Origin: an uncultured Spirochaetota bacterium
GTDB taxonomy: Bacteria; Spirochaetota; Brevinematia; Brevinematales; JAOACQ01
Reading direction: 5' to 3'
NCBI GenBank assembly: GCA_963835575.1
Contig: CAWIGG010000006.1
Coordinates: 256,001 to 320,000, forward strand
DNA length: 64,000 bases
The translations under genes were made by a program, and so were the position numbers. Below, piece after piece: positions 1 to 64,000 of this stretch (positions within the stretch are counted from its first letter, which is position 1; each line of letters opens with the position of its first letter). The notes under the pieces were generated by a model, which searched no databases, was not told the DNA's origin, and saw nothing but the letters and a program-made list of their open reading frames with translations.

Positions 1-1
1 C

Positions 2-673
2 TATGATAAAGAAAGATTCCGGATGCTCCTTCTGGATGAAAAGACAATGTTTTCCGCTCTTTTTAATAAAGAACTGCAGCATATCATCATGCGGACTGAG
101 GTTGTCGTCTGTTCCTCACAGACAGTGTCCTGGATGGTTAAAATGTTCACGGGCAAAACAGTCCCGATTATAATGCCGGTCACGCTTTTCCTTGACCTGA
201 TGCGGGCTGCCGATGAAATGAATTACACCGTTTTTCTTTTCGGAGGATCAAAAAATGTATCAATGGAAACCATCAAACGGATCCGCAAGTCATTTCCGCA
301 GGCGAGGATTGTCGGCAGCTACCGCTCCAATATCAAAAGCCAGGAGCTTCAGGATGTTCTGATCACGATCCGTAAAAGCTCGCCTCAAATATTCATCGCC
401 AGCTACAGTTCCGGGCCGAAACAGGAAAAATGGATAACCAAAAACCTGCCATATTACCAGAATTCAGTCGTTACAGGCGTCGGCAATTCTTTTAAAGTGA
501 TTGCGGGCAAGAAAAAAATGCCGCCCATCTGGTTCCAGAAAAAAGGCTGGAACGGCTTTTATACTTTTCTGACCCATCCCTATAATATAGTCCGGCTTTT
601 CCGCATTATTTTTCTGTTCGCGCTGACAGTCTATTATAAGATAAAAAGCAAGTTTAAGAGAGGGAGGAAATGA
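2..673 (+). CDS. WecB/TagA/CpsF family glycosyltransferase (5' end probably outside window)
   Basis: VFLFGG...IRKSFPQARIVG, PKQEKWI and GVGNSFKVIAG motifs; the frame of ORF 23..673 stays open to the window edge. Confidence 0.8.
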   Translation, partial: YDKERFRMLLLDEKTMFSALFNKELQHIIMRTEVVVCSSQTVSWMVKMFTGKTVPIIMPVTLFLDLMRAADEMNYTVFLFGGSKNVSMETIKRIRKSFPQARIVGSYRSNIKSQELQDVLITIRKSSPQIFIASYSSGPKQEKWITKNLPYYQNSVVTGVGNSFKVIAGKKKMPPIWFQKKGWNGFYTFLTHPYNIVRLFRIIFLFALTVYYKIKSKFKRGRK

Positions 674-1713
674 CGCAGATAGTCAGGACAGTTTATCTCG
701 AAAACGACAGGCTTTTTATAATAGATCAAAGGCTACTTCCGAAGGAAGAAAGTTATCTGGAGCTTAAAAACGAGGAAGAGGTTTATCAGGCCATCAAAAC
801 CCTGGCGGTTCGGGGCGCGCCCGCGATCGGCGTAACAGCGGCATACGGCGCTTATGTTTCCGTCAGGAATTATTTAAATATGAAAAGTTTCCCTGAATTT
901 AAAAAAAAGGCCGAAGCCATCCTGAAGCGGCTGGGGCAAAGCCGTCCTACGGCATATAATCTTTTTTACGCTCTGGGCAGGCTGAGGGAGATTTTAAAGA
1001 AAAGCGGCAGTAAAGAGGACCTTCAGAGGAAATGGAAAAAAGAATCGCTTCAGATTCACAGGGAAGATTTAGAGAAATCGGAGAATATCGCGGTCTTCGG
1101 CAATGAAATAATACCTGAAAAGGCGAAGATCATCACGCACTGCAACGCGGGCGGATTGGCGACAGGCGGCGGCGGGACCGCCCTTGCCGTTATTTTCAGG
1201 GCTTTCAGGGAAAAGAAAGGGATTTTTGTTTATACGGATGAGACAAGGCCGCTCCTGCAGGGCTCAAGGCTGACGGCCTGGGAGCTTGAAAAAACAGGCG
1301 TCCAGTACGAGATTATCTGCGACAACATGGCCGCTTCGGTGATGGCCGTTAAAGGTATTGATCTTGTTCTGGTCGGCGCGGACCGGATCGCCCGGAACGG
1401 CGATTTCGCGAATAAAATCGGCACATATTCCCTGGCTGTGCTCGCGCATTACCATGGGGTCCCGTTTTATACCGCGGCGCCGTTGTCCACATTTGATCTT
1501 TCCATCGAAAGCGGTTTAAAAATACCGATTGAACAAAGGGACAAAAATGAGGTCCTGCGTTGCGGCGGGAATGAGACAGCCCCTCTGAATGCGCATGCTT
1601 ATAATCCCGCGTTTGATGTCACTCCGCACCGGCTGTTGACGGGGATAATAACAGAACATGGGATCATTTATCCGCCATTTGCGACAAATATCCCTAAAAT
1701 ATTAAACAGGTAA
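670..1713 (+). CDS. mtnA: S-methyl-5-thioribose-1-phosphate isomerase
   Basis: DQRLLP, VRGAPAIG, THCNAG, ETRPLLQGSRLTAWEL, GADRIARNGDFANKIGT, NPAFDVTP motifs. Confidence 0.95.
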   Translation: MTQIVRTVYLENDRLFIIDQRLLPKEESYLELKNEEEVYQAIKTLAVRGAPAIGVTAAYGAYVSVRNYLNMKSFPEFKKKAEAILKRLGQSRPTAYNLFYALGRLREILKKSGSKEDLQRKWKKESLQIHREDLEKSENIAVFGNEIIPEKAKIITHCNAGGLATGGGGTALAVIFRAFREKKGIFVYTDETRPLLQGSRLTAWELEKTGVQYEIICDNMAASVMAVKGIDLVLVGADRIARNGDFANKIGTYSLAVLAHYHGVPFYTAAPLSTFDLSIESGLKIPIEQRDKNEVLRCGGNETAPLNAHAYNPAFDVTPHRLLTGIITEHGIIYPPFATNIPKILNR

Positions 1714-1718
1714 AAAAT

Positions 1719-2873
1719 ATGGCTTTTTTTAAGAAAAATAATATTGATCTCGGGATCATCATTGGCGAAAACAGCTATAATTTTCTCTCGTTTGATGAAT
1801 ACGCGGAGCATTTTCTTCTGCCTTATTCGCCCCGTTTCTGCAATATAGATTTTGCCATCAGTTCGGTCTCGACGATCCAGCTTCAGCATGTCGTGGTTTT
1901 TGTAAAAAGGGACAAGGATATCGTTCTCAATTATCTTGTCAAGGGCTGGCCCTTTATAAAATTCTATGTGTTCGATTACCTGGATATCGCTGAGAAATTT
2001 GGGCAGTTCCTGATGGATTTTTCAAAGGAGAATTCCCTGCAGAGCATCATCATCATGAAGGGCAATTATCCCATCTGGTTTGATATGAAAACGCTGAAAA
2101 GCGAACTTGAGACCACTCCCAATATCGCGATAAAAACAAAATACGCTATGAAGAATTATTTCTGCGGCCTGGTTGTGGAAAAAGACATCTTCATTAAAAA
2201 ATATGAAAGTCTTTTTCTTGATGAATCCAATCTTGACGTGGACATAATCCAGAAAATCATAAAGGAATTCAATATCCGCTCTGTTGACGCGAAAGGCTAC
2301 ATTATGCCTTTCAAAAGCCTGAAGGAATATTATGACGTCCATCTGAGTATGATCGATGATTACCTGATGCTGGATAACTATAACGCTTATGTGCCAATAC
2401 GGGGGGATATTACCTCAGTCAGCTCTTCTTCGCTGGGGCGCGGATCTCATATCACCAATTCAATCGTGGGCGAGAATGTGGAAATCCATGGAAAAGTCGA
2501 AAACTCGGTGATCTTTTCCAATGTCCGCATTGATAAACATGCCGTTATAAAAAATTCGCTGGTCCTGCCCGGGCATCATATCGGGCATAATGCCTTTATC
2601 GTCAATTCAATCATTGATGAATATTCAGAAGACAGCACCCTTCCCACCATAGAGCCGCACGCTTCCATCGGCAGCGAAAATGCGACGAAGGTTAATAAGG
2701 CTTTCAAGGAAATACTCAACTTCGGCGTCACTTTAATCGGAAAGGATGTCAAGGTCCCCGCGGGCATGAAAATCGGCGGGAACTGTTATATCGACAGTTT
2801 TATTTCTGTCTCCACACTTAAACAGGAAAGGTTTCTGAAAGACGGGGAAGTTCTTGTGAGGGAAAAATCATAA
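1719..2873 (+). CDS. GlgC/GlgD-like ADP-glucose pyrophosphorylase family protein, probably non-catalytic (GlgD-like)
   Basis: LLPYSPRFCNIDFAISS resembles the PFGGRYRLIDF motif; C-terminal hexapeptide beta-helix (NSIVG..VEIHGKVENSVIF); no N-terminal GGxGxRL motif. Confidence 0.6.
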   Translation: MAFFKKNNIDLGIIIGENSYNFLSFDEYAEHFLLPYSPRFCNIDFAISSVSTIQLQHVVVFVKRDKDIVLNYLVKGWPFIKFYVFDYLDIAEKFGQFLMDFSKENSLQSIIIMKGNYPIWFDMKTLKSELETTPNIAIKTKYAMKNYFCGLVVEKDIFIKKYESLFLDESNLDVDIIQKIIKEFNIRSVDAKGYIMPFKSLKEYYDVHLSMIDDYLMLDNYNAYVPIRGDITSVSSSSLGRGSHITNSIVGENVEIHGKVENSVIFSNVRIDKHAVIKNSLVLPGHHIGHNAFIVNSIIDEYSEDSTLPTIEPHASIGSENATKVNKAFKEILNFGVTLIGKDVKVPAGMKIGGNCYIDSFISVSTLKQERFLKDGEVLVREKS

Positions 2874-4145
2874 AGGAAAGACGGTTTTTCCTCCGGCGAT
2901 CGTATATTCGACGCAGCCTGAAAATCTCATCCCCAGGAAAGCGCTGTTTTTTGAGCGCGAAATCATATTTTCTTTTTTTATCTCAAAACTTTTATCAGGA
3001 TCGAACAGAGTCAGTGACGCTGTTCCTCCTGTTTCCAGGCGCCCTGATTCTATTCCCAGGATCCGCGCCGGCTGCAGGGTGATAAGCTTCAGCCAGTCTA
3101 ATATATTCACCTTCTTTTTTTTAACAAGATGCGTGTATGTCGAGGCCAGGAAGGTTTCGAACCCGATGGCGCCGAACGGCGCTTTCTCAAACGGCAGATT
3201 CTTTTCCTTTTCAGAATGAGGGGCGTGGTCAGTGGCCAGCGCGTCGATGATGCCGTTTATTACGGCCTCTTCTATGGCTTTTCTATCTTGTTCCGGCCGG
3301 AGCGGCGGGTTCATTTTTTTATCCGGGTCAAGCTTTTTTAAAAGTATGCTTTCCGAAAGCAGAAGATGGTGCGGCGTGCAGTCGCATGTAATGAGACCCG
3401 GATAATAATCTTTCAGCGCCCGGACAGCTTCTATGGACTTCTGCGTGGAGACATGGGTGAAATGCACCCTTGCCCCTGTCATGCCCGCGATGGTCCCGAG
3501 GCTCCAGATCGCAAGGCTTTCCGCTTCCGCGGGCTGGCCGGGCAGGGAATATTTTTTAGAAGCGGCGCCGTAACTCAACGGTCTATTTTTTGAAAGGGCG
3601 CGGACTTCCGGGTGTTCGATCAGAAGTGCCTTAGCATGTTTCGCCGCCAGACAGATTTTTTCCATCACTTCAAAGTCCTGCGCGCTCGAGCCGTCGTCGC
3701 TGAAAGCGGCGCAGCCGGCCTTTTTATTCCGGAAGAAATCCACAGGCTCAAGCCCAAGCCTGCCTTTCGTCATGCAGGACGCGAAAAGCATCCTGATTAC
3801 TGAATCCCGGGCCGCTATTTCTTTGAGCCCGGCTATAAGCCGGGGATTATCAACCGGAGGCTTTGTGTTCGGCATGGCCAGGACGGTCGTGATGCCTCCC
3901 TTTGCCGCGGCGCGCGAACCCGTACCTATTGTTTCTTTATGGGTCTCGCCCGGTTCCCTGAGGTGGGCATGCAGATCGATCAGGCCCGGGATCACAAATA
4001 AGCCCCTGGCTTCTATGACAGGCTCATTTTTTTCTTCTATATTATGAGCAATTTTTTTTATTCTGTCTTTGACTATTAAAATATCCAGTTTTTTGCCGTC
4101 TATTTTATTCCTGCAGTCGAAAACAATGCCGTTTTTTATGATCAT
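2868..4145 (-). CDS. pyrC: Dihydroorotase (type I)
   Basis: PGLIDLHAHLREPG, GGITTVLAMPNT, KMNPPLR, ATDHAPH. Confidence 0.93.
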   Translation of the reverse strand: MIIKNGIVFDCRNKIDGKKLDILIVKDRIKKIAHNIEEKNEPVIEARGLFVIPGLIDLHAHLREPGETHKETIGTGSRAAAKGGITTVLAMPNTKPPVDNPRLIAGLKEIAARDSVIRMLFASCMTKGRLGLEPVDFFRNKKAGCAAFSDDGSSAQDFEVMEKICLAAKHAKALLIEHPEVRALSKNRPLSYGAASKKYSLPGQPAEAESLAIWSLGTIAGMTGARVHFTHVSTQKSIEAVRALKDYYPGLITCDCTPHHLLLSESILLKKLDPDKKMNPPLRPEQDRKAIEEAVINGIIDALATDHAPHSEKEKNLPFEKAPFGAIGFETFLASTYTHLVKKKKVNILDWLKLITLQPARILGIESGRLETGGTASLTLFDPDKSFEIKKENMISRSKNSAFLGMRFSGCVEYTIAGGKTVFPL

Positions 4146-4165
4146 AAGACATCCCCGCTTGTTAA

Positions 4166-5254
4166 TTACCAGAGATTATAAACCCTTTCCGGCGAATCCG
4201 GGTTCCCGGTCTCGTCAAAATATTTGGCCTTTTCAATGGGAATATAAATCTTAATCCGCTCTTTTTTTTCGACAGGATAGTCCAGAGGCGCTTCCACGCC
4301 GAATAGTTCACCATTTTTTTCGATAAAAATGATTTTCCTGCCGTCCTGTATGAAATTCTCAATGAATGAAACCTCTCCCTCGAGCTCGATGGAATCATCC
4401 ATTTTTTTCAGCCGGCATTCGTCCGGCCGGATTGTCAGAGTGTAGGCTATCCTGCTGTTCGTCAGGTATTTAACCTCTTCGGCAGGCAGTATGTTGTTTG
4501 TCTTTTCTCCAATAATAGTTGAGACAAAAAGCGTTTTTGGGTTGTCGTAAAGCTCCTGGTAAGTTCCTACCTGCTCAACAATCCCTTTCTGCATCACGGC
4601 GATATTATCGGAAATTTCCCCGATCTCCATTTGATTATGGGAAACGTAAACGGCCGTGATGTTGTTTTCTTTAATCATCTTCCTGAGATTATGGCGGATT
4701 TCAGTACGCAGGCTGTCTTCAATGTTCGAGAGCGGCTCGTCCAGCAGCAGTATTTTAGGGCAGGATATAACGGCTTTTCCGATGGCTATCCTCTGCCTTT
4801 CCCCCAGTGAAGTGTACCGGGGAAATTTATTCAAAAGCATCTCCTCATCTATATGCAGGAGACTTGCCACCTTTTCTATTTCAATAGAATGATGTGATTT
4901 ATCCCTGGATGTATGAAGAAGGACCGGAAAATTAATATTTTTCAAATTCGTCATATGAGGGTATAAGACAAAGTCCTGGAAGACGATCGAAATGCCGCGT
5001 TTAAACGGCGGATCTCTGGTGATGTCTTTTTCCTCTAAATATATCTCGCCGGCCTCGGGAAAAACAAGCCCGGCAATTATTTTTAGCAGTATTGTCTTTC
5101 CGCAGCCGCTCGGGCCGACAATGCCGAAGATCTCCCCTTCGTTGATATTAAGGCTGATATCATGAAGAATCTGTTTAGAATTTCTGGAAAAAGAGAAAAT
5201 ACTTTTTAAATTAAACTCGAAGACATGAATATGATGAAGCTTTAAATAAAACAT
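4166..5254 (-). CDS. MalK/PotA-like ABC transporter ATP-binding protein
   Basis: Walker A GPSGCGKT, Walker B LLLDEPLS, degenerate signature TSLGERQR, C-terminal TOBE-like region. Confidence 0.85.
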   Translation of the reverse strand: MFYLKLHHIHVFEFNLKSIFSFSRNSKQILHDISLNINEGEIFGIVGPSGCGKTILLKIIAGLVFPEAGEIYLEEKDITRDPPFKRGISIVFQDFVLYPHMTNLKNINFPVLLHTSRDKSHHSIEIEKVASLLHIDEEMLLNKFPRYTSLGERQRIAIGKAVISCPKILLLDEPLSNIEDSLRTEIRHNLRKMIKENNITAVYVSHNQMEIGEISDNIAVMQKGIVEQVGTYQELYDNPKTLFVSTIIGEKTNNILPAEEVKYLTNSRIAYTLTIRPDECRLKKMDDSIELEGEVSFIENFIQDGRKIIFIEKNGELFGVEAPLDYPVEKKERIKIYIPIEKAKYFDETGNPDSPERVYNLW

Positions 5255-5384
5255 AGGGGCCCTTTTTTTTTATTTATAGTCATTTCCAAAAACCCGGGAT
5301 TTTGAATCTGTCCTTATTATATATATTTTAATGATACTTTTCAATATAAATAGGGCTTAATGAAAAAATAAGAATTTCAACACA

Positions 5385-5450
5385 AAGTCCGTCCCTCACC
5401 AGTTTACCGGGTTGCACCGGGGAATCAAGCAAACTGGTGAGGGACGACTT
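5385..5450. repeat. CCCTCACCA-arm palindromic element, copy 1
   Basis: Arms AAGTCCGTCCCTCACCAGTTT / AAACTGGTGAGGGACGACTT around a 25-nt spacer. Confidence 0.8.
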
Positions 5451-5757
5451 CTTTTATTAAGTGCTAACAATATGCATTTTAAAATACAAGGATTTTTTCA
5501 TATTGGTACAATATCCTTACACTTATTTAATCTGAAATAAAGTTAATTAATTTAATAATAAATTATGACTTATTCGGCAAATCCTTAATAACGTTCACTT
5601 TTTTATACACATGGATATTATACGTCCGGAGTATTTGATGAAAACCCGGATTTGAATTACCGTGGCGAGTTGATGAACGGAGTAAAACATGCGGGAATCG
5701 TTCCACTTCGGATTAATCCCAAATTGAGCGATACTTAAAGCAAAAGCTTATAAATAG

Positions 5758-5809
5758 CCCCTCATCAGTGTGTTATGCCAAACTGTTGTTACAGACAGCT
5801 GGTGAGTGG
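5758..5809. repeat. CCCTCACCA-arm palindromic element, degenerate copy 2
   Basis: CCCCTCATCAG...CTGGTGAGTGG; preceded by AAATTGAGCGAT (5721-5732), as is the copy at 47396. Confidence 0.55.
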
Positions 5810-5962
5810 AATTATCGATATTATAAATAAAAATATTTTAGCCAGGCAGTTCGGGTTAATTTTTAATTAAGGTTAATCCCGGTTAATATTGGCACTGCTT
5901 TTGCTAATAAGTATTTGAAAATGCCGATAATTTACATGTGATTTCCTGTATGGAGGCATAAT

Positions 5963-6340
5963 ATGAAAGAGACTTTTTCTCTCCTGGAAAAGGACGACAA
6001 AACTTATAATTATGTCAAACAGTATTACAAGGTTATAAAAGAAGGACATTCTCCTATGATAGTCGATGCGTACATTCAGAAAAATGAAATAGAAAGGCAT
6101 CTCTGCCTGAAATGCGTAGACCCTGATGATCAGAAATCCATATGCGAATGGATCCAGTGCTACAGCTCAAGCTTCCGTTCCTATCTAAATTCGCTGAAAA
6201 TGCTGGCGCTGTCGATCTTTTTTATGAATAAATATCAATCCCTGATCCCTGCAGAAACCCTCAGTTTTGAGCTTTTCTGCCGGGCCGTCAATATCTGGAA
6301 TGAAAGGAAAGAAGAAGTAGTGGATTCTATATTTATCTAA
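5963..6340 (+). CDS. Hypothetical protein
   Basis: 125-aa ORF with GGAGG RBS; CLKC motif; family not recognised. Confidence 0.7.
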   Translation: MKETFSLLEKDDKTYNYVKQYYKVIKEGHSPMIVDAYIQKNEIERHLCLKCVDPDDQKSICEWIQCYSSSFRSYLNSLKMLALSIFFMNKYQSLIPAETLSFELFCRAVNIWNERKEEVVDSIFI

Positions 6341-6386
6341 GCCGGCAGCCTGCTGATTATTTCAGAGAGATTTATCTGACAGCTCT

Positions 6387-9300
6387 TTAATATTCGACGT
6401 TTAATTTATCCCTTCGGAGGCATGCCTTTGTATAGGGGCAGAATCCGCATTTCTTATCCGATTCTGTCTTTATCGAAGAACCTTCCTGATAAAAACGCCG
6501 GTAAAATCCGAGTATTTCCTCCTGATAATCTGTTTCCAGTGTAAACGGCAGGAAATTACCGTCCCTGATAAAATCAAAAACAGTTTCAATCTCGGTTTTC
6601 TTCTGGGCCCAGATTTTTTCAAAAGTGTTACCGGCAGATTTGTTATTATCAGTGGCCGCCTTAATTTTACAGGGATAGGGAAGGACATCCATTTTTTTGA
6701 ATGGACCCTCTTTTTCTATCGATACATAGGATATTTTTTCCACAGGCTTCCCGAGCGACCAGGCGTATATAAAGCCCTGAAAGAGTTTGAGAGGAATAAG
6801 GAAATCCCCTTTGTAATGATAAACATTGCCGCTTTTATAGTCCATAATGCGGAAGCTTTCACCATTTTCCCCTTCCTTTACATCAATTCTGTCGATACTG
6901 CCGTTTACAGGAAGGGCGGTTCCACCTTCCAGCTCAAGCTTTGCATTGATGGCGAATTCTGTTTCAACCGGTTTTAAATCCCGCAGGCATTGAGCGTCAT
7001 AGTCTATAAAGTTTCTGAGGATCCTGCGGTAATATTCTTTTTCAATGCTGAAAAGGCCCTGCTCCCCTTCCCGGTTCATGAATTCATTGAAATTATTTTC
7101 CACGCATTCATCCAGGACATTCCGGATTTCATTCCTGTGATTAATAAGATAGTCCCGGGGAAAGTCAGCGGTTTTTTCGATATATTCCTTCAGAACGGCA
7201 TGGTAAAAACTCCCCTTGAATGATGATTTGATTTTCTGGGAAGGATAGGCTTCCTCCCGGATGCCGAAGAGATATTTCAAGAGGAATAAATACCGGCAGT
7301 TGCCGAAAGTTTCCAGGCGCGAGCTGCTGAATATCATTTTATTGAGCTTACTTTGCGCCCAATCGCGGTTTAATCTGTTGGAGGGGGAATCCTCGTCAAA
7401 TTCAAGGCCGCCGAAATAACTCCTGCCGGTGGAAAGGCTTTTTAAAGTCTCTCTATCATCAGTTCTTACGCCTTCATAAATATCATTAAAAGCGCTGATG
7501 ATCTGATAATAGGAGCGCATTTTGCGGACGTCCTGATATATTGTATTTTCCAGCAGGATTTTTTTCTGCAGATTATTCTCAAGCAGGTCAAAATCATGCG
7601 ACAGGAGGCTGTTCATATCATAGAGGTCCATCCACTGTTCCGAAGGAACAATTTCAAAAAAGGAATCCTCTTCCTGAGTACCGTTTTTTTGTCCTTCAAT
7701 CAGTCTCAGCATTGCCGTAAGATAAAGAGAGGGCAATATCTCCCTTCCGGATTCATCATAGGGCGTTGTGCTGAGATACAGCCGCTCCCGGCATCTGGAT
7801 ATTGAGACGGCGAAATCCAGCCTTTCTGAAACGCTCCTTTTTTCTTCATCCTGGAATATGGCCCTGGAGGCGGTTTCGTTGACCCTCTTTTTCTCGGCCC
7901 CGTTCAAGAGCGAAAGGGATACCCCGCCGGGGAATTCCCCTTCATTAAGCCCGGCTATGAAAACGGCCCGGCTTGAGCTTTCCCTGATATCGAAAGGAGC
8001 GCCTATTTTCACGGCTTCCAGCGGATAATACTGAAAGCGGTATGTGACGTTCTGGACCAGGTTTTCAAACATCTGGAAAAATTCAAGCCTTGAAAAATCC
8101 TCCCTTCCCAGTATCCTGAGGGATTTTTTTAAAGAGAGCAGTGTGTCCTTTAATTTTCTGAACGCCGTGAATTCCTTTACCGCGATCAGGCTGCCGGCGG
8201 CCGCTTCTGAATTGAGAACTTCCCTGATCCCGAATCCGCTGATGAGGCCGGAAAGCCATTCAATAAAGCCGTCGATGCTTGTTTTTTCAGAAGGCAGAAA
8301 AATGATTGACAGGAATTGTCCCATTATTTTTTTCATTTCCATGGCTTCATTGATCTTCCGGTCCAATTCATCAGGGGTATAATCCCCTTCATCATCATAA
8401 AGGAAAAGATTATTCCGCATTTCCTTATAATATTTGATTTTCGCGTCAAAAGCTTTTTCCCATGATTCTTTATTCCCCCTGAAATATGAAGAGAGCACAC
8501 CGGTCAATCCCGCCAGGGTTTTAAAATTTTTATTGGACATAAAGTTTGAGTTGACAATGCTTAAGATTTGAACGCTGTCAACGGCGTTTTCTCTCATGAC
8601 GCATTCGCAGATATAAAAGATGTAGATAATAACGGGATTTTCCTTTAACGGCTCATCATGCGTATTATAGAAAGGGATCTGAAAACGTCCGAAAACGCTC
8701 TTGATACTGCTTCGATAGGCTTCCATATTCGGGATGATCATTGTCACATCATTATAACTGTAGTTTTCCATAATTTTGAGGCGCTTTATTTCATGAGCTA
8801 TTTTCTCAATCTCCCTGTATTTACCGAAAGCTTTTATGACTGATATCCGGGCTTCCGTTGGGATATTTTGAATAGCGCCGGACAGGAGGGATTTCGAAAT
8901 CTCCGCAAAAGGGTTTCCGCCTTCTTCAAGTGTTATGACTTCAATTTTAAAATTCTTATTGAAATCCTCGAAGGTTTTTTCCAGGAGAGGGTAAGCCGGG
9001 CCGGGAAGGGTGAGAAAAACTTTTTTATTCTGCTTTTCAAAAACACCGATCAGGGCTTTAATCAGCTCGAATTCAACGGACGTAAAATCAAAAAAACCGT
9101 CAATGGCCAGCATGGAACAGGAAGAAAAAATTGTGTTGTTTTTTATTTCCTTCGCGGTTTCCATAAAAAGCCTGTAACTGTCGCACAGGCCTTTATTCAT
9201 TAACCTTTCTTCATACTGTTCGAATATAGTGTATATATCTTTCCATTTCTCCGCTTCTCTGCCGGTTTTTTTCATGGCGCTGTTTTTTATTTTTTCATAA

Positions 9301-9695
9301 TCCCCCAGCACCATCCCGGCCTTGAGCTCCATGATGAGAGAATAGATGAGCCGGACCACGCCGCTGTACATTTCTATATTCTTGAAGTAATGAAGCTTTG
9401 TTTTATTTTCTTCAATAATAAGCCTGATCAGGATGAAAGACTCGAAATCGCTGATCGAATGGAACGGGCACCGTTCGTCCGGCAGCGCCTGTTTTAATAC
9501 GTCGCCGAATGTAAAAACGGCCCTTCCCGCGTAACCGGATATGTCTTTCGCGATTCTGCCGGAAAACTCATCGCGCTGTATCCTGGAAGGGACGAGGAGA
9601 AGGGGCTGTCTTTTTTCCTTAATCTCTTTTTCGACATGGGAAAGGATCAATTCGGTTTTACCTGATTTAAACCCGCCCCGGATGATGGTAACCAT
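6387..9695 (-). CDS. AddB/RexB-like PD-(D/E)XK nuclease subunit
   Basis: N-terminal GGFKSGKT, IDGFFDFT, SSSRLETFGNC, GSIDRID...IMDYKSG nuclease motif, C-terminal CGFCPYTKAC Fe-S ligands. Confidence 0.85.
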   Translation of the reverse strand: MVTIIRGGFKSGKTELILSHVEKEIKEKRQPLLLVPSRIQRDEFSGRIAKDISGYAGRAVFTFGDVLKQALPDERCPFHSISDFESFILIRLIIEENKTKLHYFKNIEMYSGVVRLIYSLIMELKAGMVLGDYEKIKNSAMKKTGREAEKWKDIYTIFEQYEERLMNKGLCDSYRLFMETAKEIKNNTIFSSCSMLAIDGFFDFTSVEFELIKALIGVFEKQNKKVFLTLPGPAYPLLEKTFEDFNKNFKIEVITLEEGGNPFAEISKSLLSGAIQNIPTEARISVIKAFGKYREIEKIAHEIKRLKIMENYSYNDVTMIIPNMEAYRSSIKSVFGRFQIPFYNTHDEPLKENPVIIYIFYICECVMRENAVDSVQILSIVNSNFMSNKNFKTLAGLTGVLSSYFRGNKESWEKAFDAKIKYYKEMRNNLFLYDDEGDYTPDELDRKINEAMEMKKIMGQFLSIIFLPSEKTSIDGFIEWLSGLISGFGIREVLNSEAAAGSLIAVKEFTAFRKLKDTLLSLKKSLRILGREDFSRLEFFQMFENLVQNVTYRFQYYPLEAVKIGAPFDIRESSSRAVFIAGLNEGEFPGGVSLSLLNGAEKKRVNETASRAIFQDEEKRSVSERLDFAVSISRCRERLYLSTTPYDESGREILPSLYLTAMLRLIEGQKNGTQEEDSFFEIVPSEQWMDLYDMNSLLSHDFDLLENNLQKKILLENTIYQDVRKMRSYYQIISAFNDIYEGVRTDDRETLKSLSTGRSYFGGLEFDEDSPSNRLNRDWAQSKLNKMIFSSSRLETFGNCRYLFLLKYLFGIREEAYPSQKIKSSFKGSFYHAVLKEYIEKTADFPRDYLINHRNEIRNVLDECVENNFNEFMNREGEQGLFSIEKEYYRRILRNFIDYDAQCLRDLKPVETEFAINAKLELEGGTALPVNGSIDRIDVKEGENGESFRIMDYKSGNVYHYKGDFLIPLKLFQGFIYAWSLGKPVEKISYVSIEKEGPFKKMDVLPYPCKIKAATDNNKSAGNTFEKIWAQKKTEIETVFDFIRDGNFLPFTLETDYQEEILGFYRRFYQEGSSIKTESDKKCGFCPYTKACLRRDKLNVEY

Positions 9696-9880
9696 AGCGC
9701 CTTCTTGAATTCATGTAAATTAATAATTTATTTTTTTCAGATGATTATTCAAACTATTATAATATTATTTATAACATTATGCATTTTTTATTCTTTATAT
9801 TTTTATTTTAATCATATTCAATCAATTCCATAATTTGATTTTTGTCCCATTCAATAATATAATAAACCCCTCTGTTATAA

Positions 9881-9955
9881 GCAGTTCCATCCCTCACCAT
9901 TTTGTTAGATGTCCTGCTGCTGTAAACAGGCAAAATGGTGAGGGATTGGAACTGC
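9881..9955. repeat. CCCTCACCA-arm palindromic element, copy 3 (upstream of ilvC)
   Basis: GCAGTTCCATCCCTCACCATTTTG / CAAAATGGTGAGGGATTGGAACTGC around a 26-nt spacer. Confidence 0.85.
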
Positions 9956-10049
9956 GCTAATTATTAAAGACCTTTTGGGTAATCTAAATGACGCGGGAAC
10001 TGCATAAGTCTGTACAAAGTCAATAAAAGAAATAATAAAGGAGGCTGTT

Positions 10050-11150
10050 ATGGCCAAGATTAATTTCGGCGGAGTGATGGAAGAAGTCGTCACGCGCGAA
10101 GAATTCCCTTTATCCAAGGCGAGAGAGGTTTTAAAGAACGAAGTCATCGCGATCCTGGGATACGGCGTACAGGGCCCGGCCCAGGGTTTGAATATGAAAG
10201 ACAACGGCTTAAATGTTATTGTAGGCCAATCCAAGCAGTTCATGAGGGACTGGGACAGGGCTGTCAAGGACGGCTGGGTGCCCGGCAAGGACCTTTTTGA
10301 GCTTGAAGAAGCCGCTGACAAGGGCACGATCATCATGATGCTGGTAAGCGACGCCGCCCAGATGCAGATCTGGCCGATGGTCAAGAAGCATTTAAAACCC
10401 GGCAAAGCTGTTTATTTTTCCCATGGATTTTCGATCGTTTATAAAGACCAGACCCAGGTTATCCCGCCTGCCGATGTCGATGTGATCATGGTCGCCCCGA
10501 AAGGTTCCGGCACATCCGTACGCAGGAATTTCCTTTCAGGCGCCGGTATCAACTCGAGCTTTGCCGTCGGTCAGGATTATACGAAAAAGGCAATGGAACG
10601 CTGCGTTGCCGTCGGGATCGGGATCGGCTCAGGGTATCTTTTCCCCACAACATTCCAGCAGGAAGTGTATAGCGACCTGACGGGTGAAAGAGGAGTTCTG
10701 ATGGGAGCGCTTGCCGGAATCATGGAAGCGCAGTACCAGGTCCTCCGTGAAAACGGCCACAGCCCGAGCGAGGCTTTTAATGAGACAGTGGAAGAACTGA
10801 CCCAGAGCTTGATCAGACTGGTTGATGAAAACGGAATGGATTGGATGTATTCCAACTGCTCAGCGACGGCGCAGAGAGGAGCTCTGGACTGGAAACCCCG
10901 TTTTAAGGAAGCCGTGCTTCCTTCTTTCAAGGAACTCTATAAGAGGGTCAAGGAAGGCGTGGAAACGGCCCGTGTGATCAGCGAGTGCAGTTCGCCGGAT
11001 TATCAGAAAAAACTGAATGAGGAATTGTCCGCGATCAAGAATTCCGAAATGTGGCAGGCCGGCGCGGCTGTCAGAAGCCTGAGACCGAAGGAACCTGTCA
11101 AGAAAATCGATTCAACGACGAAAGGCATCGCTGGAAGAGGCGAAGATTAA
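10050..11150 (+). CDS. ilvC: Ketol-acid reductoisomerase
   Basis: GYGVQGPAQGLNMKDNG, FSHGFS, VAPKGSG, EVYSDLTGERGVLMG; AGGAGG RBS. Confidence 0.95.
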   Translation: MAKINFGGVMEEVVTREEFPLSKAREVLKNEVIAILGYGVQGPAQGLNMKDNGLNVIVGQSKQFMRDWDRAVKDGWVPGKDLFELEEAADKGTIIMMLVSDAAQMQIWPMVKKHLKPGKAVYFSHGFSIVYKDQTQVIPPADVDVIMVAPKGSGTSVRRNFLSGAGINSSFAVGQDYTKKAMERCVAVGIGIGSGYLFPTTFQQEVYSDLTGERGVLMGALAGIMEAQYQVLRENGHSPSEAFNETVEELTQSLIRLVDENGMDWMYSNCSATAQRGALDWKPRFKEAVLPSFKELYKRVKEGVETARVISECSSPDYQKKLNEELSAIKNSEMWQAGAAVRSLRPKEPVKKIDSTTKGIAGRGED

Positions 11151-11159
11151 AATATATCC

Positions 11160-11191
11160 AAAGGCGGCGATTTTAATCGTCGCCTTTGTTT
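11160..11191 (+). terminator. Probable intrinsic terminator after ilvC
   Basis: AAAGGCGGCGAT-TTTA-ATCGTCGCCTTT hairpin followed by GTTT. Confidence 0.6.
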
Positions 11192-11211
11192 AGAAATCAA
11201 TTTTTATTAAG

Positions 11212-12108
11212 GTGAATTGTATGGGGAACGGAAAAGCGATTGTCAGAACCGATATTAAGGAGTTGAAAAAGCTCTTCAGCGGTAAAGTCCGCGATATTTA
11301 TGAGGTCTCAAAAGATAAATGGCTGATCGTCACGACAGACAGGCTTTCCGCGTTTGACGTTGTGTTTAATGAGGGCATCCCTGAAAAAGGGCTGATCCTT
11401 AATTCCATTTCCAACAAATGGTTTTCAAAAATTTCTTTTATACCCAATCATCTTCTTTCAACAGAAGTGAATAATGGATTCCCTTTTCTTAAAAATTACG
11501 AGGGCCTGCCGGAACGGTCCGTGCTTGTGAAAAAAGTGAACCGCCTGCCCGTGGAGTGCGTTGTCCGCGGCTATCTTTTCGGCAGCGTATATGAGGAATA
11601 CAGGCAGAAAGGGACGGCCGGCGGGAATAGTCTCCCGAAAGGCCTTGAACTTGCGCAGAAACTGCCTCAGCCCATTTTTACCCCGTCGACAAAAGCCGAA
11701 ACCGGCCATGATGAAAATATTAATTATCAGGAACTGTGTAAAATTGTTGAGAAGAAAACAGCCGATCAGATTATTGAGAATTCGATAAAAATTTATAAAG
11801 AAGCCGCCGGGATTATGGGGAAAGAAGGTGTGATTCTTGCGGATACCAAATTCGAGTTCGGGCTGGATGAGAACGGAAGCCTGATCCTTGTCGATGAGGT
11901 CCTCACCCCCGATTCATCGCGGTACTGGGATAAAAAAAGCTATAAGACCGGAGAAAGCCCGAAGAGCTATGACAAGCAGTTTGTCCGGGATTATCTCAAT
12001 ACACTAAACTGGGACAAGAAGCCGCCGGCCCCTCCGCTTCCCGGGGACATCATCCGGAAAACGAAGGAAAAATATGACCAGCTGCGTTCAATCATCAGCC
12101 GGATTTAA
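11212..12108 (+). CDS. purC: SAICAR synthetase (start may be ATG 11221)
   Basis: SGKVRDIY, TDRLSAFD, ECVVRGYL, FTPSTKAE.GHDENI, LADTKFEFG, DEVLTPDSSRYW, DKQFVRD. Confidence 0.95.
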   Translation: MNCMGNGKAIVRTDIKELKKLFSGKVRDIYEVSKDKWLIVTTDRLSAFDVVFNEGIPEKGLILNSISNKWFSKISFIPNHLLSTEVNNGFPFLKNYEGLPERSVLVKKVNRLPVECVVRGYLFGSVYEEYRQKGTAGGNSLPKGLELAQKLPQPIFTPSTKAETGHDENINYQELCKIVEKKTADQIIENSIKIYKEAAGIMGKEGVILADTKFEFGLDENGSLILVDEVLTPDSSRYWDKKSYKTGESPKSYDKQFVRDYLNTLNWDKKPPAPPLPGDIIRKTKEKYDQLRSIISRI

Positions 12109-12680
12109 TGGATAATAAAATGGATAACCATGAAGAAACAACAGCGGCCGCCGAAAATACGCCGCCCATAGCACTGAAATTCGCGCCGGCCTGGAAAAGG
12201 GTCGTTTCCTTTCTTATCGATAAAATCATAATAGCGATAATCCTCGATATCCTTATATTTCTGATTTACAGGAATGAATTCCTGCCCATCATGATGCAGC
12301 AGGATTTTAACCTGCAGTTAAAGCTCCTCAAGGGATTCATGGATTCCAGGGGCTTTACCATTTCCATCGCCCAGTTCATTATTGAGGCGTCTTATTTCGC
12401 GCTCGGCTGGAAGGCGAACGGCCAGACGATCGGCGCGCGGATCATGAGGATCATCGTGATGAGTGTGGAAAAGAAAAGGCTCTCCATCCTGCAGGGCATA
12501 GTCCGGTATTCACTCATCGCGCTGTCCGCCGTAGCCCTTTATATTCCACAGCTGATCGTTTTCAATCCCATCTACCATCAGCGCCTGCATGATTTCATTA
12601 CCGCTTCCGTTGTCGTGGAAGTTCCTGAAACGAAAGAAAAAGATAAAAAAAACACAAGCGAAAGCCCGAAAGGGGAATGA
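12108..12680 (+). CDS. RDD family membrane protein
   Basis: APAWKRVVSFLID, GQTIGARIMRI, QRLHDFITASVVV. Confidence 0.85.
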   Translation: MDNKMDNHEETTAAAENTPPIALKFAPAWKRVVSFLIDKIIIAIILDILIFLIYRNEFLPIMMQQDFNLQLKLLKGFMDSRGFTISIAQFIIEASYFALGWKANGQTIGARIMRIIVMSVEKKRLSILQGIVRYSLIALSAVALYIPQLIVFNPIYHQRLHDFITASVVVEVPETKEKDKKNTSESPKGE

Positions 12681-13087
12681 ATTATAATTCACCACTAAGA
12701 ACCACATAAGGTAATTTATGATTCTTTTATTTGCCTATTGAGGCTTATGATTATAGAGCCTTTTTTGTAATATCCGATTCGGCACACAGATTAACACGGA
12801 TTATTACGGATTTTATAGGATTTAGTTTTGTTTAGAGATGCTTTTTATTTTCACTTGTTGCATACAAGATAAATAGGACGATGGGGCAGGTTTAAAGGTG
12901 TTGGGGGGGCTACGCTTGTTTTCAAGGATATGTAGTTTTACAGGAAGAAAGGAAGGCGGGAAGAGTGTCAGGATATTAATAAAGTATAGTTTATTTATTT
13001 GTTTTTAATATATTTTCTATTTGACCAACTAAAGTAGGAGTAGATTCAATATTACCTTTAATATAACCAGTTTCAACAACTTCAAAA

Positions 13088-14483
13088 GAGTTTTTGTCAA
13101 ATGTTGTGTATGACATACCCTCTCATTTTTTTATGCTGCCTTTTTTACAAGCTCTCCGTTCTCAAAAACAGCGCCTTCCAATACAAGGCTAATCTTTTCA
13201 TAACCTCTTAATTTTCTCCATCGCCTGGATGCCTTATCCAGTAATTTATAGACCATTATTAGAATCGTTTCCCTGGTTCCGCAGCCTCTCATCTTTTTAG
13301 TTCTTAATCGAACTGTAGAGAAGGTAGATTCTATTACGTTTGTCGTACGGATATGTACCCAATGTTCCGCCGGACAGTTATAAAATTCGATCATAAGCTC
13401 CCAATCCTTTTCTAAACATTCGACAGCTGCTGGATATTTAGGATTAAAAACCGCCTGGAATAATTCAAAAGCTTTGATAGCATTATCCTTATCAGGAGCA
13501 TTGCATATCTCATGAAGCATCTCTTTTGCCTTTGACTGTAATACTTTGGGCAGCTTGTTTAGAATGTTCTTTATCTTATGAACCCAGCATCTCTGCCATC
13601 TGGATTCAGGATATACTTCTTTGGCTGCTTTCCAGAATCCAAGGCTTCCGTCTCCGATAAAAAGAATAGGACCTTTCAAACCTTTTTCTTTTAGGTTTCT
13701 TAATATCCCTAACCAAGTCTCGGAATTCTCTCTGTAACCTTCTTCAACAAGAATAATCTCCTTTTCACCATTCTCATTGGCTCCGATCATTACAAGAGTG
13801 CATAAACGGTCTTCGCTGCCCTGTACATTGAAGTAAATGCCGTCAACCCATATATAGCAATACTTTTTATCGCTTAAATCGGATGTCCGCCACTCATCAT
13901 ATTCTTTACCCCATCCTTGTTTCATTCTGCTTATACTTGAGGCTGATAATCCTTTCGCTTCTTCACCAAGCAATCCTCTCAAGGCATTCTCCATATCCAT
14001 CTCTGAGACTCCATAGAGATACAACAATGGAATGGCTTCCTCAATTCTCAGGCTTTTTCTCATATACGGCGGTACTATTAGGCTTTGAAAATTGTCGCCT
14101 CCGAGTCGGTTCCTTGTTCTCGGAATACATACATCAATAGCCCCTCCACCAATGAGAATCTGACGGGCTTTATGATACCCATTTCTTACTATTGCCTTTC
14201 TCCCGTCTTCGATAGTTAAATGCTCTCTCTCCTGAAGAAACCCATTAATTTCATCTTCCAGAGCCTTCTTGATTATTTCCCTGGCCCCGATCCTTGCCAA
14301 TTCTTCAAGACATAAAAATTCTACTGTTTCATCTTGATTAAAAGCCTGTAAGAGCTTAAAATCTTCGTTGTGCTTCGGCATATGGCGTATTCCTCCTTTT
14401 GTTTATTGTCGTAAATAAATTATAGAGGGTACGCCATCTTTTTTAAAATATTTATTCCTATACACAACTTTCTATTATAACTC
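13088..14483 (-). mobile_element. IS256 family element (1396 bp)
   Basis: IRs GAGTTTTTGTCAAATGTTGTGTAT / GAGTTATAATAGAAAGTTGTGTAT; 9-bp TSD ACTTCAAAA at 13079-13087 and 14484-14492. Confidence 0.93.
13131..14381 (-). CDS. IS256 family transposase
   Basis: RNGY, YIWVDG, IGDGSLG, QRCWVHK, IRTTNVIES motifs. Confidence 0.95.
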   Translation of the reverse strand: MPKHNEDFKLLQAFNQDETVEFLCLEELARIGAREIIKKALEDEINGFLQEREHLTIEDGRKAIVRNGYHKARQILIGGGAIDVCIPRTRNRLGGDNFQSLIVPPYMRKSLRIEEAIPLLYLYGVSEMDMENALRGLLGEEAKGLSASSISRMKQGWGKEYDEWRTSDLSDKKYCYIWVDGIYFNVQGSEDRLCTLVMIGANENGEKEIILVEEGYRENSETWLGILRNLKEKGLKGPILFIGDGSLGFWKAAKEVYPESRWQRCWVHKIKNILNKLPKVLQSKAKEMLHEICNAPDKDNAIKAFELFQAVFNPKYPAAVECLEKDWELMIEFYNCPAEHWVHIRTTNVIESTFSTVRLRTKKMRGCGTRETILIMVYKLLDKASRRWRKLRGYEKISLVLEGAVFENGELVKKAA

Positions 14484-15852
14484 ACTTCAAAAATAATTTT
14501 ACCTAACTCTGCGGCTATTTTATCTTTTATTTCCTTATCCTCAATTGTATCAATAAATGCTATATAAGTTTCTAACATAACATGTTTTTGTTCGAAGATA
14601 TATGATAAATTTCTATTGTTTGAATAATTACGATTGAAGAAAAATACTAACCAAGCTAATATCGAAATAATTCCAACTTTACTTACATTTACACTAATAA
14701 TAATATTTTTAATCTTTTCTTGGAAATTATATTCAAGCCATGAGATTCCAGCAAAAATAATAATTAATAAACCTATTGAAAAAAAAGTAGTAATTTTCCA
14801 GATATTAGCTATATCATTAAATTTTTTAGCTTTTATTTCAAACTGTTTTTTATATTGAACTGCTAATTTCCCTTTTAAGGTTCTTCTTGCTTCTTCAAGT
14901 AATTCGTTAGCTTTCTCAATAGCTTTTTTGCCTTCATTTTGTACTTCTTTTTCAAATTCATTAAATTTAGAAACTTTCTCTTGAATTTCACTTTTATATG
15001 TTTCAATTTGTTTTAATAGGTTTTCTTTTTCGTTTATAATATCTATACCTTTAGAGTTGATCTTTTGATATGCTGAAGCACTTAAAAGTATTGGAGAATT
15101 TCCAATTATATCTTTTCTAAGACTAATTAATCTTGTTAAAATCGCTGCTTTTTTTTGTAGTAATATATTAGAATTTTTAACTTCTGCCCATTGTGTTTTT
15201 GAAATGTCTATTAAAATATTTGAATAAGTGCTTTTATATGTTTCAACAGTAGGTAATAATTGACCTATAATAGATTCATTTCGATTAACCATATCAAATG
15301 AATTAAAAAAAGAATCAAAATCATTTGTTAAATTACTTACTTCTTCAAATTTCAGATAACTAAGTTCTGGTTTAGATTGTATTTCTTCATAAATTGTCAT
15401 TTATACCCCCAAAATGAGATACAATTAATATTATGATGTTTAGTGTACCATATTTATTTAAAAGTTGTCAAAAGATAATATTGTACTATTTAGGTGGGTT
15501 AGTCTTATTATGCGATTCTTTTACGATTTTATCATGTCAGGATTTTCCAGGATGAGCCTACTTGGAAATTCTATTAGCGTTCTATGTTACATTCGGAATC
15601 GGACAAAATAATTCAAGCGGCTTGGGGAATAACTAAATCCTATAAATCCGCTTTAATCAGTGCTCATCCGTGTGAAAAATCGGATATAATAATTTGGATT
15701 CTTTAATTAAGTCTATAATTTTAAACTAAAGAGCCGTTAGTTATCTTCCTATCTTCCTGTTCCTTTTCCTCGTTCGTGGTCCTTTGTGCTCTTCGTGATC
15801 TTCGTGTTGAGAAAAAAAGCATCTCAATTCAACAAGATTGCTTTTTTAAATT

Positions 15853-16821
15853 TTAAGGTATCTCGACAGTATTCAGAATATTTTCGATCACATTCTCCGC
15901 CGTGATGCCTTCCGCCTCGGCTTCGAAGCTGAGGATGAGACGATGTCTTAATATATCATAAGCCGAAGCTTTTATATCCTCCGGGATCACGTATCCTCGG
16001 CGGTCGAAAATCGCCTCGGCCCTTCCTGCCCTGATGAAATTGATCGAGGCACGCGGCGAAGCGCCGTATTTCACATGGCCTTTTTCATAATTCCTCGTGG
16101 CGTTGACAATGCGGACAACATAATCGCTGATCTTCTCGTCCACATAGATCCGCTCGGCGAATTTCTGCAGTTTGAGGATGTCCTGCTTTGAGGCGGCCTT
16201 TTTCGGTTCGGGGTATGTCAGGCCGCTCATCCTGTTGATGATTCTCTTTTCCTCGCTTTCAGAAGGGTAGTTGATCAGAACTTTCATGAAAAACCGGTCT
16301 GTTTGGGCTTCCGGCAGGGGATAGGTGCCTTCCTGCTCGATGGGGTTCTGCGTGGCCATCACAAAAAAAGGATCAGGCATATCGTATGTTTCATCCCCGA
16401 TCGTGGCCGTTTTTTCCTGCATGGATTCGAGAAGTGCGGACTGTACCTTGGAAGGGGCGCGGTTGATCTCGTCCGCCAGGATAAAATTAGCGAAAATCGG
16501 CCCTTTTTTTATTTCAAAGCTTCCCTTATGCTGATTATAAATAAGCGTTCCGCGGATATCAGCCGGAAGCATATCCGGAGTGAACTGGATGCGCTTGAAT
16601 TCAAGGTCGAGGATCTGGGAGAGCGTTTTGATGGCCAGGGTTTTGGCTAGTCCCGGCACGCCTTCCACCAGAAGATGACCGGCTGAAAGAAGGCACGAGA
16701 GCATCCGGGAAAGAAGCTTGTCCTGGCCGACAATAACCTTTTGAAACTCGGCTTTTATTTTTTCGATAACGGCGACGTATTGTTCCGATTCCTCCGTCAG
16801 GCGCTTAATTTCTTCGTCCAT
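15853..16821 (-). CDS. MoxR family AAA+ ATPase
   Basis: EGVPGLAKT, RIQFTPDMLPAD, LADEINRAPSKVQSALLE, ATQNPIEQEGTYPLPEAQ.DRF, GASPR. Confidence 0.93.
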   Translation of the reverse strand: MDEEIKRLTEESEQYVAVIEKIKAEFQKVIVGQDKLLSRMLSCLLSAGHLLVEGVPGLAKTLAIKTLSQILDLEFKRIQFTPDMLPADIRGTLIYNQHKGSFEIKKGPIFANFILADEINRAPSKVQSALLESMQEKTATIGDETYDMPDPFFVMATQNPIEQEGTYPLPEAQTDRFFMKVLINYPSESEEKRIINRMSGLTYPEPKKAASKQDILKLQKFAERIYVDEKISDYVVRIVNATRNYEKGHVKYGASPRASINFIRAGRAEAIFDRRGYVIPEDIKASAYDILRHRLILSFEAEAEGITAENVIENILNTVEIP

Positions 16822-16908
16822 TGTAGTCCTCCAAAAAAATGTATTTATATTTTAATTCTGTTTTGATCTTTTCGCAAAAAATCAATATTTCAGAGACCAT
16901 TATTGTCT

Positions 16909-16986
16909 TCCGCGAATTCACGCGAATCAACGCGAATGGGAAAAAGAATAAATAATTATTAGCGTCTATTCGCATGGCTTCGCGGA
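16909..16986. repeat. Periodic-arm inverted repeat (CGCGAAT x3, 10-nt period), short form
   Basis: TCCGCGAATTCACGCGAATCAACGCGAAT / ATTAGCGTCTATTCGCATGGCTTCGCGGA. Confidence 0.75.
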
Positions 16987-17023
16987 TTACCCGTTTTTTG
17001 AATGGAAAATCCGGATAGTAATC

Positions 17024-17980
17024 TTACAGAATCGCCTTCACTTCCTCTTTCGACGGCATCGCCGGTATCGCTCCCTTGCGGGTCGTGGCCAGACCGGCCG
17101 CGGCGCATGCGAAGCGCAGGCATTTCTGCAGGCCTTGAGGATTCAAGTGATGGACATCCAGATTTTCTTCATGGATAAAAGCGTAAAGGAACGCGCCGAG
17201 GAAAGCGTCGCCGGCGCCTGTCGTGTCGATTGTTTTTATATCTGTAAACGCTTTCTGATAGACGGAAGACGAAGAAAAATAAGCCGACGCGCCGTCCCTC
17301 CCCAAAGTGACAAGCAGAAGTGGGATTTTGTATTGACGGATCAATATTTGAGCGCCTTTTTCCATCTCTTTTTCTCCGGTGAGAAAATCCAGCTCTTCGG
17401 CTGAGACTTTGACAATGGAAGCGTAATGCATAACGGATAAAATCCGCTTTTTTGCCTCTTCCAGGCTTTTCCAGAGCGAAGGCCGCAGGTTCGGGTCATA
17501 AGAAATTATCGCACGGACTTTTCTGGCTGTTTCAAGGGCTTTAAGTGTCGCGCTTCGCGCGATTTTATGTGTGAGCGAAAGGGAGCCGAAATGAAAGAAG
17601 CGGGACTGACTGATAAGACTGTATTTGACTTCGGACGGCTTGAGTAATGTGTCGGCACCCGGGTCGCGGTAAAAGCTGAAATCGCGTTCGCCGCCTTCCT
17701 TAAGTTCGACGAAAGCAAGGGTCGTTCCAGCATCGCCGGTTAAAACGAGCCCGCTATTGTCAACACCGGCGTCATGCAGGGCCTTTCGCAGATAGCGCCC
17801 GAAAATATCATCGCCTGCCTTGCCGATAAAGGCGGCGGAACCGCCCAGGCGCGCCATGCAGGCCGCCACATTCGCCGGCGCCCCGCCGGGGTTCCTCTCG
17901 AAGAGGGCGTTGTCCTGCTCTGATAAACCGGCCGGCGTAAAATCGATCAGGATTTCCCCGAGCGCTGTCACGTCGTACAT
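17024..17980 (-). CDS. PfkB family carbohydrate kinase (fructokinase-like)
   Basis: PGGAPANVA, YDPNLR, DTTGAGDAF. Confidence 0.9.
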   Translation of the reverse strand: MYDVTALGEILIDFTPAGLSEQDNALFERNPGGAPANVAACMARLGGSAAFIGKAGDDIFGRYLRKALHDAGVDNSGLVLTGDAGTTLAFVELKEGGERDFSFYRDPGADTLLKPSEVKYSLISQSRFFHFGSLSLTHKIARSATLKALETARKVRAIISYDPNLRPSLWKSLEEAKKRILSVMHYASIVKVSAEELDFLTGEKEMEKGAQILIRQYKIPLLLVTLGRDGASAYFSSSSVYQKAFTDIKTIDTTGAGDAFLGAFLYAFIHEENLDVHHLNPQGLQKCLRFACAAAGLATTRKGAIPAMPSKEEVKAIL

Positions 17981-18017
17981 ATGGCCTCCTCTATGTAATA
18001 TATAAAGCTTTGCCTAT

Positions 18018-18403
18018 TAACCCAATTGCACACAGATTTTCTCGGATTTCACGGATTAGCGCGGATTTTATTACGGTTAAAGTTAGTCACAGTTATTTTG
18101 ATTTTTTGTCATTAGTTTTCATGAATAATGTTAAATCTTCACAAAAATTATACTCTATTAATCCCGGCGTTGGCAAATATTTATCCCGAAATATATTATC
18201 AACTCTTTCGAAAAAAATTTTAATTTCAATGGAATTTAATTAAGTGTAGTTCCTCACTAATTTGTAGGCTTCACATGAGCTGCCTTTCCTGAGCATTGTA
18301 CTGAGGTGAAGCCGATGTGAAAGCGAAAGAAAGTCCACACTTTACTCATCTTTTGATCTGTGTAAATCCGCTATATCCGTATAATCCGCGATTAATTGGG
18401 GTA
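18018..18403. repeat. Periodic-arm inverted repeat (CGGAT units) with a nested palindrome
   Basis: Arms 18018-18068 and 18356-18403; inner GGCTTCAC/GTGAAGCC (18267-18274/18306-18313). Confidence 0.7.
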
Positions 18404-18428
18404 TTATAACCAATAAATACTAATGAAA

Positions 18429-18974
18429 TTAAACTTTTCTCGGTTCGGAAGCGTTGATCGCCGGGTCGGTATAGATGTCGGCGTAGTCGCGGCTTTTGGT
18501 GGAGAATTCCGAGATGACGGCGCCTTTCGGCCCGGCCTGGAACCAGTGCAGAGTGTCCGGCGGAAGGGTGTACTGTTCGCCCGGCCGCAGGACGATCTCA
18601 TGGCGCGCGGTAAAAAAGGCCTCTTTTCCCTTCGGGGGAACGGCCTTTATTTTCGCGGCGCTTTCGCCGGGGATGTAAAGATAGACTTCGCCCCACCGGC
18701 AGCGGAATGTCTCTTCCTTGCCGGGCCCGCCTTCCACAGCGGGATGGCGGTGCTCGGGGCATGTCTGGCGCGGAAAGAGGATCAGCTCCTTCGCGCAGCA
18801 GCGGTCCGTATTCACGTAGACGACCAGTTCCAGCCCGATGGATTCCGGCATGCCGAGTCCGTATTCGGCCGCTTCCATCCCGGAAGCTTCCTTCGGGGTG
18901 ATAATAATATTAGATTTTTTTAGGTATGATAAAGCGCGCTTTTTGAATTTTTCGTAGAGGGCTTTTGAAAGCAT
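18429..18974 (-). CDS. D-lyxose/D-mannose ketol-isomerase (cupin)
   Basis: CAKEL..FPRQTCPEHRHP...PGKEETF, PGEQYTLPPDTLHWF, SEFST. Confidence 0.9.
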   Translation of the reverse strand: MLSKALYEKFKKRALSYLKKSNIIITPKEASGMEAAEYGLGMPESIGLELVVYVNTDRCCAKELILFPRQTCPEHRHPAVEGGPGKEETFRCRWGEVYLYIPGESAAKIKAVPPKGKEAFFTARHEIVLRPGEQYTLPPDTLHWFQAGPKGAVISEFSTKSRDYADIYTDPAINASEPRKV

Positions 18975-19265
18975 ATTAATCTCCTTTTCTTTTATTTAAT
19001 TTGCAGAGGCCGCAGAGGGAACAGAGGCCAGAGATATACTGTATTTCTTCTGCCTTTATTACATTATCAACAAACCTGGGATTGGCTGCCGTCATTACGG
19101 GGATTTAAACACGCATTAATATTATAAATAAAAATGATAAAAAAACAAATCATTATTGTCATATTCAAATAAACAATCAGCGTCTTGAATAAATTAAAAG
19201 TCCGGAGTATAATATTAATAAATTGTGTAATTATTCATCATAATAATGGAAATCAAACAGGGGGT

Positions 19266-19805
19266 ATGAGGAAGATATTGAAGTTTATAAGATTTGCATT
19301 TCTTTGCTTAGTTATTTTAGTGATATCAAACTGTCAAAGATTGGTACACTATTGTAATTATGAGATCGAAGGCGCGGCAGATAACTCAAAATCTACGAAA
19401 GTTCTCTATGATGATACACTGATCAGCCTGAAATACCAAATCAGTCATTCTTTATGGTCAGAAGTTGAAATAGTGAAAAGAACTACAAATAATATTACAG
19501 TCAATAATGTAATACTGGAACATTTTTCTGGAACGACCCAGCTGCAGAACATGAGTCATCATAACGAGAGCCCCTATTCTATAAATGTTTTCCCATTTAT
19601 CATAAGCAATAATGTCATGATGGATAATTCAGTGTTTTACCAATTTAAACCTGAAGATAATATAGATGACAGGTTCAACGATGGGGATAGAATTAATGTA
19701 AATATCGATGTTAATTATACGATCAACACAATTACAAATGATGTTCCAGCCAGTTTTTATCTCATCTGCAGAAAAGGGACAAATTGGGTTTGTGATTTGA
19801 TGTAA
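19266..19805 (+). CDS. Hypothetical lipoprotein
   Basis: ATG 19266 after GGGGGT; hydrophobic signal ending VISNC. Confidence 0.6.
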   Translation: MRKILKFIRFAFLCLVILVISNCQRLVHYCNYEIEGAADNSKSTKVLYDDTLISLKYQISHSLWSEVEIVKRTTNNITVNNVILEHFSGTTQLQNMSHHNESPYSINVFPFIISNNVMMDNSVFYQFKPEDNIDDRFNDGDRINVNIDVNYTINTITNDVPASFYLICRKGTNWVCDLM

Positions 19806-19981
19806 GAACAATGCTCTTTTCTTTTATATGAAATAATAAAGAGTTGAGATTACCGCGTTTCATCAGTCTTTTTTTTCGCTGTAGACGGGATTTATATTTA
19901 CAGTTTTGAATATAGTTATTAAGATTGGAAATTATAAATTTCCCATCAGTCATCGAATTGTAATTTAATGGAAGTATTTCC

Positions 19982-20923
19982 ATGAATGATAAAGAAATCT
20001 TTAAAACGGCCATAGAAAATAATGACATCAATCTTTTAAAAAAGACTGCCAAGGGAGAACTTCATAATCACCTGACCCTGGGATTATCTTCTGAAAGCTT
20101 TTCAAAACTGGCAGGCAGTACTATAAAAATCCCGAAGAGGTATTACGGCTTATCTGGCATGTTAAATTTCATAGCAAAGAATACCCGCTCTGCCACTTAC
20201 AAGATTGATAATTTTGAAAAGATAGTGGAAATGGCTGTACAACAGGCGCTTAATGACGGTATTGTTGTCCTGCATGGAAGCATTGACCTGAATTTAATGA
20301 AGGTTTATGACAAACCGGCCGGATTTATTGAATTCATCGGTTCGCTTGTTAAAAAGTACAAAACAAGGATGGATTTCAGGCCGGTGATCGGAATAAACAG
20401 GCCGTTTGATTTTCACACGATTGAAAAACGTCTTTATACCTGCCTTGATTCCGGGGTCTTCCGGTCAATAGATAGTTACGGCATGGAGGAAACCCGTTTT
20501 AATCCGGTATTAAAACCTGTTTATAGTTATGCGAGAAAGAAAAGAATAAACACTAAAATTCATATCGGCGAGTTTTCCAATTATAAATCTGTTGCCAAAA
20601 CAATTGAGGAAATCGAAGTGGATGAAATCCAGCATGGAATAAGCGTTTCGCAATCGGAAGACCTGATAAAATTAATTAAAGAGAAGAATATCATTCTGAA
20701 TATCTGCCCGACCAGTAATATAAAGCTCGGCGCGGTCAGAAATCTCAGGAAGCATCCAATCCGCAAGCTGTTTGACAGCGGTATTAAAGTGACAGTCAAT
20801 ACTGACGATATATTGCTGTTTGGTTCAACTTTATCGGAAGAGTTCCTTAAATTATACCAGTCCGGTCTTTTTGATTCTGAAGAGCTTGATCAAATAAGAA
20901 TGAATGGATTGGATAAAAGGTAA
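19982..20923 (+). CDS. Adenosine deaminase family protein
   Basis: KGELHNHL, HIGE, IQHG, CPTSN, TVNTDD. Confidence 0.85.
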   Translation: MNDKEIFKTAIENNDINLLKKTAKGELHNHLTLGLSSESFSKLAGSTIKIPKRYYGLSGMLNFIAKNTRSATYKIDNFEKIVEMAVQQALNDGIVVLHGSIDLNLMKVYDKPAGFIEFIGSLVKKYKTRMDFRPVIGINRPFDFHTIEKRLYTCLDSGVFRSIDSYGMEETRFNPVLKPVYSYARKKRINTKIHIGEFSNYKSVAKTIEEIEVDEIQHGISVSQSEDLIKLIKEKNIILNICPTSNIKLGAVRNLRKHPIRKLFDSGIKVTVNTDDILLFGSTLSEEFLKLYQSGLFDSEELDQIRMNGLDKR

Positions 20924-21010
20924 ATGAAAATGGTTTCCCCATGGCCAGTTGCGTATCGCGGCCGGCCATTTTTTGCTGCCGTGATGCGGCGCCAGCTGTA
21001 TCACGCTCCT

Positions 21011-21047
21011 CAAAAAGAACAGCCCCCCGGTATTCTCCGGGGGGCTG
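21011..21047 (-). terminator. Intrinsic terminator after flgG
   Basis: CAGCCCCCCGG/CCGGGGGGCTG stem followed on the minus strand by TTCTTTTTG. Confidence 0.75.
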
Positions 21048-21066
21048 CAGGCCAGTTATTTATGTT

Positions 21067-21861
21067 TTACCTCTTGAGGCTGTTTGCCGTGCCGAGCATT
21101 GAGTCGCTTGCCTGTATGGCGCGTGAATTGAATTCATAAGCCCTCTGCGCCACGATCATATCCACCATTTCCTCTACCGCGTTGACATTGGACATTTCAA
21201 GGAAGCCCTGGTGCAGTTTACCGTATCCTGCCAGAGATGCCGTTCCTTCGGTCGCGGGTCCGGAAGCCTGGCTTTCCTTCGTGAAATTCTCGCCGATGTT
21301 GGTGAGGCCCGCCGGGTTAATGAAGCGGTAAAGTGAAATTTTTCCCACTTCGACGTCTTCGTCGCTGCCCTCCGTCTTGACCGTCACAGTTCCGTCCACG
21401 CCTATGCTGAGGGTCCCGCCGTTAAAATTTTCCGGCAGGACTACGGGCGGAAAAAGCCTGTATCCCTGCGATGTGACAATTTCCATGTTGGAATCGATTT
21501 TAAAAGAGCCGTCTCTTGTATAGGCGTTCGTGCCGTCCGGCAGGGTAACGCCGATAAAGCCTTCGCCCTCAATGGCTACGTCCAGTTTGTTGCCTGTATT
21601 TTGAAGATTCCCCTGTGTGTAAAACTTCTGTGTGGCGGCCGGCCTGACTCCCAGGCCTGTCTGTATGCCGATCGGATACTGGCTGATCTCGGACAATGGC
21701 GTGCCTGCCAGGCGCTGAGTCTGGTAGAGCAGGTCTTCGAATTCAGCCCTTGTCCTTTTAAAACCCGTTGTGTTCACATTGGCCAGATTATTGGCTATTG
21801 TGTCGATATGGAACTGCTCCCCGATCATCCCGGAAGCGGCTGTCCAGAGTGCTCTCATCAT
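21067..21861 (-). CDS. flgG: Flagellar basal-body distal rod protein
   Basis: Start MMRALWTAASGM after GGGAGG; IANNLANVNTTGFK, YTRDGSF, LEMSNVN.VEEM.DMI.AQRAYE. Confidence 0.95.
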   Translation of the reverse strand: MMRALWTAASGMIGEQFHIDTIANNLANVNTTGFKRTRAEFEDLLYQTQRLAGTPLSEISQYPIGIQTGLGVRPAATQKFYTQGNLQNTGNKLDVAIEGEGFIGVTLPDGTNAYTRDGSFKIDSNMEIVTSQGYRLFPPVVLPENFNGGTLSIGVDGTVTVKTEGSDEDVEVGKISLYRFINPAGLTNIGENFTKESQASGPATEGTASLAGYGKLHQGFLEMSNVNAVEEMVDMIVAQRAYEFNSRAIQASDSMLGTANSLKR

Positions 21862-22057
21862 AAATAGATTCCTCCCGAAAAAAAATCTTTCCTTTCCCCT
21901 TCTGCCGCATCCCTGAAGATACGGTAGAGGAGGAAAGATAAAGAGATATTTAAACCATCGGTAAAATAAGAAATTTATTAAGAAAAACAGGGATAATTGT
22001 TTTTTCATCGCTGTTTACTTATAATAATGCTTCAGATAGTTAACTGCGGGTATTAAG

Positions 22058-22951
22058 ATGAAAAATTGGATAAAAATAATATTTTACAGCCTGCTGTTTC
22101 CCATGCTTTTGTTTCATTTATCTTTCGGTCAGGAAAACAATCATTCCTGGGTGAAAATAAAAGAGATTAAATTAACTAACGCTGTCAATATCGCCGGGTT
22201 TTTTAACTCTGATTCCGGCGCCGCCGCCTGCCGTGATTTGATTATTTCTTATCATTCGGGTAAAACCATGGTCTGGAAATTTAAAAATAACTCCGATCGG
22301 TATTTTTGCGGGTTTGATTTTATTGGCAATGATACAGTCATTCTATCCGGGGCATACGGTATAATTTTTATAACAAAGAACGGCGGCTTTTCATGGAAGG
22401 AAATAGCGTATGCTCAGAATGCGGTCTGGGATATCCAGTTTAAATCGCTCAGTTTTATCAGTTCCGGCGAGGGATGGCTCGCCAACAGTTCCTCGGTATT
22501 CAAAATCTCGGATAAGGGTAAAAAATGGGAAGAGTTAAAGCTGCCGCCTGATTCGGGTTTCATTGCGGCCGTATTTTTGAGGAATAAGGAAGAAGGTTAT
22601 ATATTAAATAATAAAGGCGTTCTGTACAGAACAGCCGATGCCGGGAAGAATTGGGATTATTCTCTGCTGAACTTCGGCGGGGGAACTCCAATGCTCACAC
22701 TCTCATCAATGCAGAATCCGCCTCTTGCGGCTATACAATTCAGCGACATGAAAAAAGGTTCGGTAGTTATTTACTTTATTAAACCGGAAAGGCAATGGGC
22801 GGAATTCCATACTTCCGATGGGGGGAAAACCTGGAAAGGGATAATTATCCCCCATAAAGATCTCGGCTCGGTTTATCTGAGCCGGAACGGAAAATTCCTG
22901 ACCATTACCGACACGATCGACAGGAAAATCTTTCTTTTCAAAAAAAAATAA
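22058..22951 (+). CDS. Secreted YCF48/BNR-repeat (Asp-box) protein
   Basis: Signal peptide; repeated TxDGGxxW-like motifs (TKNGGFSW, SDKGKKW, TADAGKNW, TSDGGKTW). Confidence 0.75.
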   Translation: MKNWIKIIFYSLLFPMLLFHLSFGQENNHSWVKIKEIKLTNAVNIAGFFNSDSGAAACRDLIISYHSGKTMVWKFKNNSDRYFCGFDFIGNDTVILSGAYGIIFITKNGGFSWKEIAYAQNAVWDIQFKSLSFISSGEGWLANSSSVFKISDKGKKWEELKLPPDSGFIAAVFLRNKEEGYILNNKGVLYRTADAGKNWDYSLLNFGGGTPMLTLSSMQNPPLAAIQFSDMKKGSVVIYFIKPERQWAEFHTSDGGKTWKGIIIPHKDLGSVYLSRNGKFLTITDTIDRKIFLFKKK

Positions 22952-23095
22952 TGTCTGCCTCACCCCGCCTCGCAAGGCTCGGGAACCGCTGGAGAGGGGG
23001 ACGGGGGTGAAGCAGGCAAAATCCAACAAACGGAGTATTGAACCGGAATAAATTAACATATATAATTATAGTACATAATATATCAGGAGTTCTTC

Positions 23096-23983
23096 ATGTC
23101 TGAAGGGAAAAAAATGGTTATCTCGCTCGTCATTTTTGTCGTTTTCTTTGTTGTTCTGGTGATTGTGCTGAACAGGGAAAAGAACAAAAGGGATATGGCC
23201 GATGTCGATACGAATATCATTCAGGGAATGGTTTTTGTCAAGGGCGGGACATTTGATATGGGTACTTCGAATGGGGATAAATACGATATGCCTCTGCATA
23301 TGGTGACGCTCAGCGATTTTTATATAGGGAAATATGAAATTACTTATAAGGAATATGACCGCTTCTGCATCGCCGCAGGTTACAGGGTACCGGATGATAA
23401 AGATATGGGCAGGGGCAATAAACCGGTTATGGATGTAAACTGGAGGGACGCAACTGTCTTCTGCAACTGGAAGAGCGCTCAGGAAGGCTTTCCCGCCGCC
23501 TATGACACCAATACCGGCGGACTGCTGGATTCGAAGGGAAAAATCACCCATGACATCACAAAGGTGCTTGGCTGCCGGCTGCCTACGGAAGCCGAATGGG
23601 AATTCGCGGCGCGGGGCGGTGTTAAATCAAAAGGATATATTTACAGCGGCAGCGATAACCCGGATGAAGTGGCCTGGTATGCCGAGAATACTTATTTTAA
23701 AACTTCCGTAGTCGGCAAGTTAAAGCCAAACGAACTCGGGATTTACGATATGAGCGGGAATCTCTGGGAATACTGCAATGACTGGTATACTCCGTCCGCC
23801 GGTACGGAAAGCGTCACCAATCCGGCGGGCCCTCAGACCGGAAAAGAGCATATTGTCCGCGGGGGCTGTTATAAGAGCAGGCCGGATTTCGCGTTAAAAC
23901 TCAGAAAGGGCAACCGGTATTTTTACTTTCTCTCCCGCCGCGGCTATATTACCGGCTTCCGCATAGCACGGTCTGCGCCTTGA
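23096..23983 (+). CDS. Formylglycine-generating enzyme (SUMF1) domain protein
   Basis: GGTFDMG, IGKYEIT, RLPTEAEWEFAARGG, PNELGIYDMSGNLWEYC, GFRIAR. Confidence 0.9.
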   Translation: MSEGKKMVISLVIFVVFFVVLVIVLNREKNKRDMADVDTNIIQGMVFVKGGTFDMGTSNGDKYDMPLHMVTLSDFYIGKYEITYKEYDRFCIAAGYRVPDDKDMGRGNKPVMDVNWRDATVFCNWKSAQEGFPAAYDTNTGGLLDSKGKITHDITKVLGCRLPTEAEWEFAARGGVKSKGYIYSGSDNPDEVAWYAENTYFKTSVVGKLKPNELGIYDMSGNLWEYCNDWYTPSAGTESVTNPAGPQTGKEHIVRGGCYKSRPDFALKLRKGNRYFYFLSRRGYITGFRIARSAP

Positions 23984-24026
23984 AAATTTATACAAATATT
24001 CTTGATAAAAAATAAAATATTTCATT

Positions 24027-24305
24027 AAACACCAAGGTCACCAAGGGCACAAGGAAACACAAAGTTTAGGGCAGTTCTAAAAATCAAAAAATTCTTATTA
24101 ATTAAGAACTTATTATTCTTTCAGTACAATATTTTTGGCATTTCCAAAAACACTAATTTGCTATTCATGGTAGTTTTTGGAAATACCCTTAATAAAATTT
24201 CTATTTTTATTTCAATCAGTATATTAAATTTCATTATCATAAATAAAATAAAAGGTAGTATATAATTATTTTGGTGTTTCTTGGTATTTTGGCGTTTTTG
24301 TGGTT
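24027..24305. repeat. Periodic-arm inverted repeat (CACCAAG/CACAAAG units) with a nested CATTTCCAAAAAC palindrome
   Basis: Arms 24027-24064 and 24270-24305; inner GGCATTTCCAAAAAC...GTTTTTGGAAATACC 24137-24187. Confidence 0.7.
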
Positions 24306-24356
24306 GGCAAAAAGAATTTAACCTGAATCGGGAATCCTAAATGATTAAAAAGCTTT

Positions 24357-25283
24357 TTATTTTTCTATGAACGATTTAATATAATCATAAACTTTTTTGT
24401 AAGTCGAATTATACATGGTCAGCAGGTGGCGCGTGTGTTTCCAGCCGTCCAGGCTGAATTCGATTTTCTGCTTATCGGCCGATGAGATATGGCTGTAGAT
24501 ATAAGCCATGTTCTCAAAAGGAACTGTTCTGTCTCCCCTGCAGTGCATGAGCAATGCGGGAATTTTTATTTTATTGAGGTTTTTCCTTGTCTCCCTCATT
24601 CCCATGAGCATGCTGTATATCTGGCGCGGGAAAACCCCATAGAAACCAAGCCAATTGGCGCCGTCGTCGTCAGTTTTTTTGTTATCCTTCTCAATATATG
24701 GTATTTCGCTGATAAGCCATGATATTAACCTGATCATATACAGTTTCCAGTCATAAAGAACACGCTCAAAAATATTATTTATAAAAACAGGTGTGGAGAT
24801 GCTTATGATTTTTTTCATGGCCAGCTTTTTATCGCCGCCGAAATCCTCGGCAAGCCTTAAAGCAAGCATTCCCCCGAATGATAGACCGCAGACAAACACT
24901 TCCTTATACTTCGGCCTGTATTCCAGGTAGGTGTCTTTCAGGCTTTTATACCACTGGGCAAAGCATGTTTTTTTAAAAAAAGCTTTTGTGGTCCCGAACC
25001 CGTAATGACGTGGGATCAGTACGTTATAATCGCTTGAGAGCAGTACGCCGATTTTTTTCCAGTCAAAAGGAGTGCTCGGGAATCCATGGAGAAGTATGAC
25101 AAGCCTGGAGGACTTTTTATTCGCGTAAAACTGTTCTTTCGCGTTTTTGTCCATCAGGGGGGGCTCGTCATTCCTGTCATAAGCGTCTCTTTCAGTATAA
25201 AAAACCGGGAAGCTCCCGGAAATATAAATCAGCGCGATCAATATTAAAATGATAATGACGGCGATTATTAAAATATTAATCAT
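24357..25283 (-). CDS. Alpha/beta hydrolase (carboxylesterase-like)
   Basis: LLHGFPSTP, GLSFGG nucleophile elbow, D...H triad; N-terminal TM segment. Confidence 0.85.
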   Translation of the reverse strand: MINILIIAVIIILILIALIYISGSFPVFYTERDAYDRNDEPPLMDKNAKEQFYANKKSSRLVILLHGFPSTPFDWKKIGVLLSSDYNVLIPRHYGFGTTKAFFKKTCFAQWYKSLKDTYLEYRPKYKEVFVCGLSFGGMLALRLAEDFGGDKKLAMKKIISISTPVFINNIFERVLYDWKLYMIRLISWLISEIPYIEKDNKKTDDDGANWLGFYGVFPRQIYSMLMGMRETRKNLNKIKIPALLMHCRGDRTVPFENMAYIYSHISSADKQKIEFSLDGWKHTRHLLTMYNSTYKKVYDYIKSFIEK

Positions 25284-25435
25284 AAATGCATCCTTAGCTA
25301 TTTATTGATATCATTTTATCATTTATTTTGATAGTATGCAATAAGCCGCAGAATTTCACAGAACTACACTGAATTATAATATGATATTTAATTTAAGGAT
25401 AAAGTTTTCAGAATTATGATTAAAAAAATTTAATA

Positions 25436-27011
25436 CCTAAATTCCCAGAGTTCCGCGATTTCCGCTTGAAATCAGCCTTGCGCGGCACTGCTTGGCATCG
25501 GTTTATCATCCCAGTCTCGCGGCTGCTGCAATTACAAGCCTTGGCGATGCCTGAATACTCGTAAATCCACAAATTCCGCTGCTCCGGGCGCAACACACCC
25601 TTGTGGCGGCCTTCACATCATCCGGTTGGGAACTCGCTATATCTGCAGCTCACATAAGTGGCAGTAAAATTTCCGCCACCGGTCCTTATCCGCAAAATAA
25701 CGGCTCAACACCAGTTTTACCTGATGGCCCTGTCTCACGATTTTCCCCGCAACCCGAATAAACCACGCCCGGAATGTTTCCGGTTCTTCCCGGTGACTTT
25801 TCCGGTCAACCAGATACCGCATCCAGATTCCAACGTTATACGCCAGCACGCTGCAGCTCCACAGAAAATCATTCACCCAGAAATCTTGCGTCAGAAGCAT
25901 CCCGGCGAACATCTGCTGCTTCACGGCTTCGATCCAGTTTTCACACGTACCCCGGTCACCGTAAAATTTATGGCCCTGCCAAGGTTTCAAACGCATATTC
26001 GTACAATAGCAAAAATAGTCATAAACCGCTTTCGGGAATACCAGCCCTTCCGTTTCTATCCGGATCAGCTTTCTGACAGCTATGAACCGCCTCGCATGTT
26101 TCCATCCATGCGCCCGGTACTCAAATTCCGCCTGTTCCCAGCCGCTTCGATCCGGAACCGCTGTCCAACCCCTGTTTTCCAGAAACGCCGCGAGGTTTTT
26201 CATTTTGGCTTTGACCAGAAAAAAAGCCCCTTTCATTTCTTCGATGACATCGAAAATCCTTCCGTCGAAAAATCCGCTGTCCATCCGGAACACAAGTTTT
26301 TTCCAGCCGGTATGGAGTATTCCGTAAATGTGCCGGATAAATTCAGGCGCGTTATTCGCTGTGTAAGCGTCGCCCGGCCTGAAATAGGAGAGAATACATT
26401 CCCTTGTGCTGTTCAGGAATGCCAGAAGCGGATGATAGCTCTTCGCTCCCTTTTTATGCGGATTGTAGCCTGCCGCCGCTCCTTCCTGGCTTCCGTAAAC
26501 CGTCTTGACGGTCGAATCGCAGTCCACGATTTTCGTTTTTACCCGGAACTTCGCGTGGACTTTGCGGGAAAGCTTTCCGTTCAACTCATTCATCGCGTAA
26601 GATTCTTTCATACCAACGTTTTCAATCCGCTTGATGATCGTAGAATCACTGATCGGCCCTTTCAAGCCCAGAGCTGCCCGGAACAATGGATCTTCAGTAA
26701 AATTCTCGACCTTCTTGATCCGGTTATACCCTGCCATCAGCGCGCACACGATTCCCGTAATAATTTGCTCGAACGAGAATTTCTGGTTACAATATTCCCG
26801 CGCTGGAATAAATTTTTTGAGCAACTGATTGAACCCAATCTTTTTCAAAAATACCAGCACGGGATAAATCCCGCTCACGCTGCTCAAATCCTGCGCCGTA
26901 AAACCAACTTTGATGTTTTTCACCATTTGGGTGCTCCTTCTGTTGTTTTGTAAAGCAATATATTATAACAGATTGGGGCCCCATTTGGTATTTTTACTTT
27001 GGGAATTTAGG
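25436..27011 (-). mobile_element. IS1380 family element (1576 bp)
   Basis: IRs CCTAAATTCCCAGAGT / CCTAAATTCCCAAAGT; 5-bp TSD TAATA at 25431-25435 and 27012-27016. Confidence 0.92.
25637..26926 (-). CDS. IS1380 family transposase
   Basis: DCDSTV..VYG.QEGA..GYNP.KKG..SYHPL, RMDSGF, YGDRGTCENWI. Confidence 0.93.
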   Translation of the reverse strand: MVKNIKVGFTAQDLSSVSGIYPVLVFLKKIGFNQLLKKFIPAREYCNQKFSFEQIITGIVCALMAGYNRIKKVENFTEDPLFRAALGLKGPISDSTIIKRIENVGMKESYAMNELNGKLSRKVHAKFRVKTKIVDCDSTVKTVYGSQEGAAAGYNPHKKGAKSYHPLLAFLNSTRECILSYFRPGDAYTANNAPEFIRHIYGILHTGWKKLVFRMDSGFFDGRIFDVIEEMKGAFFLVKAKMKNLAAFLENRGWTAVPDRSGWEQAEFEYRAHGWKHARRFIAVRKLIRIETEGLVFPKAVYDYFCYCTNMRLKPWQGHKFYGDRGTCENWIEAVKQQMFAGMLLTQDFWVNDFLWSCSVLAYNVGIWMRYLVDRKSHREEPETFRAWFIRVAGKIVRQGHQVKLVLSRYFADKDRWRKFYCHLCELQI

Positions 27012-27201
27012 TAATAATTTATTTCCGTGATCTTCTGTGAAATTCTGTGGCTGATTCATTGGAATTGGAAAAGTCTTGAGTTGTCGATGAAAAAGCATTA
27101 TTTTCCACTCAGGCCGTAATTTCAATTTTGACAAAAAAATGATAGTAAGATATTATTATATCCGCAGTATGTCAATAATTAAAAGAGGGAACGGTTTTAT
27201 T

Positions 27202-28920
27202 ATGAATGTTTATAAAAGGCTTGCCGGATACACTTTAAAACACAAATTTCTTTTAATCTTTTGTCTCTTTTTTGTTATGATCTATGTTGCCAGCCAGATC
27301 GGCGGGATCCAGTCGGCAGGCACTTTCTTTTCCAATGCCTTTATCGGGAAAAATTTCGAGAAGGTCAATCTGACCAGCATCCTGGTTTTATTGGCTTTCG
27401 GACTGGTTTACGCCCTTTCTCATTATCTGATATTCCTGGCATCCAACACACTGGCCGTGAATGTCATGCATGATATCCGCAGGGACATTTTCAGGAAGAT
27501 GGTGGATATGCCCCTCTTTTATTATAAGAAAAACAAAACGGGAGAGATATTGTCCCGCATATTAAATGATATAGGCGTCATAGAGATCTTTTTTATGAAT
27601 ATAGCCGTGGAGCTTTTTGCCCAGCCGCTGACGCTTGTCTCTGTTGTGGTCTTTATGTTTATTATTAACGCTAAAATATCCATTTTCTTTTTTGCCATCG
27701 CTCCGGTCCTGGCGGTAGTACTGGGAAGCCTGGGGGCCGTTGTCCAGAAGATGAGCCTGGGCGTTCAGAAAAATATTTCCGACATAACCTCTAATATTCA
27801 GGAAGCGGTTTATGGAATGGAGATCATCAAGGGTTACGGGGTGGAAGAGACAATAAAAAATAAATTCGCCGCCGCGAACAACAGCCACCTCCAGGCGACC
27901 CGGAAGGAAATGAAGGTCCGTTTTTTAGGCACCCCGTCGGCTGAATTCCTGGGCGTCGCCGGCGTACTGATCATTCTGATTTTAGGCGCGGTGAGCGTGC
28001 AGAAGGGGGTCGCGTCGGCGCAGGAGATAGTCAACTTTATCTTCCTGGCTTTTATACTGGCCCAGCCCCTCAGCCGTTCCACGGACATCTTTATGATCTT
28101 GAGGAAGCTGAAGCCGGCCGCCGACAGGGTGTTTGAGGTGATTGACTCAAAAGAAAGAGAACACACACTGCTTCCCTCCATCGGGGAAATCGAAGGGAAT
28201 ATCGAGTTCAGAAAACTGACCTTTCAGTATGAAGATGAACGCACCGCGCTCTCCGGAATAAGCCTGAAAATAAAGAAAGGCGAAACGGTGGCGATAGTCG
28301 GGCACAGCGGGGCCGGGAAATCAACACTTATTTCCCTTATCCCGGTTTTTTACATGCCGACTAAAGGGGAGATTTTAATAGATGATAAAAACACCATACT
28401 TTACAATCCCCTGTCCCTGCGCAAGCAGATCAGTCTAGTGACACAGGAAAATATACTCTTTTCCGGCTCGATTCAAGAAAACATCAGGCTGTCCAGGCCG
28501 GAAGCTTCCGAAAAAGAGGTGAGGGAGGCGGCCCGTGTCGCCAACGCGGAAACTTTTATCTCAAAACTGCCCGAAGGCTATGAAACCGTGCTGGGCGAGC
28601 GCGGGGTCCGTCTATCCGGAGGCGAAAAACAGCGCATTGCCCTGGCCAGGGCAATCCTCAGGAAGCCGAAAATCCTCATCATGGACGAGGCGACAAGCTC
28701 GCTGGACGCCGAATCGGAACAGCTCATCCAGAAGGCGATGAAAAAAATCCTCGGCCAGCAGACAACTATAATTGTCTCCCATAAACTTTCCACCATCATG
28801 AACGCCGACAGGATTGTTGTCATGGAAAACGGGAAAATTGTCGAAATCGGTACTCATCAGGAACTCCTGGACGAGCGCGGCATCTATCAAAAACTTTTTC
28901 AGATACAGGTGGATGTTTGA
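27202..28920 (+). CDS. MsbA-like ABC exporter (fused TMD-NBD)
   Basis: TM domain, GHSGAGKS, LSGGEKQR, IMDEATSSLD; likely start ATG 27202. Confidence 0.9.
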   Translation: MNVYKRLAGYTLKHKFLLIFCLFFVMIYVASQIGGIQSAGTFFSNAFIGKNFEKVNLTSILVLLAFGLVYALSHYLIFLASNTLAVNVMHDIRRDIFRKMVDMPLFYYKKNKTGEILSRILNDIGVIEIFFMNIAVELFAQPLTLVSVVVFMFIINAKISIFFFAIAPVLAVVLGSLGAVVQKMSLGVQKNISDITSNIQEAVYGMEIIKGYGVEETIKNKFAAANNSHLQATRKEMKVRFLGTPSAEFLGVAGVLIILILGAVSVQKGVASAQEIVNFIFLAFILAQPLSRSTDIFMILRKLKPAADRVFEVIDSKEREHTLLPSIGEIEGNIEFRKLTFQYEDERTALSGISLKIKKGETVAIVGHSGAGKSTLISLIPVFYMPTKGEILIDDKNTILYNPLSLRKQISLVTQENILFSGSIQENIRLSRPEASEKEVREAARVANAETFISKLPEGYETVLGERGVRLSGGEKQRIALARAILRKPKILIMDEATSSLDAESEQLIQKAMKKILGQQTTIIVSHKLSTIMNADRIVVMENGKIVEIGTHQELLDERGIYQKLFQIQVDV

Positions 28921-29028
28921 TACTATCAGGTTTTCGCAATGAGGCGGGGCAAGAAATCGGAAGCTTATGTGGGACAGTTATAATTATTGTTATGTGGACG
29001 CTGGTGCGCGAAAGAAAGAGAGAGATAA

Positions 29029-29895
29029 ATGGAATATTTAAGCCCTGGCAAAGCCATTATTCTCAAAAATAAAACATGTCCATATTGTGGTATTAAGTTA
29101 TCAGATGAGAATACTACAAAGGAACATGTGATTGGCAGGAATTTTGTACCTAAAGGTTCATTGGAAAAATCTTGGAATTTAATCTTATATACTTGTTCAA
29201 AATGCAATAATGATAAGTCAAACCTCGAAGATGATATTTCCGCAATAACTCAAATCAATTCACCATTTGTAGTAAAGAATCCCAAGTTTAGGAATGAATT
29301 AGACAGTAAGATTAAAAAGTCATTTAGCAGAAGGACTGGCAAGACAATATCTGAAAGTAGTGAAAAAATAGAAATTCCAGTGAATTATGGATCAAGTGTA
29401 AAAATGACATTTTCACTCGTTACTAATCCGCAGATTAATGAAGAACGATCCAATGCTTTGGCTTTAATGCATTTAATGGCTTTTTTTTACCTTTTAACCT
29501 ATGAAGAAGATAAACAAATCGGTCATTTCTGGCCTGGTTCTTTCTTTTGCCTTAAAAGCTCAATTCGTTCTGATTGGGGAAATGAAATCAGTAAGCAATA
29601 TAAAGCATTAATATCAAATTGGGAATTTAGATTTAATGGCATTGCAGCAGAAGATAATTTTAAATGTAATATTCGAAAGAATCTGGAATTAGAATGTTGG
29701 TCCTGGGCTCTGGAATGGAATCAAAGCCTTAGATTAATTGGGTTTTTTGGAAAAGATGAATCAATAAATGAAATAGTTGCAGGTATTAAATTACCAGAAC
29801 CGGACATAGTATTAAATGGGGGAAGGTTATATCGAGAAAAATCATTGCTGGATAATGAAGATGATCTTTTCCAAGATGAAGAATCAAGTACTTAA
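29029..29895 (+). CDS. HNH endonuclease family protein (AT-rich, cassette-like)
   Basis: CPYCG...TKEHVI...CSKCNNDKS zinc-HNH motif. Confidence 0.8.
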   Translation: MEYLSPGKAIILKNKTCPYCGIKLSDENTTKEHVIGRNFVPKGSLEKSWNLILYTCSKCNNDKSNLEDDISAITQINSPFVVKNPKFRNELDSKIKKSFSRRTGKTISESSEKIEIPVNYGSSVKMTFSLVTNPQINEERSNALALMHLMAFFYLLTYEEDKQIGHFWPGSFFCLKSSIRSDWGNEISKQYKALISNWEFRFNGIAAEDNFKCNIRKNLELECWSWALEWNQSLRLIGFFGKDESINEIVAGIKLPEPDIVLNGGRLYREKSLLDNEDDLFQDEESST

Positions 29896-29938
29896 CATCG
29901 GCTTCAACCTGACTTGCAGGTTAAGTATAATGTATAAT
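29890..29938 (+). other. Degenerate integron attC-like site overlapping the HNH stop codon
   Basis: RYYYAAC (ACTTAAC)-5 nt-CTTCAACCTG...CAGGTTAAG with one unpaired base; distal GTTRRRY is decayed. Confidence 0.45.
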
Positions 29939-29985
29939 ATTTTTACATATATTTTGCCACTCTCCAGCCTAAAACCGTTGAAATT

Positions 29986-30279
29986 AAACATCCGTTCCCG
30001 AGGCCATTTTCCTCCAAACCCTAATCAGTAAAAATAAATATCTCGATTTATAGTTGTGTCATCCGCTATTATAATAGAAGAATTGAGGCACATATTTGCG
30101 GCAAGGATGCCGCAACCGACGCATAAAGCCATTGGACGGCGATATAAGGAGGCTATTTTAATCAGGGATCGTTTTTTTAAAAGCCGGATGACATACCTTC
30201 ATACAAACCGATAGCTTCGTATGAAAATGGCCTCGAAATAGGCATTTTTCTTTCGATTCACTTTCTTTTGTTGCCGCCG
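29986..30279. repeat. Structured ~320-nt repeat, copy 1 (continues 31954-31980 past the IS)
   Basis: Homologous to 52789-53075; several internal inverted repeats. Confidence 0.85.
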
Positions 30280-31953
30280 TTGCCTGTCGGTTTTTATAAC
30301 ATGCTTCATGGACATACGGCAGGGTTCCCGTTAAAATAAAACGGGAGAAAAAGATGGCAAGATTTGAAAAGAACAGCCTGGAGCAGGGTGAGTTCCTCGC
30401 GATCAATATAGGCGAGCAGTTTGATGAGAATTCCAGAGAATTTATACTAAAAGAATTCATCAAAAACCGTATTAAACTGGAGGATTTCGCGGCTTACTAT
30501 AAGAACGACCATAGAGGCAGAGAGATTAAAAATCCTCGGGATGTGATCTGTGCGGTACTCTACGGTTACATTACGGGAAATCGTATCAGCCGAAAGATAG
30601 AAGATTTGCTGAAAAAACACATTGGGTTTATGTATGTTTCAAACCGGCTGAAAATTGACCATTCGGTAATTTGCGAGTTCAAGGTACTTTTTCAGGAAAA
30701 GATCGAGGAGTTGTTCAGCCAGCTTTTATATATACTCAACGAAATGGGGTCTATAGATTGGGACATGGTAGTGGGTGACGGCACAAAGATCAAGGCCTAC
30801 GCGAGTAAGAATAAGAATGTGGGAAAGAAACATACCCGGAAGCTGATGGACACTTACCAGAAGATGGCGGAAAAGATTGTGAAACAAGACCTGGAACTGG
30901 AAGAATCTTACCGGGAAGGCAAGCTGGAGCAGCCTTATTACGAAGCGGAGAAGAAGCGGGTATCAAGGCGGAAAAAGATTTACGATAGTGTTTTGAACCA
31001 AATCGATGAATACAAAAAACAGGTAGAGAGAGGGGAAAAGACAGACGAAGAATTCACCAACCTGACTGATCCCGAAAGCAAGCTGATGTCTGGAAATCCG
31101 CATAGTGTGTTTATACAGGGATATAATTCGGCGATGATGGTCAGTAATAATGATGTGATTATAGATTTTGAAGCAATCACAACACCGGAAAAACAGCATA
31201 CGGAAGAAATGGTAAAGAGGGTGGAACAGAAAAAAGCGGAATTAAAAGTTGATAAGGCTAGCAAATACCTTTTTGATTCGGGTTTTCAGGACATGGAAGA
31301 GACAATCCGGATGGTGGAGGAAGGAAAGACCTTTATGTGGATACGAAAGAGCGGGATTTCAGTGATAAATCACAGAAGCGAAGAGACTTTAAACTGGAAA
31401 AGATTGATGACGAATATATCCTGGGATGCCGGGGCGGCCGTAAGGAAAATGGGTATTTAGATCGAAATAACCAAAGATATACATTTTTGTATTCACGGAA
31501 GGGCTGTGAAAGATGTCCATTTTTCAGTGAGTGTTATAAAAACATCAAACCGAAAACACAGCAAAAGACAGTAATTTTCAGTGAGTTTGAATTGAATAAT
31601 CGGTCTAAGATTGATGCTTATTTAACAAAACTTTACAGCGAAGAAGGGCAAAAGATATACAACCGCAGGATAGGTAAAGAACACGTATTTTCAAACATCA
31701 AAACACAGAAGGGTTATGTTCAGACAGTTTACAGAGGTCAACGGAAAGTGAATTTGGAGCTATGCTGGGTATCCCTTGCGCATAATTTTATGAAATATGC
31801 CCAATATTTGAGAAAATAGAGAGGATTTTGTATAGTCTGAGTATCGATTATTCGAAATTTATTATTAAAATCAGCTAAGCTGACAAAATTTTTATTTGCC
31901 CGCTTATTGTAAGGGGCTGGTTTGACTCCGAAAATGAAATAACCAACAGGCAA
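30280..31953 (+). mobile_element. IS1182 family element, copy 1 (1674 bp)
   Basis: IRs TTGCCTGTCGGTT / AACCAACAGGCAA; near-identical to 53076-54750. Confidence 0.88.
30354..31819 (+). pseudogene. IS1182 family transposase, frameshifted
   Basis: Split into ORFs 30354..31460 and 31337..31819; GGAAAGAC at ~31325 versus GGAAAAGAC in the intact copy. Confidence 0.88.
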
Positions 31954-32061
31954 GCTGGACAAAAGAAAGTGAACATTCCCGCAAATGTCATTTGTATAAA
32001 TCAAAAAATATTCTTATATTTATATAAGTCCCGCAGGGCAGTGGGATGTAAAGGAGGGCAT

Positions 32062-32622
32062 ATGCGGAGATTGATCGTTTTTAATTCGGTTTCGCTGGAC
32101 GGTTACTTTGTCGATGCTGACGGCGGTATGAGCTGGGCCCGCAATGCTAAAGAGGATAAAGAATGGGACGCTTTCGTCGAAGGCAATGCAAACGGCGGAG
32201 GCCTTCTGGTTTTCGGCAGGATCACCTATGAGATGATGGCAGGCTACTGGCCGACGCCGGCCGCGGCCAGGAATGATCTTCTTGTCGCGGAGCGGATGAA
32301 CAATCTGCCGAAGGCCGTGATTTCCAGGACATTGGACAAGGCGGCGTGGAACAATACAAAGCTGATAAAAGACATTTCGGAAATACGGAAGATAAAGGAT
32401 GAATCCGGGCCCGGCATGGCAATCCTGGGGAGCGGCAGCATAGTTTCGCAGCTGACGCAGGAGCGTTTGATCGACGAATACCAGATTGTGGTGGTCCCCG
32501 TTGTTCTCGGAGGGGGAAGAACGATGTTCGAAGGCGTGAGGGATAAGTTGAGCATGAAGCTGATAAAAACTCGGGCTTTTGCCAACGGAAATGTCCTGTT
32601 GTGTTACGAACCGGCGGTGTGA
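32062..32622 (+). CDS. Dihydrofolate reductase/RibD C-terminal family protein
   Basis: MRRLIVFNSVSLDGYF, FGRITYE, GSGSIV, LIDEY.IVV.PVVLGGG; GGAGG RBS before ATG 32062. Confidence 0.88.
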   Translation: MRRLIVFNSVSLDGYFVDADGGMSWARNAKEDKEWDAFVEGNANGGGLLVFGRITYEMMAGYWPTPAAARNDLLVAERMNNLPKAVISRTLDKAAWNNTKLIKDISEIRKIKDESGPGMAILGSGSIVSQLTQERLIDEYQIVVVPVVLGGGRTMFEGVRDKLSMKLIKTRAFANGNVLLCYEPAV

Positions 32623-32637
32623 AAAATCCAATTAATG

Positions 32638-33190
32638 TTTCACGCAGAGGCGCGAAGACCACAAAGGTTGGTTTTGAGATCTGAACATTACTCAAGACCT
32701 TTGCACAGTAAATTTAAGATAATTCGCTGCCTGATAAAACTTTAGACAATAAATTGCCGCTTTAAACTGGACTTTTGCACGGTTTCTATTTAATTAGCTG
32801 TTCCTGAAAAACCCTATAAGACCTCATAAATATTGGGTTTAAAGGCAAGAATAGTGTAAAATAACTCCCGGAAAATCGAAAAAAACACTTAAAAACCGGG
32901 AGTTTTAATAATAAAGCCGAAAGAAAAAAAGATTAAACTCTGTTAGCAACAATCTCCTTCGCTTAGCGCTGCTTCGCGTGACTTCGCGGAAAACAACGGT
33001 CCGCCAAGCCGCGCGAAGAGACGCGAAGAAGTGAATTTTTGCAAATAACTATGAAAACAGACTTTTTCAGGGTGAACTAATTATCAGTTAATGGTTTGCG
33101 GAAACCGTGCAAAAGTCTTTACTCGATTTTCAAGAGATTCTTTGCGTGCGGCGCCTGTCCCGAGCTTGCCGAGGGACGTCTTTGCGTGAT
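32638..33190. repeat. Multi-layer nested inverted-repeat element
   Basis: Outer CACGCAGAG/CTTTGCGTGA arms; perfect 17-bp IR 32770-32786/33101-33117; IR 32791-32811/33063-33083; inner hairpins 32863-32904 and 32957-33028. Confidence 0.8.
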
Positions 33191-33191
33191 A

Positions 33192-35849
33192 TTATCTAGG
33201 ATTTTTTTCGATGACAGGAAAGAGGATGGAAAAAGCCGTGCCCTTTCCAATGCCGCCGCTCGAGACGCTGATCTTTCCGCCCATTTCCTTCATAAAATTG
33301 GCGCATGTATGCAGGCCGAACCCATGGCCTGTTTTTTTTGTCGTGTAGCCGAATGAAAACAATTTTTTTATTTCCTTGTCTTCAATACCGGCGCCGTTGT
33401 CCGATATGATTAATCTGATAAAACCTCCTGTGGAATTGTCGGCTGCTATCGTCAGGATGCGGCTGGTTTTTTCTATATCCTGCATGGCTTCCAGGCCGTT
33501 TTTAATGATATTTACCAGAATCTGTATCAGCTTGGATTTCTGAGTTTTCAGTTTGAGATTTCCGGGAATATTTTTTATGACCCTGATATCCAGCATATCG
33601 ATCATATCGTTTTTTAATTTTAAAGCGGTATCAACTGCCTCTGTAACGGATATTTCTTCAATCCAGGTCATCCTGTAGTCGTCGACGGCGTAGACATTCA
33701 GATCCTTGACGATCTCTATAATCAAATCTATTTTTTCCTGAAGGGAACGTGCCTCTTTTTCAACTGTGCTTTCTTCCTGCTGGAAATAGCCGCTGAGGGA
33801 TATGAAATATTTAAATATAACTTCCCCTCTCGGATCATTTTCGAAAAAATCCTTAAACCGGTCCTGATTTTCTTTCAGGATATGGATCGCATCCAGGAAT
33901 CCTCCCACATGCGATTTGTTGAGATGGCTGATGATAGTGTCTGAAGAAATGCAGACGCTGTTCAGCAGATTGCCGATATTATGGATCATACCGGCCGCCA
34001 CTTCTGCCATGCCCGCCTTATGGGCATTATCAAGAAGCTCTTTTTGCGCTTCCTTCAGGGCCTTTGTCCGCTCATCAACCATGGTTTCAAGCTTTTTATT
34101 ATAACGGCGCACTTCTTTGATTAAAGAAACGCCCTTGAGAGAGATGCCGAGCTGTTTGGACAGATTTTCGAAGATTGTCTCATCCGTATTGCCGGCCTCA
34201 AGAAGAATAAATCCGACATCCTCGCTTTTAAAATAAAGGGGCAAGAGGAAGTATGCAAAGCGTTTTTCGGAGCGGAAGTTGCCGGGGACAAGATTCCGGC
34301 TGGGGAAAAATTTCTTTTTTGTGTCGATCCGGACATTATCGCTCTGCTGATAATGAAAAAACATCCGGGACAATTTCAGACCGCTTTTTTTATCCCTGCT
34401 GTAAAGTGAAACAAAACAGCTCTGAATGCCCAGTGTGGGAAGCTGTTCCCCGAGGGTTTTTTTAATCTGCTTTTCGTCATAAGCGTAATTAATACCCTGG
34501 TTAACTCTGTCGACTACGACATGCTGAAGTTCGTTATTAATGGCTAAACTTGTCAGTATCTGTTCCGCAAAGACGCCTATCGAAATAAGGGTCTGTTCTT
34601 TCAATTCTCCGATTTTCTGAGTATACTCGGGCAGATTTTCCCTGATAAATGAAAAAAGGTAATTCGCGATCATATAAAAGTATGAAAAATGGATTCCTTT
34701 CTGATAGGTTTTCATGATTAATTTACGGAATATATCGAGAAAAACACCCTTTTCACCGCTGAATACTTCTTTGAAAAGCGCATCGCTTAATTCAAGAGCC
34801 CAATCTGAATAATTGGTATCGGTTTTTATTATCGGGAACAGCGTTTCCAGTAATGCCGGAAGTCTTTCAATTATAGTATATGCTGGCCTGGTGTTTCCTT
34901 TGCTGTTAATATTCTGAATACCGGTTATAAGCGGGTCTGACGAGTGTCCGAACATGTTGGCGCACCCGCATGAATTCCTGATCATCAGAGTCCCGGACAG
35001 GGTCACCGATCTGGGGACATTTTTCCCGTTTATCATTCCCATGATGAGTTCAAAGGCTTTCCGGCTTATTTCATGATAGGGCATTCCGATTGTTGTCAAG
35101 GGCGGATAAACGCTGATAGCGTCATGGATATCGTCGAAACCGGTGACGGCGACATCTTCGGGTACTTTCAAGCCCTGCGCCTGCAGTTCCGAGATGGCAT
35201 CAATGGCCAGGTAGTCATTTGAAGCGATCAGGGCTTTGAATTGCCCCCGTTTTTCATTCAGCAGATAACGGACAGCGCGGTTGCCGATAAATCGTTCAAA
35301 ACGCTCGCAATAATAAACCAGTCCGGGTTCAAAAGGGATCCCATGCATCTCCAGACCTTTTTTATAACCTGTAAGCCTTTCAATGGCATTATTATCGCTC
35401 TGCCGCCCCGCCAGGAAGGCGATTTTCTTGATGCCATGAATCTTGACAAGGTGGTCAACAATTCTGATAATGGCGTTTTCATTGTCAAGTATGATGCTGC
35501 AGCTGTCCGGGATGGATTTCAGGATATGAACGGCGGGGATGGGATGGTATTTTTCAAAAAACTGGGCCGTTTCCTTTTCAGTTATATATCCGCCGACAGA
35601 GCCTGTGAGGCAGATGATACCGTCTACCGTACTGGGGCTGATCAGGTCATAGACCCTGTTTCTCTGCCTGTACGCGCCGATGGTATCCTTGATGGATCCG
35701 CCCAGGACGCCGATAATATTGCAGCCGTTAATTTCCGCCGCATGATTGATGCCTTTCCATAAATTTTTCTGGTAATCATCGTTCATATAATCAATCATAA
35801 CGGCAATGGCCGGCCTGATCGTTTTCTTTTTACCGGAAATCTTATTCAT
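33192..35849 (-). CDS. Cytoplasmic histidine kinase with an N-terminal LacI-type sugar-binding domain
   Basis: ASNDYLA, VPEDVAVTGFDD, PPLTTI; HNIGNLLN H-box; N, G1 (DNGAG), F (GYTTK), G2 (GHGFGL) boxes. Confidence 0.88.
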   Translation of the reverse strand: MNKISGKKKTIRPAIAVMIDYMNDDYQKNLWKGINHAAEINGCNIIGVLGGSIKDTIGAYRQRNRVYDLISPSTVDGIICLTGSVGGYITEKETAQFFEKYHPIPAVHILKSIPDSCSIILDNENAIIRIVDHLVKIHGIKKIAFLAGRQSDNNAIERLTGYKKGLEMHGIPFEPGLVYYCERFERFIGNRAVRYLLNEKRGQFKALIASNDYLAIDAISELQAQGLKVPEDVAVTGFDDIHDAISVYPPLTTIGMPYHEISRKAFELIMGMINGKNVPRSVTLSGTLMIRNSCGCANMFGHSSDPLITGIQNINSKGNTRPAYTIIERLPALLETLFPIIKTDTNYSDWALELSDALFKEVFSGEKGVFLDIFRKLIMKTYQKGIHFSYFYMIANYLFSFIRENLPEYTQKIGELKEQTLISIGVFAEQILTSLAINNELQHVVVDRVNQGINYAYDEKQIKKTLGEQLPTLGIQSCFVSLYSRDKKSGLKLSRMFFHYQQSDNVRIDTKKKFFPSRNLVPGNFRSEKRFAYFLLPLYFKSEDVGFILLEAGNTDETIFENLSKQLGISLKGVSLIKEVRRYNKKLETMVDERTKALKEAQKELLDNAHKAGMAEVAAGMIHNIGNLLNSVCISSDTIISHLNKSHVGGFLDAIHILKENQDRFKDFFENDPRGEVIFKYFISLSGYFQQEESTVEKEARSLQEKIDLIIEIVKDLNVYAVDDYRMTWIEEISVTEAVDTALKLKNDMIDMLDIRVIKNIPGNLKLKTQKSKLIQILVNIIKNGLEAMQDIEKTSRILTIAADNSTGGFIRLIISDNGAGIEDKEIKKLFSFGYTTKKTGHGFGLHTCANFMKEMGGKISVSSGGIGKGTAFSILFPVIEKNPR

Positions 35850-35924
35850 AACAAAAATCCCCGCTTTAATTATATCATAGACCAGTATGAGGATTATCGC
35901 AAGAGAAAAAATTTAAAAAAGATC

Positions 35925-36108
35925 GGAACCACAGATTTCACTGATTACAAGATTACAATTATTAATATGGAAAAAAAAGAAAGGTCCTTGAACATTGTTT
36001 TGACGGCTCTTATTACGGGTTTCATTAAAAATATCAGTGAAATCTGTGCATGGTTCGACAAGCTTGGTTCCCGAGCATGCCGAGGAACACCATGGCGTCT
36101 GTGGTTCC
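35925..36108. repeat. Periodic-arm inverted repeat (CACAGATT units) with TTCGACAAGCT/CCGAGCATGCCGAG palindromes inside the right arm
   Basis: GGAACCACAGATTTCACTGAT... / ATCAGTGAAATCTGTG[insert 36049-36094]GCGTCTGTGGTTCC. Confidence 0.75.
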
Positions 36109-36126
36109 AACCCGATAGAATGTAAA

Positions 36127-37074
36127 TTAAACAAGCCCCGCGCTTTCATCAAACCCGAGCATCAGGTTCATATTCTGCACCGCCGCACCGGAAGCACCTT
36201 TGCCGAGATTGTCCAGGCGGGCGATAAGCAGGATCTGCTCTTCATGACCTGTAACGAAAATTTCCATGTTATTTGTCTCATTGCATCCGGTCGGGCTGAT
36301 AAAACCGTCGCCTATTTTATCCGTCTCTTCTTTTGAAATAATTTTAATAAAACGCTCATTTTTGTAATGTTCCAAAAGTATTTCCCTTAAAGTGCCGGGA
36401 GTGTTTTTTCCCCTGAGCCCTGAGGGATAAAGCGGTATGAAAACCAGAAGGCCGTTATAGAAATTTCCGACTATGGGAACAAAATGAGGGTACTCTGCAA
36501 GGCCGGTGTATTTCTTCATTTCCGGCAGGTGCTTATGATGCAGATTGAGATTTTTAGGCCTTGCGCAGATTTCTTCCCAGACGCTTTTATCTTTAGATTC
36601 AAAATCCGCGATCATCTTTTTCCCGCCGCCGCTGTAGCCTGTGACGACATAAGACACAACGGGATAATTAACCGGTACAATGCCGCGCTGGATAAACGGT
36701 GCGAGCGCGAGTATAAATCCCGTCGGGTAGCATCCGGGATTCGATACCATTTTGGAAGCCTTGATTTTTCCGCGGTTGTTTTTATTCAATTCAGGCATTC
36801 CGTACACCCAATCCGGGTCCGTCCGGAACGCCGTGCTTGTATCAATGACTTTTGCCCCAGTCTTTTTGAGGATTTGAACGGCTTCTTTTGAGGCGTCGTC
36901 CGGCAGGCAGAGAATGACAAGGTCTGCCTGCTTATAGCGCTTTTCCTTTTCAGCCGGGTTCTTTTTATCTTCCTCGGATATTTCGATCATTTCTATATCA
37001 TCGCGGTTTTTCAGCCTTTCGAAAATTTTCAAGCCTGTCGTTCCATGCGCGCCGTCGACAAATATTTTTTTCAT
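36127..37074 (-). CDS. argC: N-acetyl-gamma-glutamyl-phosphate reductase (type 2)
   Basis: FVDGAHGTTG, SNPGCYPTG, TGYSGGG, LDNLGKGASGAAVQNMN. Confidence 0.93.
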   Translation of the reverse strand: MKKIFVDGAHGTTGLKIFERLKNRDDIEMIEISEEDKKNPAEKEKRYKQADLVILCLPDDASKEAVQILKKTGAKVIDTSTAFRTDPDWVYGMPELNKNNRGKIKASKMVSNPGCYPTGFILALAPFIQRGIVPVNYPVVSYVVTGYSGGGKKMIADFESKDKSVWEEICARPKNLNLHHKHLPEMKKYTGLAEYPHFVPIVGNFYNGLLVFIPLYPSGLRGKNTPGTLREILLEHYKNERFIKIISKEETDKIGDGFISPTGCNETNNMEIFVTGHEEQILLIARLDNLGKGASGAAVQNMNLMLGFDESAGLV

Positions 37075-37212
37075 AGGGTTTCCTCTTTTCATAAATTCAC
37101 TGAATAATAAAAATATATTATTTGATTATAACTTTTTTTACGCTTTTTTTCTAATAAGAATGACATTGTAAAATAATGCTGATGATATGCTCTGTTTGAA
37201 ATAAAGCAGGAT

Positions 37213-37917
37213 TCAGGCTTTATCCCGTTTCTTGATGGCGGTATTGAGGTGTGTATAGATGAGTTCCTGATTTTTAGTCGGGAACTGCAGTGCCGCTTCC
37301 AATTCCTTTACGGCTTCCTTGAAGTTTCCCGATTGAAACTCCGCCCAGCCCAGGCTGTCGCGGTAGGCCGCGGAATTCGGGCTTAAAGCCACTGCTTTTC
37401 TGGATTCATTGACGGCTTCCGGCAGGTTGATCCCCAGCTCGGCATAAGTATAACCCAGGTTATTATGAGCGCTCGCGTTATTGGGATCGAATTGAAGCGC
37501 TTTTTTAAAATTAAAAATAGCCAGATCGAATTTTTTGGTCAGGTAGTAAACATAACCCAGGGCTGAAAATGACATGGAGCTTTCGGGATTGATTTCCAGG
37601 GCTTTTTTAAAGCATTTTTCAGCCTTGGAATAGGATGATAACTCCGTATAGATAAAACCGAGGAGCATATTGGTCTGGATAAGCTGTATGATGGAAAGCT
37701 CAGCCGATGTGGTGATTTCTTTAAAACATGCGGCGGCCTTGCTGTATGAGGATGTGTTCGCGTAACAGACACCCAGATAATATGAGATGATATCGTGATT
37801 TCCCAGGTCCTTTTCCAGCTCTGTCAGGTCTTCAATGGCAGGCTGGTATCTCCCCTTATTGATAAAAGTATCCAGTATCGTGTCGATCCTGTTCTGAAGT
37901 TTTGAATTCTTTTTCAT
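37213..37917 (-). CDS. Tetratricopeptide repeat protein
   Basis: Several TPR motifs (ALEINP..., NNLGYTYA, DSLGW). Confidence 0.85.
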   Translation of the reverse strand: MKKNSKLQNRIDTILDTFINKGRYQPAIEDLTELEKDLGNHDIISYYLGVCYANTSSYSKAAACFKEITTSAELSIIQLIQTNMLLGFIYTELSSYSKAEKCFKKALEINPESSMSFSALGYVYYLTKKFDLAIFNFKKALQFDPNNASAHNNLGYTYAELGINLPEAVNESRKAVALSPNSAAYRDSLGWAEFQSGNFKEAVKELEAALQFPTKNQELIYTHLNTAIKKRDKA

Positions 37918-37945
37918 AAATGGTTTTCCCCTCCGCTTATAAAAA

Positions 37946-38005
37946 AACCTGTCCCTCTGCAGTAGAGACGCACGGCCGTGCGTCTCTACTGCAGAGGGAC
38001 AGGTT
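37946..38005. repeat. Perfect 60-bp palindrome containing a GTAG-type REP
   Basis: AACCTGTCCCTCTGCA-GTAGAGACGCACGGCCGTGCGTCTCTAC-TGCAGAGGGACAGGTT. Confidence 0.9.
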
Positions 38006-38029
38006 ATGGTTTATGTGATGGACGGCATT

Positions 38030-38737
38030 CTATTTATTATATTTTGCGGCATTAGTGGAAGTAGTTGTAGTTGCCGAATTTTCTTCCTCATAAACGGAAG
38101 CTTTGTCCCACTTTGTCATGGCAATGCTCCTCTGGGCTGTTTCCTTGACAAAATTAAGATAAGGCCCCTGCGTTATGCGGAGCATATAAACGAAAGAAGA
38201 CTTATCGCCGATTTTGCCCAGAGCCTCGCAGAGATCGGCCACAAGACCGTTATCTTTGACCCCTTCCAGTTCGCTGTGCATGACGTCCAGTACCGACTTC
38301 TTCCTGGCCGCTTCGCCCATTAAGCCCAGCGCCTGAGCGGCAGCTCTTTTAACAGTATTATCCGTTTCATTTCTCAGCATGCCGACCAGATAATTTGCGG
38401 CCCTTTCATCCCCGATGTCGGCCAGAGCCTTTGCGGCGGCGACTTTAAGCTTCCAGTTGTAAAGCTCTTTTCCGCCGGCAACCAGCCTTTTGGTCTGCAG
38501 CATTTCAATCAGCATATCAACGGACTCTTTGGCTTTCAGTTCGCCCAATCGCTTCATGGCCTTGATTCTTATTTCATCATCTTCCGGAGAGGTTGAGCGT
38601 ATCACGTCTATCAGCTGGGGAATCCCGTCCGGGCCGACTGTATCAAGAGCATCTTCTGTTATATTATGCGCTCCATAGAAAAGATTGACTGTAAATAAAA
38701 AGGCAAGCGCGATGAAAAAAATATGACACTTCTTCAT
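38030..38737 (-). CDS. HEAT-repeat protein with signal peptide
   Basis: AAAKALADIGDERA, AAAQALG, EALGKIGD repeats. Confidence 0.85.
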   Translation of the reverse strand: MKKCHIFFIALAFLFTVNLFYGAHNITEDALDTVGPDGIPQLIDVIRSTSPEDDEIRIKAMKRLGELKAKESVDMLIEMLQTKRLVAGGKELYNWKLKVAAAKALADIGDERAANYLVGMLRNETDNTVKRAAAQALGLMGEAARKKSVLDVMHSELEGVKDNGLVADLCEALGKIGDKSSFVYMLRITQGPYLNFVKETAQRSIAMTKWDKASVYEEENSATTTTSTNAAKYNK

Positions 38738-38870
38738 AATTTTCTCCTATTAAGGGTATTTAAACCACTCATATTGTGATTTATTTTCGGAATTTGTCAA
38801 GTATTTCTTAACTGTCGCCAAAAAACTAATATTTATCTTATTTAATTATAATAAATAAGCATCAAACCGG

Positions 38871-40571
38871 CTACCAATTCGACAGCAATGCGTTGGTCAG
38901 GCCGTCTTTCCATGGCCCATCTTTGTAAGGATAAATTCCGAAGCCGGCGCAGAATTCCCAGTAAGCCGTGGCGAATCCGAATTTCTCGGCTGTTGTCCTG
39001 ACAAACCCTGTCCATTTAATACGTGACGGCATATCCGAACTGTTATTAACGCCGCTGTAAGACCCGAACTCGCCGATCCAGACAGGGATATTATGCGCGG
39101 CCGCCCAGTTGGAGACTGTTGTGAATTTGCTGATGATATCGTTTTTACCGCCGGGCATATTAACGTCATGCGTGTTGTAAGCGTTGATCTGATCGGCTAT
39201 CCATGAAGGCGCTCCGGAAGGCATGGGGACTGTGTTAGTGGGATCAGGAAGTATATTGGGCCAGAGGACATTCGAAAGATTCATAATGGAAGGGTCCGAC
39301 CAGTCCGCCGTCTGGTGGGTGAAAATAAACGGGTCGTAAAAATGGAATGTGGCGATCAGATTCGTCCTGGCCGGGAGCGTCAGCTGCTGCAGTCCTGATA
39401 TGCCGTTCCAGTCAACCCCGCCGATGACAATGGTCCGGTATGGGTCTATCGCGCGGATTGCGTCCACTAATGCGGCGGCAATGGTATTCCATTTTGCGGC
39501 CGTCAGGCTCCCGTTGGGCTCATTCAAAAGTTCAAAATAAAGCGTGTCCGGCTTGTCTTTATAGCGGTCCGCTATCTGCTGCCAGATGGATATAAGCCTC
39601 GGAAGATGTGCGTCCGGATCGGTAAACATTTCCAGGTAATGATGGTCATTAATGACAACCGTCAGGTTATTGGCCAGCGCGTTGGAAACGACGCTGTCCA
39701 CGCGTGCAAAAAGTACGGGGTCTATCGTATAGGGCGGGGATGTTAAAGCATTGGTGGACCAGCGGATCGGGATCCGGACAGAATTAAAACCGGCCTGTTT
39801 GATCAGCTGAAAATAATTATCTTCTATTCTGACTCCCCAGCCTTCGCTCGGCGCGGCTTCCAGGCAGTTCCCCATATTGACGCCCCTGCCGAGCTTCCGG
39901 GCCTGAATGAAAGGGTTCTGCTCCGCCCTGGGATGGGTGTAGATCATCGCGGCGCTTCCGGTGTTCAAGTCAATATCCCTGGCATAAACCGTATATGTAT
40001 GGTCAGCCTTGCTGACAATCAGGTTTGTCGACCAGCTTGAAGTCCCGGTGACTTTTGAATAAACGCATCCGTCGACCGAGAGATAAACGCCTTCAATACC
40101 GGTGTTGTCATAAGCTGTTCCATTTAGCGTAAAGTTGGTCTGTATAGACTCGTTATTGGTCGGACTGGATATGGCTGCTATTGGGAAAGAGCTGTCGGCA
40201 GTAACGCTGATCTCATTCGTGGCGCTGTCCGTATCATTAATATTCCTGGAAAATGCATTGATAGTGTGTGTTCCGTCCGCCAGGCTGATATTCCGTGACC
40301 ATTTTTCCTTACCGTCAGCGGGGATAAACGTGTTATTGTCTATCCTGAGATAAACGCTTTTGATCGCCGGATTGCCCGACGCCGTGCCGTAAACATAAAG
40401 GTTTGATGAAACCGTCTGATTGTTTGTCGGTATGGATATGGCAATTGATGGAGGATTGGACTTTTGATCAGCCTGGGCCGGTAAAACACAGGAAGTCAGT
40501 ATGATAAATATCTGGAATATGATGTAAACCCGGATTAAATTTATTACTATTCTTTTCTTCATAGATACCAC
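38871..40571 (-). CDS. GH5 cellulase-family lipoprotein with N-terminal Ig-like domains
   Basis: GVNMGNCLEA, VRIPIRW, ELLNEP, HFYDP..FTHQ, WIGEFG; lipobox ILTSC. Confidence 0.88.
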   Translation of the reverse strand: MVSMKKRIVINLIRVYIIFQIFIILTSCVLPAQADQKSNPPSIAISIPTNNQTVSSNLYVYGTASGNPAIKSVYLRIDNNTFIPADGKEKWSRNISLADGTHTINAFSRNINDTDSATNEISVTADSSFPIAAISSPTNNESIQTNFTLNGTAYDNTGIEGVYLSVDGCVYSKVTGTSSWSTNLIVSKADHTYTVYARDIDLNTGSAAMIYTHPRAEQNPFIQARKLGRGVNMGNCLEAAPSEGWGVRIEDNYFQLIKQAGFNSVRIPIRWSTNALTSPPYTIDPVLFARVDSVVSNALANNLTVVINDHHYLEMFTDPDAHLPRLISIWQQIADRYKDKPDTLYFELLNEPNGSLTAAKWNTIAAALVDAIRAIDPYRTIVIGGVDWNGISGLQQLTLPARTNLIATFHFYDPFIFTHQTADWSDPSIMNLSNVLWPNILPDPTNTVPMPSGAPSWIADQINAYNTHDVNMPGGKNDIISKFTTVSNWAAAHNIPVWIGEFGSYSGVNNSSDMPSRIKWTGFVRTTAEKFGFATAYWEFCAGFGIYPYKDGPWKDGLTNALLSNW

Positions 40572-40795
40572 CTCTCTCTTTACTTCTATAATTATATGAT
40601 TTTTTAATTAATACAGGAATTGAAATACCCGGGCCGGTAAATTATTCTTTCTCTAATAATGATAATATATCTTTTTTTTGAATAGATATCAAGGATGATT
40701 TAATAATTTCCTGATATGAGCGGATATTTTGACTTTTTTCTTTCTAATTATTAGAATATTTTCCGGTTGGGAAATATTTTAATAAGGCTGGATAT

Positions 40796-42283
40796 ATGAA
40801 TTCGGCAAATGTTATGAATCAAAAGAAGTATTTTTTTACATATCTCGGAATGGTTTTCCTGATTGCTTTCGCTCTTTTCTTTTTCCGTTATACATATCCA
40901 AACGGCCCTTTCTGGGATGAGAATTATCATATCGCTTCGGCCCAAAAGTATGTAAACGGCGTCTATTTTATGGAGCCGCACCCTCCGCTCGGGAAATTGA
41001 TAATGGCCCTGGGCGAAGCCCTTATAGCGCCCAATAAGGGCATTGATACTGCGCCTTTTTTATCGACGGATTATATTTCCACTTTTCCGGACCAGTATTC
41101 CTTTGCCGGGATGCGTTTTTTCCCCATTCTCTTTTCGGCATGTTCGGCGCTCTTTTTCTTTATGATCCTGTACAGGCTTTCCGTTTCAATTCATTATGCC
41201 CTGCTCTTTTCCGCCTTCTATCTGTTTGATAACGCGCTTATCGTGCACCTGCGGGGGGCCATGCTTGAGGGCATACAGATATTCTTTATTCTGGCCGCGG
41301 TTTATTATTTTATAGAGCTTCTCCGGAAAAAAGAAAAAAGAAAAGTTCTGGAATATTTTATTCTGGGGCTTCTTGCCGGTCTGGCTGTTTCTGTTAAGCT
41401 TAACAGCGCCGTTGTTCTGCTCCTTTTTGTTTTTCTGGCTTATGAAGATTACGGTTCCGATGTCCTGCAGTTGAAAATAACAAAAGAAATGATCATAACT
41501 TTTACTAAAAAAACTCTTTCTGCTGCCGCGGGTATCCTTATAGTCTTTTTTATCAGTTTTTATATTCATTTCGCCATCGCGGGAAATGTTATGAACGGCC
41601 GGTTCTATCAGGCGTCGGAAGAATATAAATCGATATTGAGCCTTCATGAAAACGCCGATCCGCTGCGTTTTTTCACAATGCTTCGCGATTACGTCGGTTA
41701 TATGCAGAGCTATGAGAAGGGTGTGCCGAAATGGGACCCGTCAAAACTCGATGAAAACGGCAGTCCGGCCTTCACGTGGCCGTTCGGTTATAAAAGCATC
41801 AATTACCGCTGGACAAAAACAGACGGAAAGGTCGCCTATCTTTACCTGCAGGGGAATCCGCTTATATGGTTATCCGCTTTGGCCGGCATAGCGCTTTCCC
41901 TCATTTATATAGGCGGAAGGATTTTCTTTAAAACGCCGGTAGAGGACAAAGGCTCTTTCAAGCTTATTGTGTATTTTTCAATTCTATATATCGTTTATAT
42001 GGCATTGATGATGTCGCTGGAAAGGGTCATGTACCTCTATCATTATTTCATTCCGCTGATCTTTTCTTTTTTCCTGGCTTTTCTTATTTTTCAGCATTAT
42101 TTTAAAGAGCATATGAAGACAAACGATAAATTTCTGCGCGTAGTTTCCATAATTATTGCCGCCGAGATATTCTGCGTTTTCCTGTTCTACGCGCCGTTCA
42201 GTTATTATATACCGCTGGACAGCCTGGATTTTATAAAAAGGATCTGGACTAAAGCCTGGGGTTTAATACCGATTAATTTTTAG
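40796..42283 (+). CDS. PMT/GT39-like lipid-carrier-dependent (protein O-mannosyl) transferase
   Basis: FWDE.YH, HPPLGKLI, SPAFTWP, GNPLIW, R.MYLYHY motifs; multi-TM. Confidence 0.8.
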   Translation: MNSANVMNQKKYFFTYLGMVFLIAFALFFFRYTYPNGPFWDENYHIASAQKYVNGVYFMEPHPPLGKLIMALGEALIAPNKGIDTAPFLSTDYISTFPDQYSFAGMRFFPILFSACSALFFFMILYRLSVSIHYALLFSAFYLFDNALIVHLRGAMLEGIQIFFILAAVYYFIELLRKKEKRKVLEYFILGLLAGLAVSVKLNSAVVLLLFVFLAYEDYGSDVLQLKITKEMIITFTKKTLSAAAGILIVFFISFYIHFAIAGNVMNGRFYQASEEYKSILSLHENADPLRFFTMLRDYVGYMQSYEKGVPKWDPSKLDENGSPAFTWPFGYKSINYRWTKTDGKVAYLYLQGNPLIWLSALAGIALSLIYIGGRIFFKTPVEDKGSFKLIVYFSILYIVYMALMMSLERVMYLYHYFIPLIFSFFLAFLIFQHYFKEHMKTNDKFLRVVSIIIAAEIFCVFLFYAPFSYYIPLDSLDFIKRIWTKAWGLIPINF

Positions 42284-42294
42284 TTCCGATTGAG

Positions 42295-42870
42295 GTGTTT
42301 ATGTTGAAATGGACAGACAGAAGAATGATTCTGCTCTATGCCGCGGTGTTATGCGGACTTTTTTTTATTTATAAGGTAATCACTCCTGTTGTTTTCGGCA
42401 GAAACATTCAGATGACCATCACCAAACAGAAAGGAAAGATTGAAACGCTGGATACTCCGGTAGTGTCCGATTTTAAGGAAATATATTATATCAATACAAT
42501 CGATTTCCCGGGCGGTTCTGTGCTTGTCCATAAAGACCTGGGCAATTTCGCCTATGCCCAGGATTTTTTTCTCGATTTTAACGCTAAAATCGAGATCTTA
42601 AAAGACGGAATATTCCTGTTTGATATCGCTTCCGATGACGGGTTCCGGTTCAAGCTTAACGGCAATATGATAGGCGAATTTATTTCCAACCGGCCGTTTG
42701 AAACCAACCAGTACAGCGTGCTCCTGAATAAGGGGATCTACAACATGGATTTATTCTATTATCAGGGGTTCGGTCTTCTCGGATTAATAGCCGCCTATAG
42801 ATTTCAGGAAGGCGGAAGGACTTATCTTTTCGGCGAGGACTCGCCTTATATGAGATTTAAAAGAGAATAG
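42295..42870 (+). CDS. PA14 domain protein
   Basis: F.IASDDGFRF.LNG, L.YYQG.G. Confidence 0.75.
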   Translation: MFMLKWTDRRMILLYAAVLCGLFFIYKVITPVVFGRNIQMTITKQKGKIETLDTPVVSDFKEIYYINTIDFPGGSVLVHKDLGNFAYAQDFFLDFNAKIEILKDGIFLFDIASDDGFRFKLNGNMIGEFISNRPFETNQYSVLLNKGIYNMDLFYYQGFGLLGLIAAYRFQEGGRTYLFGEDSPYMRFKRE

Positions 42871-43020
42871 CATTCCAAAGTTAAGCAATTTATTTTTTCT
42901 CATCAATAGTCATGAAAATAGAAAAAAATAATTGATTTCGAGATTTGAAGTTTCAATTTGGACAGCTTACTTAAAAATTTCATAACAAAATATAATTATT
43001 AAAGTGAGACATATCAAATT

Positions 43021-43383
43021 ACCCCAATAACTCACCCTTCGGCAGGCTCAAAGTAAACTCCTAAAACGGAATTTTGCCGATAAACACGGATGCTTCGACT
43101 GTGCTCAGCGCAGGTTTCATTGATATTAAGGGCAGTTCTAAAAACTCAAATATTTAGAACTGCCGCTATTATATGAGTTCATGCTACCGCCCGAGTTCGC
43201 TGTCTGAAAAGATCATCAACCAGCGAACTCTATACGGTAGCGTCAATTAAATTTACAAGAGATTCTATAACCGGGGCAGTTCCAAAACCTATGTTGGAAA
43301 TATCTGATTGATTTTGAGTTTTTGGAACTGCCCTTAAGTAAATACATTCTTCTGATCCGTGTAAATCTGTGTGGAATTGGGGT
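43021..43383. repeat. Four-layer nested inverted-repeat element
   Basis: IR pairs 43021-28/43376-83, 43126-50/43313-37, 43153-64/43275-86, 43183-202/43221-41. Confidence 0.8.
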
Positions 43384-43414
43384 CGATTTAATAAATCATA
43401 ATTCAATTCAGTTT

Positions 43415-45085
43415 TTACCCTTTTATCTCAAAATAATCCTTCAGTATCCAGAAGGCCGCCGAACACAAAACTATCAATAAAAATATAATGATATTATTTC
43501 GGAAACCGATTTCAAATTGAGCGTTCTGATACGTGATTTTACCGTTCCGCAGATTTTTTAAGTATCCCCCCAGATTGGTGATCTGGTCCAGATAAATAAA
43601 ATTTGAATTGTATCCGGCAGCGGTTTCCCGGTTTTCCGTAAGCATGCCGTTTTCCATGGGATTGTCCGAAATAGAGTAGAGCGTTTCCTGACGGTTTGTT
43701 GGCCGGCGGTATATTCCGGGAGCGGAAACACCGGCCGGATTGTTTTCGCCGGTTATATAATTTAATTTATTGAAAAGCAGGCCCTGATTTTTATCTCCGA
43801 TCAGAAAATTCACATTATTCTGCCAGAAATGCGCGAACAAATTATAAGCGATATCTTCCCCGAGCCTGGAGAAGTCCCATTTCCATGTATCAAATCCGAA
43901 AAAAACCCGGGAACGGGGCAGAGGTTCTATCAATAAATCTTTTTCGTCAAGGGCTGTTTTCACGATCAGCTCGGAATTATCATAGTTAAAAGTTTTTTCT
44001 TTAAAGTTTTCCAGGGCGGGGCCGATTGAAAAAAGGCCGAGGAGCTGTCTCATCTCATGATACTCATTCAGGCCCGGTTCATAAAAAATTGGTTTTTGGG
44101 CTTTTATCGCTTTAATGAGTTCTGTTAGGTCTGAAAATTGACTGTCCTTTAAATCGAGAAGTATGATCCCATTGTAGGAAAGACATTCCGGAAAGCGGAT
44201 TTTATCCCGGTATTCTTTTAAAACTACGGCATCGGTTTTAATCCACTTAAGTCCGGCCAGGAAGCGCCTGATAAAGGCGAATTCGGCGGATGGCTTTCCC
44301 GAGATGAGAAGGATTTTATAAAATTCCGGCAGCACATCGATGGCCCTGACAATTGAATTATTGTTCGTATACCGGTCTTCCTTATTATCGATGGTGAATG
44401 AGATAATGTGAAAACCGGGCCGGCCGGGCACCAGGGGAATATCGCTTTCATTTTCCCCCGGTTTTAAATGGACAGGGATATTCCGGATATTTCTACCGCT
44501 GTCGATTATTTTTAAATCCGCCTTCTGGTCCCTCGCTGATTCTATTTTTATTTTTATATTCTCTTTTTGTCCGCTCTGGAGATATTCCGGCAGTGCGGCC
44601 TCTGTCAGTGAAAGCGGGTCATTATTGGTCTTATTTACCGGTTTGATTATAATAGGATAAATATCCGGCAGTTTTTCAAAAGGAATGTAAGAGTAGTTGT
44701 CATTAAAATCGCTTATCACGGCTATCTTTGTATTCCCGCCGAATTTTATCTTGAGATAATTAAGGCTGTCATATAGCGCCGTGTATTGATCATTCAGCCG
44801 GTTTGTATTTTCCGAAACCGTGTCGGCGAAATAAAAAACTTTAATATCATCCGGGAGAAGCCCCGGATTAAAAGAAGGAACGCTCCGGCTTTTATCGACG
44901 AGGAGGCAGACCGTTTCCTTTATTTCCTTCCGGTACTTGACAGTCAGCTGATAATTGAATAAAAAGAGAAGTGATAAAAAAACCGTCGGTGATAAAAGGA
45001 AGGACAATATCAGGGATTTTTTTTTTATATATACGGCAAGAAAAACCGCGAGTGCCCCGGCGCATGAAATAACCAGCTGAGCCAT
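43415..45085 (-). CDS. Membrane protein with vWA-like (DxSxS) and Ig/CARDB-like regions
   Basis: N- and C-terminal TMs; LLVDKSRS, TALYDSL, ISDFNDN; likely start MAQLV. Confidence 0.65.
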   Translation of the reverse strand: MAQLVISCAGALAVFLAVYIKKKSLILSFLLSPTVFLSLLFLFNYQLTVKYRKEIKETVCLLVDKSRSVPSFNPGLLPDDIKVFYFADTVSENTNRLNDQYTALYDSLNYLKIKFGGNTKIAVISDFNDNYSYIPFEKLPDIYPIIIKPVNKTNNDPLSLTEAALPEYLQSGQKENIKIKIESARDQKADLKIIDSGRNIRNIPVHLKPGENESDIPLVPGRPGFHIISFTIDNKEDRYTNNNSIVRAIDVLPEFYKILLISGKPSAEFAFIRRFLAGLKWIKTDAVVLKEYRDKIRFPECLSYNGIILLDLKDSQFSDLTELIKAIKAQKPIFYEPGLNEYHEMRQLLGLFSIGPALENFKEKTFNYDNSELIVKTALDEKDLLIEPLPRSRVFFGFDTWKWDFSRLGEDIAYNLFAHFWQNNVNFLIGDKNQGLLFNKLNYITGENNPAGVSAPGIYRRPTNRQETLYSISDNPMENGMLTENRETAAGYNSNFIYLDQITNLGGYLKNLRNGKITYQNAQFEIGFRNNIIIFLLIVLCSAAFWILKDYFEIKG

Positions 45086-45087
45086 TA

Positions 45088-45492
45088 TTACCCCTCTATG
45101 CACTTTACAGTGTATTTTCTATGCCTCGGGCCGTCGAATTCCGCGAAATAAATCCCCTGCCATGTTCCGAGGAGGGCCCTGCCGCCGGATATGACCAGAG
45201 TGAGGGAAGGACCGAACAGGCTCGATTTGATGTGGGCGTCCGAATTTCCCTCGGCGTGGGCGAAGCCGGATTGTTGGGGGATAAGCTTTGAGAGATAATG
45301 ATTGATGTCGTATACCACATCCGGATCGGCGTTTTCATTGATCGTGACTCCCGCTGTCGTGTGGGGCACGAATAGGACGCAGATCCCCTCTTGGATTTTT
45401 GATTCGGAAATGCATTGCTGGACCATATGGCTGATATTAACGAGTTCAATTCTGTTTTTTGTTGAAATGGACAATTCAAAAATATTTTTCAT
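45088..45492 (-). CDS. yjbQ: YjbQ family protein (secondary thiamine-phosphate synthase-like)
   Basis: PHTTAGVTINENADPDV, EGNSDAHIK, LGTWQGIYFAEFDGPR. Confidence 0.9.
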   Translation of the reverse strand: MKNIFELSISTKNRIELVNISHMVQQCISESKIQEGICVLFVPHTTAGVTINENADPDVVYDINHYLSKLIPQQSGFAHAEGNSDAHIKSSLFGPSLTLVISGGRALLGTWQGIYFAEFDGPRHRKYTVKCIEG

Positions 45493-45718
45493 AAAAGTCT
45501 CCTCTGCAGGGGCATAAAATTTTACTCTCAAACAGTTTATCAATTGACTTTAGCACAGCGCCCTGATATTGTCAAATGATGCTTAAAAGAACTTGACGGG
45601 CATAATTGTTTTATGCCATGGCCGAATTTCTTTATTTTTTATAACGGATGCTTTATAATGAGATTTAAGTAATAATCCATCTAATTAATAGTTTAATTTT
45701 ATTCAAGCGGGTGAATAA

Positions 45719-45970
45719 ATGGCAAAGAAAGCCGAAAAGACCGGGCGCAGTTTTGAAGAGGATATGCACCGTCTGGAAGAGATCGTGGATAAACTGGAAA
45801 GCGGTGTGCCTGTCGAAGAGTCTCTTCTTCTTTATGAGGAAGGGATGAGGCTGTCCAGTAAACTGGAAGTGAAGCTCTCGGAAATCGAGAGAAAAGTCTA
45901 CGAGGTTAAGAATATCTCAAAGCTCGCCAGCGGCGAGGATACGGAAATGGAAGTGGGCCTGTTTAAATAG
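45719..45970 (+). CDS. xseB: Exodeoxyribonuclease VII small subunit
   Basis: SFEE...RLEEIV.KLE....EESL..YEEGM.L. Confidence 0.9.
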   Translation: MAKKAEKTGRSFEEDMHRLEEIVDKLESGVPVEESLLLYEEGMRLSSKLEVKLSEIERKVYEVKNISKLASGEDTEMEVGLFK

Positions 45971-45996
45971 GATTTGTTTTTTAACGGGAGGATTTA

Positions 45997-46335
45997 ATGC
46001 CTTTAAGGCCGACCAGGATCGGGGTGAATATAAAAGCGAGTTATACCCTGAAAAATTGCGAAGGTGAAGGCATAATAGTGGATATCTCCACCGGCGGCCT
46101 GGCCATGGAAGTCAGGCAGATATTTGTCATAGGCGATCTTGTGCATGTCATATTCAGGCTTCCGGATACCAATAATGATGAAGTTGATTTCTGGGGAATT
46201 GTCCGTACTGTTAACGGGAATATGCTCGGTGTGAAATATGAAGAGATATCGAATGAGAATATTGAAAAATTAGACCGCTTTGTCACCAGTTTGATACTTA
46301 CGGCGGGAAGGCAGGCCAGAGAGCCTTTTGAGTGA
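45997..46335 (+). CDS. Single-domain PilZ protein
   Basis: RxxR-like N-terminus, DISTGG motif, GVKY. Confidence 0.75.
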   Translation: MPLRPTRIGVNIKASYTLKNCEGEGIIVDISTGGLAMEVRQIFVIGDLVHVIFRLPDTNNDEVDFWGIVRTVNGNMLGVKYEEISNENIEKLDRFVTSLILTAGRQAREPFE

Positions 46336-46340
46336 TATAA

Positions 46341-46372
46341 GCATTTCCAAAAACCCAGGTTTTTGGAAATAC
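46341..46372. repeat. CATTTCCAAAAAC palindrome, minimal form
   Basis: GCATTTCCAAAAACC-CA-GGTTTTTGGAAATAC; related copies at 5279-5313, 24137-24187 and 43126-43337. Confidence 0.7.
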
Positions 46373-46431
46373 CCGGTAATATAATAAAAGAAGCGGTAAT
46401 GAGTTATCGCTTATTTTTTTGGGAGCTTTGA

Positions 46432-47184
46432 TTGAAAATCGGCTTTTTCTATAAGAAGGGTGAAGAAAAGGGTTTTTACGGGGCGCTTTACGGCGGTAAA
46501 GTGAGGAAATTAAACGATTTTTTACTGAGTAATGAATGGGAAGAGTATGAATTGTCAGAACTGGACATATCGGTGCCCGCGAACCCTTCAAAAATCGTGG
46601 CCGTCGGGCTGAATTACTCCCGTCATGCCGAGGAAATGAAAGGTAAAATCCCGGAAGAGCCCGTTCTATTTTTAAAGCCACCATCAAGCATTTTGCCGCA
46701 TAAAGGAAAAATTATATATCCCGCTTCAGCCGGCAGACTTGACTATGAGGCCGAACTGGCGGTAGTCATCAGCAAAACGGCAAAGAATATTGAAGCGGGC
46801 GAAGCCCCGGAACATATCCTGGGTTATACGGCCTTTAATGATGTGACGGCGAGGGACCTGCAGGCAAAAGACGGGCAATGGACAAGGGCCAAAGGTTTTG
46901 ACACTTTCGCCCCGTTCGGTCCGTTCATTGAAACCGCGATAGCCGATCCGGGGAAGCTGAAAATCCAGGCTGTCCTGAACGGGGAAGTAAAGCAGGACTC
47001 GAATACGTCCAATATGATTTTTGACGTTTTTACCCTTGTGAGTTTTATCAGCAAAGTTATGACCCTTTACCCGGGGGATGTGATCGCGACAGGAACGCCG
47101 GAAGGCATCGGACCTATGCGGAAAGGCGATGAAATAATCATCCGGATCGAAGGCCTGGACGATCTTGTTAATAGGGTAGCCTGA
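46432..47184 (+). CDS. Fumarylacetoacetate hydrolase family protein
   Basis: KIVAVGLNY..H, LDYEAEL, NDVTARDLQ, KGFDTF.P.GP, PGDVIATGTP.G.G. Confidence 0.9.
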   Translation: MKIGFFYKKGEEKGFYGALYGGKVRKLNDFLLSNEWEEYELSELDISVPANPSKIVAVGLNYSRHAEEMKGKIPEEPVLFLKPPSSILPHKGKIIYPASAGRLDYEAELAVVISKTAKNIEAGEAPEHILGYTAFNDVTARDLQAKDGQWTRAKGFDTFAPFGPFIETAIADPGKLKIQAVLNGEVKQDSNTSNMIFDVFTLVSFISKVMTLYPGDVIATGTPEGIGPMRKGDEIIIRIEGLDDLVNRVA

Positions 47185-47348
47185 AGGCCTGCATATATTT
47201 AAACAGTATTGTTTTTACACTGCTTGAGAGCTCATTTTTTTAAAAAATAAAATAATTTTGTTCCATTGAGGATCAGTCTGCACCCATAGAAATTTTACTT
47301 TCCCTTCATTATTAATTATATTTAATGGTGAATTAAAACCATGATCAG

Positions 47349-47470
47349 CCGAAATTGAGCGATTTATTTTTTATTTAACTATAGCGTATATAATTCCCCT
47401 CACCATTTTGTCGGGCAGCGCATGAGAAGCTAACAAAATGGTGAGGGGTAAAAGAATCGCTTAATTCCGG
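47349..47470. repeat. CCCTCACCA-arm palindromic element, copy 4, inside an outer IR (upstream of clpP)
   Basis: Inner CCCCTCACCATTTTGT/ACAAAATGGTGAGGGG 47396-47448; outer CCGAAATTGAGCGATT/AATCGCTTAATTCCGG. Confidence 0.85.
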
Positions 47471-47515
47471 GTTTATGTTATATTACTATTTATAGGATTA
47501 TAAAAGGAGTTTATT

Positions 47516-48097
47516 ATGTTGATACCAATGGTTATTGAGCAGAGCAACAGGGGTGAAAGGGCCTATGATATTTATTCCAGGCTTTTAAAAGATAGAATCG
47601 TGTTTCTGGGGGCGGTGATCGATGATGATGTGGCGAACCTTGTGATTGCCCAGCTTCTGTTCCTTGAGGCCGAAGACCCGGAAAGGGACATCAATCTCTA
47701 TATCAATTCGCCGGGAGGCGTAGTCACTTCAGGCCTGGCGATTTATGATACAATGCAGTATATCAAGTGCGATGTTTCCACGATCTGCATCGGCGAGGCC
47801 GCATCGATGGGCGCGGTGCTTCTGGCCGCCGGGAAAAAAGGCAAGCGTTTTACACTGCCGCACTCCCGGATTATGATCCATCAGCCTTCCGGAGGGACCC
47901 AGGGCCAGGCCAAGGACATCAAGATCCAGGCGGAGGAAATGCTCCGGACAAAAAGCACGCTGGACAATATACTGGTCAAGCATACAGGCCAGGTCCTCGA
48001 CAAGATCGAGCTGGATACGGACAGGGATTTCTTTATGTCGGGGTCCGAGGCAAAAAAGTACGGGATTGTGGATGAAATTCTTGAAAAAAGGAAATAG
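47516..48097 (+). CDS. clpP: ATP-dependent Clp protease proteolytic subunit
   Basis: [27 protein letters not shown]. Confidence 0.97.
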
Positions 48098-48099
48098 GT

Positions 48100-49392
48100 A
48101 TGACAGTAAGAAGAGAGGATATGGATAAAAATCCTCAAAAAAACAGGAAAGTCATTCAATGTAATTTCTGCGGAGCGATGTCTTCGGATGTTTACCGCAT
48201 GGTAAAAGGCGACGGCGAGGTCTATATCTGCGACAGCTGCCTGTACAACTCGTACCAGGCCATTCAAAATGAGCATAAGCAGTCAGCCATAAATACGGTC
48301 AATAAACTGCCGAAGCCAAAGGAGATGAAGGAATTTCTGGACCAGTACGTCATAGGCCAGGACAACGCGAAAAAAATCCTTTCCGTGGCGGTTTATAATC
48401 ATTACAAAAGGATTTTTTCGAACTCTTTCATGAAAGATAAAAATGACGTGGAGATAGAAAAAAGCAATATTATTCTATTAGGGCCCACGGGAAGCGGTAA
48501 AACGCTCCTTGCCAAGACTCTGGCAAGGCTCCTGGATGTGCCCTTCGCGATAGCCGACGCGACGACGCTGACGGAAGCGGGATATGTGGGGGACGATGTC
48601 GAAAATGTCCTCCTCAGGCTCCTGCAGAACACGGCGGGCGGATATTTTGACCCGGAATCCAGGGAACTGGAACAGCTGATCTCACGGGCCGAAGTCGGAA
48701 TAGTTTATATCGATGAGATCGACAAGATAGCCAGGAAGAGCGAGAATGTTTCCATTACCCGCGATGTTTCGGGCGAAGGGGTCCAGCAGGCGCTCCTCAA
48801 GCTGATAGAAGGAACGGACTCGTCTGTGCCGGCTTACGGAGGGAGGAAGCATCCCCAGCAGAAAAACATCATGATGAATACCACCAATATATTATTTATT
48901 GTGGGCGGGGCTTTTGTCGGGCTGGATGATATCATCAAAACAAGGATCGGCAAGAAGGAAGTCGGGTTTAAAAGCGCGCAGGTCAATAAAAAGATCGATA
49001 CCGATACGATCTTGAAGGAAGCCATACCCCATGATTTCATTAAATACGGCCTTATTCCGGAACTGGTCGGGAGGCTTCCGGTCACGGCGGCGCTCCACGA
49101 ACTGACGGATGAAGAGCTCAAGAAAGTCCTGACGGACCCGAAGAACGCGATCATCAAGCAGTACCAGAAATTGATGGGCCTTGAGAATGTCGAGCTTGAG
49201 TTTACGGAAGAGGCCATAAACGAGATCGTTAAAAAAACAAAAGAGAAAAAAACAGGCGCGCGCGGGCTGCGCTCAGTGATAGAGGAAGTGATGCTGGACA
49301 TTATGTATGAAATACCGTCCATGAAAAAAGTCTCGCACTGCGTCATTGATAAAGATGTTGTCTGTACGGGCAAAGAGCCCAAAATAGCGTAA
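48100..49392 (+). CDS. clpX: ATP-dependent Clp protease ATP-binding subunit
   Basis: Zn finger CNFC...[35 protein letters not shown]. Confidence 0.97.
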
Positions 49393-49404
49393 TGAGGTAA
49401 GAGA

Positions 49405-51765
49405 ATGGCTGATGTTGATAACAAAAAAAGAGAAAAGCTGCCCCTGATACCATTGAGGGGCATTGTCGTTTTTCCATATATGGTTGTTCCGCTTATAATC
49501 GGCAGGACAACGTCCGTCAAAGCGGTAATGCACGCGTTTGAGAACAACCTGCCGCTTTTCCTGTCCGCCCAGAAGAGCAAGGATGTTGAAAATCCCTCGG
49601 ACCAGGATATTTATGAGGTAGGCTGTATTTCCACGATCCTGGAACTGATCAATATGCCGAACGGGATGGTCAGGATCCTTGTCGAGGGCTTGAAAAGGGG
49701 AAGGGTCTCCAAATATGTGCAGGATGACGGCTTTTATCTGGCCGAGGTGGACGACCTGGAAAGCAGGGTATTGAACAGCAATGAGTTGGAAGCCCTGATC
49801 AGGACGCTTAAAGACAAGTTCGTCGAATATATCTCCCTCAATCCGAAGATCCCGAAGGAAACGGCCGCCTCGATAGTCGCGATCGACGATTCGGAAAAAT
49901 TGATAGACGCTGTTATGGCCAATATCCCGTCGCAGGTGACGGACAAGCAGGCCATCCTGGAAGAGAATGAGATAAACGAAAGGCTGACCAAAACGCTCGC
50001 GCTGGTCCATAAAGAGATCGATGTCCTGAAAATAGAGGATGATATCAACAAGCGCGTCCAGGACAGAATGGAAAAGATGCAGAAAAAATATTTTCTGAAC
50101 GAGCAGCTCAAGGAAATCCGCAAGGAACTGGACGAGGGTGAAAGCCAGGATGAAGGGATCGCCGAGCTGAAGGAAAGGATGAAGGGAAAGGAAATGCCCG
50201 AATCGGTCAAGGAAAAGTTTGAAGGGGAGCTGGAAAGGCTTTCAAAAATACCGAATATGTCGCCGGAATATACGGTCCTCTATAATTATATCGAATGGCT
50301 TGTGGACCTGCCCTGGGGCATTTACACGACCGACAATAAAGACCTGGTGGTGGCGGAAGACATCCTGGAAACAGAGCATTACGGCCTGAAGGAAGCGAAG
50401 GAAAGGATCATCGATTTTATCGCCGTGCGCCAGCTGAACCCTAAGTCCAAGGGGCCGATCATCTGCCTTGTCGGGCCTCCCGGCACAGGAAAGACATCGC
50501 TGGCGAAATCCATCGCGCACGCGCTGAACCGCAATTTTATACGTGTGTCCCTCGGGGGCGTTAGGGACGAGGCGGAAATCCGCGGCCACCGCAGGACCTA
50601 TGTCGGGGCACTGCCGGGGAAGATCGTCCAGATGATGAAGAAGGCCGGTTCGATGAACCCCGTCTTCCTGATGGATGAAATAGATAAAATGAGCATGGAT
50701 TTCCGGGGCGATCCCAGTTCGGCGCTATTGGAAGTACTGGATCCGGAGCAGAATAACGCCTTTAACGACCATTACCTCTCGCTCGATTTTGACCTTTCTT
50801 ATGTCTTCTTTCTGACTACCGCAAATAACTTATATAATATTCCCATTCCCTTAAGGGACAGGATGGAGATCATAGAAATACCCGGCTATACTGAACTGGA
50901 AAAAAAGGAGATCGCCAAGAAATTCCTCATACCCAAGCAGATGATCGAAAACGGGCTGAGCGATGTGAAGATCAATTTCACCGATAACGCCATTCTGGAC
51001 ATCGTCCGGTTTTACACAAAAGAGGCCGGGGTGAGGAACCTCGAAAGGAACGCGGGGAAGGTGATCCGGAAGATAGCCCGGGAAAAGGTGAAGCATGACA
51101 TCAAAACGGTCCAGATAAATTCGAAAAGAATTGAAAAATACCTGGGCGTCAGGAAGTTCGACTTTACCAGGGGCCAGAAGGAACCGCGCGTCGGTGTGAT
51201 AGCCGGATTGGCATGGACCGAGAACGGCGGCGACGTTCTTTATATCGAAAGCTCCATCTTTAAAGGAAAGGGCGACCTCATCCTCACGGGCCAGCTGGGG
51301 GAAGTGATGCAGGAATCGGCGAAGATCGCCTTTTCGTACGCCAAGGCCGTGGCGGAAAAATACGGCATAGACCCGGCCAAGTTCAAAACAAACGACCTGC
51401 ATATCCATGTGCCGGAAGGCGCCATACCCAAGGACGGGCCGTCCGCGGGCGTGACCATGATCAGTTCGATCATTTCCACTTACGCCGGCAAAAAGGCGAA
51501 GAACGATTACGCCATGACGGGCGAGATCACCCTCAAGGGCGATGTCCTGCCGATCGGCGGCCTTCGTGAAAAGCTCCTGGCGGCGAAGAGGGGCGGCATC
51601 TTCAGCGTCATTGTCCCGAAGAATAATGAAAAGGACATCAGCGAAATGCCGGAACAGATTTTAAAAGACCTCAACCTTTATTATGTTGAGAGGATTGAAG
51701 AGGTCCTGGAGAAGATTCTTATTGATGATAAGCCACCGGCGGCGAGGAAGAAGAAAAAATCCTGA
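49405..51765 (+). CDS. lon: Lon protease
   Basis: GPPGTGKTS, RGHRRTYVG, PKDGPSAG, EKLLAA. Confidence 0.97.
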   Translation: MADVDNKKREKLPLIPLRGIVVFPYMVVPLIIGRTTSVKAVMHAFENNLPLFLSAQKSKDVENPSDQDIYEVGCISTILELINMPNGMVRILVEGLKRGRVSKYVQDDGFYLAEVDDLESRVLNSNELEALIRTLKDKFVEYISLNPKIPKETAASIVAIDDSEKLIDAVMANIPSQVTDKQAILEENEINERLTKTLALVHKEIDVLKIEDDINKRVQDRMEKMQKKYFLNEQLKEIRKELDEGESQDEGIAELKERMKGKEMPESVKEKFEGELERLSKIPNMSPEYTVLYNYIEWLVDLPWGIYTTDNKDLVVAEDILETEHYGLKEAKERIIDFIAVRQLNPKSKGPIICLVGPPGTGKTSLAKSIAHALNRNFIRVSLGGVRDEAEIRGHRRTYVGALPGKIVQMMKKAGSMNPVFLMDEIDKMSMDFRGDPSSALLEVLDPEQNNAFNDHYLSLDFDLSYVFFLTTANNLYNIPIPLRDRMEIIEIPGYTELEKKEIAKKFLIPKQMIENGLSDVKINFTDNAILDIVRFYTKEAGVRNLERNAGKVIRKIAREKVKHDIKTVQINSKRIEKYLGVRKFDFTRGQKEPRVGVIAGLAWTENGGDVLYIESSIFKGKGDLILTGQLGEVMQESAKIAFSYAKAVAEKYGIDPAKFKTNDLHIHVPEGAIPKDGPSAGVTMISSIISTYAGKKAKNDYAMTGEITLKGDVLPIGGLREKLLAAKRGGIFSVIVPKNNEKDISEMPEQILKDLNLYYVERIEEVLEKILIDDKPPAARKKKKS

Positions 51766-51889
51766 TTTTCAAATCATTCTTTTTATTCAATAAAGGCAAT
51801 ATTTTCACAATCATCGTGAGGCATTCATTATTTCAATTTTATTCTATTATATTTTAAACCGTCAATAATTGACGGGGAAATTAGCGTCT

Positions 51890-51938
51890 TTTTTTTCTTT
51901 TCGAGAGGCTGTGAGACAGCCTCTCGAAAAGAAAAAAA
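51890..51938. repeat. 23-bp-arm hairpin (possible terminator or collapsed element)
   Basis: TTTTTTTCTTTTCGAGAGGCTGT-GAG-ACAGCCTCTCGAAAAGAAAAAAA. Confidence 0.75.
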
Positions 51939-52047
51939 GTACGCAACCCCTTTGACTGCCAGTCGTGTCAAAATTGTTGCCGTTTAAATAAATACCATTT
52001 GAATTATATAAAAAATTATCTTATAATAATATGAGCGAGGTGGTAAA

Positions 52048-52272
52048 ATGAATTATAAAGACAGGCTGGAAATAAATCCCGTCATTATGGTCGGCAAGCC
52101 GGTCATTAAGGGGACCCGCATCACCGTTGAATTATTGCTTCGGAAGCTGTCGGAAGGGATGACAATGGAGGAATTGCTCACTGCCTACCCAAACCTCAAA
52201 CACGAAGACATATACGCCGTTTTATCATATTCGGCGGATGTCATCGGCAAGGAGGAGATGCTTGTCCCTTAA
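52048..52272 (+). CDS. DUF433 family antitoxin
   Basis: P.IM.GKPVIKGTRITVE..L..L..G...EELL..YP.L...DI. Confidence 0.9.
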   Translation: MNYKDRLEINPVIMVGKPVIKGTRITVELLLRKLSEGMTMEELLTAYPNLKHEDIYAVLSYSADVIGKEEMLVP

Positions 52273-52618
52273 AATCCTTGCCGATGAAAATGTCGATTTC
52301 CGGATTGTGAAACAGTTGAGAGAATCGGGAATAACTGTTTTATCGGTGCTGGAGTCCGGCTCCGGCAAATCCGATATCCAGGTAATGGAATTAGCACGGC
52401 AAAACGATGCCCTCATTTTGACGGAAGACAGTGATTTCGGGGAGCCTGTTTTTTCCTATCAATATAAGAATACCGGAATTGTTTTCATACGTTACGTCAA
52501 CGAAAATTTACAGCAAATCGTCAAAAACATCTCATCTGTCATATCGAAATACGGCATATCCCTATACAAAAAGTTTGCTGTGATAACACCGGATAAGATC
52601 AGAGTAAGAGATTTATAA
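52262..52618 (+). CDS. DUF5615 family PIN-like toxin
   Basis: KILADENV, D..VM..A, ILTEDSDFGE; probable TTG start 52262 overlapping the antitoxin. Confidence 0.85.
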   Translation: MSLKILADENVDFRIVKQLRESGITVLSVLESGSGKSDIQVMELARQNDALILTEDSDFGEPVFSYQYKNTGIVFIRYVNENLQQIVKNISSVISKYGISLYKKFAVITPDKIRVRDL

Positions 52619-52788
52619 GTAAAAAGTAATTAACGAGGAATGATGATAGCGCCGGACATGGGAAAACACAGACAAGAATGTCTGTGATACCGCTGGTACT
52701 GCCGGATAAGCCTTTCTCCAATTCTTGTATTAAAAAAGAATATTTTATTATGAATGAATAGAATAATAATCATAAAAGAAGCAATGCA

Positions 52789-53075
52789 AAACATCTGTTC
52801 CCAAGGCCATTTTCCTCTTATCCATAATCTACAATCTCGATTTATAGTCGTGTCATCTGCTAATATAATAATAGAAGAGAGGCACATGCTTGCGGCAAGG
52901 ACGCCGCAACCGACGCATAAAGCCATTGGACGGCGATATAAGGAGGCTATTTTAATCAGGGATCGTTTTTTTAAAAGCCGGATGACATACCTTCATACAA
53001 ACCGATAGCTTCGTATGAAAATGGCCTCGAAATAGGCATTTTTCTTTCGATTCACTTTCTTTTGTTTTAATGCTG
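52789..53075. repeat. Structured ~320-nt repeat, copy 2 (continues 54751-54777 past the IS)
   Basis: Homologous to 29986-30279. Confidence 0.85.
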
Positions 53076-54750
53076 TTGCCTGTCGGTTTTTATAACATGC
53101 TTCATGGACATACGGCAGGGTTCCCGTTAAAATAAAACGGGAGAAAAAGATGGCAAGATTTGAAAAGAACAGCCTGGAGCAGGGTGAGTTCCTCGCGATC
53201 AATATAGGCGAGCAGTTTGATGAGAATTCCAGAGAATTTATACTAAAAGAATTCATCAAAAACCGTATTAAACTGGAGGATTTCGCGGCTTACTATAAGA
53301 ACGACCATAGAGGCAGAGAGATTAAAAATCCTCGGGATGTGATCTGTGCGGTACTCTACGGTTACATTACGGGAAATCGTATCAGCCGAAAGATAGAAGA
53401 TTTGCTGAAAAAACACATTGGGTTTATGTATGTTTCAAACCGGCTGAAAATTGACCATTCGGTAATTTGCGAGTTCAAGGTACTTTTTCAGGAAAAGATC
53501 GAGGAGTTGTTCAGCCAGCTTTTATATATACTCAACGAAATGGGGTCTATAGATTGGGACATGGTAGTGGGTGACGGCACAAAGATCAAGGCCTACGCGA
53601 GTAAGAATAAGAATGTGGGAAAGAAACATACCCGGAAGCTGATGGACACTTACCAGAAGATGGCGGAAAAGATTGTGAAACAAGACCTGGAACTGGAAGA
53701 ATCTTACCGGGAAGGCAAGCTGGAGCAGCCTTATTACGAAGCGGAGAAGAAGCGGGTATCAAGGCGGAAAAAGATTTACGATAGTGTTTTGAACCAAATC
53801 GATGAATACAAAAAACAGGTAGAGAGAGGGGAAAAGACAGACGAAGAATTCACCAACCTGACTGATCCCGAAAGCAAGCTGATGTCTGGAAATCCGCATA
53901 GTGTGTTTATACAGGGATATAATTCGGCGATGATGGTCAGTAATAATGATGTGATTATAGATTTTGAAGCAATCACAACACCGGAAAAACAGCATACGGA
54001 AGAAATGGTAAAGAGGGTGGAACAGAAAAAAGCGGAATTAAAAGTTGATAAGGCTAGCAAATACCTTTTTGATTCGGGTTTTCAGGACATGGAAGAGACA
54101 ATCCGGATGGTGGAGGAAGGAAAAGACCTTTATGTGGATACGAAAGAGCGGGATTTCAGTGATAAATCACAGAAGCGAAGAGACTTTAAACTGGAAAAGA
54201 TTGATGACGAATATATCCTGGGATGCCGGGGCGGCCGTAAGGAAAATGGGTATTTAGATCGAAATAACCAAAGATATACATTTTTGTATTCACGGAAGGG
54301 CTGTGAAAGATGTCCATTTTTCAGTGAGTGTTATAAAAACATCAAACCGAAAACACAGCAAAAGACAGTAATTTTCAGTGAGTTTGAATTGAATAATCGG
54401 TCTAAGATTGATGCTTATTTAACAAAACTTTACAGCGAAGAAGGGCAAAAGATATACAACCGCAGGATAGGTAAAGAACACGTATTTTCAAACATCAAAA
54501 CACAGAAGGGTTATGTTCAGACAGTTTACAGAGGTCAACGGAAAGTGAATTTGGAGCTATGCTGGGTATCCCTTGCGCATAATTTTATGAAATATGCCCA
54601 ATATTTGAGAAAATAGAGAGGATTTTGTATAGTCTGAGTATCGATTATTCGAAATTTATTATTAAAATCAGCTAAGCTGACAAAATTTTTATTTGCCCGC
54701 TTATTGTAAGGGGCTGGTTTGACTCCGAAAATGAAATAACCGACAGGCAA
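53076..54750 (+). mobile_element. IS1182 family element, copy 2 (1675 bp)
   Basis: Perfect 13-bp IRs TTGCCTGTCGGTT / AACCGACAGGCAA. Confidence 0.88.
53150..54616 (+). CDS. IS1182 family transposase (intact)
   Basis: LYGY...SRKIE...GFMY N-terminus, DGTKIKA.AS, NLTDPES, DSGF, CERCP...C, YNRR...EHVF..IK. Confidence 0.88.
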   Translation: MARFEKNSLEQGEFLAINIGEQFDENSREFILKEFIKNRIKLEDFAAYYKNDHRGREIKNPRDVICAVLYGYITGNRISRKIEDLLKKHIGFMYVSNRLKIDHSVICEFKVLFQEKIEELFSQLLYILNEMGSIDWDMVVGDGTKIKAYASKNKNVGKKHTRKLMDTYQKMAEKIVKQDLELEESYREGKLEQPYYEAEKKRVSRRKKIYDSVLNQIDEYKKQVERGEKTDEEFTNLTDPESKLMSGNPHSVFIQGYNSAMMVSNNDVIIDFEAITTPEKQHTEEMVKRVEQKKAELKVDKASKYLFDSGFQDMEETIRMVEEGKDLYVDTKERDFSDKSQKRRDFKLEKIDDEYILGCRGGRKENGYLDRNNQRYTFLYSRKGCERCPFFSECYKNIKPKTQQKTVIFSEFELNNRSKIDAYLTKLYSEEGQKIYNRRIGKEHVFSNIKTQKGYVQTVYRGQRKVNLELCWVSLAHNFMKYAQYLRK

Positions 54751-54859
54751 GCCGGACAAAAGAAAGTGAACATCCCCAGGCTGCCAGTCGTGACAAAAAT
54801 CCTATGATCTTATCGTAAAAAAGCTTTTTTAAGCATTTTTATAAAAATGCAGATTAAAT

Positions 54860-56848
54860 TTATTCAAGAACAGTTACCGGCACGGTTTTTTTAAATATAT
54901 AACTTTCCAGTTCAAAAACCATTTTATCAATGGTATTGAGCAGATTGTCGAGCCTGTCTTGAGGGCTTATGTGATTTTGAGGCTGTTCGTTCCGGATTTT
55001 GGAAAGAACGGCAATTCTATATTTGTTGAGTTCTTCGATAATATCTTTTATGCCGCTGGTATCGATGCTTTCAATTTTATCCTTCAGGAATTGCGTTACT
55101 TTACTGGCATATATTTGTACCAGCTCTTCCAGGTTTTTAAACGTGTTTTCAATATAATGGCTGGAATAGCGGGAGGCGGTCAGATACTTAACCTTGATTG
55201 AAGGCAATGTTTTCTTGCGGAGTGTAAAGATTTCCCGGAGCGCCTTTTTCAGATCAAGGCCCTGCACCCGGGCGGTTTTTTCACGCAGTGAAAGATTTAT
55301 TTTCTCCATGTAAGCCTTGAATCGATTGAGGACGGCCATTTTATGGTTGATCTGCTTCTCGGTGATCTTGAAGAAATGGTAGCCGTAGATGGCCTGCTGC
55401 ACCGCTTTCGGGAACGCCCCGGGCTTTTTGATAAGCACTTTAGCCAGGAACTTGAGATAATAATAACCGTGGAGGCTGAACGTCTGCAGTAAGAGCGAGC
55501 GGAAGAAAGCCATGCCGTAAGTCAGGATATTTGACAGCGATGTTTTAACTTTTGAAGAGCGGAAATTGTCCGGCATGATCATCAGCATATCGTAACAACG
55601 CTGGAAATACACTTTCGGCTTGTAGATGGTCGATATCACCCTTTTATATCCCGCGATCAGCTTTTCCGCCGGCATTGTGGGGATAAAATTCAACTCGAGG
55701 TCATGGGTATTGTTGCCGGAAGTTTCATGAAGGATCCTGTTCTCTTTTTCAAGGCGCCTGTAAAGCTGTGTCTGGGGAAGCGCGGCCATAAGGCCCACCA
55801 TGGCAGTGGGAATGGCAGACTCTTTTATAAAATCGATCTGAAGGTCGAAGATGTTTTCAGGCTCGTTGTCAAAGCCCAGTATAAAACCGGAGGACACTTC
55901 TATCCCTTTTTTTTGTATCTTATGGACGCTTTCAAGGAGCGACATCTTTGTGTTCTGCTTTTTATTGGTCAGGATCAGGGATTCCTCGACGGGGGTCTCG
56001 ATCCCGACAAAAACCATGTTGAACCGGGAAGCGGCCATCAGGTCCATCAGTTCCTCGTCCTGCGCCAGGTTGATGCTGCCTTCGGTGATAAAAGTAAAGG
56101 GCTGCTTCTTTTCTTTCTGCCATTCGATCATGCGGCGCAGAAGCTTTTTTACCTCTATCTTGTTCCCGATAAAGTTGTCGTCAACGACGAATATGGAGCC
56201 TCTGTAACCGGTATCGTATACTCTCTGCAATTCCACGGTAAACTGCTCCGGGGTTTTTGTCCGCGGCACCCGGCCGAACAGTTCAATGATGTCGCAGAAT
56301 TCGCAGTTAAAGGGGCATCCCCTGGAATACTGCAGGACCATCGATGAATATTGGTTGATATCAATGAGGTCAAACCTTGGTACCGGGGTTGTCGTTATAT
56401 CCGGTTTTGCTTCGCTCCGATATATCTTTTTGGCTTTCCCTTCTTTCAGGTCTTTAAAAAATAACGGCAATGTGATTTCCGCTTCATCCAGGACAAAATG
56501 GTCGACGCCTTTGATGCTCTGATGGGAAACGGTGGGGTGGGGGCCTCCCGCCACGACGGGTTTATTGTATTTTCTGCATAATTTGATGACTTCGTCCATG
56601 GAATCCTTCTGGACGATCATCGCCGAAATAAAAACATAATCCGCATCGATAATATCTTTGTCTTTCAAGGGGGTGATGTTTGTATTGATCAGTTTTACGT
56701 CATATTCTTCGGGAATTAAAGCCGCTACGGTCAGTAAACCGAGGGGCGGGAAATTCGTTTTTTTCCCGATAAAAGGCAGGCTGTATTCAAAACTCCAGTA
56801 TGTGCTGGGTATCTTCGGATAAACCATGAGTATCTTTTTTTTAATCAT
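54860..56848 (-). CDS. B12-binding radical SAM protein (DUF4070-type) with C-terminal extension
   Basis: PPLGLLTVAA, GGPHPT, SRGCPFNCEFCDI, VDDNFIGN. Confidence 0.9.
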   Translation of the reverse strand: MIKKKILMVYPKIPSTYWSFEYSLPFIGKKTNFPPLGLLTVAALIPEEYDVKLINTNITPLKDKDIIDADYVFISAMIVQKDSMDEVIKLCRKYNKPVVAGGPHPTVSHQSIKGVDHFVLDEAEITLPLFFKDLKEGKAKKIYRSEAKPDITTTPVPRFDLIDINQYSSMVLQYSRGCPFNCEFCDIIELFGRVPRTKTPEQFTVELQRVYDTGYRGSIFVVDDNFIGNKIEVKKLLRRMIEWQKEKKQPFTFITEGSINLAQDEELMDLMAASRFNMVFVGIETPVEESLILTNKKQNTKMSLLESVHKIQKKGIEVSSGFILGFDNEPENIFDLQIDFIKESAIPTAMVGLMAALPQTQLYRRLEKENRILHETSGNNTHDLELNFIPTMPAEKLIAGYKRVISTIYKPKVYFQRCYDMLMIMPDNFRSSKVKTSLSNILTYGMAFFRSLLLQTFSLHGYYYLKFLAKVLIKKPGAFPKAVQQAIYGYHFFKITEKQINHKMAVLNRFKAYMEKINLSLREKTARVQGLDLKKALREIFTLRKKTLPSIKVKYLTASRYSSHYIENTFKNLEELVQIYASKVTQFLKDKIESIDTSGIKDIIEELNKYRIAVLSKIRNEQPQNHISPQDRLDNLLNTIDKMVFELESYIFKKTVPVTVLE

Positions 56849-57123
56849 AAAAACTCCTCTTTTGAAAAAAGTAAAACCAACCTTTGTAAAAAAACCATTA
56901 TCTCAAACGAAGGAGTTTTTAATGAATTCCGGTCCGATAAAAGATTGGAATTATTGCAAGGTGTTTTTACTTTACTATTTCATTAATATTAGTCCTTAAC
57001 TCCTATTTAGTCAAGGGATTCCATAAATATATTTGTGTCAATAATTTAGCAACTCTATAATCTGCAATATGATAGGCGCTATGGTATGTCAAAGGTTTAA
57101 CATGGCAGCTTTTGATAAGAATA

Positions 57124-58506
57124 TTATAATATGATTCTTTTCCGCGCTTCACCGCCTAATAGTTCGATGACGGTCGTGATGCCGGGGCTGGCGGTGTTCC
57201 CTGTCAATTTTATGCGGATGGCCTGGACAAGGTCGCCGAATTTGACCTGGTGTTTTTCCGAGATTACCCTTAATTTTTCCTCTATTCCGGAAGCTTCCCC
57301 GGAAATCAATCCGGAGGCTTCGGTAAAAGAATCTTTTATCGCCGTGTTTTGCATGAGTTCTTCAAAAACGAACGCGGCTTTTTCATCCGTTTTGAATTCG
57401 TCGCAGGCGAAGAAGATGACCTCGTCATACAGGTCTTTCATCGTTTTATGCCTCGGCCGGAGTGAATCCAGAGCTTTTAATAGCCATGAGGCTTCCAGCA
57501 TCCTTCCCTTCTTTTCAAGCCGGGCTTCTTTCATAAATTCCTCAAAATGCGCGGTCAATTTTTCAAGCGCTATCGTTTTAAGATGCTTGCCGTTGATCCA
57601 TATCATTTTCTCTTCATCATAAACGGCGTTCGATTTGTTCAATTTCCCGATATCGAAAAGCTCTATCAGCTTTTCGACCGTAAACACTTCATCGTTGCCA
57701 TGCGACCAGCCGAGCCTCGCGATGGCGTTCAGAAGGGCTTCCGGAAGGATTCCGAGGGCCCGGTAATACTCGATGTTTGTCGAGCCTTTCCGTTTTGAAA
57801 GGGGGCTTTTGTCTTTGTCCATCACCAGCGGAAGGTGGGCAAATTGCGGGAGGGCCAGCTTGAGATGCTCATAAAGGATGATCTGCTTGGCCGTATTGGT
57901 AATATGGTCTTCCCCGCGGATGATATGCGTGATGCCCATCAGGGCGTCGTCCACAACAACGGCGAAATTATAAGTCGGCGTGCCGCCGCTTTTCATGATC
58001 ACAAAATCGTCCAGCTCTTTTGTGCTGACGGTAATTTTATTTTTTACGATGTCCTGGAAGGCGATGTTCCGTTCTTCGCCTGTGTCCACCCTGATGGTAT
58101 ATTCGCCGGCCGGTTTTTCATATCTTTTTCTGCAGAAGCGGTCGTATTTATATTCATCCAGGCCTTTTTCCTTATTGCGCCTGACGACATCTTCCTTTGA
58201 GCAGGTGCAGTAATAAGCCTTGCCGGCCTGAATGAGCCTGTCGGCGTATTCCGGGTAGATTTCAAAGCGCCCGCTCTGTTTATAAAACTCGTCGTAGCCC
58301 ATGCCCAGCCATTTCATGTCTGCGATAATGGACTCCGTATAAATATCTTCCGAGCGGCTGAGGTCCGTGTCTTCTATTCTCAGAACGAATTTGCCGCCGC
58401 AGTGCCTGGCGTAAAGCCAGTTAAAAACGGCGGTGCGGGCGCTGCCGAGGTGGAGCCTGCCTGTCGGCGACGGTGCAAAACGGACTTTAACCACAGGTTT
58501 TTCCAT
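57124..58506 (-). CDS. gltX: Glutamate--tRNA ligase
   Basis: RFAPSPTG.LHLG, LRIEDTD, IRGEDH, LSKR; likely start MEKPVV. Confidence 0.93.
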   Translation of the reverse strand: MEKPVVKVRFAPSPTGRLHLGSARTAVFNWLYARHCGGKFVLRIEDTDLSRSEDIYTESIIADMKWLGMGYDEFYKQSGRFEIYPEYADRLIQAGKAYYCTCSKEDVVRRNKEKGLDEYKYDRFCRKRYEKPAGEYTIRVDTGEERNIAFQDIVKNKITVSTKELDDFVIMKSGGTPTYNFAVVVDDALMGITHIIRGEDHITNTAKQIILYEHLKLALPQFAHLPLVMDKDKSPLSKRKGSTNIEYYRALGILPEALLNAIARLGWSHGNDEVFTVEKLIELFDIGKLNKSNAVYDEEKMIWINGKHLKTIALEKLTAHFEEFMKEARLEKKGRMLEASWLLKALDSLRPRHKTMKDLYDEVIFFACDEFKTDEKAAFVFEELMQNTAIKDSFTEASGLISGEASGIEEKLRVISEKHQVKFGDLVQAIRIKLTGNTASPGITTVIELLGGEARKRIIL

Positions 58507-58511
58507 ATCCG

Positions 58512-59234
58512 TTAAATCCTTCTCAGCCATTTGTCAAAACGAATTTTCCAGCATTTGAAAATAGCCTCGTTCACAATGCCGCCGCTCATTTTCGTCGTAC
58601 CCTCAAAACGGTCGCGGAATATGATCGGGACTTCCTTTATTTTGAAGCCGTGGTAGATTGTCTTGGCCTTCATTTCGATCTGGAAGGAATAACCGCTCGA
58701 GCTGATATGATCAAAGTTCATGCTTTCCAGCACTTTGCGGCTATAGCAGTTGTACCCGCCCGTCAGGTCCGTCAGCTTGACGCCGGTGGCGAAGCGGGCG
58801 TAAAAATTGCCGAAAATGCTGATGAAAAGCCTTCTCAGGTCCCAGTTTAAAACACGGACGCCGCGGACATAGCGAGAACCGCAGACAGCGTCGTATCCCT
58901 CTTTTAAAGCGTCGAAGAATAAATAGAGCTCATTGGGGTCGTGTGAGAAATCGGCGTCCATTTCGCAGACAAACTCATAGCCTTTCGGGCTTTTTAAAGC
59001 CCATTGAAAACCGGCCACATAGGCTTTGCCGAGGCCGGACTTTTTTTTCCGCTCCAGAAGATGGACCCGGCCGCTGTTTTTCATCATTGCCTTTATAACG
59101 CGGCCTGTGCCGTCGGGTGAGTTATCATCAACAACAAGCACATCAATGCCCTTGTTCTGCTTTAAAACAATAGGAACAATCTTCTTAATATTAATTGATT
59201 CATTGTATGTGGGAATAATCACCAAACCTTTCAT
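58512..59234 (-). CDS. Polyprenol-phosphate mannose synthase (Dpm1-like GT2)
   Basis: IIPTYNE, VDDNSPDGTG, EMDADFSH, GSRY, GYSFQIE. Confidence 0.88.
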   Translation of the reverse strand: MKGLVIIPTYNESINIKKIVPIVLKQNKGIDVLVVDDNSPDGTGRVIKAMMKNSGRVHLLERKKKSGLGKAYVAGFQWALKSPKGYEFVCEMDADFSHDPNELYLFFDALKEGYDAVCGSRYVRGVRVLNWDLRRLFISIFGNFYARFATGVKLTDLTGGYNCYSRKVLESMNFDHISSSGYSFQIEMKAKTIYHGFKIKEVPIIFRDRFEGTTKMSGGIVNEAIFKCWKIRFDKWLRRI

Positions 59235-59331
59235 ACAAACCGCCCTTAAATTGAATTGGTCATAATTGTACCATGAAACGATTATTTTGGCAATTTGTCG
59301 TTAGAGGAAGCTTAAGTTGAAATAGAAGGAA

Positions 59332-59548
59332 CGGAACCACAGATTTCACAGAAAACACAGATTATGGGTTCGAAACAATTCAGTGAATCCTTTTGTTATA
59401 AATATAGAAAAGAAACGAAAAATGATATGCGAAATAGAAAATTATTGTAGAAGCGATTTAATTGTAATCAATAAAATTTATATTTTCCTATAATTCAGTA
59501 TGGATTCCACAGAATAAATCTGTGAAATCGGTGAAATCTGTGGTTCCG
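59332..59548. repeat. Periodic-arm inverted repeat (CACAGA units, 9-nt period)
   Basis: CGGAACCACAGATTTCACAGAAAACACAGATT versus the reverse complement of 59517-59548, CGGAACCACAGATTTCACCGATTTCACAGATT. Confidence 0.85.
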
Positions 59549-59585
59549 ATTCGTATTTTAAAATCTCAAGGCTGTTGGCTAAGTA

Positions 59586-60923
59586 TTATAAAACAATATC
59601 CAGGTCCTTCATCTTCCGGAGGAGATTATTGGGCAGTATGCCGATGCTGATCGCTGTTTTTGAGACATTATTATTATGCAGGCCCAGCTGGGTTTCGATA
59701 TACTTTTTTTCCAGAAGTTTTTTGGCCTCGCTGTACTGCATCGTTTTCTGGAAAACGGCATCACCCCCGTTTTTATGGGTAATTCCCATGATGTTCTGCA
59801 CATCTTCATCCCGGACTTCATTCTTTTCAGAAAATGCGAAAAGCCTCTGCATCAGGTTCTTGAGTTCGCGGATATTGCCTTTGAGCGGCATTTCGGATAT
59901 CAGGGCCATTGCCGAAGGGGAAACGGTTTTTATGACTGAACCGTTTTCTATGCAGGCCTGTTTGAGAAAATGGTCCGCCAGTATGGAAATATCCTCTTTT
60001 CTCTCGCGCAGTGGAGGAATATGAACAACAAGGACGCCGATGCGGTAATAAAAATCTTCGCGGAATTTGCCTTCATCGACTGCCTCTTTCAGGTTCCGGT
60101 TTGTGGCGCAGATCAGGCGGAAATCAACTTTGACTTTCGCCTCGCTCCCGACGCGGGTTACTTCCCTGTCTTCCAGAACGCGGAGGAGTTTTGCCTGCTG
60201 GGAAAGAGGAAGATCGCCGATTTCGTCCAGGAAAAGACTTCCCTGGCTCGCGAGCTCGATTTTACCTTTCTTTGCTCCGCCGGCGCCTGTAAACGCCCCT
60301 TTTTCATGCCCGAAAAGCTCGCTTTCAAACAGATTTTCAGGGATGGCGGCGCAGTTCTGCTTGATCATCTCGTTCTTTCCCCTCTTGCTTTTCAGATGGA
60401 TCAGATGCGCCACATGTTCCTTACCGACGCCGCTTTCACCCATAATGAGAACTGGAAAATCGATCTGCGAAGCTTTTTCGATCATTTCATTCATTTTCTT
60501 TACGGCCGTGGAATTTCCGATGATTTTAAACTTATCTATTTCCTTTTTCAACAGGCTTGAAAACCTTTTATGCTCGATGGCGTTGTTGATGACAACCTTC
60601 ATTTTCTGATAGGAAATGGGTTTTTCAACAAAGTCAAAAGCGCCGAGCTTTATCGACAGCACGGCTTTTTCCACGCTGGAATATCCCGAGATCATCACGC
60701 ATTCAATAAATGGGAAGCGGCTTTTAATTTCATTCAGAAGCTCCAGGCCGTCCTCCTCGCCTAGCTTCATATCGATTACGGCGATATCGAACGAGTCGCT
60801 TTCCAGCGTCAGGATTTTTTTCGCGCTTTTGATCGAATCGGCGCCGACAACTTCATATTCCTCAAAAACGCCTTTCAAACTGGAAATCACGTCCTCATTG
60901 TCGTCTACTACTAATAATTTCAT
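59586..60923 (-). CDS. Sigma-54-dependent response regulator (NtrX/NtrC-like)
   Basis: Receiver domain, GESGVGKE, ESELFGHEKGAFTGA, GNIREL, Fis-type HTH. Confidence 0.92.
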   Translation of the reverse strand: MKLLVVDDNEDVISSLKGVFEEYEVVGADSIKSAKKILTLESDSFDIAVIDMKLGEEDGLELLNEIKSRFPFIECVMISGYSSVEKAVLSIKLGAFDFVEKPISYQKMKVVINNAIEHKRFSSLLKKEIDKFKIIGNSTAVKKMNEMIEKASQIDFPVLIMGESGVGKEHVAHLIHLKSKRGKNEMIKQNCAAIPENLFESELFGHEKGAFTGAGGAKKGKIELASQGSLFLDEIGDLPLSQQAKLLRVLEDREVTRVGSEAKVKVDFRLICATNRNLKEAVDEGKFREDFYYRIGVLVVHIPPLRERKEDISILADHFLKQACIENGSVIKTVSPSAMALISEMPLKGNIRELKNLMQRLFAFSEKNEVRDEDVQNIMGITHKNGGDAVFQKTMQYSEAKKLLEKKYIETQLGLHNNNVSKTAISIGILPNNLLRKMKDLDIVL

Positions 60924-60960
60924 GTTTCTATCCTTATAAAAAATTTTGCCGGATTATTCC

Positions 60961-62040
60961 TTAATCATTAAGAAAAATAATCTGGAATGTCGTACCGGAA
61001 TCAAGTCTGGATTTCACGTCAATCAGGGCGTTCTGCTCCTGCGAGAGGCTTTTCACGATCGAGAGACCGATCCCTATGTTACCTTTTTTTGTAGAAAATC
61101 CTGGCTCAAATATTTTCTTTATCGTCTCATCGCTCATGCCTTTGCCGGAATCCTGAATCGAGATGATTTTTTTGTTTCCTTCATTTTTCAGACTGATTAT
61201 AACTGAGGAATCATTCCCGGCTTCAATACCGTTTTTGATGAGGTTCCGGATGACTTCTTTGAAAAGAATAACGTCTATTTTTAAATTGAATGGCTTTTCC
61301 CCTTTCCAATCCAGCTTCGCGTTTTTAAATTCCCTGCAGACTTCCCTGATGATCGGTATCACGTCCTTATTCTCAAGATTGGCGTCGGGGTAATGCGAGA
61401 TGTCCCGGAATTTATGAAGGATCATTTTCATGTCGTTGAGTTTATTCAGAATAAAAGCCACCTTTTCTTTTTCTTCCACCTTATCGATCAGAAACTCGAC
61501 GTATGTTTGGATCGGGGAGATGATATTATTGATTTCATGGACAATGATCCTGGATATTTCCTTCCAGCCGCGGTATTTCTGTATATTGCCCAGGATCCTC
61601 TCATAATTTTTCAGCTTGACGATCATTTCATTAAAAGCCCGGATCAGGATCCGGATTTCTTCGGTACCGGTTTCCTTTAACAAGAGTTCCTTTTCGCTTT
61701 TATCAAAATAGAGGAATTTGACGGCGCCGGACAGTTTATCGATCGGTTTTGTCACGCCGTAGACAAACAGGAGATAGAGCAGAGACATAATTATAACTTC
61801 AACAAAAAATATCCCGAGCACCGAACGGGTCACTTCAATTGCCCGTTTTTCGGAAAAGGCCTTGTAAAGAGAAACCCTCTGCTGGATTTCCGTATTCCCG
61901 GCCGCGAGGTCTTTAATATAGACAAGCTCGTTTTCAAAGGCTTTCTGTGTATGCGTGATGATCGTATAGCTTGCCAGTAATGTTGTCAAAAGGATAAGGA
62001 CCATGGCCAGAATAAATATAATTATAAATCGTATCTTCAT
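60961..62040 (-). CDS. HAMP-domain sensor histidine kinase (NtrY-like)
   Basis: 2 TMs, HAMP, HEINN, DSGKG, FSTK, GIGLS. Confidence 0.9.
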   Translation of the reverse strand: MKIRFIIIFILAMVLILLTTLLASYTIITHTQKAFENELVYIKDLAAGNTEIQQRVSLYKAFSEKRAIEVTRSVLGIFFVEVIIMSLLYLLFVYGVTKPIDKLSGAVKFLYFDKSEKELLLKETGTEEIRILIRAFNEMIVKLKNYERILGNIQKYRGWKEISRIIVHEINNIISPIQTYVEFLIDKVEEKEKVAFILNKLNDMKMILHKFRDISHYPDANLENKDVIPIIREVCREFKNAKLDWKGEKPFNLKIDVILFKEVIRNLIKNGIEAGNDSSVIISLKNEGNKKIISIQDSGKGMSDETIKKIFEPGFSTKKGNIGIGLSIVKSLSQEQNALIDVKSRLDSGTTFQIIFLND

Positions 62041-62043
62041 CTT

Positions 62044-62556
62044 TTATTCCTTAATATTGTAGCTGAGGATGATTCTGGGCCTGTTTCCCCACAAATTGAT
62101 GATCTCAGGGGTCGCGTCGCAATTGAGGAGTATGTCCACTTCAGTAGAGAGCTCCTGGTTAAGATAGGAGCCGGCGTTTGTCAGAAAGACCAATTCCTGA
62201 ACAGTGATAATATTTGTCATCTGGTCATAGGAAAAGCGGGATTGATTATTAATAATATAATTGGTCCCGTCAAATTGAATACGGCGCATTGTGACGTTTT
62301 TATATATAATTTGATTCTTCTGTTCTGTTTTGACCTGGTAAATAATGTTGACCGCGACCCCGCTGTCTATAACATCACGGAGCTGAGGATTGATCAGGTT
62401 GCCGCAGCTGAATTGAGCGTTAATAATCGTCCTGTCCTTAAAATTCCTATAAACAAAGAAATTATCGCTTGTGACTTCGGGATAAGCGCTGATTATTCCC
62501 AGGACCGTCAGGATCACCTTCAGGGATTCAGCCAGTTTGGCGCCGATTACATTCAT
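62044..62556 (-). CDS. Hypothetical exported protein upstream of the kinase
   Basis: 170-aa ORF tightly coupled to the kinase gene. Confidence 0.6.
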   Translation of the reverse strand: MNVIGAKLAESLKVILTVLGIISAYPEVTSDNFFVYRNFKDRTIINAQFSCGNLINPQLRDVIDSGVAVNIIYQVKTEQKNQIIYKNVTMRRIQFDGTNYIINNQSRFSYDQMTNIITVQELVFLTNAGSYLNQELSTEVDILLNCDATPEIINLWGNRPRIILSYNIKE

Positions 62557-62676
62557 TTAAAACTCCGTTTAATTTTCAAAACAGTTTATATTCTATAAAA
62601 GTCTCATTGGTTTGTTATATCTGTTTGTGAATTCTTGTTCGTTTGATCGGCATCATCAAAAAAGTCATTTTGTAAT

Positions 62677-63403
62677 TCATGCCCGCGGGTTTCTCACTTC
62701 TTTCAGGGATTGCCTGAAGCTTTTTGAGAAGCCGCCGAAATAAATGCCGACAGAAACATAAAATGAGTGCTCATTGATGGCGGGCTGGTCCAAAAGCTTT
62801 GTAACATTGGCGCTCAAACCGGTAATGGACCAACCGGATTTAGGCATATAAATATACCCTATTTTTATTCCAACATTAATCATGCCCGAGCTTAACTAAA
62901 CTCAAAAGGGAAGCTTCAAATGCTATTGTAGAATAGGACATCCGGGTCATTGTACCAGGGTTTTGAAGGATATAATTAAAACCCGCGTTAGAAATGCCGG
63001 AAGGCTGAATTTCCAGCTCTCTGGAATATCCTCCTATCCCAAGAGCGGGTATTATCATAAATAAATCAGAATCAAGAACCGTATAACCCGCATTAAATAT
63101 GCCGACTCCGCTTATAGTGGACAGCAAATATTTGCCGTTATCGACAGTCTGCGGAGGTATTCCCATACACCATCCGCCGATGAAAACATTGTTGATAAGA
63201 ATGGCGCCCATTCCGCCGATGCCTAATGTGCAATCAGGCAGCTGGCCGTAGCCGTTAGCCGAAAACCTTTTATTGAGTTCAGAAATATCATTATATATCA
63301 GAACACCGCCAAACCCTGCCAGTCCCCCGTAAATGCCGGAATAAGCCATATCTATACTCAAAAGGGCTGAAACAATTACAAATATTGAAAATATACGCCT
63401 CAT
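62677..63403 (-). pseudogene. Outer-membrane beta-barrel-like protein split by a 1-nt frameshift
   Basis: ORF from MRRIFS (63403) ends LVKLGHD*; removing one base of the CCC at 62885-62887 gives LVKLG-MINVGIKIGY... (241 aa). Confidence 0.65.
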
Positions 63404-63653
63404 ATTTTTCTCCCATAATAATAATTCATCTGTTAATGGCAATATATATGCCATTAACAGATGAATCGGCTGAGAATTATAAAACCCTTGAAAAACACTG
63501 CTCATAACAAGAGCGTTTTATGCGCGGATAGTGTTTTTGACACCAGGATTTTTATGTAAAAACAGGGAAAAATTTAAAAATAATATCAAAAATGATATAT
63601 CGGATATGATGAGATGTCAATCTTGAGCTGAAATACTTTTCTAAAAACATTAA

Positions 63654-63754
63654 TTCACGCAAAGGCGTAAAGAACGCAAAGAATCATTTTTAAGATTTTT
63701 ACCTTTGCCTTCGGCGCCTGTCCCGAGTCCAATCAAAGGACGTCTCTGCGTGAA
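63654..63754. repeat. Periodic-arm inverted repeat, short form of the 32638-33190 element
   Basis: TTCACGCAAAGGCGTAAAGAACGCAAAG / CTTTGCCTTCGGCGCCTGTCCCGAG...GGACGTCTCTGCGTGAA. Confidence 0.75.
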
Positions 63755-63814
63755 ACTGGAAGGACCTTTAATTCAGGATAAAGTAATAAAGGTTTTAAAG
63801 TGAATGATAAGGAC

Positions 63815-64000
63815 TTACTCTGGATTGGGGATATTTTTTACCAGTTCCAGCACATCGTTATGAAGCAGGCCGTTTGTGGCGACAATGGTTTTTTTATAGA
63901 TATTATACTCATCTCCCGAATAGCCGGATAATTTACCGCCGGCTTCTTCAATGATGATTTTTCCCGCGGCCGTGTCCCATGGCTTTAAGTTCTCCTCATA
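63815..64000 (-). CDS. suhB: Inositol monophosphatase family protein, C-terminal part (runs off the window)
   Basis: Manual translation YEENLKPWDTAAGKIIIEEAGG...IVATNGLLH...*. Confidence 0.8.
   Translation of the reverse strand, partial: YEENLKPWDTAAGKIIIEEAGGKLSGYSGDEYNIYKKTIVATNGLLHNDVLELVKNIPNPE

Follow-up and report, generated by a model that had tools for sequence, protein, structure and literature searches.

Two copies of one insertion sequence (IS) lie in the terminal hairpin of the same dispersed repeat within the window, a stretch of 64,000 nucleotides from an uncultured Spirochaetota bacterium. This arrangement raises the question of what the transposase recognizes at its target, a folded hairpin or the sequence of ordinary duplex DNA. 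A sequence-only reading of the locus had proposed that the enzyme reads the structure and that the repeat serves as a safe haven for the element. Features of the two insertions are compiled in Table 1.

Table 1. Features of the two IS insertions and their host repeats in the window
Feature	Position (strand)	Remarks
Repeat body, copy 1	29986..30256 (+)	Nested stems: 29999-30011 pairs with 30223-30235
Terminal T-rich hairpin, left arm, copy 1	30257..30271 (+)	
Left 4-bp target duplication GCCG, copy 1	30276..30279 (+)	
IS1182-like copy 1	30280..31953 (+)	1,674 bp; ORFs 30354-31460 and 31337-31819
Right 4-bp flank GCTG, copy 1	31954..31957 (+)	Mismatched to left GCCG
Terminal hairpin, right arm, copy 1	31959..31973 (+)	
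Repeat body, copy 2	52789..53050 (+)	3' part matches copy 1 exactly from 30109 onwards
Terminal hairpin, left arm, copy 2	53051..53065 (+)	
Non-native 'loop' and left 4-bp flank GCTG, copy 2	53066..53075 (+)	Common to IS copies C5:49457 and C4:102941
IS1182-like copy 2	53076..54750 (+)	1,675 bp; 13-bp terminal inverted repeats
488-aa DDE transposase, intact, copy 2	53150..54616 (+)	DUF772, DDE_Tnp_1 and DDE_Tnp_1_6; predicted catalytic residues D142, D308, E443 and Y436-R439-E443-K450
Right 4-bp flank GCCG, copy 2	54751..54754 (+)	
Terminal hairpin, right arm, copy 2	54756..54770 (+)	

The element and its transposase

The IS ends placed by the sequence-only reading were confirmed, and the 13-bp inverted repeats represent the IS termini, being perfect in copy 2 and matching at 12 of 13 positions in copy 1. 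A 1-nt deletion near position 31325 shifts the reading frame of the transposase gene in copy 1. IS1182 family members typically encode a single ORF comprising DUF772, DDE_Tnp_1 and DDE_Tnp_1_6, and all three domains were found above the Pfam cut-off in the single transposase ORF of the element. The best-matching family is NCBIfam NF033551 (IS1182; residues 10-484, E 8e-63). Since the score of 213 bits stays below the curated cut-off of 270, the element was filed as IS1182-like and assigned to a divergent Spirochaetota clade. Residues D142, D308 and E443 as well as Y436, R439, E443 and K450 are conserved in 90-100% of 29 homologues, and catalytic roles are predicted for them by position. The motif Y-x2-R-x3-E-x6-K is IS4-like, and YREK is reminiscent of IS4-type enzymes. 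No relative with a solved structure was found by sequence, the two matches returned both having E above 0.2, and scanning of positions 29800-32200 for promoters and terminators gave no excess over shuffled sequences.

In total, 24 full copies of the 1,675-bp element are present in the genome. A perfect 4-bp target duplication flanks 16 of these, none of them within the repeat, and mismatched 4-bp flanks were observed for the other eight, namely all four repeat insertions and four of the 20 copies elsewhere. A 58-bp remnant of the element also lacks a matched duplication.

The repeat hairpin as an insertion hot spot

The dispersed repeat occupies about 34 loci, 29 of which are free of this IS. 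It is approximately 330 nt long (formerly given as about 320 nt), and in both window copies, once the IS is removed, its 3' end forms a 15-bp stem with arms of the TTTCTTT/AAAGAAA type. Both window copies reside in this terminal hairpin, as had been noted before. Altogether, four of the 24 full copies and the 58-bp remnant touch the hairpin. For four copies within approximately 34 x 330 bp, the enrichment amounts to P=4.4e-7 relative to the whole genome and P=1.5e-5 relative to non-ORF DNA; counting three independent events, the values are 2.5e-5 and 3.6e-4, respectively. The repeat hairpin is a true hot spot for the IS in this genome and was entered in both orientations. Among the four repeat insertions, one occupies a lone right arm that lacks a partner (C4:1013865). 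The four IS-bearing looped repeat copies have a linker variant in common, and none of the 17 loop-less, perfect 18-bp hairpins of the same repeat carries the IS.

That the hairpin is the target and lies outside the element was borne out by IS-free looped copies in this genome as well as about 20 in genome G004 and about 25 in G009. The opposite reading, namely that the hairpin forms longer terminal repeats of the element itself, is consistent with its presence at both window copies; it is refuted by its absence from 20 of the 24 copies and its IS-free occurrence here and in relatives. The expectation that every copy would sit in a hairpin loop failed, since those 20 copies are flanked by non-repeat DNA. 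The proposed safe haven must be abandoned as well, because the 20 copies are located elsewhere and about 11 of them are inside ORFs: when the 24 empty sites were rebuilt, an ORF of at least 100 aa spanned the junction in 13, and about 11 of these represent credible genes.

Regarding the flanks, the GCYG described beside each IS copy is indeed present, but it represents the 4-bp target duplication, mismatched crosswise between the two copies. Among 298 pairs compared, the two window repeat copies are the most alike (92.4% identity, median 79.6%); in the aligned part no difference occurs past position 30108, and identity extends up to 30272, giving 164 identical flanking bases. The window copies therefore probably record one event, as judged from the similarity of the repeats and their identical 3' flank, and treating them as two independent pieces of evidence was ruled out. 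The loops do differ between the copies, as had been stated. However, a segment of 19-25 nt left of copy 2 is common to two other IS copies and at one of them belongs to the coding sequence of a membrane-protein gene that is interrupted, so that the difference is partly an imported flank from another IS copy and not native variation. For one IS pair, the exchange of flanks is plainly reciprocal and splits a gene over two contigs. Mismatched flanks are not specific to this transposase, since they were also found for two of 11 IS1380 copies and three of six copies of a second IS. In the available part of PMC3205602, gene conversion among ISs appears only in the title of a reference.

Sequence and structure at the target

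All 16 perfect duplications are embedded in a motif consisting of a T-tract, a GCTG-like core and an A-tract. Among the 15 unique sites, T occurs at positions -7 and -6 in 13 and A at +7, +9 and +10 in 12, with GCTG being the commonest core of the duplication. A weight matrix was built from these 15 off-repeat sites only and scored over 8,772,142 positions. With the limits that n=15 and that the scored targets are rebuilt and partly chimeric, the window hairpin sites ranked within the top 2-44 of all positions, the remnant site within the top 5-14, the lone-arm site within the top 532-2,893 and the site C5:49457 within the top 148-9,369. Scores of 0.9-9.4 were obtained for IS-free looped hairpins, below the 11.1-13.6 of the occupied window sites. 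Taken together, the five occupied sites should by the matrix account for approximately 0.4 to 1.1 of 24 insertions, with a further 0.016 from looped or half sites still free; since four to five were seen, the matrix under-predicts the hot spot.

Apparent stems at the off-repeat sites (5.8 bp) exceed those of random DNA (3.5 bp). This excess is a matter of composition, because it was retained when left and right flanks were swapped between sites (5.4 bp, p=0.18). Likewise, no site-specific complementarity was found off the repeat for 15 and 19 sites of this genome (p=0.18 to 0.29; p=0.26 and 0.12), and the folding energy of the empty off-repeat sites showed no excess over swapped flanks.

Relatives of the element were found by an alignment-based scan, a first genome scan with a single protein having yielded none. 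The same kind of hairpin is the usual site of close relatives and is favoured more than here: hairpins with stems of 10-18 bp, differing in sequence, occur at 11 of 16 sites, and the best relative has five of seven copies at the same position of the repeat, compared with four of 24 in this genome. Clean 4-bp duplications were observed at 12 of the 16 sites and at nine of the 11 long-stem sites; at long-stem sites, the hairpin axis and the duplication are no more than 1 nt apart. The relatives' sites are pre-existing hairpins with a complementarity of 12.5 bp versus 7.5 bp after swapping of flanks (0 of 20,000 permutations). The TTTCTTT word stands 1 to 6 nt away from the duplication, depending on the site. 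The matrix derived from this genome places several of the sites only in the top 1-2%, and two sites of G002 in the top 4% and 19%. Because the relatives' hairpins pair site-specifically, the spacing varies and the matrix scores several sites poorly, a component of structure or bending in target choice is possible. A distant subgroup (L052-L059), with identity of about 31%, is located next to palindromic repeats of a G/C-rich type, suggesting a role for palindromes in general across the family.

The element thus has a strong but non-exclusive preference for the hairpin loop. Considering these results, we lean towards a transposase that recognizes ordinary duplex DNA through a two-sided target and not an extruded hairpin. 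With 20 of 24 copies located elsewhere, many of them inside genes, a T-rich/A-rich sequence is the more likely cue than a safe-haven hairpin. The target would consist of a pyrimidine tract, four G/C-rich base pairs and a purine tract, and a DDE dimer, presumably operating by cut and paste, would cut with a 4-nt stagger. In a suitably spaced palindrome each of the two subunits may find its best half-site, which would make looped hairpins the top sites. Looped hairpins appear to be few in this genome and mostly filled, and the other copies would have moved to weaker matches, genes included. The mismatched flanks of eight copies are likely due to later exchange between identical copies, by host recombination or gene conversion, or else to an error of assembly, and the likeness of the two window sites probably has the same origin.

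Recognition of an extruded hairpin or cruciform, perhaps with the upstream T-tract as a third strand, and a cut across the loop is possible but rather doubtful; off-repeat sites would then represent weak, transient hairpins. The relatives' long stems of differing sequence with the duplication at the axis, the hot spot exceeding matrix expectation, the stem excess over random DNA and the hairpin targeting without sequence consensus reported for IS1272 of the same family (available parts of PMC4923244 and PMC5678879) all speak for it. Against structure-specific recognition stand the persistence of the off-repeat stem excess after flank swapping, the unused loop-less palindromes, the lone-arm insertion and the roughly 11 copies in coding DNA. 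The third strand was drawn solely from the appearance of the sequence and class definitions in the accessible part of PMC4666352. In a broader version, which is improbable, a Spirochaetota DDE clade would recognize the structure of the DNA, a hairpin or an intrastrand triplex, within a structured repeat of about 330 nt that is lineage-wide and undescribed. At least three mobile elements, namely two IS1182-like elements and a group II intron, would share this repeat as a docking site, each at its own fixed position, and donor flank would join the target pairing.

Carry-over of flanks could also belong to the transposition mechanism, the donor flank pairing with the target arm and replacing part of the loop, comparable to the 'stem-loop replacing' of IS1272. 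The lack of a matched duplication at each of the four hairpin insertions and at the remnant, compared with four of 20 copies elsewhere, is in line with this proposal, as are shared flanks ending in microhomology with the hairpin arm and flanks common to two G002 copies (15-16 nt, left) and to L042 and L043 (20 nt, right). The clean duplications at the relatives' long-stem sites, the same type of mismatch in unrelated IS1380 copies, the plain reciprocal exchange in one pair and a possible assembly error, flanks being taken as assembled, render it very unlikely. Absence of any real targeting, with one repeat insertion copied by gene conversion and genic copies purged by selection, would fit the identical bases flanking the window copies, the demonstrable flank exchange and the common linker variant. 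This scenario is very unlikely in view of the opposite orientations and the different arm among the four insertions and of the enrichment persisting against non-ORF DNA with three events; it is largely refuted by the relatives, where insertions into hairpins of this kind, all with separate 4-bp duplications, occur in independent genomes and metagenome contigs, and it explains only the likeness of the window copies.

Known systems and the host repeat

Some IS1182 members are said, in a review by Siguier, to duplicate just the loop. The element resembles the family in its DUF772 and DDE domains, short inverted repeats and a 4-bp duplication within the range of 2-60 bp given for IS1182 in the available part of PMC7335449, and some members are known to target palindromes (Siguier et al. 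2015, as cited in PMC4923244, seen in part). Unlike known members, it uses a TTTCTTT/AAAGAAA hairpin, with loose preference in this genome. Insertion into hairpins, in both orientations and at recurrent hot spots, is shared with IS1272/TnSha1 of staphylococci, a system of the same family for which the accessible text of PMC5678879 and PMC4923244 describes no duplication, deletion of part of the stem-loop and no sequence consensus. In contrast, the present element generates 4-bp duplications, leaves both arms intact and follows a clear sequence motif, and hence is not of the stem-loop-replacing type.

ISs targeting REPs include IS1397, ISKpn1 and ISPsy8 (IS3), IS621, ISPa11 and ISPpu9/10 (IS110) and ISRm22 (IS4). 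As in these, an extragenic palindromic repeat was entered repeatedly at a single position; ISPsy8 is located at the symmetry axis of a hairpin. Whereas 'type 1' REP-specific ISs have 100% of their copies in REPs of 21-65 nt (all from the available part of PMC1525189), only four of 24 copies lie in the host repeat here, and this repeat of about 330 nt has nested stems. Because targeting of palindromes and REPs, also by IS1182 members, is already known, the finding adds a target and a clade and no new principle. If a DDE transposase leaving a 4-bp duplication did read structure, this would explain a family habit described only from genomes. The system is valuable as a test case: 15 clean off-target sites and hairpin sites exist for one enzyme in one genome, and relatives provide natural stem variants, so that 'sequence or structure' becomes decidable in a simple assay.

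In literature searches run without spirochaete-specific terms and covering few subscription journals, neither this IS clade nor its host repeat was found described. At the Rfam gathering score the repeat in the window had no match, and the repeat loci gave only sub-threshold matches, at 12 loci of this genome and one of G006. The repeat, whose shape is conserved across genera, may merit its own study; besides this element, it carries another IS and a group II intron.

Insertion sites of the IS within the genome

As the sequence-only reading had proposed, both window copies of the 1,675-bp IS1182-like insertion sequence (IS) are located within the hairpin of one repeat family, a dispersed structured sequence of ~330 nt. 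The host repeats of copy 1 and copy 2 begin near 29986 and 52789, respectively, and the 15-bp terminal hairpin is split in each. The 488-aa ORF of copy 2 comprises DUF772, DDE_Tnp_1 and DDE_Tnp_1_6 domains and is best assigned to family IS1182 (NF033551, E 8e-63), with a score of 213 bits lying below the 270 cut-off. Residues D142, D308 and E443 as well as the Y-R-E-K spacing are conserved (29 homologues), and the closest relatives originate from Spirochaetota. Copy 1 features a 1-nt deletion near 31325.

In total, 24 full IS copies (identity at least 99.88%) and one 58-bp right-end remnant were found in the genome (4.39 Mb, 7 contigs). The remnant probably arose from a deletion joining the left IS end to an internal 5-bp look-alike. 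Iterated profile searches yielded 41 repeat matches, corresponding to ~34 copies, some of them partial, after joining of seven insertion-split pairs. Four of the 24 full IS copies touch the GTTCAC...GTGAAC hairpin of the repeat, far beyond chance (P 4.4e-7; when counted as 3 events of 22, P 2.5e-5, and P 3.6e-4 versus non-ORF DNA). The expectation that every copy occupies this loop was not confirmed, as 20 of 24 lie outside the repeat. At 13 of the 24 rebuilt empty sites an ORF of at least 100 aa spans the junction; since two of these are the same site within a neighbouring IS that is duplicated, ~11 gene disruptions are credible, including ORFs of 1,197, 1,409, 637, 597 and 564 aa. Another multi-copy element carries the IS at one identical position in two of its six copies (C5:162932, C2:1643158).

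Mobile elements in the window and on contigs C2, C4, C5 and C6 of the genome under study
Feature	Position	Remarks
IS copy 1	window 30280-31953	at repeat hairpin; 13-bp inverted repeats
IS copy 2	window 53076-54750	at repeat hairpin; 13-bp inverted repeats
IS	C5:49457	at repeat hairpin; opposite orientation
IS	C4:1013865	at repeat; single right arm, behind another hairpin
58-bp IS remnant (L002)	C2:247593-247650	right end only, in fifth repeat hairpin
Group II intron	C4:452775-454799, C2:94364-96388, C5:88364-90388, C6:409283-411307	RT/maturase over cut-off; Rfam RF02005, RF00029
Second IS1182-like element, ~1.82 kb	C5:371704-373516, C5:86515-88327, C4:206442-208255, C2:2025826-2027638, C5:235896-237708, C6:388079-389891	
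IS1380-family element	window 25436-27011	one of 11 copies; 5-bp A/T-rich duplications

Target motif and hairpin preference

Perfect 4-bp duplications flank 16 of the 24 IS copies (GCTG in seven), none of them at the repeat. Common to the 15 unique duplication-flanked sites are a T-tract spanning approximately -10 to -4 and an A-tract from approximately +4 to +11. A weight matrix built from these off-repeat sites alone ranked the rebuilt window sites within the top 2-44 out of 8.77 million positions, and IS-free looped hairpins scored below them. Reading of sequence or shape in duplex DNA by the transposase is moderately favoured; however, the matrix expects only ~0.4-1.1 insertions at the occupied hairpin sites, and 4-5 were observed. 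Recognition of an extruded cruciform is considered less likely than duplex reading. When left and right flanks were swapped among the 15 sites, neither folding energy nor stem length dropped (p 0.26 and 0.12); a second swapping test gave p 0.18 (p 0.29 when all 19 unique off-repeat sites were included). None of the 17 loop-less perfect hairpins, which end most repeat copies, contained the IS.

Relatives of the IS bear on the same question. Alignment-based scans returned 23, then 14 (three from the own genome) and then 17 loci, from which 16 unique sites with at least 47% identity and both flanks were retained. Loci left out were one-ended (L048, L049, L060, L066, L074, L091, L093-L095), duplicates (L062, L064, L065, L069, L071, L073, L089, L092), members of a distant group (L052-L059, L096-L104) that adjoins G/C-rich palindromic repeats, or L067. 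Hairpins with 10-18-bp stems enclose 11 of the 16 sites, as compared with 3 of 23 unique sites in the genome under study and 0.2% of random sites. True flank pairs matched over 12.5 bp versus 7.5 bp for swapped pairs, and 12 of 16 sites showed a clean 4-bp duplication. These sites are not independent, since a single genome contributed seven of them and a second genome three. In the best-sampled of these genomes, a related long repeat carries five of the seven copies in its terminal hairpin, four of them reversed and one in forward orientation. Hairpins free of the IS, with loops that vary, whose existence the earlier reading had left to be checked, are common in genomes G004 and G009. The hairpin preference is accordingly genuine and shared across the clade, and less strict in the genome under study. 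Targeting of hairpins or REPs is already known for other elements: published descriptions include targeting and deletion of hairpins without duplication by IS1272 (PMC5678879, PMC4923244), palindrome targeting in the IS1182 family (PMC4923244, citing Siguier et al. 2015) and targeting of REPs by ISs from five families (PMC1525189).

Mismatched flanks

Mismatched 4-bp duplications were observed for eight IS copies, including all four located at the repeat. The two window repeats are the closest among 298 pairs, with no differences between 30109 and the hairpin. Two other IS copies have the 10-nt segment on the left of copy 2 in common with it, C5:49457 over 25 nt and C4:102941 over 19 nt. At C4:102941 this segment codes for the last part of a membrane protein; the beginning of that protein is encoded next to the IS copy C6:153015, and the gene is uninterrupted in genomes G002 and G166. 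Flanks have been exchanged between C4:102941 and C6:153015, and the differing loop of copy 2 is imported DNA. The loops do differ in sequence, as noted earlier, with that of copy 2 originating from another flank. Similar mismatches in IS1380 (2/11) and the second IS1182-like element (3/6) indicate host recombination or assembly error. The 135-aa membrane gene is divided between two contigs by C4:102941 and C6:153015 with crosswise duplications, representing either a rearrangement via the IS or an assembly mis-join.

The host repeat and its other mobile elements

The repeat has two long-range stems and ends in the T-rich hairpin; its inner hairpin shows compensatory changes in 4 of the 15 copies aligned. 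Folding of one copy gave z=-5.4. Rfam searches of the window and the repeat loci returned no match for the repeat at gathering score. BLAST with the sequence from the genome under study detected it in three of 40 other genomes, largely as fragments; in G006 and G009, related copies preserve the stems despite a different sequence. Genes 5' of the repeat are often accessory, and those on the 3' side are more often housekeeping genes. In the window, the 5' genes are HNH-like and DUF5615/PIN-like (29029-29895; 52238-52618); several others, read from their N-termini, are putative restriction-modification or Cas3 genes. In approximately ten copies, the shared sequence extends another 100-150 nt upstream. 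Positions 29893-29920, following the end of the HNH-like gene, resemble the beginning of an attC site of an integron.

Three of four group II intron copies occupy one fixed site in the inner hairpin, and the 12 nt upstream of it recur at the site of the fourth copy. The second IS1182-like element occurs at one position in the repeat body in four of six copies (duplications of 5-7 bp), and the repeat at C5:86.4-90.5 kb hosts both elements. IS1380 is located in the repeat in 1 of 11 copies. IS1182-like family members seem to divide the genome's repeats among themselves. Three more such elements with 25-28% identity to the IS (C6:168899-170632, C6:115052-116752, C5:344044-345727, plus copies) target attC-like sites and CACAGAG-type hairpins. 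Furthermore, a free-standing hairpin of the loop-less type belonging to the repeat family (window 51884-51944) contains a central 19-bp palindrome between 4-bp duplications and resembles the footprint of another IS; a genome search found no full element with such ends. Palindromic repeats of different families lie at window positions 37946-38005 (30-bp perfect arms) and 59321-59559 (43-bp arms).
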